A DNA stretch of 64,000 nucleotides from Emiliania huxleyi CCMP1516 (Eukaryota): assembly GCF_000372725.1 (NCBI RefSeq), contig NW_005201213.1:124001-188000 (forward strand). The letters run 5' to 3'. Positions 1-64,000 of this stretch are shown here, piece after piece. A program made the position numbers and the translations under genes. The notes under the pieces are model-generated. The model was given only the letters and a program-made list of their open reading frames with translations, was not told the origin of the DNA and did not search any database. Every line of letters starts with the position of its first letter. Position 1 is the stretch's first letter.

Positions 1-141
1 GAGAGGCTGAGCAGAGGAGAAAAGGGGGCGCGCGCGCTGTGGTCTGTGCGGGCGGCGCAAGCCATTTTGGCGCGGCGAGGCGCGTCCCCGCCGCCCTGCG
101 CCCCGCATGACTGAGCTGCCCTGGCGCGTCCCGCTGCGCAG

Positions 142-893
142 GCTGCAGTCGGAGCTCATGTCGCTCATGATGGGCGGCGACGCGGGCATCTCTGCGTTCC
201 CTGACGGGGACAACATCTTTCAGTGGACGGGCACGATCACGGGCGGCGCTGGGACGGTGCGCCGCTGTGAGGCCTCGCGATCCGCCGCAGCGCTGCTGCG
301 CGCGCACGCAACGCTCTTGCATCGCGCGCGCTGACGCCGCGCTCCCTCGCAGGTGTACGAGGGCCTCACCTTCAAGCTGTCGCTCAAATTCCCGACTGGC
401 TACCCGTACGAGGCGCCCGCGGTCACCTTCAACCCGCCCAGCTGCTTCCACCCCAACGTGGACCAGTACGGCAACATCTGCTTGGACATCCTCAAGGAGA
501 AGTGGTCGGCCGTGTACAACGTGCGCACCATCCTCCTCTCCATCCAGTCGCTGCTTGGTGCGCGCCTCTCGGGAGACACACACACGCACACACGTACCGC
601 GGAGGGGGAGCCAGCGCTCTCCCCCTTCCCCCTCGCCGCCTGCCCGAGTCTCGCTCACAAGCGCTCGGCGCGCCATCTCAGGGGATCCAAACCTCGACTC
701 GCCGCTCAACGGGCACGCCGCCTCGCTATGGCCGAACCAGGCTGACTTCAAAAAGGCGCGCCTCTCTCCGCGCCCGCGGAGCGGCTCGCGCCGCCGCTCC
801 TCCGACCCCCTCTCCGACCCCCCCCTTCCCCCCATGGAGCAGGCGCTGCTCAAGCACAAGAGCAGCTTGCCCTCCGGCGAGCGGAGGCCGTAG
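142..893 (+). CDS. UBE2C: Ubiquitin-conjugating enzyme E2-C (UbcH10/UBC19-20 type), 5' exon not identified; exons 142-256, 353-557, 682-755, 843-893
   Basis: Spliced translation [10 protein letters not shown]...[13 protein letters not shown]...[47 protein letters not shown] contains the HPN motif and catalytic Cys; GT/GC-AG junctions restore the frame. Confidence 0.9.
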
Positions 894-1189
894 GACCGGC
901 GCGCAGCCGCGGCGGCGGGCGATGCGGCGCCCAGGCCAACAGATGCCGCGGCGCGCTTAGAGAGCCCACGCGCGGAGCGGAGGGCGAGAGCAGAGCGCTC
1001 GGAGAGAGGTCGGGTGTAAGTCGGGGGCGATTCGCAGGGCCAGGGCGGGATGTGAGCTTGTTTGCGGGAGGCAGTGCGGGTTAACGCGCGACATGCAGAG
1101 TTGACTTTTAGAGGCTGATGCTGATGCTGTTCTACACACCTTGATCCTTGTGGCTTACAGATACAGCAAACAAGGACGCCCCTCCTCAA

Positions 1190-1615
1190 GACCTCGAGCT
1201 CAAGACCTCCTCGCCGGGCGTTGGCAACGCCTCGAGTGGCGGCACGCCCGCCTCCGTTGGCCACTCCTACGCCTTCGGCAACACCGAAGAAAAGGCCCGC
1301 CGCCTAAACATGGGCTGCAAGGCGCGCGGGCAGCCCGGCCAACCCTTCGACCACAACGGACCGGCCACACGGCTACGTCAAGGCGCATCGCGGTTTCTAC
1401 CACGACGCGATCTTTGTCAAGCGCAACAACTTCAACCTGCTGCTCCACGAGACGTTCGGCGGCGGCTTCTCGCCCACCGCCGTTCTCAAGCTGCGCCGCC
1501 TCGCGCGCAAAGTCGCGCGCGGCAGCGTTGACCGCACGGCCTACTCGCCCAAGTACTCGCTCTCTTTTATGTCCCACCATGCAGAGCGCATCTCTCTCTC
1601 TGTTGTGCGAGGCGT
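1190..1615 (+). mobile_element. Frameshifted 3' fragment of a probable non-LTR retrotransposon (restriction-like endonuclease C-terminus)
   Basis: Broken frame ELKTSSP...AFGNTEE...GYVKAHRGFYHDAIFVKRNNFNLLLHETFGGGFSP...LRRLAR...SFMSHHAERIS resembles CRE/R2-type endonuclease tails; frameshift near 1365. Confidence 0.45.
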
Positions 1616-2020
1616 GAACCGCGCCATTCGCTCTCACCTGGCAACCCTGTCTGCACGTCTCGCGCGCGCGTGAACAGGGCTCCAGGCCCCAAATGACGTG
1701 TGTGAGTGTTAGAGTTGTTTGGTATTGCTAAAAATCTCTCTCTCAGATACAGACCCCGTACTGCCCTTACACATCTGATCAGACATCTGTGAAGTGTCAT
1801 CTCACCTTCCCCGTTCCCAAGATTCCGGACCGAACACTTTTACACAATAAATAATAAATAAATACAACGGACATCCCAAGCTACGGCTGGGTCGAGGACA
1901 GACACGTCCCCACCTTTGCAGGATTTTGCAAAAGCGAGGGGGGAGGGCGCATCGAACACTTTTACACGGCTCATTCCAAGGCCTAGTTTTTCTTTTTCGC
2001 TCCTGGCCTCTCTGAGCTCA

Positions 2021-2785
2021 ATGATGGCGCTCGTCGCCGCTGCAGCCGGCCTGGCCGGTCCGATGGTATCGCTGCCGCGACCCATGCCGGCCGCGGCGCG
2101 GCCTGCTGTCGCGCGCATCTCGATGCAGCTCGAGCCATCGGAGGAGGTGTCGGCGGCCTTCCGCTCGCTCGGGATCGGAGAGGACGAGTCGTATGATGGC
2201 ATCATGGCTGCGTACGAGACGCTGAAAGCGAAGAACGCGGGCAACACGAAGGCGGTCATCAAGCTCGAGGTTGCGAAGGACCGTGTGATGGACCACCGGC
2301 TGCGGCAGCGCATGAGCGGCTCGCTGAAGCCGGACCGCAAGTTTGGCGAGGACCTCAGGCCGAAGGATGCGAAGAAGCCGCTCATCACGCTGCCGCCGTT
2401 TCTGGAGGAGATTGCGGAGCTGCCGAAGCGGACGTACCTCGTGACCAACATCGCCGTCTTCGGCATCTTTGGCCTCCTGCCCGTCTTTGAGGCGTCGTTT
2501 GTCTCGAGCTCGATCGGGCTAAACTTTGGCATCGCAATGTTCCGGCTGTACAACCGGGGCGCGCCCGACACGGGCAACGACGAGGACATGGCGATGCGGC
2601 CAGTCAACAAGCGCGCCTCGTTCCTCACCTTCGGCATCTGCGGCCTCGCGACGGCGCTCGGCGGCCTGCTCGGACAGCTCCTCAAGCCCCTCCTCTTCTT
2701 CCTCTCAGAGTCGGCGGCCATCTCTCTCGGCGCCTCCGCGGCACTCTGCTTTGCCTGCTCCTTCTTCAAAGTGCAAGGGGAGTAG
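2021..2785 (+). CDS. CPP1/CDF1-like (chaperone-like protein of POR1) plastid membrane protein
   Basis: Bipartite-looking leader, J-like region (FRSLGIGEDESYDGIMAAYETLK...AKDRVMDHRLRQRMSG) and several C-terminal hydrophobic helices; single exon. Confidence 0.75.
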   Translation: MMALVAAAAGLAGPMVSLPRPMPAAARPAVARISMQLEPSEEVSAAFRSLGIGEDESYDGIMAAYETLKAKNAGNTKAVIKLEVAKDRVMDHRLRQRMSGSLKPDRKFGEDLRPKDAKKPLITLPPFLEEIAELPKRTYLVTNIAVFGIFGLLPVFEASFVSSSIGLNFGIAMFRLYNRGAPDTGNDEDMAMRPVNKRASFLTFGICGLATALGGLLGQLLKPLLFFLSESAAISLGASAALCFACSFFKVQGE

Positions 2786-3120
2786 CGCCGTCGCTCTCTT
2801 TCCCGACACGCGGCCACTTCACACGCGCTGCACGTACGAGCGCTCCATGCCCCCGTGCACCCCGCGGTCTCCGATACACGTCTCTCCGCGGCGCAGAGCC
2901 CGCCCTGCGGGACGCGCGTAACAGGAACACGCCGGACGCGCTCTGTGTCGAGGTGTAGAGGCTAACGCGCACGAGTTTTTTCAAGACACTGAGAAGACGG
3001 GCGGGCGCGCGCGCGCCGCGCGCGCCGGGCCGGGCCGGCGGGCGGGGGCCCCGGCGCAGTCCGGGGGGAGTTAAATAAATAAAAAAAACGGACACCTCTA
3101 CCAGGAGGGGTAAAAACTTC

Positions 3121-4002
3121 TCACAGCTCCTCCTTGCCACCACCCGCCTCTGGCGCCCCTTCCGGCTCCCCGTCCCTCACATGCCACCACGGCCACTCGC
3201 CAATCCGTGTCCCTCCGCTGCCGCCGCCGCCAGGGTGCCAGGTCTCAAAAAAGTTGCACGCGATGGGGAGGCCGAGCCGGTGGCGCGAGGCGAAGTCACG
3301 CGCCCGGTAGCGCTTCCGCGCGTCCGCCGGCGCGCCGTGACTAGCGCCGCTGCTGGCGCCGGCGGCCAGCCGACTGTCCTCTGCGTGGAGCGAGAGGCGG
3401 CCGTGCGGCTGCTCCCACAGGGCAAAGGTGACGCGGTGCTCAGCGAGGCAGAGGCGGTCGGCGGCGGGGCAGGGCTGCGGGCGGGCGCCCTCGTACCGCA
3501 CGAGCGTCTTTCCCCGCGCGGTCTCGTTGGCCGGGATGTCGTAGACGAGCCAGAGGAGGCGCTCCGCCTCGGAGGGGGCGTCGCGGAAGGGGACGTCCTG
3601 CGCGCCGGGGGGAGAGGGAGGCTGGAGCGCGGGCGGGCGAGGGAGGGGCGGGCGGGCGGGCTGCACCGGGTCCACCGCGATGAGCGTGTGCAGCGTCCCC
3701 GGTCGACTGTGGCTCCCGAGAGCAAACCGGACGGTGGGGGCGCGCTCGACCAGGGCGGGCGCGATAGGCTTGCCGAAGCGAACCTCGCGCGCCGCCGGGC
3801 CCGCGCCGTACGTGAGGCCGAGCTCCGTCATAGGCACAAACGGACCGACCACATCCGGCACGACCTCTGCGTATTGCAGGTGGCTGTACGGGTAGCTGTG
3901 GTCTCGCGGGTCGTGCTCGGGGTAGGCGCAGCACGCCTCGTCGAAGTCGGCACTCCCGGCCGCAAGCCCACATAGGAGGGAGAGGCGCCGTCGAGGTGGC
4001 AT
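3121..4002 (-). CDS. Phosphatidylethanolamine-binding protein (PEBP/RKIP family), probably ER-resident; intron 3598-3666
   Basis: VVPDVV, TLIAVDP|DVP, LLWLVYDIP, HRVTFALWEQ and LGLPIACNFF motifs; short hydrophobic N-terminus and C-terminal KEEL. Confidence 0.8.
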   Translation of the reverse strand: MPPRRRLSLLCGLAAGSADFDEACCAYPEHDPRDHSYPYSHLQYAEVVPDVVGPFVPMTELGLTYGAGPAAREVRFGKPIAPALVERAPTVRFALGSHSRPGTLHTLIAVDPVQPARPPLPRPPALQPPSPPGAQDVPFRDAPSEAERLLWLVYDIPANETARGKTLVRYEGARPQPCPAADRLCLAEHRVTFALWEQPHGRLSLHAEDSRLAAGASSGASHGAPADARKRYRARDFASRHRLGLPIACNFFETWHPGGGGSGGTRIGEWPWWHVRDGEPEGAPEAGGGKEEL

Positions 4003-4171
4003 GCTCACCGTCAGGAAGAAGAAATCGCGGAGGCCACTGAGAAAATACCCGCGAAGGCGCTGTAAACAGAAAGAAAGAAAGAAAACAGGCGCCCAGAACA
4101 CTGCGAACAAGCGTGTCGGGAGCGGCTTGATTGATTGACCGCAGTCTACAGCGCCTTCAGCTGCCGCCGCC

Positions 4172-4736
4172 ATGGGAGGGATATTGCCCAAGCCGACCGC
4201 GCTCGAGACCGCGACGAAGGTTTACACCCTCTTCGGCGAGGGCAAGATCCCCGAGATCGGCGAGCTGTACGCGGAGGGCGGCACGGTGACGTGGATGGGC
4301 GACAAGGGCAAGGAGGAGCACGACGATGGCTTCGGCGGCTTCGCGGCGGGCGTGCTCTCGCGCATCCCAGTCGAATGGCAGGGCTTCGCCCTCGACTGGG
4401 ACAAGCGCGAGGTGCGCTCTAAAACAATCGCGATCGCGCGCAATGCTGCGCGCGGGCCGCCTGAGCCCATGAGACTGCGCCACTGCGCCGCCCAACGCCG
4501 GCTCGTTGGAAAATTCTCTCATGCGCCGCTCGCCTTCGCCGCAGGTCCTGATCGACGCGGGCCCGAAGTGTCTCATCAAGCTACCGGCGAAGACGTCGAA
4601 CGGGCTGGACACGTACTTCGTCCACTACTACGAGGTGAACGACGCCGGCAAGATCCTGAAGTTCATGGCGCTCGACGACGGCGCCGGCCTCGCCAAGTAC
4701 CGCGTGGGCACGACGGCGGCGGAGCCCGAGAATTAA
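4172..4736 (+). CDS. SnoaL-like / NTF2-fold small protein; exons 4172-4411 and 4545-4736
   Basis: VYTLFGEGKIPEIGELYAEGGTVTW...FVHYYEVNDAGKILKF pattern typical of the NTF2/SnoaL fold; clean GT-AG phase-0 intron; N-terminal MG. Confidence 0.65.
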
Positions 4737-6428
4737 GGGCAAAGGAAGGGGCATCAAAACCTGCCCGGTTCCTCCTCCTCTGTGGAGCAATCCTCTCTCA
4801 TCTCTACCTCCTCCCTGAGAGATTCTTATGTTGTTGGCCAGTTGTTGCATGTTGGCAAAGCAAGACAATCGATGAGAGTCGTGATTTCTTGTTCGAGCTT
4901 TTCAAATAAGAGCTCACACAAAATCACAAAACACAAATCAATTGCTAAACATCTCTCTCTCTCTCAAAATCACTGCTCAGAGCGACAGAGAGGGTGGAAA
5001 GCGAACGTGTAGAGTGAATCTCAGAGACAGAGTGTAAGTGTTCAGTTGTCCCTCCGCAAACCACACCTGCTGTGAGTGAGTCCTTTTTTTTAGCAATACC
5101 AATTTTTGTTTTGGTGAGTGAGTGAGTATTCTTGACACGAAACCACGACGACACACACACGCCTGCTCTTCACATAAAAGCACAAGATCAAGAAACCGGC
5201 CGGGCCCGAAAATCGCACGAACGACAGCACAGTGACACTCTTCACAGCCTTGTGTTGTGTTGTGTTTGCCTTGTTATGAGAAGAAAATACGTCCTATGGC
5301 GCTATGCGCTGGTCTGTGAGAGGTTGAGGTGCGAGCCCTGGAGGCCCTTCACAGCACTCGCACAGCACAAGCTTTGTTTGCCTGCGCTGGCGGGTGGTGG
5401 CTTCAGCATGTGCAGCTGTTCTCTTTCCCGACTTGACCTGCATATACTTTTCCGGCAAACAAAAAGGAAAACAGAGGGTCCCCAGCACTTTGCGTTTCCG
5501 GAAATTTCCAGGGAAAACAGAGGGTGTTTCTTTGGTGCTCCATTCTGGAAACTCTCGAGTTTCCCTGAGTCTGAGAGCTGGTCTGGGGCAAAATCTGAGG
5601 CAAAATTGAGGAAATCGGCACGATACCCAGGCGGTCGCAGGGTATTTTCCAGGTATACCCGGGGGTTTCCAGGTATACCCGCAAAATACCCGGTATTTTG
5701 CCGATTTGGCTGATTTTGAGCCCAAACCAGCCTCAGACTCGGCTCAGAGCCCGGAAAATTTGATGGTTTCCCCGGGGAAATAGAGAGGAAAAGAGAGGGT
5801 GCTGTAGAGAAAAAAGGAAAGGAAAAGAGACGGGGTGCGAGAGGAAAAGTATATTCAGCCTAATTCCCGACGGACCCTGTGAAAAAGTGAGGCGTGGTCC
5901 TCGCCTGATTGGAAAAGGCAAAGAAAAGAAAAGAAAAAACAAACGCATACGCATCACGATTCCTGATCTCGCGTCTTAACAAGCAGGCATCAACAAGCAG
6001 GCGCGCAAGATGCGTACCATCTGGGTCCCCTTAGAGGGTGGATGGTGCGCAAACGCATTTTTCTTTTTTGTCGTGCGCAGCATCTTGAAAATTATTTTTT
6101 CCGTCAACGACGGCTTCTGGGAGGACGAATTAGAAGCCGTCGTCCGCGCTTTGCCTGTTGAGTGAATCGTGCGGCCCGTGAAATTCTTTTGTGGTCTGTG
6201 GATTCCTATCAGCTATCTCATGAAGAGAAGAGTTTGGTTTTTTGACTTTCTTCTTTTTCGACAGCACAGTGAGGTGTTCCTATCTCGACGGACCCTGTTC
6301 TAGCAAGACGGAACTGCCTTAGAAAAGAAAACGCGGCAGTGCGATTCCCTATCTCGCTGTGTCCGCGCTTCTCACTTGGTCCAAGCACGCCGAGCCTAGG
6401 CCGCCCTTGCCGCCCCTCGACAGACTCG

Positions 6429-9400
6429 ATGCCGCCGCCTCCATCGGCCGTGCCCAGCAGCTCGCACCGCCGTGGCACTGTGCACGAGTCCGACCCGGAC
6501 GTTGCCGGCGACGACGCCACCGCGGCCAAGGAGCCAGAAAGCTTCGTGTCGCTCTTCGAAGCCAACGTCGAGAAGCTTGGAGGGCAGAGGCTCTATACGT
6601 GGCACTCCTCGGCAGAGTGCACCGGCGATATCGTTTGGAGCTACACCGAGCTGGCGCAGCGAGGACGCGCCGTCTGCTGTGCGCTGCGGCGGCGGTGGGA
6701 GGTCGGCGACGGCGCCCGGGTCATGCTCATCTATCCGCCAGGCCTCGACTTCCTCGTCGCATTCTTCGGCTGCCAATACGCCGCCGTGATCGCCGTGCCC
6801 TACTACCCGCCCATCATCCCGGCGAGCCCGATGCCATCCGCTGGCGCCAAGAAGATGCTCGCCGACGGCTTGGCCAAGGTGGTTCGCATCTACAGCAGCT
6901 GCCACCCGGAGCTGCTGCTCTCCACGACAATGTGCGCCCTCGCCCGGCTGCCGCCGCGGCAGCTGCCGGCCGCGGGCAGCTCGGGGCTGGCCGGACCCAC
7001 CCGTGGCAGCCCACGCCCCACCCCTCCCTCGGTCCCGGCCCGCAAGAGAGTGGCGAGCGCCCGAAGCAGCAGCGTGGTTCAGCACACGCGCCGGCCGCGA
7101 GCGCTACCTGTGCCGCCGCGCAGGTACCTGCGGCTCAAGTGGCTCTCGAGCAAGCTCCTCGGCGGCGACTGCTCCTGGCCCTCCTCCTGGAACTGGCGCG
7201 CCGCCAGGGAGGGAGGGGAGGCCAAGCCACGCCAACCGAGACGCCAAAGACTAGCCGCCCGAACACTCGCCGCCCGAACACTCGCCGCCCGAACACTCGC
7301 CGCCCGAACACTCGCCGCCCGAACACTCGCCGCCCGAACACTCGCCGCCCGAACATTCGCCGCCCGACCTCAGGCGCTCCACCGACGACCTCTCGACCCG
7401 CCTCCCGCCAAAGGAGGCGCGTCCCTCCCTCGCTTGCCGCTCCACACGAGCCCGCCGCCACTCCGCCTCGGGGGGGGCCTTCACGACGGCGCCGCAAAAA
7501 AGAATTCGGTGCGGACGCCGCTCCTCGTTGCGCAGGCGGCATGGCTGGAGGGCTGGCTGCGGCAGCGGCGCGAGCCGGTGGCGGCGGCACACCACGGCCC
7601 GGGGGGTCGTGAGGCTCGGCACTGAGCAAGAGGGGTCGTCGTAGGCGTCGCCCGACGAGATCGCTTTTCTCCAATTCACGTCCGGGTCGACGGGCCACCC
7701 GAAGGGTTGGAGAGCGGTCTGCCGCCGACGGGGCAGGCGTGAGTTGCTCGACCGCCGGCGGTGACTCGTGGCTATAGGCGTGATGATCTCGACCAACAAC
7801 CTCGTCAACAATATCCTCGCCATGCGGCAGGTGCCGCCACAGCCCCGAACCACAGCCCCGCCGTCCCATCACGACCGCAGACACGTTGGCCGCTCCGCCG
7901 ACGCGGTGGCGAGGGTGGCGGCGGCGAGGGTGGCGGCGGGGAGGGTGGCACCGAGGGTGGAGGCGGTGAGGGCGGCGGCGGCGAGGGCGGCGGCGGCGAG
8001 TGTGGGGGTGGCGAGGGTGGGGGCGGCGTTGGCGGTGCCGGTTCCCCTGCCGCCGCTCCTCGGCCCACCCTGCAACGCTCCCCCCTCCGGCAGACGACGC
8101 GCCGCATCCACCCGGTCGAGTCCATCTGCATGGTGTCGTGGCTGCCGCAGTACCACGACATGGGCATCATCGGCGCAACACACATCGCGTGGCGAGACCG
8201 CTGCGGCAGGGTTGGCCTCGTCCGGAGCCTCTGAGGTTCCGCGGTAGGCGGCTGCCTCTTTGCGCCAATCATCGGCTTCAGCGCCGACCTCATGTCGCCC
8301 GCCACGTTCCTGCAGCACCCGGTCGCGTGGCTGCGCGCAATCTCAAAGCTACACAAGACGCACCAGGTCTCCTCCGCCGCCGCGTCCCACCGTTCCCGCC
8401 CGCCCCCGACGCGATTCCCCCGCCCGCCCAGGTCTTCACCGCGTCGCCAAACTTCGGGTATATCCTGTGCCTCCGCCGCATCAAAGAGGAGAAGCTGCAG
8501 GGCCTCCGCCTCAACCACTGGAAGTGCGCCCTAAACGGTCTTCGCCGCGTCAGCGACAGGAGGGCCGACGTCAGGCTGCTTAGAGGTGCGCGAGTTGTGG
8601 GAATTTAGGCGCAGAGCCGATCCGCGCCGAGACATTGCGCGAGTTTGGCGCGCGCTACGGCGCTTACGGCTTCGAGCCGACGGCGTGGGGCTGCTCGTAC
8701 GGGCTGGCCGAGAATTGCGTGTACGTCGCCGGCACGATGGAGCGGCCCGCCACGCTGCAGGTGCGGCGCGGGCTGTGGGCCGGAGACGTTGCGTGGCCTG
8801 CGGAGGAGGGCGACGGCGCGCTCTTCGAGTGCCCCGGCTGCTTCTTTCAGCCGGAGTGGCGGACGCACCAGTCGGTCCGGATCGTGCACCCGGACTCGCT
8901 GGAGGAGATGGCCGACGGGACCGTCGGAGAGATTTGGGTCGGCGGCCAATCGGTCGCGCGCGGCTACTGGGATTTGCCCGAGGTGTCGCGCCATACTTTT
9001 GGGGCGCAGCTGGCCGAGGCGGACGGCCCGGTGCACATGCGGTCCGGCGAGCTCCGAGCGCCCTCCCGCGGGGACGTTTGGGACGACACGGCCCTCAGGC
9101 CGGCGTATTCTCACCGCAGGCGACCTTGGCTTCGTGTGGGAGAGCCGGTTGTACGTCGTCGGCGAGAAGAAGAGAGCTGAGGCGGGCCGGGCCCCATTCG
9201 GGCCCCAAATCCGAGACGCCGAAGTGACTCGCTGTAGGTCGCATCAAGGACGTGCTCACCATGCGGGGCCGGACACTTCACGCGCACGACATCGAGGGGC
9301 ATGCCGAGCGCGGCTCGGGCGCTCTTCGACCGGGCTGTTGCGCCGCGTTCTCGATCCAGCCTCCGGAAGAGGAAGGAGAGGTGCTGGTGTTGATGGCCGA

Positions 9401-9731
9401 GCTGCGGCCAGAGCAGGCCAACAACAGCGAGGCGGAGCTGCTGGCGGTGGTCCGTGACGTGGTCAAGGCGGTCAAGGACGGAGAGGGCATCAAGCCGCAC
9501 GCACTCGTTCTCCTCAAGGTGCCCACCCCACCCCAACTACCATCCACCCCCACCTCACACGTCGCTGACGGCTTCCTCTCCCCACCTGGCTGGAAGGCCC
9601 GCGCCATCCTCAAGACCACATCCGGCAAGCTCCGCCGGCGCGAGCTGCGAGAGGCCTACCTGCAGATGGCCCAGGTCCGCGCTACGGGCGCCGAGCCGAC
9701 GCGGCAGCGGTTGCTCATCCCGATGCAAGCG
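6429..9731 (+). other. Fatty acyl-AMP ligase (FAAL)-type loading domain of the PKS, intron-rich
   Basis: YPPGLDFLVAFFGC, IAFLQFTSGSTGHPKGVM, SWLPQYHDMGIIG, SPNFGY, NGAEPI, SYGLAE, GEIWV...VARGYW, RSGDLGF, GRIKD, KTTSGKLRR. Confidence 0.88.
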
Positions 9732-12700
9732 GTGAGTGTACCCCGCACGGCTCACGTCACCCTCGTGTTTGACCGTGTTGACCGGCGCTTCCCTCTCGGC
9801 ACTCCTCGGCAGATTCATAGACCCCCCCCCTCCCCCCCCCCCCTCTGCCCCCCCTGCCCCCCAGGTCGTCCTTCACTGGGACGTTTCCCTCGCCGGGCTC
9901 GAGGAGCCGCAGGAGCAAACCCGCGATGGGGAGTCGACGCCGCCGCAGGGCCACAACAGCTCGCGCTCGCCTTCGAACAGCAAAGAGGGGTGGTGGGTGC
10001 ATCGGCGCGACGCCCTCGAGCGGAGCCCGCCACGGTTCGAAGAGGCACCGTCGCCCCAAGGAACGGCCGGCGCACCCGTGGTGACTGAGAAGCCGATCTT
10101 GCCAGCGTCGCCAGAGACGCGGGCGGAGGCTGTGCTTCCGCCGCCGCCTCCGCCGGGGGGGCAGTCCCTGTACGCCAACCCCATCAGCTTGGAAGACCTG
10201 TACGCGCTCGCTGTCGAATGCCTCGGCTCGGACCTCTCGCCGGATGCACCGCTGATGGACGCCGGCTTCGACTCTGCAAACGCGCTCGAGCTCCAGGGCG
10301 AGCTCACCGAGCGCCTCGGCGTCTCGGACCTGCCGGAGACGCTCATGTTCGACTACCCCACCCTGCGCCAGATGGCGGCGCATTTCAACTCGTACACCAC
10401 GACGGCGCTGCCGGCGGAGGAGGCGTGGAACCAGGACACGCGAGGCCTCGCCGATGCGCCCGTGGCAACCGTCGGCGCGATGCGCGGCGCGCTTGCCGGC
10501 GGTGTCTCCACGATGGCGGCGCTGGAGTCCATGGTCGGAACCGCCGCCGACAGGATCACGGAGGTGCCGCTGGCCCGCTGGGACCTCGGCAAGCAGCACG
10601 CAGCCAGCGACCTGATCGGCTTGCGCGCCCGGCACGGCGGGTTCGTGGACAACGCGGAGCTCTTTGACAACGCCTTCTTCAGCATTTCGCCGGCCGAGGC
10701 CAGAGACATGGATCCCCAGCAGCGGCTGCTCCTCGAGCAGGGGTACGCGGCGCTGCACGGCGCCGGCTCGGTTCGCGATTCTCTGGTGGGTCGCGTGGCG
10801 GGTGTCTATTTGGGCATCGCCGGGAGCGACTTTCAGCACATGGTGACGCGCACACCTGTGCACCTACGCGGTGTGTACACTGCGACGGGCAGCAGCCACT
10901 CGGTCGCCGCAGGCCGCATCTCGTTTGTGCTCGGGATGCAGGGCCCGTGCGTGTCGTACGACACCGCGTGCTCGGCGGCGCTAGCGGCGAGCCACGGGGC
11001 GCTGCGCGCGCTTCAGCACAAGGAGTGCACTGAAGGGCTTGTCGTGGGCGTGAGCCTCATGCTCCTTCCAGATTGCCACCTGACTTTCGCCATGGCCGGC
11101 ATGCTCTCCGCCGGCGGCCACTGCCACACCTTCGACTCGCGCGCGGACGGGTACGCGCGTGGCGAGGCGTGCTGCGCAGTCGCGCTTCAGATGAGGGACG
11201 CCGACAGCTCAGCGGCCCTTCGTTTCCTCGGCAGCTGCGTGCGGCAGGACGGCAAGAGCGCGAGCCTGACGGCGCCCAACGGCCAGGCGCAGCAGGCCCT
11301 TCTAAAGGCCGCGCTCGCCGACGCATCCGTGCACACCGAGCAAGTAGCTTGCGTGGAGGCTCACGGCACGGGCACGGCATTGGGCGACCCGATCGAGACG
11401 CGGTCATTGGCGCACATAATCTCAAAACGCATGGCTGATGAGGCGCTCGCGTTGGGCAGCGTCAAGGCGAACGCCGGGCACACCGAGCCAGCTGCGGGCA
11501 TCACGGGTCTGCTGCGGCTTGCCCTGAGCTTGCAGGACGGCCTTGGTGCCCCGAATGGCCAGCTGCGCGCGATCAATCCGCACGTTGGCAATTCGCTAAA
11601 GGGAATCGCTTGCGCGCTTCCGACCCAGCTGTCGGCCGCGCCAATATGTGCGGCCCAGACGGGAAGCGATTGCGCCGGCGGCGTGAGCTCGTTTGGGTAC
11701 AGCGGCACGATCGTGCACGCGCTGCTCCAGGACGACGGCGTGGCGCGTGGCGCGGGCAGGCCGGCGGCGGCTTCGTCGCCGCATTACGTGCGCCGGTCTT
11801 TCGCGTGGTCGGAGCAGGCGCATCCGCTAGCGCAGGGGGTGGACGCGGCGGCGCCGAGCGGGCTCGTTCGCTACGCATCACCGGCAGCCGGCGCACTGCG
11901 TAGCTTGTCGGCGGACCACATCGTCCAGGGCCGCGTCGTCTTCCCTGGCGCCGGCTACCTCGAGATGGCGCGCGCGGCGAGCGACGCTGCGACCGACGCG
12001 GCGACCGACGCGGCGAGCAGCTTGCTCCGGCGCGTCTTCTTCCTGCAGCCCCTCTTGCTCGACGGCGACGTGGCACAGTTGCGCGTGGTGTGCGAGCTCA
12101 ACGCGGCGGAGGAGCGCTTCGAGGTGCGAAGCGAGCTCACCGAGGAAGGGGCAAGCACCGCCCATTGCGGCGGCTCGACGGGTGCGGCGCCGCCGGACGA
12201 CGAGCGGCGGCGCCCACAGCCGGCTGCGGTGCGCGGGAGCTGCGGGGCGGCGGTGAGCGCCGCGGACCTGTACTCCGCGTTCCGGGGGATGGGCCTCGAG
12301 TACGGCCCTGCGTACCGCACGCTCGCGGGCATGTGGGCGTCGCCAGCTTCGGGTGCTGCGGTGGGGCAGCTGCGGCGGCGCAGGCGGCTGCAGGGCACCT
12401 CCGTGCACCCAGCCGACCTGGACGGCGCGCTGCAGCTGACGGCGCTGCTCGCGACTGGCGCGGCGTCGGAGGTGCGGCTGCCGTTCTCGGTCGAGTCGGC
12501 AGCGCTGCGCGGCGCACGCGGCCACTTGTGCCCGGTGGCGGAGCGGCAGTCGGCGAGCACGACTCGCGTCGCTCTGGTGAGTCAGAGCCGACGCGGCGGA
12601 GGCGGCGCGCATTTGTCGGGCTTCGAGACGCGAGCCCTCAAGGCCGGCGCCGCCGCGCGGCCGGCTGCGCCGAAGAGGCACCTGTACGTGACGGCGTGGA

Positions 12701-15700
12701 CAGCGCGCGCGCTGTCTGCCGACGCCGGCCCCGAGGCGGCGGCGGCATCATCGCTGGTCCTCTCTGGAGCGGTGTCGAGCGTCGCGTCCGGCGCGGGCGC
12801 CACTCGTGCGACGGCGGCGGCGGCTGGCGGGCCTCGCTCTGTCGCGTTTGCCGCGGGGGTCGGCGGCGCCCGCGCCGAGCGCGATTCGCTCGCCGTGATG
12901 GCGGCCGCCTTTGACATCGTGCGGGCCCACACCGCCAAGGTCGCGCTGCCGGTGTGGCTGCTGACGAGCCGCGCGTTCGGCGCCCGGCCATCGGGCGGGT
13001 CTGGCGCGTCCGCGCACGCGGGCATGATGGGTTTGGCCCGCCAAGTGCGGTCCGAGGCGCCGACGTGCCGCCTGCCAGTCATTGACCTCGACGCCGCCGC
13101 GGCAGTGGCGGGCTCGGCGGCGGCCGCCGCGATGCTTGGGCTGGGGTACTCGGGCTTGCCTGAGCCCGAGGTCGCTTTCGACGCCGGCCGGCCGCGCGTG
13201 CCGCGGCTGGCCGAGGCGCCCGGCTCAATCAGCGGGCCTGTTCGGATGCACTTCGACGCGCGCGGCGCGGTGTCGAACCTCCGGATCGTGCCTCAGGCCG
13301 AGGAGAGCTCCCCGCCCGCGGACGGCGAGGTCGAGCTGCGCGTGCGAGCGGTCGGTCTCAACTTCCGCGACGTGCTCAACGTCCTCGGCGTGTACCCCGG
13401 CGACCCCGGTCCTCCCGGCAGCGACTGCGCTGCAGACGTGGCTCGCTGCGGCGGCGGCGCGCCGCACCTGCGCGTGGGCGACGCTGTGCTCGGCCATGGC
13501 CTGGCGGCGCTGGCATCGTTTGCGCGGAGCGACTCGCGGCTGATGGCGGCGATCGACGACTCGCTGACGGTCGAGCAGGCGTGCACCCTGCCGACGACGT
13601 GGTGCACGGTTCACATGTCGCTCCTCGCGTCGCGGCCTCGCGCGGGCCACCACGCGCTGCTGCAAGCGGGCGCCGGTGGCGTTGGCCTCGCAGCGGGCGA
13701 GTACACACATTGGGTCGGCACGCGCGCAAGCGTGACGGTCGGCCGGCCGTACAAGCATTGGTATTTGCATGGCATGGGTCTGCGCGGCGAGACGCTCAGC
13801 TCGCGCGACGGCGGCGCGTTCCTCGCCGGCGCGGCGGCGCTCGTCCGCGCGTCGCGGCTGCGCTTCGTGCTCAACAGCTTGTCCGCCGACTTCATCGCTG
13901 GCTCGTTTGCGCTGCTGGGCGAGGGCGGCTGCTTGTGCGAGATCGGCAAGCGCGCGGTGTGGAGTGCGGAGCGGCTGCGGAGCGCGTCGCTTGCGCGCTA
14001 CGTGGCGATCGCGCTCGACAGCACGATCGAGCAGACGCCGGTGTGGATGCGGGGCACACTCCAGCGGCTGTCTGCGCGCGCGGCGGCGCGCGTGCTGCAC
14101 GGGCTGCCACTGCAGAGCTTCGGGCTGGAGCGCGGCCTGCTCTCCGCGTTCCGCAGCCTGCAGGCCGGCACAAACACCGGCAAGGTGGTCATCCTCATCC
14201 CCGCCACCGCCACCGCGCCGCCGCGCGACACGCATCTGCTCTCTGGCGGCACCGGCGGGCTCGGCCTGCTGACGGGCCGGTGGCTGGCCGCGGGCGGGGC
14301 CTCCACGGTTGTGCTCGCGGCGCGCGGCGGCGCGGTGTCGGAGGCGGACGGCGCGCGGCTGCGGAAGGCGCGGCCGCAATGCTCCGTGTGCGTGGCGCGC
14401 GCCGACGCGGCGGAGCTGGCCGACATCCGGCGGCTGGTGAGCGGGGCGCGTTGTGGCGAGGCGGGTCGGCTCGCGGGCTTGTGGCACGCGGCCGGCGTCC
14501 TATCCGACGGGTTGCTGCGCGCCCAGACGGCGAGCACGCTCCGCCGCGTGTACGCTCCAAAGGTACACGGCGCCTGGGGCTTGCAGCTTGCGTGCGCCGC
14601 GGCGCCGCTCGATGCGTGCGTCCTCTTCTCGTCCATCGCGTCGCTGATCGGCGGCGGTGGGCAGTCCAACTACGGCGCGGCGAACGGTTGCCTCGACTCG
14701 CTTGGCGTGTGTCGGCGGCAGCGCGGCCAGGCGGCGTCGAGCGTGCAGTGGGGGCCGTGGGCGGACGTGGGCATGGCCGCGAGCAGCTCGGTCAACGCGC
14801 GGATCCAGGCGTCGGGCATGGGCCTGATCGGGCTGGAGCAGGGCGCGACGGCGTTCCGTGCAGCGCTGCTGCCGGGCGTGCCGGCCGTGATGAGCTTGGT
14901 CGTCCTTTCGTGGGGCAAGTTCCTCGGTCTGATGCCGACGGTGCCGCCGCTGCTGGAAGGGTACGCCTCCCGCAAGGCGGCGCCGGCGGCGACTGGCGGG
15001 GCGTCTGAGAGCCGCGTCGTGACGCTCGAGATGATCATGGAGTCGCTCGAGTCGACCATCGGCACGGGCGTGGATGCGGACGCGCCGCTGATGGAGGCTG
15101 GCCTCGACTCGCTTGGAGCGGTCGAGCTCGGCAACCAGCTGCAGCAGGCGTCGGGGCAGACGCTGCCGTCGACGCTCATCTTCGACTACCCGACGGCGCG
15201 GCAGCTCGCGGCGTACTTCGAGAGCTCCTCCAAGTCTGCCGGCGGCAGCGACGAGGCGGCCGGCGCGGCGACGTCCGCCGCCACGGCGCGGGCGGCTGCG
15301 ACGCCGTTCAGCGCGGGCAGCTCGAGCACGTCTGGCGTGGTGCGCGTGTGCGGGCTGAGCGCCATGATGCCAGGGCGGGTCGGCCTTGTGAGCGGACTGG
15401 CGCAGATGGCGTCGTGCGGCAGCGACCTGATCTCAGAGGTGCCGCTCGGGCGCTGGCGGGTCGGCGGGCCAGGCTTCCCGGATGGCGTGATCGGCCAGCG
15501 CGCCCGGTACGGCGGCTTCCTGAGCGACGCGGAGCTCTTCGACAACGCGTTCTTCAGCGTGTCGCCGTCCGAGGCGGGGGCGATGGACCCCCAGCAGCGG
15601 CTGCTCCTCGAGCGCTCGTTCGAGGCGCTGCACGGCGCGTCGTTCCAGAGGACCTCCCTGATGGACCTGGTCGCCGGCGTCTTCCTCGGCGTCGCGGCGA

Positions 15701-18700
15701 ACGACTTTGCGGAGGTCGTGCGGACGACGCCGTCGCTCGCGCGCAGCGTGTACGCTGCGACGGGCAGCAGCCACTCGGTCGCCTCCGGGCGCATCTCGTT
15801 TGTGCTCGGGATGCAGGGCCCGTGCGTGTCGTACGACACCGCGTGCTCGGCGGCGCTGGCGGCGAACCACGCGGCGCTGCGCGCGCTCCAGCACCGCGAG
15901 TGCGTCGCCGCGCTCTCGGTCGGTGTGAGCATGATGCTCCTCCCCGGCGTCGGCATCACCTTCGCCACCGCCGGCATGCTCTCCGCCGGCGGCCACTGCC
16001 ACACCTTCGACTCGCGCGCGGACGGGTACGTGCGTGGCGAGGCGTGCTGCGCCGCGACGCTGCGCGTCAGCAGCTTTGCCGCGCACGACACGCTGCGACT
16101 GGTCGGCAGCTGCGTGCGGCAGGACGGCAAGAGCGCGAGCCTGACGGCGCCCAACGGCCAGGCGCAGCGGGCGCTGCTGTGGGCCGCGCTCGCCGACGCC
16201 GCGATGCTGAGCGACCAGGTGGCTTGCGTGGAGGCTCACGGCACGGGCACGGCGCTGGGCGACCCGATCGAGGCGCGCTCGCTCGCCTCGCTGCACACGG
16301 GGCGGCAGGACGACGAGGCGCTCGCGGTGGGGAGCGTCAAGGCGAACGGCGGGCACGCCGAGCCAGCGGCGGGCATCACGGGTCTGCTGCGGCTGGCGGT
16401 CGGTGTGCGTGACCGGGTGGCGCCGCCGAACAGCCAGCTGCGCGCCGTCAACCCGCACGTGGTGGAGGCGTTCGACGGCATCTCGTGCACGCTTCCGACC
16501 CAGCTGTCGGCCGCGCCGGCGTGCTACGCGCAGGCGAGCGGGCTCTGCGCCGGCGGCGTGAGCTCGTTTGGGTACAGCGGCACGATCGTGCACGCGCTGC
16601 TCCAGGACGACGGCGTGGCGCGTGGCGCGGGCAGGCCGGCGGCGGCTTCGTCGCCGCATTACGTGCGCCGGTCTTTCGCGTGGTCGGAGCAGGCGCATCC
16701 GCTAGCGCAGGGGGTGGACGCGGCGGCGCCGAGCGGGCTCGTTCGCTACGCATCACCGGCAGCCGGCGCACTGCGTAGCTTGGTGGCGGACCACATCGTC
16801 CAGGGCCGCGTCGTCTTCCCTGGCGCCGGCTACCTCGAGATGGCGCGCGCGGCGAGCGACGCGGCGACCGACGCGGCGACCGACGCGGCGAGCAGCTTGC
16901 TGCGGCGCGTCTTCTTCCTGCAGCCCCTCTTGCTCGACGGCGACGTGGCACAGTTGCGCGTGGTGTGCGAGCTCAACGCGGCGGAGGAGCGCTTCGAGGT
17001 GCGAAGCGAGCTCACCGAGGAAGGGGCAAGCACCGCCCATTGCGGCGGCTCGACGGGTGCGGCGCCGCCGGACGACGAGCGGCGGCGCCCACAGCCGGCT
17101 GCGGTGCGCGGGAGCTGCGGGGCGGCGGTGAGCGCCGCGGACCTGTACTCCGCGTTCCGGGGGATGGGCCTCGAGTACGGCCCTGCGTACCGCACGCTCG
17201 CGGGCATGTGGGCGTCGCCAGCTTCGGGTGCTGCGGTGGGGCAGCTGCGGCGGCGCAGGCGGCTGCAGGGCACCTCCGTGCACCCAGCCGACCTGGACGG
17301 CGCGCTGCAGCTGACGGCGCTGCTCGCGACTGGCGCGGCGTCGGAGGTGCGGCTGCCGTTCTCGGTCGAGTCGGCAGCGCTGCGCGGCGCACGCGGCCAC
17401 TTGTTCCCGGTGGCGGAGCGGCAGTCGGCGAGCACGACTCGCGTCGCTCTGGTGAGTCAGAGCCGACGCGGCGGAGGCGGCGCGCATTTGTCGGGCTTCG
17501 AGACGCGAGCCCTCAAGGCCGGCGCCGCCGCGCGGCCGGCTGCGCCGAAGAGGCACCTGTACGTGACGGCGTGGACAGCGCGCGCGCTGTCTGCCGACGC
17601 CGGCCCCGAGGCGGCGGCGGCATCATCGCTGGTCCTCTCCGGAGCGGTGTCGAGCGTCGCGTCCGGCGCGGGCGCCACTCGTGCGACGGCGGCGGCGGCT
17701 GGCGGGCCTCGCTCTGTCGCGTTTGCCGCGGGGGTCGGCGGCGCCCGCGCCGAGCGCGATTCGCTCGCCGTGATGGCGGCCGCCTTTGACATCGTGCGGG
17801 CCCACACCGCCAAGGTCGCGCTGCCGGTGTGGCTGCTGACGAGCCGCGCGTTCGGCGCCCGGCCATCGGGCGGGTCTGGCGCGTCCGCGCACGCGGGCAT
17901 GATGGGTTTGGCCCGCCAAGTGCGGTCCGAGGCGCCGACGTGCCGCTTGCCAGTCATTGACCTCGACGCCGCCGCGGCAGTGGCGGGCTCGGCGGCGGCC
18001 GCCGCGATGCTTGGGCTGGGGTACTCGGGCTTGCCTGAGCCCGAGGTCGCTTTCGACGCCGGCCGGCCGCGCGTGCCGCGGCTGGCCGAGGCGCCCGGCT
18101 CAATCAGCGGGCCTGTTCGGATGCACTTCGACGCGCGCGGCGCGGTGTCGAACCTCCGGATCGTGCCTCAGGCCGAGGAGAGCTCCCCGCCTGCGGACGG
18201 CGAGGTCGAGCTGCGCGTGCGAGCGGTCGGTCTCAACTTCCGCGACGTGCTCAACGTCCTCGGCGTGTACCCCGGCGACCCCGGTCCTCCCGGCAGCGAC
18301 TGCGCTGCAGACGTGGCTCGCTGCGGCGGCGGCGCGCCGCACCTGCGCGTGGGCGACGCTGTGCTCGGCCATGGCCTGGCGGCGCTGGCATCGTTTGCGC
18401 GGAGCGACTCGCGGCTGATGGCGGCGATCGACGACTCGCTGACGGTCGAGCAGGCGTGCACCCTGCCGACGACGTGGTGCACGGTTCACATGTCGCTCCT
18501 CGCGTCGCGGCCTCGCGCGGGCCACCACGCGCTGCTGCAAGCGGGCGCCGGTGGCGTTGGCCTCGCAGCGGGCGAGTACACACATTGGGTCGGCACGCGC
18601 GCAAGCGTGACGGTCGGCCGGCCGTACAAGCATTGGTATTTGCATGGCATGGGTCTGCGCGGCGAGACGCTCAGCTCGCGCGACGGCGGCGCGTTCCTCG

Positions 18701-21700
18701 CCGGCGCGGCGGCGCTCGTCCGCGCGTCGCGGCTGCGCTTCGTGCTCAACAGCTTGTCCGCCGACTTCATCGCTGGCTCGTTTGCGCTGCTGGGCGAGGG
18801 CGGCTGCTTGTGCGAGATCGGCAAGCGCGCGGTGTGGAGTGCGGAGCGGCTGCGGAGCGCGTCGCTTGCGCGCTACGTGGCGATCGCGCTCGACAGCACG
18901 ATCGAGCAGACGCCGGTGTGGATGCGGGGCACACTCCAGCGGTTGTCTGCGCGCGCGGCGGCGCGCGTGCTGCACGGGCTGCCACTGCAGAGCTTCGGGC
19001 TGGAGCGCGGCCTGCTCTCCGCGTTCCGCAGCCTGCAGGCCGGCACAAACACCGGCAAGGTGGTCATCCTCATCCCCGCCACCGCCACCGCGCCGCCGCG
19101 CGACACGCATCTGCTCTCTGGCGGCACCGGCGGGCTCGGCCTGCTGACGGGCCGGTGGCTGGCCGCGGGCGGGGCCTCCACGGTTGTGCTCGCGGCGCGC
19201 GGCGGCGCGGTGTCGGAGGCGGACGGCGCGCGGCTGCGGAAGGCGCGGCCGCAATGCTCCGTGTGCGTGGCGCGCGCCGACGCGGCGGAGCTGGCCGACA
19301 TCCGGCGGCTGGTGAGCGGGGCGCGTTGTGGCGAGGCGGGTCGGCTCGCGGGCTTGTGGCACGCGGCCGGCGTCCTATCCGACGGGTTGCTGCGCGCCCA
19401 GACGGCGAGCACGCTCCGCCGCGTGTACGCTCCAAAGGTACACGGCGCCTGGGGCTTGCAGCTTGCGTGCGCCGCGGCGCCGCTCGATGCGTGCGTCCTC
19501 TTCTCGTCCATCGCGTCGCTGATCGGCGGCGGTGGGCAGTCCAACTACGGCGCGGCGAACGGTTGCCTCGACTCGCTTGGCGTGTGTCGGCGGCAGCGCG
19601 GCCAGGCGGCGTCGAGCGTGCAGTGGGGGCCGTGGGCGGACGTGGGCATGGCCGCGAGCAGCTCGGTCAACGCGCGGATCCAGGCGTCGGGCATGGGCCT
19701 GATCGGGCTGGAGCAGGGCGCGACGGCGTTCCGTGCAGCGCTGCTGCCGGGCGTGCCGGCCGTGATGAGCTTGGTCGTCCTTTCGTGGGGCAAGTTCCTC
19801 GGTCTGATGCCGACGGTGCCGCCGCTGCTGGAAGGGTACGCTTCCCGCAAGGCGGCGCCGGCGGCGACTGGCGGGGCGTCTGAGAGCCGCGTCGTGACGC
19901 TCGAGATGATCATGGAGTCGCTCGAGTCGACCATCGGCACGGGCGTGGATGCGGACGCGCCGCTGATGGAGGCTGGCCTCGACTCGCTTGGAGCGGTCGA
20001 GCTCGGCAACCAGCTGCAGCAGGCGTCGGGGCAGACGCTGCCGTCGACGCTCATCTTCGACTACCCGACGGCGCGGCAGCTCGCGGCGTACTTCGAGAGC
20101 TCCTCCAAGTCTGCCGGCGGCAGCGACGAGGCGGCCGGCGCGGCGACGTCCGCCGCCACGGCGCGGGCGGCTGCGACGCCGTTCAGCGCGGGCAGCTCGA
20201 GCACGTCTGGCGTGGTGCGCGTGTGCGGGCTGAGCGCCATGATGCCAGGGCGGGTCGGCCTTGTGAGCGGACTGGCGCAGATGGCGTCGTGCGGCAGCGA
20301 CCTGATCTCAGAGGTGCCGCTCGGGCGCTGGCGGGTCGGCGGGCCAGGCTTCCCGGATGGCGTGATCGGCCAGCGCGCCCGGTACGGCGGCTTCCTGAGC
20401 GACGCGGAGCTCTTCGACAACGCGTTCTTCAGCGTGTCGCCGTCCGAGGCGGGGGCGATGGACCCCCAGCAGCGGCTGCTCCTCGAGCGCTCGTTCGAGG
20501 CGCTGCACGGCGCGTCGTTCCAGAGGACCTCCCTGATGGACCTGGTCGCCGGCGTCTTCCTCGGCGTCGCGGCGAACGACTTTGCGGAGGTCGTGCGGAC
20601 GACGCCGTCGCTCGCGCGCAGCGTGTACGCTGCGACGGGCAGCAGCCACTCGGTCGCCTCCGGGCGCATCTCGTTTGTGCTCGGGATGCAGGGCCCGTGC
20701 GTGTCGTACGACACCGCGTGCTCGGCGGCGCTGGCGGCGAACCACGCGGCGCTGCGCGCGCTCCAGCACCGCGAGTGCGTCGCCGCGCTCTCGGTCGGTG
20801 TGAGCATGATGCTCCTCCCCGGCGTCGGCATCACCTTCGCCACCGCCGGCATGCTCTCCGCCGGCGGCCACTGCCACACCTTCGACTCGCGCGCGGACGG
20901 GTACGTGCGTGGCGAGGCGTGCTGCGCCGCGACGCTGCGCGTCAGCAGCTTTGCCGCGCACGACACGCTGCGACTGGTCGGCAGCTGCGTGCGGCAGGAC
21001 GGCAAGAGCGCGAGCCTGACGGCGCCCAACGGCCAGGCGCAGCGGGCGCTGCTGTGGGCCGCGCTCGCCGACGCCGCGATGCTGAGCGACCAGGTGGCTT
21101 GCGTGGAGGCTCACGGCACGGGCACGGCGCTGGGCGACCCGATCGAGGCGCGCTCGCTCGCCTCGCTGCACACGGGGCGGCAGGACGACGAGGCGCTCGC
21201 GGTGGGGAGCGTCAAGGCGAACGGCGGGCACGCCGAGCCAGCGGCGGGCATCACGGGTCTGTTGCGGCTGGCGGTCGGTGTGCGTGACCGGGTGGCGCCG
21301 CCGAACAGCCAGCTGCGCGCCGTCAACCCGCACGTGGTGGAGGCGTTCGACGGCATCTCGTGCACGCTTCCGACCCAGCTGTCGGCCGCGCCGGCGTGCT
21401 ACGCGCAGGCGAGCGGGCTCTGCGCCGGCGGCGTGAGCTCGTTTGGGTACAGCGGCACGATCGTGCACGCGCTGCTCCAGGACGACGGCGTGGCGCGTGG
21501 CGCGGGCAGGCCGGCGGCGGCTTCGTCGCCGCATTACGTGCGCCGGTCTTTCGCGTGGTCGGAGCAGGCGCATCCGCTAGCGCAGGGGGTGGACGCGGCG
21601 GCGCCGAGCGGGCTCGTTCGCTACGCATCACCGGCAGCCGGCGCACTGCGTAGCTTGGTGGCGGACCACATCGTCCAGGGCCGCGTCGTCTTCCCTGGCG

Positions 21701-24700
21701 CCGGCTACCTCGAGATGGCGCGCGCGGCGAGCGACGCGGCGACCGACGCGGCGACCGACGCGGCGACCGACGCGGCGAGCAGCTTGCTGCGGCGCGTCTT
21801 CTTCCTGCAGCCCCTCTTGCTCGACGGTGACTTGAGTGCAACGGCGGTCAGCGTGGACATCTCCATGGCCGACGAGCGGTTCGACGTCAACACCGAGGAC
21901 ATCGAGACGGGCAGTAAGACGTCGCACTGTGCGGGCGGTGCGTCCATCCTCCAGAAGGCGGTGCGCAGCTTGTCGCACGCGGGCTTGCGCGCGTCGTGCG
22001 CGCAGCCAGTCGACGCTGCCGTCATCTACGCGGGCTTCCGCTCGGTCGGCCTCGAGTACGGCCCCGAGTACCGCACGCTCACTTCGGCGCGCGTGTCGCG
22101 CGATGCGGGCGTCGCTGTTGGCCAGTTGCGCCGGCGCTCGCGCAAGGAGGGCACGAGTGTCCATCCGGCCGACCTCGACGGCTCGCTGCACCTGACTGCC
22201 TTGCTGGCCGAGGCAACTGCGGCGGGCGAGATCCGGCTCCCCTTCTCGGTCGGCGAAGCGGCGCTGACTGACGTTAGCGGCTCTTCGTGGCCGGTGGCGG
22301 AGCGGCAGGGCGCCAATATGACGGGCGTGTGGGTTGGGGCCAAGGACGCCAAGTCGGCCAACTCGCCTGGTGCACGCCTGAGCAACTTTGAGACGCGCGT
22401 GCTCAAGGCGGCGCCTCTGGCAACTCCGGCACGCAAGTCGACCCACCTGTACGTCACGTCGTGGCAGACTACGACGGTGCCGGCCGCTGAGGACGCCAAG
22501 GCAGCGCTCGTGATATGCGCCTCGGCTCTGGCCGGCGCTACCTCGAGTTTTTTTAGCGCTGCGGGAACGGCGCCGCCAACGTCGATCGGCTCAGTGGTGT
22601 ACGCCGTCGGCCTCTCTGCTGGCGCCAAGGCCTCCCACTCGCTCGCCGGCCTGATGGCCGCGTTTGATGTTGCGCGCACGCACACCATCACGCGTTCGAC
22701 GCCTCCAATGTGGATGGTCTCGGCTGGCGCCCTTGCCGCCCGCTCGAATGGCACCAGCGTCTCGAGCCACGCGGGCCTGATGGGCCTGACCCGCCAGGCG
22801 CGTTCCGAGGCGCCGCAGTCGTGCTTGCCAGTCATCGACTTGGACGTGCTCAGCCCGGGCGTGACCGAGCTGGCGGCGGTGTCGAAGCTGGCCGGCAAGC
22901 TCGGCCTTGGCTACAACGGCACGCCCGAGCCCGAGATCGCCTTTGACGGCACGAGCCAGCGCGTGCCGCGCCTGACCGAGGCGGCCGGCTCGCTGGGCGG
23001 ACCGATCAAGCTCTACTTCGACGCCCGCGGCGCCGTCAGCAACCTGCGGGTGGTCTCGCAAGAGGAGGACGACTCAGATTCGGTCCACGGTGAGGTCAAG
23101 CTGCACGTTGGCGCGGTCGGCCTCAACTTCCGCGACGTACTCAACGTGCTCGGCGTGTACCCCGGCGACCCGGGCCCTCCCGGCGGTGATTGCGCAGTTC
23201 ACGTTGCTGCCGTGGGCACCGGGTTCTCGCACCTCAAGGTTGGCGACGCAGCGCTTGGGCACGGCCTCGCTGCTCTTGCTTCTCTGTCTAAGTCTGACGC
23301 GCGCCTGATGGCGGCCATCACCGACTCGCTCTCGTTCGAGCAGGCGTGCACCCTGCCGACGACGTGGTGCACGGTTCACATGTCGCTGCTCGCGGCCCGG
23401 CCGGCGGCTGGCCACGACGTGCTTCTGCACGCTGGCGCTGGTGGTGTCGGCCTGACCTCGCAAGAGTACTGCCACTTCATCGGCAATTGCGCGATGGCCA
23501 ACGTCGGCCGGCCGTACAAGCACTTCTATCTGCACAAGATGGGCCTCGCCGGCCGCACGCTCAGCTCGCGCGACGGCAGCGCCTTTGCGCTCGGCGCGTC
23601 GAAGCTGCTTCGCTCCGGCCGGCTGCGCTTCTCGCTCAACAGCCTGTCGGCGGACTTCATCGCGTGCACCTTCGCGCTGTTGCAGCAGGACGGCCGTTTG
23701 TGCGAGATTGGTAAGCGCGCTGTGTGGAGCTACGAGCGGCACGAGGTGGCGTGCTCCAACAACTTCACGATGATCGCGCTCGACTCGACGATCGACCAGG
23801 CGCCGTGGTGGATGTGCGGTACGCTCAGGACTCTGTCCGCACGCGCGGATGCCTTTGTGCTCCACGGCTTGCCCATGGAGCTCTTCGACCTCGAGAGGAA
23901 CGTCTTGGCCGCCTTCCGCACGCTGCAGAGCGGCACCAACACCGGCAAGGTGGTGGTGCGCATCCCGAAAACGGCCCCGACGCCGCCACGCGGGGCCCAC
24001 CTGCTCTCTGGCGGCACGGGCGGCCTCGGCCTGGTCACGAGCAAGTGGCTCGGCGAGAGCGGCGCTTCTTCGGTGGTGCTCGCGGCCCGCGGCGGCAAGG
24101 TCGCCCCTGCGGACAGCGAGACGTTCAAGAGGATCGCCAAGTGCAGCTTCAGCGTAGTCAAGTGCGACGCGGCCGAGCTGGCGGACACCGCTCGCATGGT
24201 GGGCGCCATTCTTGCCAAGGACAGCACGCTGGCGGGCGTGTGGCACGCGGCGGGCGTGCTGTCGGACGGGCTGTTGCGCGGCCAGAACGCTTCGACAATC
24301 AAGCGCGTCTTCGCGCCCAAGGTGGCTGGCGCGTGGGCGCTGCAGCAGGCGGCCGCCATGGCGCCGCTCGACACGTATGTGCTCTTCTCGTCTATCGCCG
24401 CGCTGATTGGTGGCGGCGGCCAGTCCAACTACGCTGCGGCCAATGGCATGCTCGACGCACTCGGCGCTTGCCGGCGCGTGCGCGCCATGAACGCGACGTC
24501 AGTGGAGTGGGGCCCGTGGGCGGCCATCGGCATGGCAGCGGACGAGTCAATCAATGCTCGCATCCAAGCCAGCGGCATCGGGCTCATCAGCCTCGAGCAG
24601 GGAACACTTGCCTTTCAGGCGACGCTGCAGCCTGCCGTGTCTGGCGTGATGAGCCTGGTGGTGCTCACTTGGAGCAAGTTCCTGAGCCTGCTCCCAGAGG

Positions 24701-27700
24701 TGCCACCGCTGATGGCCAACTACGCAAGCCGCAAGCGCGCAGTGGCGACTGGCAGTGGGAAGGTGAAAGAGGTCACGCTCGAGATGATCCAGGAGACGCT
24801 CAAGTCGACGACTGGCAGCGAGGTCGACCCCGACGCGCCGCTGATGGAGGCTGGCCTCGACTCGCTTGGAGCGGTCGAGCTCGGCAACCAGCTGCAGCAG
24901 GCGTCGGGGCAGACGCTGCCGTCGACGCTCATCTTCGACTACCCGACGGCGCGGCAGCTCGCGGCGTACTTCGAGAGCTCCTCCAAGTCTGCCGGCGGCA
25001 GCGACGAGGCGGCCGGCGCGGCGACGTCCGCCGCCACGGCGCGGGCGGCTGCGACGCCGTTCAGCGCGGGCAGCTCGAGCACGTCTGGCGTGGTGCGCGT
25101 GTGCGGGCTGAGCGCCATGATGCCAGGGCGGGTCGGCCTTGTGAGCGGACTGGCGCAGATGGCGTCGTGCGGCAGCGACCTGATCTCAGAGGTGCCGCTC
25201 GGGCGCTGGCGGGTCGGCGGGCCAGGCTTCCCGGATGGCGTGATCGGCCAGCGCGCCCGGTACGGCGGCTTCCTGAGCGACGCGGAGCTCTTCGACAACG
25301 CGTTCTTCAGCGTGTCGCCGTCCGAGGCGGGGGCGATGGACCCCCAGCAGCGGCTGCTCCTCGAGCGCTCGTTCGAGGCGCTGCACGGCGCGTCGTTCCA
25401 GAGGACCTCCCTGATGGACCTGGTCGCCGGCGTCTTCCTCGGCGTCGCGGCGAACGACTTTGCGGAGGTCGTGCGGACGACGCCGTCGCTCGCGCGCAGC
25501 GTGTACGCTGCGACGGGCAGCAGCCACTCGGTCGCCTCCGGGCGCATCTCGTTTGTGCTCGGGATGCAGGGCCCGTGCGTGTCGTACGACACCGCGTGCT
25601 CGGCGGCGCTGGCGGCGAACCACGCGGCGCTGCGCGCGCTCCAGCACCGCGAGTGCGTCGCCGCGCTCTCGGTCGGTGTGAGCATGATGCTCCTCCCCGG
25701 CGTCGGCATCACCTTCGCCACCGCTGGCATGCTCTCCGCCGGCGGCCACTGCCACACCTTCGACTCGCGCGCGGACGGGTACGTGCGTGGCGAGGCGTGC
25801 TGCGCCGCGACGCTGCGCGTCAGCAGCTTTGCCGCGCACGACACGCTGCGAGTGGTCGGCAGCTGCGTGCGGCAGGACGGCAAGAGCGCGAGCCTGACGG
25901 CGCCAAACGGCCAGGCGCAGCGGGCGCTGCTGTGGGCCGCGCTCGCCGACGCCGCGATGCTGAGCGACCAGGTGGCTTGCGTGGAGGCTCACGGCACGGG
26001 CACGGCGCTGGGCGACCCGATCGAGGCGCGCTCGCTCGCCTCGCTGCTCACGGGACGCCGGAATAACGAGGCGCTCGCGGTGGGGAGCGTCAAGGCGAAC
26101 GGCGGGCACGCCGAGCCAGCGGCGGGCATCACGGGTCTGCTGCGGCTGGCGGTCGGTGTGCGTGACCGGGTGGCGCCGCCGAACAGCCAGCTGCGCGCCG
26201 TCAACCCGCACGTGGTGGAGGCGTTCGACGGCATCTCGTGCACGCTTCCGACCCAGCTGTCGGCCGCGCCGGCGTGCTACGCGCAGGCGAGCGGGCTCTG
26301 CGGCGGCGGCGTGAGCTCGTTTGGGTACAGCGGCACGATCGTGCACGCGCTGCTCCAGGACGACGGAGATGGCGGCCAGGCGCCGGTTGACAGCGTTCCA
26401 GTGCGCTTTAACCGTCGGCGGTTCCCTTGGCCGCGGCCAGCCATTGTCGCCGCTGCAGACGAAGCGGAGCTCCTGGGCTTTGGATTCTCCTGGGTCGATT
26501 CGGACGTCCCTGAGGCGGGCGGAAATGGCGGCTTGGATTGGCTCTTGATCGGCGAGCGGAAGCAGGTTGGCCCCGCCTCGCGCGTCTACCACGAGCAGCC
26601 GTCGAAGGTCACAGCGCTCAGCGAAGTCGGCGGCAAGTCCGTCAGGAACGTCGTTCTGCTTGCGGAGACGCATGATGCCGCTGCTCCGTCCATGCTAGGG
26701 ATGTCCACGCTGCTGGCAGTCACGAGGCAGCTCATCCAGATGAAGCCCCCTCCCAGGCTGTTGTGCCTCTGCCGAGGGACGCAGCACCCGCGACCGTTGG
26801 AGCTAGCCGAGCCGATGGCTGCAGCTTCAGCCGGCGGCGTCTGGGGGTTCCTGAGGAGCGTGGCCCTCGAGCAACCCGCTGCTGATTGGCTCATTCGTGA
26901 CGTGCGCTCCGAGCCATCAGCCACAGAGGTTGCCCGGATGCTGCGTGCAGCGGCGGCCTTTGGGGAGGACGGAGGCGTGCCGAGGGAGCTGGCCCAGAGC
27001 TCCAGCGGCACGTGGCATGCGCCGAGACTTGTGCGCACTGGTGCCATCCCTTCCAGTGCGGACAGCGTCAGCGGCGCCGGGGTCAACATCATCACCGGGG
27101 GACTCGGCGGCCTGGGGCTTCGGGCCGCAAAGGCGCTGGCGGGCGATCCATCCTCGCACCTTGTGCTCTCGTCGCGGAGCGGGCGCATCACGCGCGCGGG
27201 GCAGGGCCTCGGTGCGCAGCTGCGCTCGCTTGAAGCCTCGAAGAGCAACTTGCGCATCCGTGCGTGCGACATCGCGGCGCCGGAGGACGCCGTCGCCCTC
27301 CTTCGCGAGAGCCACTCGCTGCGGCGTCCGCGACTCGCGACCCGCGTGATCCACGCGGCAGGCGTCCTGGCGGACGGCCTGGTGCGGAAGCTGACTCCCA
27401 GCGACCTTGGCGCTGTCTTTGCCGCCAAGGCTCACGGAGCAGCTGCCATCCATTCCGCCTCGACCACTCTCAACTTTTCCGCGTTTGTGGCATTCTCCTC
27501 CGTCGCCTCGGCCTACGGTAACATTGGCCAGGCCAACTACGCCGGTGCCAACTCGTACCTCGACGTGCTTGTGACCCTGCGGCGTGCGTGCGGGCTACGT
27601 GGATGCAGCCTGCAGCTGCCCCCAGTCGGGGGCGCGGGAATGGGTGAGGCGCTCGCCTCCAAGTTCAGCGGAATGGCCGAGATCTGGACACTGCCGCTCG

Positions 27701-29937
27701 AGCGGTACGCCGCGTGGCTTGCCCAGTCCCTCTCCCTTTGCCCCTCGGCCGTGGCGACCGCCCTCAGCAGTGATGCCCTCGCCCAGTTTCCCGTCTCGGC
27801 CCGGGCACTGCTCGTTGACGATGCCCTCGGACGCGGCGCGGCGTCCGCGATGCCGCCCCCTTCCGGTCCCGCTCGTGCGGCGGACCTGAGCACGGAGCAG
27901 ATCCAGTCGACCCTCCTGCGGGAGGTCACTGCGCTCACGAGCATCGACGCCCTCACTGTGGACACGCCTCTGATGGAGGCGGGCGTCGACTCGATGGCGG
28001 CGCTCGAGCTGCGCAACCGCGTGGAGGAGGTGATGGGCGTCCGCCTGAAGAACGAGGACCTGCTCGCAGACGCCGACGAGCTCACGGTCGCACAGCTCAC
28101 GAGCGCGATCGAGCGGCGCGCCGCCGGCGCCGGCGGTGGCGCTGCGGGCGAGAGCGGCCCATCAAGTGGCGGGTCGGTGAGTCTGAGCTTCATGAACACG
28201 TCGGTCGTGGCGGGCACGGCCGCGCCGATCGCCGAGCGGCTCCGCCGCCCGATCCTCTTTGTGTTGAGCAGCCCGCGCTCGGGCTCGTCGCTGCTGCAGC
28301 TCTGTCTGCAGGCCAACCCGGCCCTCTACGCCGGCCAGGAGCTGTACCTGCTCATGTTCGACTCGATGGGCGAGCGCGCCGCCGTGCCCGAGATGCGCTT
28401 CGTCGAGGAGGGCCTCGTCAAGACCATCATGGAGCTCAGCGCCAGCTCGGCGGCCGCCGCGCGCGCGCGCATCGCGCGCTTCGGCGCCGACTGCCCGACG
28501 TGGCGCGTCTACCAGGCGCTGCAGCGAATGAGCGGCCCGCGCATGCTCGTCGACAAGACGCCCGCCAACGCGAGCCACGTCTCCTTCATGCGGCGCGCGC
28601 GGGAGACCTTCGAGCACGCGCGCTACATCCACCTGATCCGCCACCCGTACGCCTGCATCTCGTCCGGCCTCCAGATGTTCCGCGACTTCCTCGACGTGTC
28701 CGAGACCACGTGGGCTATGGTGGAGCAGTCGTGGGTCGACACGAACCGCGCGTGCGACGAGTTCATGGCGGAGCTGCGCGCGGAGCAGCCCGAGCAGCGA
28801 GGGCAGTCGATGGTGCTCCGCTACGAGGACTTTTTGCGCGACCCGGCGGGCGCGACGCGCGGCGTCTGCGAGGCGCTTCTGGGCGTGGAGTGGGCGGAGG
28901 GGATGGCCAACCCGTACGAGACGAGCGCGATTCAGAGCTTCGAGGCGGCCGAGTCCAAGTCGACGACCGACCAGAAGCTGCTCAAGCGCAAGGCGATCGA
29001 GCCGCGCCAGGCAGAGAAGTGGCGCGAGGTGCAGCTGCCGCAGCCGCTGCTCGAGACCACAAAGGCGCTCGCGGCGGGGCACGGGTACGAGCTCCTGCCG
29101 GACCTCACGCCCGAGCTCTCGTGGATCGCCCAGCCCGAGGGCACGCCAGCCGGCGCGCCGACCGTCTGCATCCACGACTTCACCGGCCTCTTGTGGGGCT
29201 TCCGCGCGCTCGCGCCGCTGCTGTCAACCTCGGGCTGCCTCGGCATCCATGCGTCGACGCGGCTTCTCGACGGGTGCGCCTGCATGCAAGAGCTCGCGGC
29301 GCAGTACGTGCAGCTGCTGCCAAAGGGCCTGTGGATGGGCGGGGCGCCGGTGCGGCTGATTGGCTACTCGCTCGGCTGCCGCGTCGCCTACTGGATGGCG
29401 TGCCTCCTCGAGGCGGAGGGGCGGCCGGTCGAGCTCGTGCTGCTCGACGGGCCGGCGGCCGGCGACGACGGCTACCCGCCGCGGATGGGCGGGTACGCGT
29501 CGGAGGTGGCCGAAGAGATCCGGCTCAACATGGGCCTCGCGCCGCCGCCGGACGGGCGCCCCGCCTCGCTCGGGCCGCAGGGCGGCGGCGCCGGCTCGGC
29601 GGCGCAGGCCATGCAGTTTGCGGTGATGAAGCGCTCCGGCTCGTTCCGGATGCTCTTCACCCTGCTCGAGGATGCGGGCGAAGACGCCGCCGCCGCCGCG
29701 GTGCGGCTCATCGAGCTGCCCGACCGCGTGGCGGAGCCGCTCGGCCCGGTGCGAGCGCCGGTCCTCTTTGTGCACACGGAGCAGATCCGCGAGAACGGCA
29801 CCGCCGGCGTGCTGCTTGAGCGCGTGCCACACGCGACGGCCGTCAAGGTTCCGGGCGACCACTTCTCCTTCATCACAAAGAGCGCGACGCAGATTGCGGA
29901 GGCGGTCGCGGGGTGGCCCTCGCCGTCCCCAGCGTAG
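6429..29937 (+). CDS. Giant AT-less modular type I PKS: FAAL-ACP-[KS-DH-ER-KR-ACP]x3-KS-KR-ACP-ST-TE; about 13 introns in 6429-9864, then one ~20 kb exon (9865-29937)
   Basis: Four KS (DTACS, HGTGT, GH), three DH (HIVQGRVVFP), three ER (GLNFRD, AGAGGVG), four KR (GGxGGLG, YxxAN), five ACP (GxDS), ST (SSPRSGSSLL) and TE (GYSLG); no AT GHSxG; FAAL exons splice in frame into the long exon via intron 9732-9864. Confidence 0.93.
7254..7366 (+). repeat. 15-bp tandem minisatellite (GCCGCCCGAACACTC) about 7.5 copies, intronic
   Basis: Visible directly, inside GC-AG intron 7196-7373. Confidence 0.9.
10189..10386 (+). other. Loading ACP
   Basis: PLMDAGFDSANALEL...LPETLMFDYPT. Confidence 0.88.
10460..15220 (+). 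other. PKS module 1: KS-DH-ER-KR-ACP
   Basis: DTACS 10960, DH His 11917, HPADLD 12406, ER ~13330-14200, KR ~14230-14800, ACP GLDS ~15100. Confidence 0.88.
11671..21827 (+). repeat. 4875-bp near-perfect tandem duplication inside the PKS; a third ACP-KS copy lies at ~24832-26364
   Basis: Identical text at 11671 and 16546; shadow ORFs repeat at offsets of 4875/4878. Confidence 0.95.
15340..20095 (+). other. PKS module 2: KS-DH-ER-KR-ACP
   Basis: Same motifs; DH to ACP nearly identical to module 1 at a +4875 bp offset. Confidence 0.88.
20215..24970 (+). other. PKS module 3: KS-DH-ER-KR-ACP with diverged reductive loop
   Basis: KS essentially identical to KS2; sequence diverges after ~21827 but keeps HPADLD, LHAGAGGVG, GGTGGLG, YAAAN and GLDS. 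Confidence 0.88.
25093..28110 (+). other. PKS module 4: KS-KR-ACP (no DH or ER)
   Basis: KS is followed directly by the KR structural subdomain and IITGGLGGLG / HAAGVLADG / YAGAN; ACP GVDS at 27982. Confidence 0.87.
28250..29100 (+). other. Sulfotransferase domain of CurM/OLS type
   Basis: ILFVLSSPRSGSSLL (5'-PSB loop), ELYLL, EGLVKT, LVDKTP, IHLIRHPY, RYEDF, KWREVQLPQPL...GYEL. Confidence 0.88.
29150..29920 (+). other. C-terminal thioesterase
   Basis: VCIHDFTG, ELAAQYV, LIGYSLG (Ser), LVLLDG (Asp), PGDHFS (His). Confidence 0.85.
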
Positions 29938-30790
29938 TCCATAGTACAGTGTTGTGTGTGTACTACAATCTACATGCAGGCCGTGTTGGTTTGGCCAGAT
30001 ACCATGTGAAGTTTGGGGGGGGTTGTTACGAGTACTCGCTATGATCTGAGTGTCTTGGGAATTCCATGTGTAGAGCGGGAGATCGGCACGAGCTTGATTT
30101 CTGAGAGACGAACAGTCAAGAGAATTCTCGCGGCGAATTCGTTTACTTTCTAAATCACTACGCACTTGTGTCTGTGAGGACACCGATCTCACCGGCACAC
30201 TTTGCAGCTATCAGCTTACACGCAAACAGATAACTTCTCGCAGCTGCGAGACGAGTTTTCTCGGAGCGACAGCCTCAAAGAAAAAGAACCGGCGTGCAGA
30301 GAGTGGTGACGGCAGGCCGGTGCCGGTGGCGGCGGCGGATAAGAGGCATACGCCAGCGGGAGCAGCGTGACGACAAGGGTACCCACGAGGCGGTACCTGG
30401 GAGCACTGCCGGCTGTGTGAAGCGCTATTTCCTGCTCTCAACAGCTCACCACCTCGCCTTCTCTGTCCCTCTTACCTGGCCCAGGCCCATCAGTAGCAGG
30501 TCTGATCTGTCCCACACCGCACTTATCTTTATTCCTTGAGTCAACGAACTATAAACATGTGCATGCACAGCGGCGTTGGCCACAAATAGTAAAGCACCGC
30601 CGTACAAATCTAGTAAAAGGAGCTCTGGCCGGGGGGCACGCGATCCCACCGGATCAGGCACGCGGGTTCATGGGCGCAGCCCTCAACATGCCAAGGAAGC
30701 TCGATGGTGTAGTGCACAGGATTCAGGATCGGCCAGCGCGGTTGACGGCAATGTGGAGCTTAGGCCTTCGCCGCGCGCCGCGTCGCCTTC

Positions 30791-33700
30791 TTAGACGTCC
30801 TCGGTGGCGGTGCGCGAAGGCAGGTCCTTGTCTCCGTAGGCCCGCGGCGCGCCCTTCTTGACGAAGAAGTAGTACACGGCGAGGCCGAGGAGAATGACGC
30901 CGACAGGCACGCCCACGGCGACGCCCACGACCCAGCCCGGCTTCTTCTTGTCAGACGACGGGGAGGAGGGCGGCGGCGACGAGGGCGGCGGCGACGAGGG
31001 CGGAGGCCCGATAGGAATCTCGACGGGGGGCTCGTCGAATGTGGCAGACCTGCCGGACCCCAGCTTAGCGCCGAGGGTCACGAGAAACTCAATCTGATCG
31101 TTGTTGGTCGCGGTGGCAGCGGTCTTGATCTCCGCGGCAGTCTGCCCCGCCGCCGGCACGATGGTCACCCTCACCTTGTCGTCGCCGAGATCCTCGAGGG
31201 CGATCTGCTCAGACGTAACGGTGACTGGGGAAGCAAGGGTAGCGAAGGAGTCGATCACAGCAGTCATGATCTCATCGAGGTCGATGGTATCCAGAGAGCG
31301 CAGGCGGCGTGTGGTTGGGGCCGCGATCGAGAGGGTGAAGGAGACGGCGACGCTCGTGTCCGGCGGCAGAGGCGTGCAATTGGAATCCGTCGTGCTGTCC
31401 GGCGACTCCACGAGGTACTCGCTCGCCGTGCAATCCGTCGTCTTCGGCGTGCACGATGTGATGGCGTTCACGCCCTCCTTGAACTCCGCAGCGGCGCACG
31501 CCGTGCACGTGGCGTCCGACGTCTTGTCTGTCGATGCCGTGAAGTACTCGCCCGCCGGGCAATCCGTCTTCATCTCCGTGCAAGTGGCGTCCGACGTCTT
31601 ATCAGTCGATGCCGTGAGGTACTCGCCCACAGGGCAATCCGTCTTTTTCGGCGTGCACGCATCGGCGCCGATGCCGGGCTTGAAGAAGCCGTCCCCGCAA
31701 GGCGTGCAAGCGATTTCGAGTGACGGCTCCGGCTCCGGAGCCTCGAGGCGGCGCAGCGATGTAGGCGGCGAGGGCGATGCCGACGGCGGCGGCGACGGCG
31801 ATGCCGACGGCGGCGGTGATGGCGATGTCGACGGCGGCGGTGCTGACGGTGGCGGCGCTGACGGCGGCGGCAGTGCGGGCGGCGGCGAGGAAGGCGGAGC
31901 AGCAGCTTCGTAGCCAGCACCGCAACCAAGAATGCCCTTATCGTCAAGAACCGCGCCGTCGGTCAGCTCGATCGTGCCACCCAGACTTTCGATGGTGCCG
32001 GTGTTGTTGAGCATGGCGTCCTCTCCCCGTAGACTGATCTCTCCGGCGGTGCTGATTTTGCCGGCATTCTCGAGCTCCGCGTTCTCGAGCGCGATCTCAC
32101 CCTCCTCGGAGTTTTCGATGATGCCGGTGGCCGTGTTGGCGAGCACCGCGCCGTACGCGAGCTCAACCCTCCCCTCGTTGTTGACGGTGCCCGCATTCTC
32201 GAGAACAGAATCATAATAGAGATCAATCTCACCCTCGTTGTTGACGGTGCCCGCATTCTCGAGAACAGAATCATGCCGGAGATCAATCTCACCCTCCTCG
32301 GAAGTTTCGATGGTGCCGGTGGCCGTGTTGGCGAGCACCGCGTCGTACGCGAGCTCAACCCTCCCCTCGTTGTTGACGGTGCCCGCATTCTCGAGAACAG
32401 AATCATAATAGAGATCAATCTCACCCTCGTTGTTGACGGTGCCCGCATTCTCGAGAACAGAATCATGCCGGAGATCAATCTCACCCTCCTCGGAGTTTTC
32501 GATGGTGCCGGTGGCCGTGTTGGCGAGCACCGCGTCGTACGAGAGCTCAACCCTCCCCTCGTTGTTGACGGTGCCCGCATTCTCGAGAACAGAATCATAA
32601 TAGAGATCAATCTCACCCTCGTTGTTGACGGTGCCCGCATTCTCGAGAACAGAATCATGCCGGAGATCAATCTCACCCTCCTCGGAGTTTTCGATGGTGC
32701 CGGTGGCCGTGTTGGCGAGCACCGCGTCGTACGAGAGCTCAATCTCACCCTCGTTGTTGACGGTGCCCGCATTCTCGAGAACAGAATTGTCACGGAGATC
32801 AATCTCACCTTCGTTGTTGACGGTGCCCGCATTCTCGAGAACAGAATCATAATAGAGATGAATATAACCCTCGTTGTCCACGGTGCCCGCATTCTCGAGC
32901 TTCGAGCGCAGGATCGCGATGCTGCCCGAGTTCTTGATGGACGCACTGCCAGCGATCGTCACCGTGCCACCGTCGGCAGAAGGGTCATCGTATCCGGTAA
33001 AATAGAAGAGAGAGTCCGTCGCTCCGTTGACAAACGAGGTCCCAGAGCCCACCTTCAGCTCCGCGTTGTCAAGAACGTTTAGAGCCCCTGAGTTTGCCAG
33101 CCCATCGTCGCCGCCTCCTTTGCCGCCGCCATTCACTGCAGCGCTCTCCAGTACCGCGTTGTCGAGCACGTTGATGGTGCCCTCGTTGAGCAAACCGGCG
33201 CCGGTGGACGCCCACAAAAGAGCGATAGTTGAAGACGCTGCGCACTTCTCCTCGCAATTCGTAGTAGCAGTGGCTTCGACGCAGGTATTGCCGTCGGGGG
33301 TCCAGGGCAGTGGCTCGCCACCACAGATGTCGGCCCAGGGCAGCGGCTCGTCTGCGACTGCGCCCGGAGCTGCCAGCTGGTGGCCGCCCGTGCTGGCGTC
33401 GCTGTCCGCGGGCAGGCCAGCAAGATCGGCCGCGTAGCCTTTCGTCACGGTGATGTCGTTGGACGTGTCGAAACCCTTGGGCCCGTAATTAGTCCAAGCC
33501 ACGACTACGGACGTCGCCCCGACAACACTGGTCGGTGCCGCTACCTGGTGGCCGCCCGTGCTGGCGTCGCTGTCTGCGGGCAGGCCAGCAAGGTCGGCCG
33601 CATCGCCTTTCGTCACGGTGATGACGTTGAACGTGTCGAACGCCCCAGTCGTCGTCTTGATGGTCACTGAGGTAGCCGTCTCGCTTGTGGTCGCGGTCAC

Positions 33701-34604
33701 GGTGCCCACGGCGTTGGTCGTGGCCTGCGAGAAGACCTGGCCCTCCTTGTACTTGCCGGCGGCGATGGTCAGAGTCACTGCCGGGGTCTTGGCCACGGTG
33801 CCACTGCGTGCCGGTGGTTCGTACGTATCGGTCGGTGCCGCTACCTGGTGGCCGTCCGTGCTGGCGTCGCTGTCCGCGGGCAGGCCAGCAAGGTCGGCCG
33901 CATCGCCTTTCGTCACGGTGATGACGTTGGACGTGTCGAACGCCCCCGCTGTCACGCTCATCCTCACAATCGTGTACGTAGAGCCTCGTTCGGGGATCCC
34001 GGTCACGGTGCCAACGGCGTCGGTCGTGGCCTGCGTGAAGACCTGGCCCTCCTTGTACGTGCCGGCGGCGAGCGCTAGAAACTTGATCGGGTTCGGCTGC
34101 ATGAAGATCTGGCCCTCCTTGTACGTGCCGGCGGCCAAGCCGTTCAGCCGGTGGAGCACATCAGCTGCAACAGGACCGCCCACGCATGAGAGGCAGGGCG
34201 TGCAGACGTCCGAGGCATCGCAGAAGAAGCCGTCAGGACAAGGAGATTCGGCGCAGGAGTTCTCGGTCGACGAGGAGGCTTTCAGCACCGCGGTATTCTT
34301 CACGTCGATGGTCCCCTCGTTGACCAGCCCCGTGGCGAGAGAGTGGGTCGAGCTCGTCACCTCCAGCTTCTCGTCGGCAGAGGCTGGCACTTGGTCGATG
34401 ACGGCGTCGTCCTCGAAGGTCTTGACGACGTCACCGCTCGGGCCGTAAAGCTTCGCTTCGAGCTCGCGCTTCTGCGGGAGGCGGGAGAGGCGGGAGGCGG
34501 TGAGCAGACGCTGATCAGATGAGGTTTTGGCGGGACGCAGTGTGCAAGGCCTGTTGCCCGGCGACGGCGAGGCCAAGCGCGACGAGAGCCGTGGCAAAGA
34601 TCAT
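30791..34604 (-). CDS. Large acidic repeat-rich type I membrane (cell-surface) protein; exon 1 34604-34551 (signal peptide), GC-AG intron, exon 2 34471-30791
   Basis: MIFATALVALGLAVAGQQ splices in frame; contains long Thr/Ala repeats, 20-aa LENAGTVNNEGEIDL repeats, SPSPPP linker, Cys-rich TNFR-like repeats, TM helix (WVVGVAVGVPVGVILLGLAVYYFFV) and short tail. Confidence 0.85.
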
Positions 34605-34716
34605 CTTGTCCTGCGACAGGCCCTTTGTGTCCTGGATGACAAGGCGGGAAACAAGGCGGGATCGCCTGTGTCGTGGATGCCAAGGATGGTAAATCGGTAA
34701 AACCTCGGTCACTTGT

Positions 34717-35584
34717 GGTGAACCTTCTTTTCTACCAGGCTAGAATTGAGAGCAGCCTCGCTCTCAATCCTAGAAGTCGAAGGATTGTGAGCAGCACTCC
34801 TCGCAATCGTAGCATCTCTGTCTGTGCGATTGATTGTGTGCACCCACGCTCGCAATCCTACATCTTCTAGGATTAAGAGCAGCTCCGCTCACAAGGTGAC
34901 TGGTGACGCTTACGACTACTACCAGCGCGCTCACAATCCAAGCAAACTCTACAATCCAAGCAAACTCTAGGGTTGCGAGCAGCTTGGCTCACAATCCTAG
35001 CAACATGCCTCTGATTGCGAGCAGGAGCGCTCGCAATCCTAGAACTTTCGCCGATTGCGAGCGACACCGCCCACAGTCCTACGACTTCTAGGATTGCGAG
35101 CGGGTCCCCTCGCAATCGGTGCGATCACTGTTTGGGTTGTGAGGAGACCCTCCCGGCGCGCTCACTCACAAGCGCTCGCGCGGCTGGAGCGATTGGGAGC
35201 GCCCTCTGTGCGCCTGCTAGCCAACTAGCAGTCCTTGGATCTTTGGTACGATTGTGAGCGCAGCCGCTCATAGTCCTACAAGACGTAGGATTGCGAGCGC
35301 TCCTGCTCGCAATCGGAGGCATGTTGCCAGGATGGTGAGCTAAGCTGCTCGCAACCCTAGAGCTTGCTCGGATTGTGAGCGCGCTGGTAGTAGTCGTAAG
35401 CGTCACCAGTCACCTTGTGAGCGGAGCTGCTCTAAGTCCTAGAAGATGTAGGATTGCGAGCGTGGGTGCTCACAATCGCACAGAGATGCTACGATTGCGA
35501 GGAGTGCTGCTCACAATCCTTCGACTTCTAGGATTGAGAGCGAGGCTGCTCTCAATCCTAGCCTGGTAGAAAAGAAGGTTCACC
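34717..35584. mobile_element. Non-autonomous Foldback/Mutator-like element with ~300-bp TIRs and 9-bp TSD GTCACTTGT
   Basis: TIRs 34717-~35042 and ~35286-35584 (GGTGAACCTTCTTTTCTACCAGGCTAG...); TSD at 34708-34716 and 35585-35593. Confidence 0.9.
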
Positions 35585-36276
35585 GTCACTTGTAGTGAGC
35601 GTCGGGCTGGTGGTTGGGATTTTTCATTGGCGAGCGCGGTCTTTGGCTCTTGTCTTGGATCGCCAAGGTGGTCTGGCGCGAAGCGTGCATAACACGGTTC
35701 TTGTATTGCTCCTCCCTCACTATAGTTTGGACGTGCATATGGACGTATATGGACGGATAAATATGGATATTATAACTTATGGACGGATAACGAGTGCTCT
35801 TTCTTTGTTTGTTGCAGTGTATGTAGCTCTTACGTACATGCGTAGGGCCCTTAGGGGCCTAGAGAACACAATCCCCTCTCCCGTTTCTCCCAGTAAGCTA
35901 AAGTACGTACATTCCCGTAGGAGGACTCTGCTGACAGGGTTTGCGATGAGGAGCGACCCGAAGGGTTTCTCGGAGGTCAGTGCACCACTAACAAACAAAC
36001 ACACCCACTCACTCACTAACTAACCGCCGAAGCGCAAGCGCTTGGAGCAAGTTTGCGTTTCGGCGGTCGGTAGGTAGTGATCTGATCACCCGAATGCCAC
36101 GTTCGGATCGCTCCTCATCGCAAGCCCGAGAGGGAGATGTATGTATGTAGGGAGATATTTAGCAATGGTTGCCCGCCACAGCCCTAGACGGTTAGGAGCC
36201 CAACCCAGCGGGGCGTTGGTCGTCGAGGGGGAGGGGTCAGGCTGCCCGTCGAGACCTCGAGAGCTCTCCGACACCT

Positions 36277-36393
36277 CACAGCTCCCAACTGACATCGATC
36301 TCGGACCTGCCGCTTTGCAGGCGCCCTCAGGGTGCACCGACGCCCGCCTCCTCCTCTCCTCAGGTCCGAGATCGATGTCAGTTGGGAGCTGTG
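36277..36393. repeat. Perfect 33-bp inverted repeat with 51-nt spacer
   Basis: CACAGCTCCCAACTGACATCGATCTCGGACCTG at 36277-36309 and its exact reverse complement at 36361-36393. Confidence 0.9.
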
Positions 36394-39300
36394 CCGCGCG
36401 CTCCTGTCGCCTCCGCGAGCGCCTCCTCGACCCGCCGCGGGGCCCGGGCAACGGCCTCGAGCCGCGCTGGCGATGCTCGGCCGGCCTTCTGGCACCCTAT
36501 CGCACGCACTCCCGCCAGCCGCGCGCTCCCGCGCCGTCGTGCGAGCTTCTGGCGTCATCCGTGCGAGATGCGGCGTCGCGTATCAGCTCGGTCACGCGGA
36601 TCAGCTCGGTCACCTCGAGCGCGCTCGCTGCCTGCGCGCCAGGCAGCGCTCCTCTCTCGTCGTCGCGGCGACGAGTCGGGACGACGCCGTCGCTCGAGGC
36701 GCGTGGCCGGCGGCGCTCCTCTAGGCGGCGCTCCCTCGAGGCGCCGGGCCGACGTGACTGGGGCAGCTGCGGCGCACGACGGTGCCCAATGGCCGCCTCC
36801 GCCGTCCCCGGCTCGGCCTGTGGATCAGGGCAGCGGTCTCTCAGCTGTGCCGTCTCTGAACAGACACACTTGAGGACACGCGCGCGCGACGCTCACAGCT
36901 GCGTGTGCCGACAGCGGTGGTCAGTCTAAAATGTGTCTTGGTCAGTCTGACGGGCCAAAATATTTGAGGAAACACATTTTGCTGTCCTCACGCACTCACG
37001 GCCCGCGCATTGCGGCTCCGCCGAGACCTTGTTGGCAAAGTTTGATCGCACGCGCTCGTTCCCCCACAGATCCCACTAAATCATCACGGCCCCCCGTAAC
37101 ACCCCCTCCGCGCGCGGTCAAAGGCTTCCCAGGGCCGGTCTATGACATGAACCGATAGACACAAGCAAAAACAACCGCACCTCTAAGCTTCTCGGGCACC
37201 CCGAGGCCCATACGGCGCCCCGGCGGGCCCCGGCGGAGGTCCGGCGCGGCGCTCCAAATCCGCACACTCTTCGCGAGCTTCTACGGGAGTTCACGCGGCC
37301 TCTCCGCCTCGTGAGGCACACCCCACACCCACCACGAGTCCTGGGGCCGTGGGCGGACCTTTGGCCGCGGCGTCCGGAGCTTTGGTCGTCGAATATCGGC
37401 CGCCAACTAGGCCGTCGAGATCGAACGTGTCCGGAAAAAGGCTCTCGGATGGGTCCGGCAGCGGTCCCATGGACCCAGAAGCTCGCCCCGGCCGAGCATT
37501 CACGGCTCGGCCCCCGCCCCTGGTCACCCAGACGTGCCCTTGGACAGCCGTAGGGGCTCGGATGACGACGTTGGCGCCCGCGACGACGCCCTCCCCGACG
37601 CGACGTCGGGCATCTGGCAGATACACTACTCGTACTCCCGGGCGCGGCGGCGCGGATGATCACGTGGTTTGGGATTCTGAGCGATGGCAGAGGCCTTTAT
37701 TTGCAAACGAGGACGCCCCGCGAGGCCCCGTCGGCCGGGAGTGGTGAGTGGGACCATAAACAAGCACTATATCCCGTACCGCGACCAGCCCACACACAGC
37801 CCAAACCGCTGCCAAACCGGCCCTGATCACGCCGGCCGGGAGGCTGCCGGGGCGCCCAAACAGTCCCTCACGAACGCCACACGGGCCACCACGGCCCGTC
37901 CGGCGGCCCGAGTGCCGCCCCACACCCGCCCGACGCCCTCGGCCAGCCAGCGCCCACTCTGAGAGGCTTCACCGCCGCCAGCGCGCCGAGCGCGCCGCCC
38001 TCTCCTCGCGCCACACGGGCCCCTGGCCGCACGCCCGAGAGGCGGCCCATAATTTGAGTCGAGACGCGCCGCCGGCCAGCCAGCAGCTCGCCCGCCACCC
38101 GCAGAGTGCCGCCGCCGCCCCCAGCCCGCACTGGAGAGGCTCTCCCGGCCGCTAGCCGCTGTCGCGTCGCCCGGCGGCTGCGCTGGCAGCGTGGCGGTGA
38201 GGGCGGTGGAGGAGATGGCGGCGGCGGGCTGGGCGGTGGCGGTGAGGGAGCTGGCGGCGACGGGGCCGGGGTGACGTGCCGCGGCTCGTGCGCGNNNNNN
38301 NNNNNNNNNNNNNNNNNNNNNNNNNNNNNNNNNNNNNNNNNNNNNNNNNNNNNNNNNNNNNNNNNNNNNNNNNNNNNNNNNNNNNNNNNNNNNNNNNNNN
38401 NNNNNNNNNNNNNNNNNNNNNNNNNNNNNNNNNNNNNNNNNNNNNNNNNNNNNNNNNNNNNNNNNNNNNNNNNNNNNNNNNNNNNNNNNNNNNNNNNNNN
38501 NNNNNNNNNNNNNNNNNNNNNNNNNNNNNNNNNNNNNNNNNNNNNNNNNNNNNNNNNNNNNNNNNNNNNNNNNNNNNNNNNNNNNNNNNNNNNNNNNNNN
38601 NNNNNNNNNNNNNNNNNNNNNNNNNNNNNNNNNNNNNNNNNNNNNNNNNNNNNNNNNNNNNNNNNNNNNNNNNNNNNNNNNNNNNNNNNNNNNNNNNNNN
38701 NNNNNNNNNNNNNNNNNNNNNNNNNNNNNNNNNNNNNNNNNNNNNNNNNNNNNNNNNNNNNNNNNNNNNNNNNNNNNNNNNNNNNNNNNNNNNNNNNNNN
38801 NNNNNNNNNNNNNNNNNNNNNNNNNNNNNNNNNNNNNNNNNNNNNNNNNNNNNNNNNNNNNNNNNNNNNNNNNNNNNNNNNNNNNNNNNNNNNNNNNNNN
38901 NNNNNNNNNNNNNNNNNNNNNNNNNNNNNNNNNNNNNNNNNNNNNNNNNNNNNNNNNNNNNNNNNNNNNNNNNNNNNNNNNNNNNNNNNNCGCCAGCACG
39001 GGCGGGCACCACGTAGCGGCACCCACCAGTGTTGCGGGGGCAACGAACGTACTCAGGCCTTGGCCTAATTACGGGCACAAGCGTTTCGGCAGGTCCAGCC
39101 TCATTCGCAGGGGGTGAGGGAGGGGATGAGGACGGTGAGGGCGGCTGGGGCAGCCGGGAAGGCAGCACAGGCGAGGCGCGGCGCACCTCAAACTCGAGCG
39201 AGTAGCGGGAATATCACCCGCTGCTCCGGCGGGAGAGTGCTCCCCGCCGCCCCCTGGGTCACCTCGAGTGACCTCGCAGCCCACACCGCGAGGCGCTGCT

Positions 39301-39933
39301 GTCAGGGGGGTGTATCACCGCCGTATCAACCCCACACTCCGTCGCCCAGCCGCCGACAGCGGGGCGCTTGCTGTCGGGACGCGCAGTCTCGACAGCGGAG
39401 CGCGTGCTTCTTGCCGGCGGAGCAGCAAGCTCCTCAGCAGCGAGCGCAGAAGCTTTCTTGCGTACCGCCGCCGCGCAGTCCCTATGGATGCACGTCGACG
39501 CCGGAGACGCCGGCCCGAGCGCTTCTCCTCGCTCTAGAGCCACGGCGGGCAGCCCGTTGACCGCCTCACCGCCTCACCGCCCAGTTCGTGGTCCCGCACC
39601 ACCAACAGCCGTCCATCTGAACGGCGACGGAGGCCAAGCCCGACGTCTGGGCTCTAGCCGATCACCTGGCCGCCCGCGACGAGCCGCCAGTCGGCGTGGC
39701 GGCGAGGAAGGGAGCGAGAGCTCTCCAGTGCCGCTGGCACCCTGTGGCTGGCCTGCGAATGCTCATTCACAGCGATGCCCGAGGGGAATTCGCGTGGAAA
39801 TTCGATCCGCCGACTCAGGGAGGGGTCCTCTATCGGGGAAGGAGGTTGCGGGAAAAATCTGAGAAATCACCCCCAGCCTTCCCCCTCTCCGTCGAGGGGT
39901 GTCAGCTCCTCGGTGTGCTGATCCTTCCCTTAG

Positions 39934-41043
39934 ACTCAAATTTCCACACTCATCGTCGACTGCGGTTCGGGCCTGACGCGCGCCGCCGTCTTCTGGCGCG
40001 ACGCTGGCAATCGCGTCCACGCCTGCGAGGCGAGCGCGAGCACCGGGCAGGCGGAACCGTTTGCGCTCCCTCGGATCGTTGACGTGCTCACCGAGGGCGG
40101 CTCGGCGCTGCGCCGGTGGGTGGCGAGCATACAGGAGCTCGTCGTGGCGACGGGCTGCACCTCCACAGTAATTGGCGCCACCGGCGGGCTGCGGCAGGCC
40201 GAGGCGGCCGGCAGGGTCACGCCTCGCATGCTCGCGTCGCTTGGAGAGCTGCTGCGGGAGCTGGTGCCGGCCGCCGAGTTCCGCAGCCTGAGCGGCGAGG
40301 ACGAGGCGCGGGCCGAGCTCGGCGCGGTGCAGCACGTCGCCGACTTGACACTGCCGCCGAGTGTGCCCCGGCCGATCGGAATGCTCAGTGGCGGCGGGAT
40401 GACCTCGCAGGCGAGCGGCCTTGCTGTCGCTGCCCGGGAGTGTCGGTGCTGAGATCGTCCCCGACCTTTGCAGGTCGGCTGGCACGACCCTCCGGGCGCA
40501 GCGGCCAGCTTCCTCTCGGTGACGCACGGGCTGATCGACGCCGCCGCCTCGCTCTGCGAGCGGGCGGACGGCGCGGCCGACGAAGACGCGCGGAGTTGCG
40601 CGATCGAGGCCTTTGGCGCGCGGCTTGCGGCAGAGGTGTCCGCCTCTGGCCGGCGCGGACAGCTACGCGGCACGCTCGTCGCCATCGAAATGGTCGGAGC
40701 CTGCGGCTCCGCAGACGAGTACGGCGGCCGCTTCGCCGGGCTGGCGCGGCAGGTGGGCCAGCGGGTGGTGGGCAAGGCGGCGCTGGTCGCGGCGCTGCGG
40801 GAGCACCTGCAGCAGTGGGCGAGGGGCGGGGCCGTGGCGAGCCGGCACGAGGCGTACGCTGGGCTGCTGCCCGCAGAGCTGCTAGGGCTCGCAGGCCTCG
40901 CCGACGAGGGAGCGAGCTTTTACCTCTGCCGCTCGTTCGAGGTCGCTCCGGGCGTGACCCTCAAGCCGAGCTGGTCTCTCGGCGTCTACCTCTCGCGGTC
41001 GGCCGCGCCGCCGCCGCCACCATCGCCGCTGGAGCATAGCTGA
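39934..41043 (+). CDS. GDA1/CD39 (apyrase/NTPDase)-like protein, 5' exon unresolved; GC-AG intron 40411-40473
   Basis: Apyrase conserved regions: IVDCGSGLTR, GATGGLR, LSGEDEA, GMLSGGGMTSQ, SWSLG. Confidence 0.75.
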
Positions 41044-41645
41044 TTTTAGCGCGCAGATAGCGTCTCGCCCCAGAGCCCCACTCAGCACTCAACACTCTCA
41101 CTTCACACTTGTGCGGAAACACCTAACACTGCAAGAGTGCAACCTGCAAACACTCGCTTGCTTTATAGTAGACCGGAGGGCTACGAAGCCTTCTGACCTG
41201 CAAAGTGAAAGTGCGATACACATACGATATGTAAGCGCGGTCTTTTATATCAGGACATACACAATGGTGTACGAGTGTAGGACCGTACAGGTACACCGTA
41301 GTCCGTAGAGCGTGTAGTTTGAGAGAGACGGACAGAGGCGAGAGCCCCCGCCAGCGGCAGCGCGGGCCCGAAAAGTCGAACGCGACCCCCCCCCCCCCAA
41401 AAAAAAAAAACTGTGCTCTTCAATTACCGGTGTATGATACGCATGCTTGTGTCGTGCAGTGTGACCACGGTCAGGGTGGAGAGTGCGTAGACCACGCAGC
41501 GTCGCGAATCGGGGGGGGGGGGGGGGGAGGGGAGAACCACACACACAGCTCAAGACCCAAGTACAGGAGAGCTCTGGCTCACCGCGTGGCCAACGCGCGC
41601 GGCGGGCCGCAAGCCTCGAGCAAAGCCAGCGGTATGCGCGCCGCC

Positions 41646-41980
41646 TCAGTGGCCGCCCAAATGCTTCTCCTTGTAGCTGTGCCGCTCGACTGCCGGCGGA
41701 AGCGGAGGAGCCGCGTCAGCAGCTCGGGAAGGGGGTCGGGCGGCGGGCGGGCGGGCGAGAGGCGGGGAGGGCAGCACGCACAGCGCAGGTGCTGAAAGTA
41801 GTCGAGCGTGTAGCCAATGAAGCCTACGACCAGCATCGCGTGCACGACGGGGCGGAAGGAGCCCTTGTCAAAGAACATCTTCTTGTAGTTGGGGAAGGTG
41901 CGCGCAAAAAACGTGTCGCCCTTGAGCACACTCATGTACGGCGCCTCGCCAGTCGCGGGGAAGCGCGGGTCCATGGACAT
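41646..41980 (-). CDS. Probable mitochondrial ATP synthase subunit f (80 aa); exons 41980-41782 and 41689-41646
   Basis: NYKKMFFDKGSFRPVVHAMLVVGFIGYTLDYFQHLRFERH fits the subunit-f pattern (Y..K....GS..P..H plus one TM helix); GT-AG intron restores the frame. Confidence 0.6.
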
Positions 41981-42949
41981 GGCGGACCCTGTGGATGGGG
42001 TGTGCACAGGGTCAAGAGCGGCCGACCGAGACAGAAACGGACGCCGCGCGCTCCCGCATGTCGCCACCACCGCGTGTGCAGAGGATCAGGCGGCGCCCGA
42101 GAGACGGAGCAGGAGGCTGCGCGCTCCCACATGCCACCCACACAACCCTGCGCGCCCCAGCGCGGTCCCTGCGCCGTCTGCGCCACTCTGTGCCGGCACG
42201 CGCTCCGAATGGCGGGAAGAGGTTTGTGCGCGCGGCCGTTCCGGCGCAGGCTGAGGGTGTGTTAGGGTAGGGGGTAGTGTGTGCTTTGCGTCCGCCGCGT
42301 CCGCCGCGCGCCCGCACTATCGTCCGCGCGCCCGACAGAAACTCGCCGATAAAAAAGAAAAAATCGGAGTTTTCTTTCTTTCTTTTAGGCAGGCTCGAGA
42401 CAGGTCGAACTGATAAAAAAGAAGACTAGCCAGGCGGTACCGTACACGGAACTAACCCTCGGAGACCCGTGTTGTTACTTTACGGCCCTTTCCCTGCGAA
42501 CGAACGCGCACCCCCGGGGCTAGGGCTCTCTAGCCCGTAACCCGACACCGATCATCCGGCCCGCTGGGTGCGCTTCTCAGCTCCCCGGCCCTGGATGTGT
42601 GTGTGGTTAATGACTGCACTCCAAGTAAGAGTAAGTGCTCCTCGGCGGACGATGCCGTCTGCTCCGGCTCCCCAGTCCCCGGGTCTGCCCTGCTCTCGTC
42701 TGCGCTAGTTTCTGCTTCGTCATCACCGGCTGCCTCACCAAAAAGCATTTGCGTCGAGTATATCGACCTCTACTGCTTACCCAGCCTTTTTGAGTGTATC
42801 CTGGCTGTGGTCCCACACCCCGCCCACTGCGCACTGGTGTCCATGAACCATGATGGAGTCCATCTCACAGAGACCGCAGGAGGTCATGTGAGGGTCGATG
42901 GGAGTGCCAACCCCACAATCGGCCTAAAAACCCAGCCCAGTATCCCGCT

Positions 42950-44740
42950 ATCAACGTGAGGAGAGGGGCCCTCTTGAGGGGGACAGCTCAAGCAATACCC
43001 AAAATGCGATCCAAACTACCAGCGCCGCGCCGAAACGCGAAAGGAGCGCGGCCCGCGTCGGCTCGCAACCTCGCAGCGTTGGGCTGCTTGCTCAACCCCA
43101 TCGCGTCCGACACCGAGTCGTGCGCAATCTCGCGAGTCGCGCGTGATTGCTGATTGGTTTTGATGGGACTAGGTCCAGCCCTGGGTGGCGCAGGTTTTGT
43201 GACATTTGGCGATTCCGCGACTTACTGGGCCCCTGAGCCGCTACCCGTGTGCGATTTTTTGTGGCCCGGACATGACACTGGTAGTAAACGGGTCAGAACC
43301 GGCCAAACACAGGCTACAGCCCCACACACGCGCCCGCCATAGCTCCTGGAGAGCATGCGCGAGTGACGCGCTGCAAGCCGCGAGAGTGGCATCAGAGGCA
43401 GGAACGACGTGCTCTTGCTGCACCTCGCAGCTGCACCAAGTGTGCTCGCAGTGTATGCCACGGCCACTGCCTGCGGCATTGCTCTCGTGCAGCTAGGCGA
43501 CGCAGGTCCATCAGCAGGGCTCATCCAATGCGAGCGCACATTGTGCGTAGCCGCGGGCAGGTGGCAGTGCACAGCCGCACACCGGCTGTGGCGGCTCGAA
43601 TGCCCCCGGCAGTGCTGCTAGTCATCAACTTGCGTATTAGGGCCGCAGCAGACTGCTGCTGTGGCAGCAGCAGCAGCCTGCTGCTGCCTGATTCAGTCAA
43701 GCCAGCGGTGCAGCGAGGCGTGCAGAATTCGCGCGGTTTGGTACCTCCTGAGGCTGAGCGCGTTCAGAATCGGTGACCGGAGTTGGATGGTCCGATGGAG
43801 CTCGGCGAGCTCCATCGGACCATCCATGGCCGGACGGCGGAGCGTGAGGTGGCGAGCGGAGAGATGTACCGCAAGACCAAAAAAACACGGATCTGACGAT
43901 TGTCACACGGATCTGACGCGATGTCGGTGTCAGCTCGCAGCTGCTCCTGGTGCCGCTGCTTGGCCGCCGCGCTCGCACTCGCTCCGCTCGATGCCATCGT
44001 GAGGCTGCAACGGTCTGCGAGCTCCTTTCGCCCAGCGGGTCCACCACAGAGTTCTCCCAGTCATGTGCCCAAATGCGCCCGCCGTTTTTCGTCATACCCC
44101 CCCTCCTGGAAACCCGCCGACTTTGATTGGGTCCGGTTCAACCTCACTCTCATCTTTATACTTACAGATAAAACACGGATCTGACGATTGTCACCTCGAT
44201 AAGCTCCACATCGGGAAGAAAAAGGTGCGCTGCCGTGCACGGATCGCCCGTTTGTGCCTCCAGCGATGCCACTGCAGAGTGCCGCGTCGCCTCGACCATG
44301 GCGTCAATCTCTGTTGGCGAGAGCTTTCCCTGCCGCTCTAGCTTCTCCCTCTCCGCTGCAGCGCATGCCTGCGCCAGGCGGTTGCGTCCCGTCTGCGAGA
44401 ACAGCTCCCTAGTTCGCCGCTCAATGTCAGTCCACATTGCAATGTACTCGACGCGCGACATGCTCGCCACCCAATCGCCGTGCTTCCCCGGAAGAACGAA
44501 TAAGCGCAGATAGAGCAGGTAGCACTCCACGGTCTCCTTACCTCGCCCCATCCGAGTTGGGTCAACGCGCGAAATCTGCGCACGCGTTGTTGCTAACCAG
44601 ACCGCAAAATCCACGAGAAGCTCTGCGCTCATCATCCGCGCGTCCGACGGTCTCCCCTCCAGAAAGCGGCTAAACGCATGGAACGCGACAGCAACGGCCG
44701 CATGCGTTTTCAGAGTGGGCGCCTTCGGCGCCTCGCCCAT
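42950..44740 (-). pseudogene. Possible degenerate tyrosine-recombinase (Crypton/DIRS-like) remnant
   Basis: AFSRFL...LLVDFAVWL...TVECYLLYLR resembles a YR core-binding domain; downstream broken frames include AAQRCEVASRRGPRSFR. Confidence 0.35.
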
Positions 44741-45659
44741 CGCACACGCCGCCCGAGAGCACTCCCACCCCCGCCGCCTCGCAAGCTCACAGGTTGATTT
44801 GAGGAGAAGCAGCTGGGGGAGGTCAAAGCGGGAGAAGGCGGCACGGCGGCGGCGGCGCGGCCCCCCCCCATCCCCACGCCTCCGGGTCGTGCGTACCGCC
44901 TCCGGGCGCGAGTGTCCCCCCAGCGTCTGCTCCGGCAGTCGCTCCGGTAATCAGGCCGAGAGTACCAGGGAGGATGGGAGAAGAGCCCAGGGTGGGGAGA
45001 GGAGAAGAGCCCAGGGAGGGGGGAGGAGAAGAGCCCAAGACGGCCTCCCTCTCCCTCCCCTCCCACCGGGCCTCCCTCTCCCTCTCCTCCCACCGGGCCT
45101 CCCTCTCCCCCTCCTCCCGCCAAGCACCGACAGTCTCGAGGGGCCAGCCGCTGGAAGGGGCAAGCCAGCGGCACGAGGGCTTCAGCCACACAGCTACCAT
45201 GGGAACGCGACCCACACAAAGCACCAAAGTTAGGCATACCCCCCGGCGCAGTGTCCCCCGCTATGTGTCGCCGTTCGTCGGGGCACGCTATCCTGTGCAG
45301 TCAGGGCAAGTGGGGGCGGGGTGGACAGCCCAGCGCAGATGCACTGGGATCTCTCTGCCCAGTCCGGGGGTGCGTCGAACCTTCCATCACCCTGTCGGAA
45401 GCGGCGTGCCGGTGGAGGCACGTCCGGGTTTTGGAAGTAAAGATATATTACTTTTTTTTTCGAGAGACTTTCGGAGAGGCTCTTTGGAAGGGAGGTCCGC
45501 AGCACCCCGAGGGAGGCGGCGACCCAGCTGAGCAACAAACTTTCGCACGCTCAGCACCTGGGCGATCTCGCGCCGCCTAGCGCGCCGCCTCGTCACCGCC
45601 GCCACCGCAAGTCGAGAACTACTCGCGCGCGCATATGCCGCCCCCCTCCCCGCTGCCTT

Positions 45660-46705
45660 TTAAACCCCTTCTCCGGACCGTGCCGCTGGCAGGTGCTCCC
45701 CGGCGGCAATCTCGGCCTCGCTGTACCCAACCAGCCGCGCCGCAAGCGGTGTTAGCAGCGGCTCGTCGCGCGGCACAGAGTACCGCGCCATCTGCTCGTC
45801 GCAGTACACGCTGTACTCGTGCGTCGGCTGGAAGACATATGGCCGGTGCGCCGTCGTGACGCGCGCCCGGACCGCCGCCTTTCGCCTCCGAATCACCTCC
45901 TCCGAGGCGCGCGAGCGGGGGACGAGGCAGACAAAAGCGACCGCGCGCAGCAGCTCGTCCTCCTCCTCCTCCTCCTCCTCCCCGCCCGCGAGGACTGCGC
46001 CCCCTTCCCCCGGCGCTGAGCAGTGGGCAGTGCGCGAGTCCCACAGCAGCAGATCGCCGCGCTGCAGCAGGCAGATGATGCCGCCACTGCCACTGCCGCC
46101 GCCACTGCCGCCGTCACCGCCGTCGTCACCGCCGCCGTCGCGGAGTAGGGGGTCGTCGGGCGGAAGCCTGAAGAAGTCGTCGTCGTCCTGCAGCTCCGCC
46201 GCGTAGCGAGAGAGCCGTCCAAAGCGGCGGTGCGATCCCGGCAGGAGGACGTTGCCGCCCGTGGCGTGGCTTGTGGCCGGTCCGAAGTGGACGAGGCCCT
46301 GGACACACTCGAACTCTGGCCTCGCCGGGTTCTGGTCCACGTGCAGCCAACCGCCGCGCGTCCGCCGCTCCGGCCGCCGCCTCCACGGCCGAAACGCGGC
46401 CGCGCCGTCGAGCGAGGTGATCAGGTCGTCCGACGTCACGCCCCACACGGCGGCAAAGGCCGCGCGCACGTTGGCGTTGCTCCGGATGCGCCACATGAAT
46501 TCGGAGCACCCGATGCCGTGGAAGGGCAGGATGCCGCCCTCGACGCAGCGAGGCCAGCGCTCGTCGTCCCACGTGTCGGGCCGCCGCCGCTCGACGCCTG
46601 TGCCGAGCCCCTCTAGCCAGGCCCACAGCCCGTCTAGCGCGTGCTCGCATTCGGCCACGGTGAGAGCGTGAGAAAACACGACGAATCCGTGCTCCCTGAG
46701 GTGAA
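45660..46705 (-). CDS. Phytanoyl-CoA dioxygenase (PhyH)-like Fe(II)/2OG oxygenase; 5' end runs into low-quality sequence and gap
   Basis: LREHGFVVF, WLHVDQNP (HxD), CVQGLV, GDLLLWDSRTAH (distal His). Confidence 0.82.
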
Positions 46706-47658
46706 GCGGCTGCAAGCAGCTTCCCTTCCTTCTTCTGGGGCCGAAACTTTCCTCCGGAATCCCCCCTTGGCCGGGGGAACCGGGGTTTCCGCTTGGCCCT
46801 TCCCCCGCAACGGGGGGGCCCGNNNNNNNNNNNNNNNNNNNNNNNNNNNNNNNNNNNNNNNNNNNNNNNNNNNNNNNNNNNNNNNNNNNNNNNNNNNNNN
46901 NNNNNNNNNNNNNNNNNNNNNNNNNNNNNNNNNNNNNNNNNNNNNNNNNNNNNNNNNNNNNNNNNNNNNNNNNNNNNNNNNNNNNNNNNNNNNNNNNNNN
47001 NNNNNNNNNNNNNNNNNNNNNNNNNNNNNNNNNNNNNNNNNNNNNNNNNNNNNNNNNNNNNNNNNNNNNNNNNNNNNNNNNNNNNNNNNNNNNNNNNNNN
47101 NNNNNNNNNNNNNNNNNNNNNNNNNNNNNNNNNNNNNNNNNNNNNNNNNNNNNNNNNNNNNNNNNNNNNNNNNNNNNNNNNNNNNNNNNNNNNNNNNNNN
47201 NNNNNNNNNNNNNNNNNNNNNNNNNNNNNNNNNNNNNNNNNNNNNNNNNNNNNNNNNNNNNNNNNNNNNNNNNNNNNNNNNNNNNNNNNNNNNNNNNNNN
47301 NNNNNNNNNNNNNNNNNNNNNNNNNNNNNNNNNNNNNNNNNNNNNNNNNNNNNNNNNNNNNNNNNNNNNNNNNNNNNNNNNNNNNNNNNNNNNNNNNNNN
47401 NNNNNNNNNNNNNNNNNNNNNNNNNNNNNNNNNNNNNNNNNNNNNNNNNNNNNNNNNNNNNNNNNNNNNNNNNNNNNNNNNNNNNNNNNNNNNNNNNNNN
47501 NNNNNNNNNNNNNNNNNNNNNNNNNNNNNNNNNNNNNNNNNNNNNNNNNNNNNNNNNNNNNNNNNNNNNNNNNNNNNNNNNNNNNNNNNNNNNNNNNTCC
47601 TAATGAAAAAAAAAATATAACCACTCCTGATATCAATCATTCCCTTTCTTCCTTCTTA

Positions 47659-48570
47659 TTACGGAGGAGGAAAAGGAGGGGAGGCGTGTCGCTCGCCCAG
47701 AAGGTTGCACCGCGGTGGCACCAAGCCTGCGCCGACCGGCCCGGCGGGCCGCGAGAGGGAGAGTAGCGAGGTTCCGAAACCGCACCCGAGGTCGAGAACT
47801 AGAGGGAGCCGCGGGTCGTCGAACCCTCCCAGGGCGAGCGCGAGTGCCGCGTCCGCGTCCGCGTCTCGCGGCGGCGCCTCCTTTGGCAGTGCCGCCGCCC
47901 GCCTCCAGAGCCAGCGCAGCGGCCGCGGCGAACCGAACGACAGGCCACGGAGGGAGGCTGCTGCCGCTGCGTGCGCCGCGCCGCCGCGCTCGAGCGCCGC
48001 CGCCGCGCGTGCAAAGGCTGCGCCTCCGAGGCCGGCGGCGGCCAGGCGCTCGCACACTTGCAGGCTGACTAGCGGCTGCGGCCTGCGCCAGCGGTCAAAC
48101 TCGGCCGCCTGCGCTGCGGCCAGCGACTCCAGCAGCGGCGCGCTCTCGCACCCTGCGAGCGCAAAGTCGAAGGCCGCGTCGGCAGCCACCCGGCCGAGCA
48201 GCGGCTCACCCGCAGCGCACAGCGCCAGCGCCTCGTCGCTGAGCCGCGAGACGGCCGCCCGGTCGGTGTGGCTCTCGAGAGCGGTCCGCGCGAGCGCCGT
48301 CATGGGAGAGGCGCCGCCGCCGTCTCGCCGGCTGACAGAGTACTCCCATGTCGTCCCACCTCCGAGGCAGTCCTGAAGCTTAACGCCGCCTGCCTCCAGC
48401 CGCTCCTTCAGCGCGTCGGCGGCGGCGTAGTTGCGCGAGGCTCGGGCTTCGCACCGGCGCTGCACGAGCTCGACGACGGTGGTCGATGGGAGCCTGGACG
48501 CAGGGACGAGATCGCCCCTCATGTTGGCGTTGCCCGCTCGGATGACTCGGGGGGGCGGCTCGCCCCTCAT
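47659..48570 (-). CDS. Protein with CysRS C-terminal-like helical domain followed by a class I SAM methyltransferase start; 3' part lost in gap, start uncertain
   Basis: LVQRRCEARASRNYAAADALKERLEAGGVKLQD and LVLDLGCGFG. Confidence 0.6.
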   Translation of the reverse strand: MRGEPPPRVIRAGNANMRGDLVPASRLPSTTVVELVQRRCEARASRNYAAADALKERLEAGGVKLQDCLGGGTTWEYSVSRRDGGGASPMTALARTALESHTDRAAVSRLSDEALALCAAGEPLLGRVAADAAFDFALAGCESAPLLESLAAAQAAEFDRWRRPQPLVSLQVCERLAAAGLGGAAFARAAAALERGGAAHAAAAASLRGLSFGSPRPLRWLWRRAAALPKEAPPRDADADAALALALGGFDDPRLPLVLDLGCGFGTSLLSLSRPAGPVGAGLVPPRCNLLGERHASPPFPPP

Positions 48571-49574
48571 GAGGCTTGCGGCACGGTCCAGGCCGACCAC
48601 ACAGAGCACCCGAGGCAGCTGGCGTGGCCTCACTCACTCATGACCGCTCGTACCCGTCGGCGGGGCCAGGTTTCACAACTCGCCTCATTTTTGGCACCCT
48701 CCTGCTAGCCGCGCATGAGTAGGGAGACCGTGTGTGGTGTCTTCGCGGCCTAGAGCACCCTCTTGGCAGTCTATATTCCGGATTTTAGCCCTCCTGTCGC
48801 ATCTGGTGAGCCGTACCATAGCGAGGACCAAACGTGTTGTGAAACCAAAGCACGGAGGACCTGTACGGTGGGAACGTGAAGCTGGCAGGAGTGTGGCGCC
48901 TGGCAAAAGGTGGCCCGCAGTCCGCCTGCCACCCACAGCTCCTTACCATCCCACCCGAACGAGCCACTCGCTTTACTGTGCTGCGTGAGCACCTCGGCGA
49001 AGGCAATTGTGCCGCCAAATAACAGCGACGCGTGGGCGTGGTTGACGCTGGCAAGTTGAACGTCAGAGTAGCCGTCGCGCGAGGGCTTCTCGCCCGTTAA
49101 CATGGACTGCACGGCGTTAAGCATACCGACACTCGGCGGGACACAGCAGCGGCCTGTGCTGCGCCTGTAGCGGGCGGCGCGCTGTGCGTTCGTGCGTCGC
49201 CCCTCCTTCAAACAAAACACGGGCAAACTGAAGTTCTAGAGTGTTCCAGGGACATTCTGCGAGATGCAGGGAGGAGCTCATCAGCCTTGGGAGGAGCTCA
49301 GGCGCTTAAAAAAGCGCGATGACCGGGGGGGTGCCACAAAGGTGTGGCGGAGAGGTGCCGCCGCGGTGCCCACCGGTGCCCGCAAGGTGCACCGGCCTTG
49401 GAAGCCCGCCCGCCGGGCCAGCAGCCGCCAGCGCCGCCGCCACCCTGCTGGCCACGCCCGCGCGCACGCCGCTCGCGCCATCCTCCTGACCACCCTCTGC
49501 GCGCGCACAGTTGCATCCGTTTTGCCGCGCGAGCCATGGTGAGGCCAAAAAGACAACTCGGGCAACACATAATA

Positions 49575-49820
49575 TGTATGTATGTAGGAAGGTGAAGAAC
49601 AGTCAGGCTCGGACTGGACACCGACGCGGTATGGGTGGACGCTAGACAGATGATGACGACACGCACGAGCGACACACAGACACAAACAAGCTCACAAGAC
49701 ACACAGCCAGCGGGCTGCCACACACCCTGAGTGGGCGTACACATCACTCAGGCCACGTCCCCCTGTCGCCCCCCCCAGCACTCCAAGGTGCCAAGAGACA
49801 AACAACAGCACAACAACACT
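49575..49820. repeat. Dispersed repeat shared with 62998-63180 (first part inverted, second part direct)
   Basis: 49580-49649 is approximately the reverse complement of 62998-63070; 49734-49815 approximates 63075-63165. Confidence 0.8.
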
Positions 49821-50576
49821 ACGAGTAAGGGCTTTAGCCCGGCACGACTTTCTTTACTGAGAGCAGTCGTCGTGCGATTACTCTTACGGAATTGGCAATC
49901 CGTCCAACTTTTACCAACGAACGTTGGCGACGAACTCCACTATGCGCGGCCGCGAGCCTTCTCGCTCGCCGCCCGACGGAGTCACGACGTTTGCTCCGAC
50001 TGCGCCCAGCGCGGCTCTGCGCCGCCCGCGCGTCGGTTGCGCTGCGCCTCGCGCAGCTCGTGCGTCAGGCGGCTCATGCCCGCCTGTTATGCAACGCGCC
50101 TGTCACAGGCATGCTGCTGCACCTTCTGACAGCAGACTCACCCAGCCCAGCGACGAGGAGGCTACAGATCGCTCCTCCTCCCTGCCTTCCACACGCGTGA
50201 TGGCACGCATGACCACGGCACGCAACGTCGCGGTCGCGACAATTCAGATCAATGCGTATTGCATACGCCAGAGCCCAGCTTTGCTTTGGCCTGTGCTCTT
50301 CCACTTTGAGTGAGGACGTCTGCCCTGTGTGCGACGATGCGACAATGAATAGTATGTGCCGCCATGAGCCCCGACCTGCGGGGCTTGCGAATGCGCCAAG
50401 GAGTGCGGCCACAGAGTGTGGTGCACCTGCGATAACAGCACCCCTCCTTTGGCGATGATCCAGAGCAGGAAAGACTGGCGGGCGAAAACAATAAATAAAA
50501 AGCAAAAGCGCCGCATGGGATCTGATGAAGGAACTGGCCGACACGACGCTCTGGCGTCGCCTGTCGTCGACCAGCC

Positions 50577-51725
50577 ATGCCCACCACCCGCGGTCAGTCT
50601 CGCCGTGCACGCGCCCTCGTGGTGCCTGCCGCTACTGAGGCCCTCGGCTGTATCGACACCGTCGCTGAGATCCTGGGCTGGCTCAACATGGACGAGGTCT
50701 CGCGGCTCAAGGCCGTGCACTCTGACTGGGCGCGTGCCGCTCGGCGGCTGCTCGTGAGCGTCATGTACCTGGGTCGACAGCCTCTTGGCACGCTACTCAG
50801 GAACTGGCGACCCCATCGACACTGGCCGTGCGACGCCGCACTGCTCTCTCGCATCGCCACGCACCCAGCCGAGGTTGCATTGGACGTTGGGGCCACAGCT
50901 GAGGGAAGCCCAGCCCGAGCGAGCAGCTGGTCGTGGCTCAGCGAGGAGTATGAAATGCCCCCGATTCATTACGCCTTGTGCGCCTTGTCATGTCGGCCCC
51001 AGTCAGAAGATGTGATTCGCGCACTGATCTGCGCCGCCCCGACCATGGTTTCAGAGACGGATGGCCGAGGTCGCCTGCCTCTTCACTATGCGGCGAGAAA
51101 CTCGTTTGTGAGTCTCGAGATCGCGGAGGAGCTGTTGCGTGTGCATCCTGACGCGGCCAACCAGAAAGAGAAAGATTGCATGAATGGGGGACCTGCGGTC
51201 GTCCCTAACTCGTACCCTGCGGATCTGGCTATCACGTGCATCTGCTCGACGACCGTGGATAAATATTGCACGCTGGTCGCGGCGATGACCGTGGACGGAC
51301 GAGCGGAGCACGCGCCCTACATGGCAAAACTACTCACTCAGCAGAGTCCGCTGATGAGCTGTGGTGCGTGGGGTTTGTTGATCGACAGACTCGTTTACCT
51401 CAGCCGTCCGGGGGACGGGCTCGCAGACATTGCGACAGCGCTCGCCAAAAGCGTCGTAGACGGGTGCTGGCGCGAAATTGACAGAGACGTGCGCCAACTA
51501 TTCACAGCACTGACGTGGGCGGAAGCATGCGAGCTCTTTGGCAAACCCAAGGCGCTTGAAGTCTTCGACAGTCGACAGCTTGGTGCCCGCGGCAAGTTGG
51601 ATGAAACTCGCCTCGACCTGCGTCTTCGGTGCAACGCATCTTTACAACAGTACCCGGAACTCCTCGAGCCGATGCGAAAATTTGTGCGCGGCGGGCGGCC
51701 GTCGCTGCCATGGGACAAGGCATAG
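50577..51725 (+). CDS. F-box-like plus ankyrin-like repeat protein, intronless
   Basis: IDTVAEILGWLNMDEVSRLKAVHSDW (F-box-like) and DGRGRLPLHYAA...IAEELLRVHPDAANQK (ankyrin-like). Confidence 0.55.
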   Translation: MPTTRGQSRRARALVVPAATEALGCIDTVAEILGWLNMDEVSRLKAVHSDWARAARRLLVSVMYLGRQPLGTLLRNWRPHRHWPCDAALLSRIATHPAEVALDVGATAEGSPARASSWSWLSEEYEMPPIHYALCALSCRPQSEDVIRALICAAPTMVSETDGRGRLPLHYAARNSFVSLEIAEELLRVHPDAANQKEKDCMNGGPAVVPNSYPADLAITCICSTTVDKYCTLVAAMTVDGRAEHAPYMAKLLTQQSPLMSCGAWGLLIDRLVYLSRPGDGLADIATALAKSVVDGCWREIDRDVRQLFTALTWAEACELFGKPKALEVFDSRQLGARGKLDETRLDLRLRCNASLQQYPELLEPMRKFVRGGRPSLPWDKA

Positions 51726-53582
51726 GTCTTTCGCGCCGGTCAGCGATGTCCTGTTCCTTATCTGCCACCCGGCTCGTTGTCGTTGAGGTTCCTGTTGAGC
51801 GGACTGCTGACTGCCTGACTGTAGAATATCATCCTAATACCAACCACCACCACCACCACCGTCACCGTCTGTCGAGCTTTGTCCATTCTGCGTGAGAACT
51901 CCTCGAGGAGGACTCGAGAGGGGACTGCATGTGCATAATAATTTTTTGTTAGTGCCCAGTTTTGTGCGACAGACTTCAGAATTTCGCGCGTCCCAAGCTA
52001 GGGCTGGGTCGAGGACAGGCACGTCCCCTCCCAAAAAAGAAAACGGACAACCCAAGGGAGGGATGGGAGGACGGCACGCCGCCACCACACAGGGATTTTA
52101 AGGAGAGGAGTGTGGTGCGCTAGCCGTCGCCCACCCTTGGGCGCGTCCGCCTCTTCCTATCTCTCTTCGCAATCTCTCTCCGATCCACGTCCCCACCTGT
52201 GCAGGATTGTGCCAAGTTCGAATAGTTAGAGGCTGCGGGAGGCGTTGCTTTCTTTTGCTTGTTATCGGTTTGAAGCTGGCAAATCTTTTATTTCAATTCT
52301 TTTCTTTAAAAAGAATAATGGAGATCCGAGATGGCCCGAGATCGCCCGAGATCGCTCGGCGCGGCCCGAGGCGAGGTGGATGGGTTGGGAGCGAGGGGGC
52401 GGAAGTGACCAGTGCGGTAGAGGGTCAGCTCGGGGCGCGTGAGCCGGACTTGTGAGCCGGACGTCTTTCATTTTCTCTGTGTGAGGGCGTGAAGAGGGGA
52501 AAAGCGCTGCTTTTCTTTTTTACTATGTAAGGCAGGCTTCGCAGAGGGGAAATCTGTACTCTCTTCTGTACTTTGAGGACGGGTACTTACAATATATAAC
52601 GTCCCCAAAGTACAGCAGAGAGTACAAAAATAGATATGTAGGAAAGCTTGCGTCATCAGAGAATCTCGCGAGGATCTGGCGCGCCTCAATTGAACGAACG
52701 CCGAGCGACGCTCCCGGCGTGCGGATCTTGCTTGACAGGTGCCTCGCTGCGTGCGCCGCTGCGCCTGCGCTCGGCCCTCGCTGCCTGCGCCTGTCTGTCA
52801 GCCTGGACACGCTCGCGGCGCTCGCGGCGCAGTCACTGCGGCTGGTCTGAGCGGGCGGCATGCCGCGGCTCCACACTGCCACTGCACAAACTCTAGGCAG
52901 AGAGGAGCCAGTACTCCTCTGTTCAACGCATAGGCCATCGCAACTCGACCCCTGCCACCGCGCTGGCGCGTGCTGCCGCTCCTGTCTGCGCGACAGTTCC
53001 GATGAAACCGTGCTCCCCTCCCGTGACGGCCCGAGCCTCAACTCCAGGCTCAGCTGAGAGATACACTGCTACTGGTGGCTGAGCGTCGGAGGTGCCCTCT
53101 CAGCTATGTGTCTTGGTCCGTGAGGACAGTCTGCCAGCTCCCCTGGTCATGCGCTCGCCGTCTCGGCCGATCGGTCCCCGGCGGCCGTATTTGTGTGTTG
53201 CAGCTGCGGCCTCGCAGTAGCCTTGCCGGGCTGCCCCCAGCGAAAGATAACTTCAACATTCACTTCAACACTGGCGATACGGCAGCCGCTACACGCGCAT
53301 AGGTCATACTCAACACGTGGGCAGCCTCCCCCCCCGTGAAAAGTCCATGAGTCGCCGTCAGGCCGTCGGACTGGCGCCACTGGCGGTGCAGCAGTGATTC
53401 CCGCAAGTCGCCTTGGTGCTCGCGATCGCCCTCGCCGCCCCTCATCTCGCCCCCGGGCCAAGCCTCCGGTGCCGTGTCTACCCCACAGCCCCCAATTTGG
53501 ACGCCCGAGGCTCGGCTGTGTCCGGGTGTGCATGAAAAACGAGAAAACAGGCCTTTTTGGGAAAGCCGACTTTGCCCCTTAA

Positions 53583-53749
53583 CCCTGGTAGGTGGATTGT
53601 CCAAAATACGTCAGCCTCGCACGCCTAGCGCTAGGTCTGACACCCGACCGCCCCCCCCTCCCTAATATTAGCCGGTAGGAGCACATTTTGGCCGGCTAAT
53701 GTTAGGGAGGGGAGGCCGAAAAACGCATACTTTTGTCCACGTACCAGGG
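53583..53749. mobile_element. piggyBac-like MITE (167 bp)
   Basis: TTAA at 53579-82 and 53750-53; TIRs CCCTGGTAGGTGGA / TCCACGTACCAGGG (13/14 match); internal IR 53657-75 / 53692-710. Confidence 0.85.
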
Positions 53750-54043
53750 TTAATTAAGCTTTATAGACGTCACCTAGTACGGCCAAAAAATCGGCACAAA
53801 AAGGTAACATTTTTCTAGGTCACATTTTTTCTTTTTATCTTTTTCTGAGTGCAGTGTGTGTGTGCGCACGCTCCTCGTGTCTGAATGGGTAGGGACGCAT
53901 ACGAGCACTGCGGAGAGTGGCCCTTGTTTGTGTGATAAAGGGCCCAGTATCGTTTGTCACGACGACGTCATTTGGTATATACGCCCCAGTCTGCGATAAT
54001 CGGTCATCAGATCCCTGGTCTGGCCGGGTTTTTTCGCGGTATC

Positions 54044-54115
54044 CGCGGCGGGATATGGCGGGATATGGCGGGATATGGCAGGATACCGGGAGATACACGC
54101 GGATATGATAAGATA
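54044..54115 (+). repeat. Short 10-bp tandem repeat GGCGGGATAT
   Basis: Three to four copies plus degenerate copies. Confidence 0.7.
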
Positions 54116-55365
54116 CGGAGCCCCCATGATACAGAAACCGCAAATCGGACGCGACGGGCGAACTTCGCGCTTCGACCGCCCCGCTTGTCAAGCGCTTGCA
54201 CTAGCTACACAATCGCTGTGTGAACTCTGAACAGTGAACTCAGCGTCAGCCACCAGCCAGTACCACCAGACAAAACGGTCTCAACGCCCCCGCCCCCCTA
54301 GCCCCCCCCAGCCCCCCCAGACGCCCAAACGCGTCGAGAAGCGGGTAAACGACTCACCTTCCTCCCACATGCCTGCAACCACAATCCTTCCGCCGGCGCC
54401 AATAGCAGTACTGTACTTGGTTGCTGTCTTGCGCGCGGCTAGTCTGCATCCGCCTTGGCCCTCGCGGCGGCCGCTGACGCGCGCCTCGCCTTGACGGCAG
54501 CCAGTGCCGCCTCCGCCGCCTCCGCCGCCTCCGCCGCCTCTGCCGCCGCCGCCTCTGCCGCCGCCGCCGGCCGCCGCAGCCGCCGCCGCTGCCGCAGCGG
54601 CCTCCTCCTCCTCTGCCGCTGCCAGAGCGTCCGCCTCGGCTTCAGCCTCCCGGCGCGGCTCCGCTGCCACCCAAGCTGCCTCGTGGATTCCTTTGAAGAC
54701 GGTCTCTACTACAGGCGGACACTTGTCAAATTTTGAGGGCGTCGCCGTCGATGGAGAGGCTATGATAAGGAGAGCACGCGCCTGAGCACACTACGGCGCC
54801 AGGAGTCCGAGGGAAGCGCGGGGAGCGAGAGCTTTGGGGGCGAGAGAGAGGAGTTTTGAATTAAAAAGGAAAGGAAAACAGACGGGGTGCGAGAGGCAAA
54901 CCGGGTTGAGAGCCCAATCTGCTGGTGCGTGTGTGCTCACACCACTACACTGTGGGGGGTGCCCGAGCATGATGTATGTGCGCGTCTGTGCTTGTGTGGG
55001 ACAGACGTTGTTGTCCTATGCGCGGGGCTTCCCGCGGGGACCGAAGACGTAACAGTAACAGCAGCAAAGGCGCGGTTCACACCTCAGGAAACAGAAAAAA
55101 GCAGCGCCAACGGCGTGTCCGAGGAACCGAATCAGATAAGACGATCGACTTTAGGCCGCCGCCGCCGCCCTCCCTCACGCCCGCGCAGCTCTTGTGTGCC
55201 GCCGGCCTCCGCTGCCACTGCTCCGCCACCGCCGCTGCCGCCTCCGGCTCCGCCTCTGCCGCCTCCCCATCCCAGAGCGCACAATCAAACCCACAACATG
55301 CGTTACGCGTTCGCATCCCCCGACTCACGGTGTGCGCTCCCCTCGTGTGCAGAACACCGCTCAAA

Positions 55366-56234
55366 ATGGGTTGCACCGCCTCGAAGATGGAGCACACAGT
55401 GACGGATGACATCAACGGCGGGGCCGACATCGAGGACAAGTGTGGCACTTCGCGCTGCATCAAGGCCGACGTCCCCCCTCCCTCCCCTTCCTCCCTCCCC
55501 GCCGCCAGCCCACCCTCGCCACCACGGGTCAGGCGCTCGTGGACAAGGTGCAGGAGCTCAAGATTGAGGTCCAATCGCTCAAGGCGGGGTCGACGCCGGA
55601 CGGCTCCGACAAGCTTGGCACTTCGCGTGACGTGAAGGCCGACCCAGCCGCCCCCGCCCCACCACCGCCACCGCCGCGCCCTCGTCCTCGCCGCCCTCGC
55701 CGCCTCCTCACACCTCCCTGCCACCGCCGCCTCCCCGTCTCCCTTCCACCCGTCCTCCATCTCCCCGCCACTTTCCTCCCCTCCGAAGCCGCGCCCGCAT
55801 CCCTCTTCTCCGCCAACACATATCCCGCCGCGCCCCCCTCCCGGACCCACCGCCACCACGGGCCAGGCGCTCGAGGACGAGGTCCAGTCCCTCAAGGCGG
55901 AGAAGCCGGACGGCTCCGACAAGTTTGGCACTTCGCGCTACATCAAGGCACGCCCGCCCCCCCTTACACCCCCCCCCCCGGCCCCGCCCCCCCTTCGCCA
56001 CCGCCGCGCCCCCGCCGCGCCCCCGCCGCGCCCCCGCCGCGCCCCCGCCGCCTCCTCACACCTCCCCTCCCCGCCGTCTCCCTCCCCGCCGTCTCCCTCC
56101 CCTCCGTCGCCGTGTCCGCCCCCGCCACCGTCCTCCCATGGCCCCGCCACTTTCCTCCCCTCCGCGCCGCCGCGGCCGCGTCCGCGTCCCTCTCCCCGCC
56201 ACCACGTCTGCCTCCCCACCCCCCCCCTTCCACA

Positions 56235-56302
<68 letters not shown>

Positions 56303-59300
56303 ACGCACACGCACGCACGCACGCACGCACACGCACACACACGCACGCACGCACACACACACACACACACCGCCACCCTCGGTTCAGGCGCTCGTGGATA
56401 AGGTGCAGGAGCTCAAGGACGAGGTCCATTCGCTCAAGGCGGGGTCGACGCCGGACGGCTCCGACAAGCTTGGCACTTCGCGCGACGTCGAGGCCCCCCC
56501 CCCCCTCCCCCCCAAACACACACCGCCCTCGCCACCGCCGCCACGCACCGCCGCACTCGCCGCCTCCTCACCCCTCCCCGCCGCCGCCACCGCGGCGGCC
56601 GCGTCCGTCTCCCTCCGCCCCCGTCGCCACCGCCGCCTCGTCCGTCGCCACCGTCCCATGTCCCCGCCACCTNNNNNNNNNNNNNNNNNNNNNNNNNNNN
56701 NNNNNNNNNNNNNNNNNNNNNNNNNNNNNNNNNNNNNNNNNNNNNNNNNNNNNNNNNNNNNNNNNNNNNNNNNNNNNNNNNNNNNNNNNNNNNNNNNNNN
56801 NNNACGCGCCAGCCACTACCACGAAGTGGGGCGTCCCCGGCTGGGTGCGTTCCATCGAGCTCACCGAGGTGGTGGCCAAGGCGCTGAAGGCGCCGGCCGG
56901 AGCCGACCCGTTCAATTACGTGTGCAACCTCTCGCTCGCCGACCTCGAGGGGAAGCTCGAGGCGGAGAAGCTGAGCGGGCTCAGTGCTCCCCTCTGGTCC
57001 GCCATTGAGAAGCTGCGCGACCAAAGCGCCGCGACCGGGGCGGCGCTGAACGCCAAGTTCGCCGCGGAGGGCGACGCGTTCAAGGGTGAGATGGGCTTCG
57101 GCGGCGTCGAGCAGTTCTACGGAGGCGTGCTGCACGCCAGTAGCTTACCTATCCTACCCGCCCACTCTTACCAGCGACCCCCGTCCCCTGACCTGTGGGC
57201 AGGCCTCGAGAAGATCATCGGGCCGCCGCTCATGGTGGACGGCTCGCTCCTCAAGGCCATGGAGACGGAGCACTGCGAGAAGAAGGATGCGGACGTGCCG
57301 TTCGACACCTCCAACGGCATCAAGGGCGCGACCTCCAAGCTGGAGTGGGAGTTTGTCGTCGCGCCTGTCGAGGACCAGGACGGCCGCTACGCCGAGCGCG
57401 GCGGCGACTTCCGCACGGCCCACCCCGAGTGGTGCCGCAAGCCGGAGCCGCTCTCGGTCTACGAGAAGAAGATGGCGGACGAGATGAACCCGAAGCTCGT
57501 TAAGGCGGGGCAGGCGCCGCTCACCAAGGAGGAGCTGGTCGCCGGCCGGCTGTACACGGGGCCGATGTACGAGAAGTACAACGGCGTCCTTCGCTTCTCC
57601 TCAGCGCGCGGCGCCGACGGCGCGGTGCGGCTGGAGTACGCCTCGGAGAAGGAGGTGCCCTTTCTGCAGAAGAAGTGCGGCTTGCTTAACCTCGGCGAGT
57701 GGGCTGCGACGGCGGCAGGCAAAGGCGAGGCCGCGGTGCGCTGGACGTGGCACAACCAGTACTCGACCACCATCCACGCGATCAACTCGATCATTGTCAA
57801 GCTGTCGCCGCTGACCAAGATCACGCCGCTCTACCGCGGCTGGGCGGGCGCCACGCTCCCGGAAGCCTTCTTCAAGCCGGACGCGCTGGGCTTCCGCGGC
57901 GGCGTCGAGTACGGCTTCTCGTCGACCACCACCGACCGCGCGCAGGCGGTGCACTACGCGGAGGGCAAGGCGTCGACGGTGCTCCAGCTCGGGATGGGCA
58001 TGATCGACCGCGGCGCCGACATTGCGTGGCTCTCGCAGTACCCGCACGAGAGGGAGACGCTGCTGCCGCCGCTCATGGGCCTGCAGGTGCGTCAACCTCG
58101 CTCCACCTCCCTCCTCCGCCTTCTCCTTCATCGCCTGCCCCTTCTCGACACCTGCAGGTGCGGTGGACGGGCGTGGAGGGCAGCACGCTCGTCATCCAGA
58201 GCAGCTTCTCCATCAACATGGCCTCGCTCACGCTCGAGCAGGTGGCGGGCAAGCGCAAGAAGCTGCTCACCGACATGGGCGCGCAGATGGCGGCGGAGGT
58301 GCGCCGGGGGGTGGCGGACGAGGCAGCGGAGGAGGCGTCGCAACTAGTTCGCGTGCATCTCGGCCTCGAGCGCGGCGCGGACGCCGGTGCGGCGGACGAG
58401 CGGCTCGAGGCGCCGCTCGGCGACGAGGCTGAGGCGTACAACAACGACCTGCGCTTCCAAGCGGCGGTGGGCGATGCGCTCAAGGTGAAGCGCGCGGCGG
58501 TGCTCGCGGCGACGATGCAGCACGGCGGCGGCAGCGGGCTTGCCGCGGCGATGGATACGGTACTGCCGCTGCAGGCCAGCGGCGTCGATTTGACGGGGTT
58601 CGCCCTTGGCGGCGAGACCGACTGGATCGAGGCGAGCGAGGTCGAGGGCGAGTCGAAGGAGGTCGGGGCCAAGGTGATCTACGAGGGGCGCGAGAGGGTC
58701 GTGAGCACGGGCGTGGACTCCGACGGCGACCTGAAGCTGATGGTCGATGCGGATCCCGTGATGGTGGACACGGTGGTCGCGTGGATGGAGTCGGAGCCGT
58801 CGGCGCTGACGTCGCTGACGCTCGACTGGGGCAAGGCGTGCGGCCGCGTGCGGGAGGCGCTGCTCGGCGTGGTGCGGAAGACGCACACGCTCGTCGCGCT
58901 GAGCGTGGGCGAGAAGGGGGCGTCTGGTAACCCGTCGATGCCGCTCAACCCGCTGCAGCTCAACGGGCGCGAGGCGGTGCCGTCGCTCGACTTGTCGGGG
59001 AAGGGCCTCGGACCCGGATCGGCTGCGGTCGTCGCGGCGGGGGTTTCGGTCAACGCGGTGCTCACCGACCTCAACCTCTGCTCTAACGACATCCACGACG
59101 AGGGCGCCACTGCGATCGCCGAGGCGCTGCGCGGCAACGGGGTGCTGACCAAGCTCGACCTCGCCCGCACCGGCATCGACGACGCGGGCGCCGAGGCACT
59201 GGCCTCCGCTCTGCGCGTCAACGGGGTGCTGACCACCCTCAATCTCCGCGGCAACGTCTTCGGCGACGAGGGTGCCAAGGCGCTGGCATCCGCTCTTTGC

Positions 59301-59888
59301 GTCAACGCGGTGCTGAAAAATCTCGACGTGCGTCGCAACGATATCTCGGGAGACGCCGCGCAGCCGCTCGCGACAGCTGTGCTCGCCAGCCCATCGCTCG
59401 AGATCTTCGGCTCGGTGCCGCTGAAGGAGCTGCGCGCAAACACGCTCGATAGGCTAGATTTGAGCCGCAACGATCTCGGGGTGCCAGAGGCCCTTGTGCT
59501 GGCCAAGCTGGTCGAGGGCAGCGGGGTGCTGACCGAACTGAACCTCGTCGAAAACTACATCGGCGACGAGGGCGCGAAGGCGATCGGCGGTGCTCTCGCA
59601 GTCAACGGGGCGCTGACCGACCTCAACCTTGGCGAAAACAATATCCGCAGCGAGGGCGCCAAGGCGCTGGCCTCCGCTCTTCGCGTCAACGGGGTGCTGA
59701 CCACCCTCGGCATCGCTGGAAACAAGATCCGCGACGAGGGTGCTGTTGCAATCGCCGAGGCGCTGCGCGTCAACGAGGTGCTGACCAAGCTCGTGCTCGT
59801 GGACAGCAACATCGGCGACGAGGGCGCCGCTGCGCTGGCCTCTGCTCTTCGCGTCAACGGGGTGCTGAAAAGCATCGACCTCCGCTAG
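55366..59888 (+). CDS. Lipid-anchored mono-ADP-ribosyltransferase (R-S-E class) fused to RI-like/NLRC3-like LRRs; multi-exon, spans gap 56673-56803
   Basis: MGCTASK start; repeated phase-0 exons; RLYTGPMY...LYRG...GFSSTT...[13 protein letters not shown]; intron 58087-58157; 28-aa LTxLxLxxNxIGDEGAxALAxALxVN repeats. Confidence 0.8.
56236..56370 (+). repeat. (CA)n/(CACG)n microsatellite, intronic
   Basis: Visible directly. Confidence 0.95.
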
Positions 59889-60287
59889 CGCTACAACGAA
59901 TTGGGCGACGAAGGGGAGGGAGCGATTCGAGATGCGGTGAGCGGGCGGGTAGGGTTCGAGCTCTTGATGTGAGTGGGCTCGAGAAGGAAGGTGCATGAAA
60001 TCGGACGGTCTAATTGTAGCTTTTTGCGCAGCGGCGCCGCCAGGCGCCCGCCCCGGCGGTGAGCGACGCGTAGCGAGCGAACCGCCGGGGTGGGCGGCTC
60101 CGCGGACCACCTTTTGCTCGGCGCGGGCGTTGGTGCGAAAAAAAGAAATTTCGCTACCGTCCCACCCAGCGCCTGCGCTCGGAAGGCCGCGAAAAATTAG
60201 AGCCCGCGATTTGCGTTTTTCAGCAGGGGGCTGACCACCTCCGCCGCGCTGCCTCCGCCGCGCCAGCCGTTGCCGCCACATCGGCTT

Positions 60288-60560
60288 ATCCTCGCCCCGA
60301 TGTCGGCAGCGAGCTGGCTTTCCGGCTCCTCGCTCGGCGGCACAGCGCGCAGCTATGCTACACGCCGATGATCCGGTCCGAGGAGTTTGCCGTCCCCTGC
60401 TGGAGCGCCAGCCGACGACTGCCCGCTGGTCGCCCACTCTTCGGGCAACGACCCGCAGACGCTGCTCGACGCTGCGAGGCAGGCCGAGCGCTGCCGCGGC
60501 GTGGTGGCGGTCGACCTCAACCTCGGCTGCCCTCAGCGCGCCGCGCGGAGCGGCAGGTTT
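60288..60560 (+). pseudogene. tRNA-dihydrouridine synthase (DUS1-like) 5' fragment, frameshifted and truncated
   Basis: ILAPM/..SELAFRLLARRHSAQLCYTPMI.../DDCPLVAHSSGNDPQTLL...AVDLNLGCPQRAARSGRF, then an abrupt end. Confidence 0.8.
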
Positions 60561-61067
60561 GACCGCCGCGCCAGCCTTGAGAAGCAGCTGGACGCACTCG
60601 AGGTGGCCCTCCTGGCACGCCATGAACAGCGGCGTAGCGCCGTCCTCATCGGCCTGATTGACCACCGCGCCCGCCTCGAGCAGCAGCCGGGCGCAGCTGA
60701 GCTCACCCTCCTGGCTTGCAATGAGCAGCGGCGTGGCGCCGTTCTGCCTGGGCTTGGCCGACCGCCGCATTGGCCTCGAGGAACAGCCGGACGCACTCGA
60801 GGTGGCCCCTCTCGCACGCGAGGAAGAGAGCGGAGGCGGCGTCCCCGTCAGCCGCCCCAACGCTCGCGCCGCCCTCGAGCAGCAGCCGCACCGCCTCGGC
60901 GCTTGCCCGTGACGAGCGGCCCAGGTGAGCAGCGTGTCTTGCTTCTCGGTCGGGTGCCGCGCGTCGAGCCTGCCGCGTGTCTGTCGCCCGGAGAGGAGGG
61001 CGAGCAGCGAGCCCAGATCGCCCCGTGCCAGGTCGGGCAGCAGGGCTGGGCCGCCGGCGCCGCTCAT
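60558..61067 (-). pseudogene. Ankyrin-repeat gene 5' fragment, frameshifted and truncated
   Basis: TLLTWAARHG, ALFLACERGHLECVRL, GATPLLIASQEG and GATPLFMACQEGHLECVQLLL spread across different frames. Confidence 0.75.
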
Positions 61068-62997
61068 GACGCGGGGTGACCGAATTCTTTTTGCCGCATG
61101 GAGCTCGGAGGGAGCTCTGTTGTAAAATTTCCGAGCAAAAACGCGCTGACATATGCCGCCGAGCTCCGAGCCGCGATTGTTTTCGTATGTACCGTGCGAG
61201 AGAGAAGCCACAACATGGACGGCCGACCACTTGAGGCAAACTGCGGGTAAATAAATATTTTTGAAGGGATGAACGCGAGCTCGCGGGGTCCACGAAAGCA
61301 CCCCGTGGCGGTGTCAGAACCGCCCTCTTTGACCCTGGGGGGCCGAATCTGCGCCCTCTGGGCCCCGGCGGCGGTCCCAGTGAGGGCCGGCACGCGGGCT
61401 CCGCCGACGCTCTCGCAACGCAGGTCGCGCCGCGCGCCTCCCGGACGAAGCGTGTTGGTGCGCGACGGCGATCCTCGCCTGCGGGGAGCGGAGCACACGC
61501 GTCGGATGGCGAGGGCAGCACAAATATTGCACTCACGTCCCAGTATGGCAGCAGCCGGACGGGTTGGGTGGCGTGAGGGCAGGGTGGTGAGGATGATTCC
61601 ACAGATCTCGCTGAACATGGCCGTGTCCTTCTCGCACTAGCTACATAGATCGTCAGCAGTAGGCGTGCTCAGAGCCCGGATTTGGGCCCATTCGCCAAAG
61701 GGCTCGAGAATGGCGCCCGGCAACGTGCAGCTGCAGGCCAGAGGGCGTGAGGTGAGGCCGAATCCGCAGTCGCACGAGCACCGCTGCCCCCAGCGGTGAT
61801 CATGCATGGAGTGGCACGGCGGATAGGCCCGCCTGCGAGCGTGGAAGACAGTCGCGGGGCGTGAGGTCTCAATGTATCGCAGGCTAGGACCGGATACGGC
61901 GGCGCGGGAGAGGGAGGGAAGCGTGAGCGGCGGGCGATGAGAGTGATTTCCCCGATCTCGCTAAAAATGGCCTAGTCCCCTCACGGGGGGAGGCAGGCGA
62001 GCACGCACCTCGCGTCCGAGCGCGAGTCGACGAGTGGTCGCCGAGAGATCGCCGAACCACGTTTCGAGTGCGCGCGCACACAGCACAGCTGCGGGTTGTA
62101 ACTCGACTGCCGATCGCGCGCGCGGGATGTAAATGCAGCTCGCTGGCGCCAGGTGCACGGTGGCAGGGACTGGAGGCTCGGCCGAAGGGGAAGAGCAGTC
62201 CTCAATCGTCACGTAGAGGTCACTGGGCTGGATCCATCGAACTGCCACACACCTGGAGCGGAGGCACATCAGGTCTTGCGGCACACTCTCCGACAGATGC
62301 ATGCCTTTTGAGCAAGCCCACGCGCCTCCACCGTCGCGTAGTATGCCAGCGGCACGCCGGTACGCCTACGAGTCGTGCGCGCTCGGCAGTAATCGGCGTT
62401 GAGACTGCCTAGCGCGCACATCGAGAGCGCCGAGTTGTGTTGCCGCGAGGAATCCTGCTCGAAGATGGGGTCCGAGCGGCGCTTGATCGCATGGGATGGA
62501 TCAGTGGGGCTATCACGTGGGTTGGCGTGCTCAGTCAGGAGTTGGCGTGTGTGTGGGAGATTCACGCCCGTCGCTCAACATCTGTTGAAAAACTGTTCGC
62601 TGAGCAAGCTCACGGTCGAGCGGGCTTGACGCGCGCTTCAGGATAGCAAGAGGCGTGCCCACTCCCCTGAGGAGCGTGCGGGCACGCCTGGGTATCGTTG
62701 TGGAGCGACCATGGACTGGGATGACAGCCGGCGAAGCGCTGCGCCAAAACCATGGCTCCGAAAAGCGTCCGCCCTCGGCGGGCTGGACGCTTCACGGCGG
62801 AGGCTGTGAAGTCGCGGCATCGAGTTCAACCTGAGCGCACGCACGCACCGTGCTGGGGAGGAGTTGGCCTGCGAGCGGCGAGCGCTCCCAAGCGCGCGGC
62901 GCCCCGTTCTGGCCATCTTGCGCTTTACCACCACAAAATCGCCTCCATTTTGCGCGCCTCCGGCGCTTCGCTTGTCTTGTGAGCCTGTCTTGTGAGC

Positions 62998-63180
62998 CTG
63001 TCTCGCGTCCACCCATACCGCGTTGGTGTCCAGTCCGAGCCTGGCTGTTCTTCACCTTTCTACCTACCTACCTTGGCGTACACATAACTCAAGGCCACAT
63101 CCTCCTCCCTGTCGCCCCCCCCCAGCACTCCACCGTGCCAAAGGAACAAACAAGAGCACAACATCACAACACACAACAGG
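62998..63180. repeat. Second copy of the dispersed repeat, possibly a mobile-element terminus
   Basis: See 49575-49820. Confidence 0.75.
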
Positions 63181-64000
63181 AAGTAACCGACGATGTGAGA
63201 AAAAGACTCGCTAAACAAAAGAAACATTCGTTCCGGACCCCCTTGCTCCCCAGCCTCCCCCCCTCGGGAGGGCCGAACAGAGGCGCCCGTGGGGACCCCG
63301 CAATGCCCTTCCCCCCTCGGAGGGGGCCGGACGAGGCGTACCCCGAGGGCCCCACCCTTTCCTTCGCATAGCGGCCACTCTACGGATCGCTGGTCGAGCG
63401 ACCCGGGGGATGCCCCGCGCGCCTGACCCAGGCGCGGAAACGAATCTGCGAGGCGTGGCCGCTCATGCGGCCCGATGGGGAGGAGGGGAAGACGTAGGGC
63501 GTGCTTGCGCGCCTTTCTGAGGCCACTCCAACCCACCCGCGCTAGGTCTCGGGGGACGAAGGGGTCACACCCGACGACCTCGGGAACTAGCCGGGGCAGT
63601 CGGAGAAGTGGCAACTCCGTGCACTGACGGTCGGCCGTCAGAAAACACGCCTCCGTGGCTCGGTTACACCAATCCTCGCTACCCAACGGACCAAAGGAGA
63701 TCCAAGAAAACCAAACCAACAAACATTCGTTCCGGACAAGGAGGTCGACAGCCGCCCCAACAAGCGATGTCGCTGTGGCCAAAGTCGCTTCGTAGACCGC
63801 CGCCGTCGACGCTCCCGGTACCCGCCCGCCCAGCGACCGCAAGCAGCACCCCTCTCCTCGCTCTCCCTCCACACTCAGAGGTCGCTTCACCCCCGTCACA
63901 GGTGTTCCTAGGCGGTGCGGCAGCAGGTGTCGCCACCTTTGTCTTTGTGCAGCCCCTCGTTCTGCCTGCTCTTCTCGGCGGCGCTGCGTGGTGGGCAGTC

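Follow-up and report, generated by a model that had tools for sequence, protein, structure and literature searches.

The stretch of Emiliania huxleyi DNA that was analyzed (64,000 nt, hereafter the window) contains a real and expressed polyketide synthase (PKS) gene of an already catalogued layout, which is a variant of olefin synthase (Ols)-like logic in a haptophyte trans-AT PKS and whose release chemistry is predicted. In the reading that we hold slightly better than even, the encoded enzyme is an AT-less modular PKS which would load a free fatty acid, extend it reductively, sulfate it and release it as a terminal alkene.

Domain Order and Catalytic Motifs

The domain string of the gene is FAAL-ACP-(KS-DH-ER-KR-ACP)x3-KS-KR-ACP-ST-TE. 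The Pfam scan counted four KS, three DH, ER-type stretches (ADH_N/ADH_zinc_N_2), four KR, five ACP, one Sulfotransfer_3 (E 3e-27) and one Thioesterase (PF00975) domain. Together with a motif search of all modules, it confirms the domain order and the intact catalytic motifs that a first-pass annotation had described. In detail, DTACS/HGTGT/GHxE are present in all four KS, HxxxGxxxxP and HPADLDG in 3/3 DH, GAGGVG in 3/3 ER, GGxGGLG with the catalytic Tyr in each of the four KR and GxDS in all five ACP, and the TE carries GYSLG. In ER1 and ER2, Gln replaces the His preceding GAGGVG. A loss of function was considered for this reason but rejected, as their NADPH motif is complete and the relative P0007 likewise has Gln. 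For an AT, neither a family match was found in the Pfam scan of the long frame nor a GHSxG motif. The architecture is that of a multi-module AT-less KS-DH-ER-KR-ACP line, as in haptophyte trans-AT type I PKSs. The missing AT, the tandem repetition of modules 1 and 2 and a TE of non-CurM type are additions to the content of the earlier annotation.

The loading ACP (GFDS) lies at 10183..10389 on the + strand, as do all other domains of the gene. Module 1 (KS1-DH-ER-KR-ACP, 10465..15225), whose KS1 is 67% identical to KS2-4, precedes module 2 (KS2-DH-ER-KR-ACP, 15340..20100), with a body 99.8% identical to that of module 1, and module 3 (KS3-DH-ER-KR-ACP, 20215..24969), with a body 65% identical to that of module 2. 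The terminal module (KS4-KR-ACP, 25093..28065) is without DH or ER and is followed by the ST (28249..29115) and the TE (29125..29937).

The FAAL loading domain occupies exons 1-13 (6429..9731, +), as delimited by the open-frame model, PF00501 matches on three exons, the PDB matches of exon 10 and RNA contigs. For exon 10, 14 of the 15 PDB matches are FAAL-type ligases (FadD32, Ols FAAL, FadD28 and FadD23) and the alignment spans the FAAL insertion; PDB entries with no more specific title than "Polyketide synthase" or "Acyl-CoA synthase" are taken as FAALs here. The top PDB match of exon 1 is the Ols FAAL, and the best solved relatives overall are FadD32 and the Ols FAAL. Adenylating-domain fragments upstream of the long frame also align to FAAL-bearing proteins. 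The proposed FAAL-type loading domain with its ACP is thus upheld by the matches of exons 1 and 10 to solved FAALs.

Gene Structure and Transcription

Among the open reading frames of the 64,000-nt window, a single stop-free frame covers 9736-29934 (6,733 aa). The complete model consists of 14 exons (6429-29937, +), with RNA support for part of the boundaries and exon 4 picked by frame, and it yields a product of 7,348 aa free of internal stops; its introns are eight GT-AG and five GC-AG. The FAAL exons are located on the + strand at 6429-6931, 7124-7195, 7374-7416, 7536-7577, 7645-7705, 7778-7830 and 8094-8172 (exons 1-7) and at 8248-8366, 8432-8537, 8609-9046, 9120-9161, 9238-9518 and 9597-9731 (exons 8-13). 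Intron 2 of the FAAL contains a 15-bp tandem repeat (window 7244-7367). Three assembly gaps (N runs) occur in the window (38295-38990, 46823-47597 and 56673-56803), none of them within the PKS gene.

The FAAL is connected to the PKS exon by a GT-AG intron of phase 0 (9732..9864, +). This intron is seen as a joint in the contigs of two of the four RNA runs compared over 6000-16545 (X2 and X3), with short sides of 27 (X2) and 21 (X3) letters, which lie below the 31-letter bar for bridging. The preceding intron is joined in X1-X3, and RNA contigs bridge or stop at several FAAL exon boundaries. The depth of the X3 contigs is level from the FAAL (1,067-1,186) into ACP-KS1 (1,227-1,238), with 1,186 versus 1,227-1,234 at the junction itself. 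Because of the joint in X2 and X3 and the level X3 depth, FAAL and PKS are likely to share one spliced transcript. The first-pass annotation had placed the junction at this intron and all domains in a single spliced gene, and both the open 14-exon model and the RNA joints agree with it. Module 3 sequence is partly present in 15 of the 19 runs listed, six of which are recorded as RNA; run X16 (raw reads, organism C) has coverage at low-complexity spots only.

The Module Repeat and Its Copy Number

Modules 1 and 2 form a tandem repeat with a period of 4,875 bp (11671..21766, +), with 11 nucleotide differences (over 11671-16891) and two amino-acid changes, and KS2, KS3 and KS4 are 98.6-100% identical to one another. 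The RNA depth exceeds what the assembled repeat predicts. In X3, depths of 1,067-1,238 were read for the single-copy parts; the repeated body stood at 4,575-5,446, or 3.7-4.4 times the depth of KS1, and the shared KS at about 9,350, or about 7.6 times that depth. The letters at 12765 are split 985 versus 3,998. A depth model built on the 5′ half of the gene, using the RNA contig depth of this one run, which comes from organism B and differs in strain or label, predicted 2,476-3,739 for the body with two copies, which is below the observation at all three slopes tried. With three copies at the slope measured on the FAAL, it predicted 5,192 (body) and 9,115 (shared KS). Four copies without a slope also fitted the X3 body, and five fitted it less well than three or four. 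Contig depth is no direct copy number, and 3′ bias or a paralog could also raise it. The ratios are smaller in other runs, about 2-3-fold in X2 and about 1-3-fold, at low depth, in X1. A joint of 16545 to 11671 found in three runs was rejected as proof of the tandem repeat; module 3 begins with the same sequence.

A paralog also has to be considered. The relative P0002 is 98-100% identical to KS4 of the window and then diverges to 32-82% per 100 aa (compared with 25093-29937). Furthermore, P0001, P0225 and P0060 are mixed forms of two ST-TE ends, which switch at short identical tracts. By sequence comparison, the P0002-type end and the mixed forms suggest a paralog subject to gene conversion, or else assembly chimeras. 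A second near-identical assembly was not found in a search for relatives of 3,703-11,783 aa, where the ST-TE had 24 matches (the best at 59%) and the module body two.

The layout with three modules may be an artefact of assembly, in which alleles or paralogs were stacked or collapsed in the repeat. We consider this quite possible, though somewhat short of even; it would be compatible with the alkene reading. Repeat copies that differ at 11 bases only, the X3 body and KS depths above the two-copy prediction, the uneven letters at 12765, and the existence of P0002 with the chimeras of two ends all fit such an artefact. However, the excess was seen in the RNA contigs of a single run that differs in strain or label, and 3′ bias or a paralog could account for it; the X2 and X1 ratios are lower. 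In addition, the published EhuPKS8 of E. huxleyi has three reducing modules in the part of the record available, though the same assembly, or one related to it, is its probable source, and TISO_06537 of Tisochrysis lutea is tabulated with four KS, three ER and a sulfotransferase. Module duplication and deletion are described for Prymnesium PKSs in the available text of Kuhl 2024 (10.1101/2024.03.27.587007), so real variation in module number is plausible too. Three fully reducing modules, as first annotated, are present in the assembled sequence with intact motifs; given the near-perfect repeat and the depth excess, their number is uncertain. Three is a minimum estimate and the repeat may be under-assembled.

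The Sulfotransferase

The only strong solved relatives of the ST are the Ols and CurM sulfotransferases (4GOX, E 2e-46; 4GBM, E 6e-46), which also take ranks 1 and 2 in the fold search. Its assignment to the CurM/Ols type, proposed earlier, is supported by E values of about 1e-46. The equivalents of their Arg, Glu and Lys are kept and the His is replaced by Tyr.

The comparison set contained 243 proteins, 211 of them with a full ST. These were classed by the domain that follows, using score cut-offs of our own, into 27 haptophyte-type (our label for records without an organism name, about 10 of the 27 being near-duplicates), 44 Ols-type, 46 NRPS-type, 65 other and 29 with no such domain. With the window included, the haptophyte type has 28 rows. 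Four residues are invariant in 28/28 of them, namely the Arg of the PAPS loop, a Glu, a Lys and the Arg of the RHP motif. At the position of the active-site His, which we take to be His62 of CurM, the same rows have Tyr (17, including the window), Phe (9), Trp (1) or Thr (1) and in no case His (0/28), as opposed to His in 43 of the 44 Ols-type rows. The residue numbering and roles in the CurM ST were reportedly set out by McCarthy in 2012. In a quick tree of 50 ST rows (18 haptophyte-type plus 16 and 16, with duplicates and other classes left out), the 18 haptophyte-type sequences form one clade with an SH-aLRT of 100. A related ST is paired with an NRPS-type TE in 46 bacterial proteins of the set.

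The Thioesterase

The TE has a Ser-Asp-His triad (Ser 29368, Asp 29446 and His 29860), an HDFT motif and an Arg at 29260, and ends with the stop at 29935-29937. Judged by Pfam, profile search and a pairwise test, it is of the FAS/NRPS type and not of the CurM type. The first matches of a profile built from 10 such TEs are TEs of FAS and NRPS, and its 54 matches at E<=1 do not include the CurM TE. An Ols-type TE gives no phmmer alignment to the TE of the window at E<=100, whereas an NRPS-type TE aligns at 5e-11. The structural model (pLDDT 83.9) has NRPS and FAS TEs as its top fold matches (Z 20.1-19.9, rmsd 2.7-4.8, 190-212 aligned residues), with alpha/beta-hydrolases within a few Z units and no clear gap to other hydrolases. 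The CurM TE (3QIT) is at fold rank 31, with an E-value close to that of many other TEs. It is not among the 50 matches listed in a wide fold search, which excludes nothing, as that library consists of representatives.

Within the haptophyte type, the triad is invariant (28/28 rows). HDFT stands in place of HPxG, with the Asp in 28/28 rows versus 0/46 of the NRPS type, a Cys follows the nucleophile elbow in 26/28 and the Arg is found in 27/28, counts which are partly circular as the class is defined by the same profile. This clade-specific Arg could speculatively serve sulfate binding.

Comparison with Known Systems

A gene of the same layout is already in print as EhuPKS8 of E. huxleyi (JGI 632082; Shelest 2015, PMC4661987, supplement 2; probably also O'Neill 2020, PMC7073580, Fig. 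4e). In the parts of these sources that were available, its domain string equals that of the window gene, save for one extra DH listed after the ligase in Shelest 2015; the ST is called a P-loop NTPase in Shelest 2015 and named a sulfotransferase in O'Neill 2020, and the available text of neither assigns an alkene to it. Judged by layout and not by sequence, the window gene is very likely EhuPKS8 or its ortholog. Near-identical termini are also found in MMETSP transcripts (P0234 and P0225). The earlier statement that no eukaryotic enzyme of this layout has been characterized holds for the literature searched, even though the layout itself had been published.

The gene shares with Ols and CurM the FAAL-ACP loading, a last module with KR only, and a homologous ST followed by a TE. 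On the other hand, Ols (FAAL-ACP-KS-AT-KR-ACP-ST-TE) has a single KS-AT-KR-ACP module with an AT in cis, in contrast to the four KS, the missing AT and the extra reducing modules found here. The TE of FAS/NRPS type, the replaced ST His and the position of the ST in a separate clade are further differences from Ols and CurM. By these sequence features the gene is Ols-like in layout and logic and is not a member of the Ols family, because it has no AT, a TE of FAS/NRPS type and an ST which groups in a separate clade without the His. Hence its first description as an Ols expanded by three modules is not supported.

A precedent exists in Prymnesium parvum, where module M56 of PKZILLA-2 ends in ST-TE; in the available part of the preprint (10.1101/2024.01.29.577497), the authors match it to a terminal alkene precursor. 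Like the window gene, PKZILLA-2 is a haptophyte trans-AT PKS ending in ST-TE with a proposed alkene release, and PKZILLA-1 starts with an ANL ligase-ACP, comparable to the FAAL-ACP of the window. PKZILLA-2 makes a giant polyether over 56 modules, whereas the window gene would make a plain hydrocarbon.

In T. lutea, TISO_06537, TISO_16495 and TISO_37254 combine KS/KR/DH/ER sets with a sulfotransferase and a TE, and TISO_16495 also has a FAAL; as compared by the domain counts tabulated in PMC8779623 (Table S6), they contain four, six and one KS, respectively. In the portion of Perez Gallego 2026 (PMC13508280) at hand, PKS7 is proposed for alkenones and PKS8 shows small expression changes. The same source lists FUN_010244, a fragment with KS-KR-ACP-ST whose log2 changes from one temperature to another are 1.5 and 4.3; it is a candidate for the window gene or its paralog. 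Because both the layout and the idea of a haptophyte ST-TE release are in print, the surprise is limited.

Related Termini and Flanking Regions

A first metagenome scan found no positives among 36 stretches, and a second one gave 43 loci from 132 stretches; in the 20 loci examined of these 43, neither FAAL nor ER was linked to the ST (0/20). The same ST and HDFT-type TE are found in a clade of marine eukaryote-like AT-less PKS termini with varied assembly lines (P0203-P0206, P0214, P0063 and L001-L012), some of which include HMG-CoA synthase/enoyl-CoA hydratase or flavin domains. Two tandem sulfotransferase domains each are present in L022 (89-1882) and L041 (2343-3872).

No obvious pathway genes were found among the 41 flanking frames scanned, a scan that may miss intron-rich genes; the matches were LRR, ankyrin, CPP1-like and weak repeat-driven ones only. 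The leucine-rich-repeat and ankyrin-repeat frames are at 57690-59885 (+), 59457-61668 (-) and 50529-51722 (+), and the CPP1-like frame (PF11833, E 1e-11) is at 1862-2782 (+). A frame of 1,269 aa at 30794-34600 (-), with no Pfam match, contains several tandem repeats, one of them of 192 bp, is rich in Cys over one stretch and turns hydrophobic close to its C-terminus; from these features it looks like a cell-surface protein.

Predicted Mechanism and Alternative Products

According to its family, the FAAL would adenylate a free fatty acid and load it onto ACP0. Each KS-DH-ER-KR-ACP module would then add a saturated C2 unit, with malonyl presumably supplied by an AT in trans, and the last module, where DH and ER are absent, would stop at the 3-hydroxyacyl-ACP. 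By homology to CurM and Ols, the ST would sulfate the beta-hydroxyl with PAPS. By analogy, the TE may hydrolyze the chain with loss of CO2 and sulfate, giving an odd-numbered terminal alkene. The steps from loading to sulfation follow from domain homology and the Ols mechanism (PMC3903477; PMC11730487), and the available text of PMC3903477 describes, for Ols and CurM, a KR module lacking DH immediately ahead of ACP-ST-TE. Such a module recurs in most relatives extending far enough (P0002-P0004, P0006 and P0204-P0206). A strict need for a beta-hydroxyl is countered by P0203, P0005 and P0063, where the same ST-TE follows DH-KR or KR-less modules.

By analogy, the Ols/CurM layout, the ST relatives, the FAAL, the PKZILLA-2 precedent, the features of the TE clade and transcription make alkene release likely; weighed against the non-CurM TE, the lost ST His and the ST-TEs behind DH-KR or KR-less modules, the alkene keeps a little over half of our confidence. 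The Ols-like alkene logic of the first-pass annotation therefore remains the best reading for layout and ST homology, with a TE type and an ST His that differ.

The main rival is a sulfated very-long-chain fatty acid, which we consider unlikely but the strongest of the other products: the ST would sulfate the beta-hydroxyl and an ordinary TE would hydrolyze the chain or transfer it to a lipid with no decarboxylation. The elimination in CurM requires a special TE, and here both the sequence and the top fold matches place the TE with FAS/NRPS hydrolases, a combination with a related ST that the 46 bacterial proteins with NRPS-type TEs also have. Nevertheless, at conserved positions of the active-site loop the haptophyte-type TEs depart from the NRPS type, and a possible parallel, the ST-TE of PKZILLA-2, is tied, in the text available, to a product ending in vinyl chloride and not in a sulfate or acid. 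If the ST has lost its action on the beta-hydroxyl or works at another site, the line would yield a long-chain 3-hydroxy acid or a different building block of lipids. This is improbable, although the His of the CurM/Ols STs is replaced across the clade and some relatives have no KR before the ST, since the invariance of the PAPS-loop Arg, Glu, Lys and RHP Arg argues for a working sulfotransferase.

Predicted Chain Length and a Possible C31 Diene

If the product is the alkene, k KS domains would convert a Cn acid to C(n+2k-1), that is, n+7 as assembled and n+9 to n+13 if the repeat has three to five copies. As assembled, C14-C18 acids would give C21-C25 alkenes, which to our knowledge are not major products of E. 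huxleyi and which count against the alkene reading. Haptophyte 1-alkenes of C31/C33 were reportedly described by Rieley in 1998, and haptophyte alkene structures are said to be given by Nakamura (2015). The C(n+7) arithmetic put forward earlier is correct for four KS (C24:1 n-9 would give C31 1,22-diene). With an uncertain module number, both it and the proposed C24:1 to C31 conversion are weak; it is unsafe because the repeat depth in one run agrees better with three to four copies than with two, and because the KS is shared by a paralog. A link to the C31 1,22-diene, which needs a C24:1 starter or more modules, is doubtful.

Just as doubtful is a broader proposal, in which the C29-C33 cis-alkenes of haptophytes that produce alkenones would be made by the gene and its paralog, with the tandem 4.9-kb module copies as a molecular ruler and an independently recruited decarboxylating TE of FAS/NRPS type. 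If it were true, seven KS would turn oleic acid into 1,22-hentriacontadiene and no C24 starter would be needed. The C37/C38 trans-trienes were rejected as products; the modules are too few and none is ER-less. In cluster 3 of T. lutea, a FAAL protein with seven KS (TISO_37260) is listed with the one-KS ST protein TISO_37254 (PMC8779623, Table S6). On the tabulated counts, eight KS would turn 18:1 n-9 into C33 1,24-diene, with listed ER counts that are too low and unverified gene models.

Neither the window gene nor any FAAL-multimodule-ST-TE PKS was found assigned to haptophyte alkenes in the literature searched, a body outside which lie organic geochemistry and most subscription journals. Neither haptophyte alkene structures nor CurM residues were found in the available text of PMC7327777, PMC8911584, PMC8286971, PMC11638913, PMC11350588 and PMC5797101.

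Possible Significance for Haptophyte Alkene Biosynthesis

The gene is an expressed candidate for alkene synthesis, with a small part, ACP-ST-TE, of about 690 aa. Bloom-forming haptophytes have long-chain alkenes that are known as biomarkers. No enzyme is assigned to these alkenes in the literature searched, and the alkenone PKS is likewise only a proposal in the available part of PMC13508280. The candidate also raises the question of whether decarboxylative elimination is within reach of a TE of non-CurM type, which concerns an entire clade of PKS termini of the marine eukaryote type. Should strains differ in the repeat number, the structure of the gene would be linked to the chain length of the alkenes.
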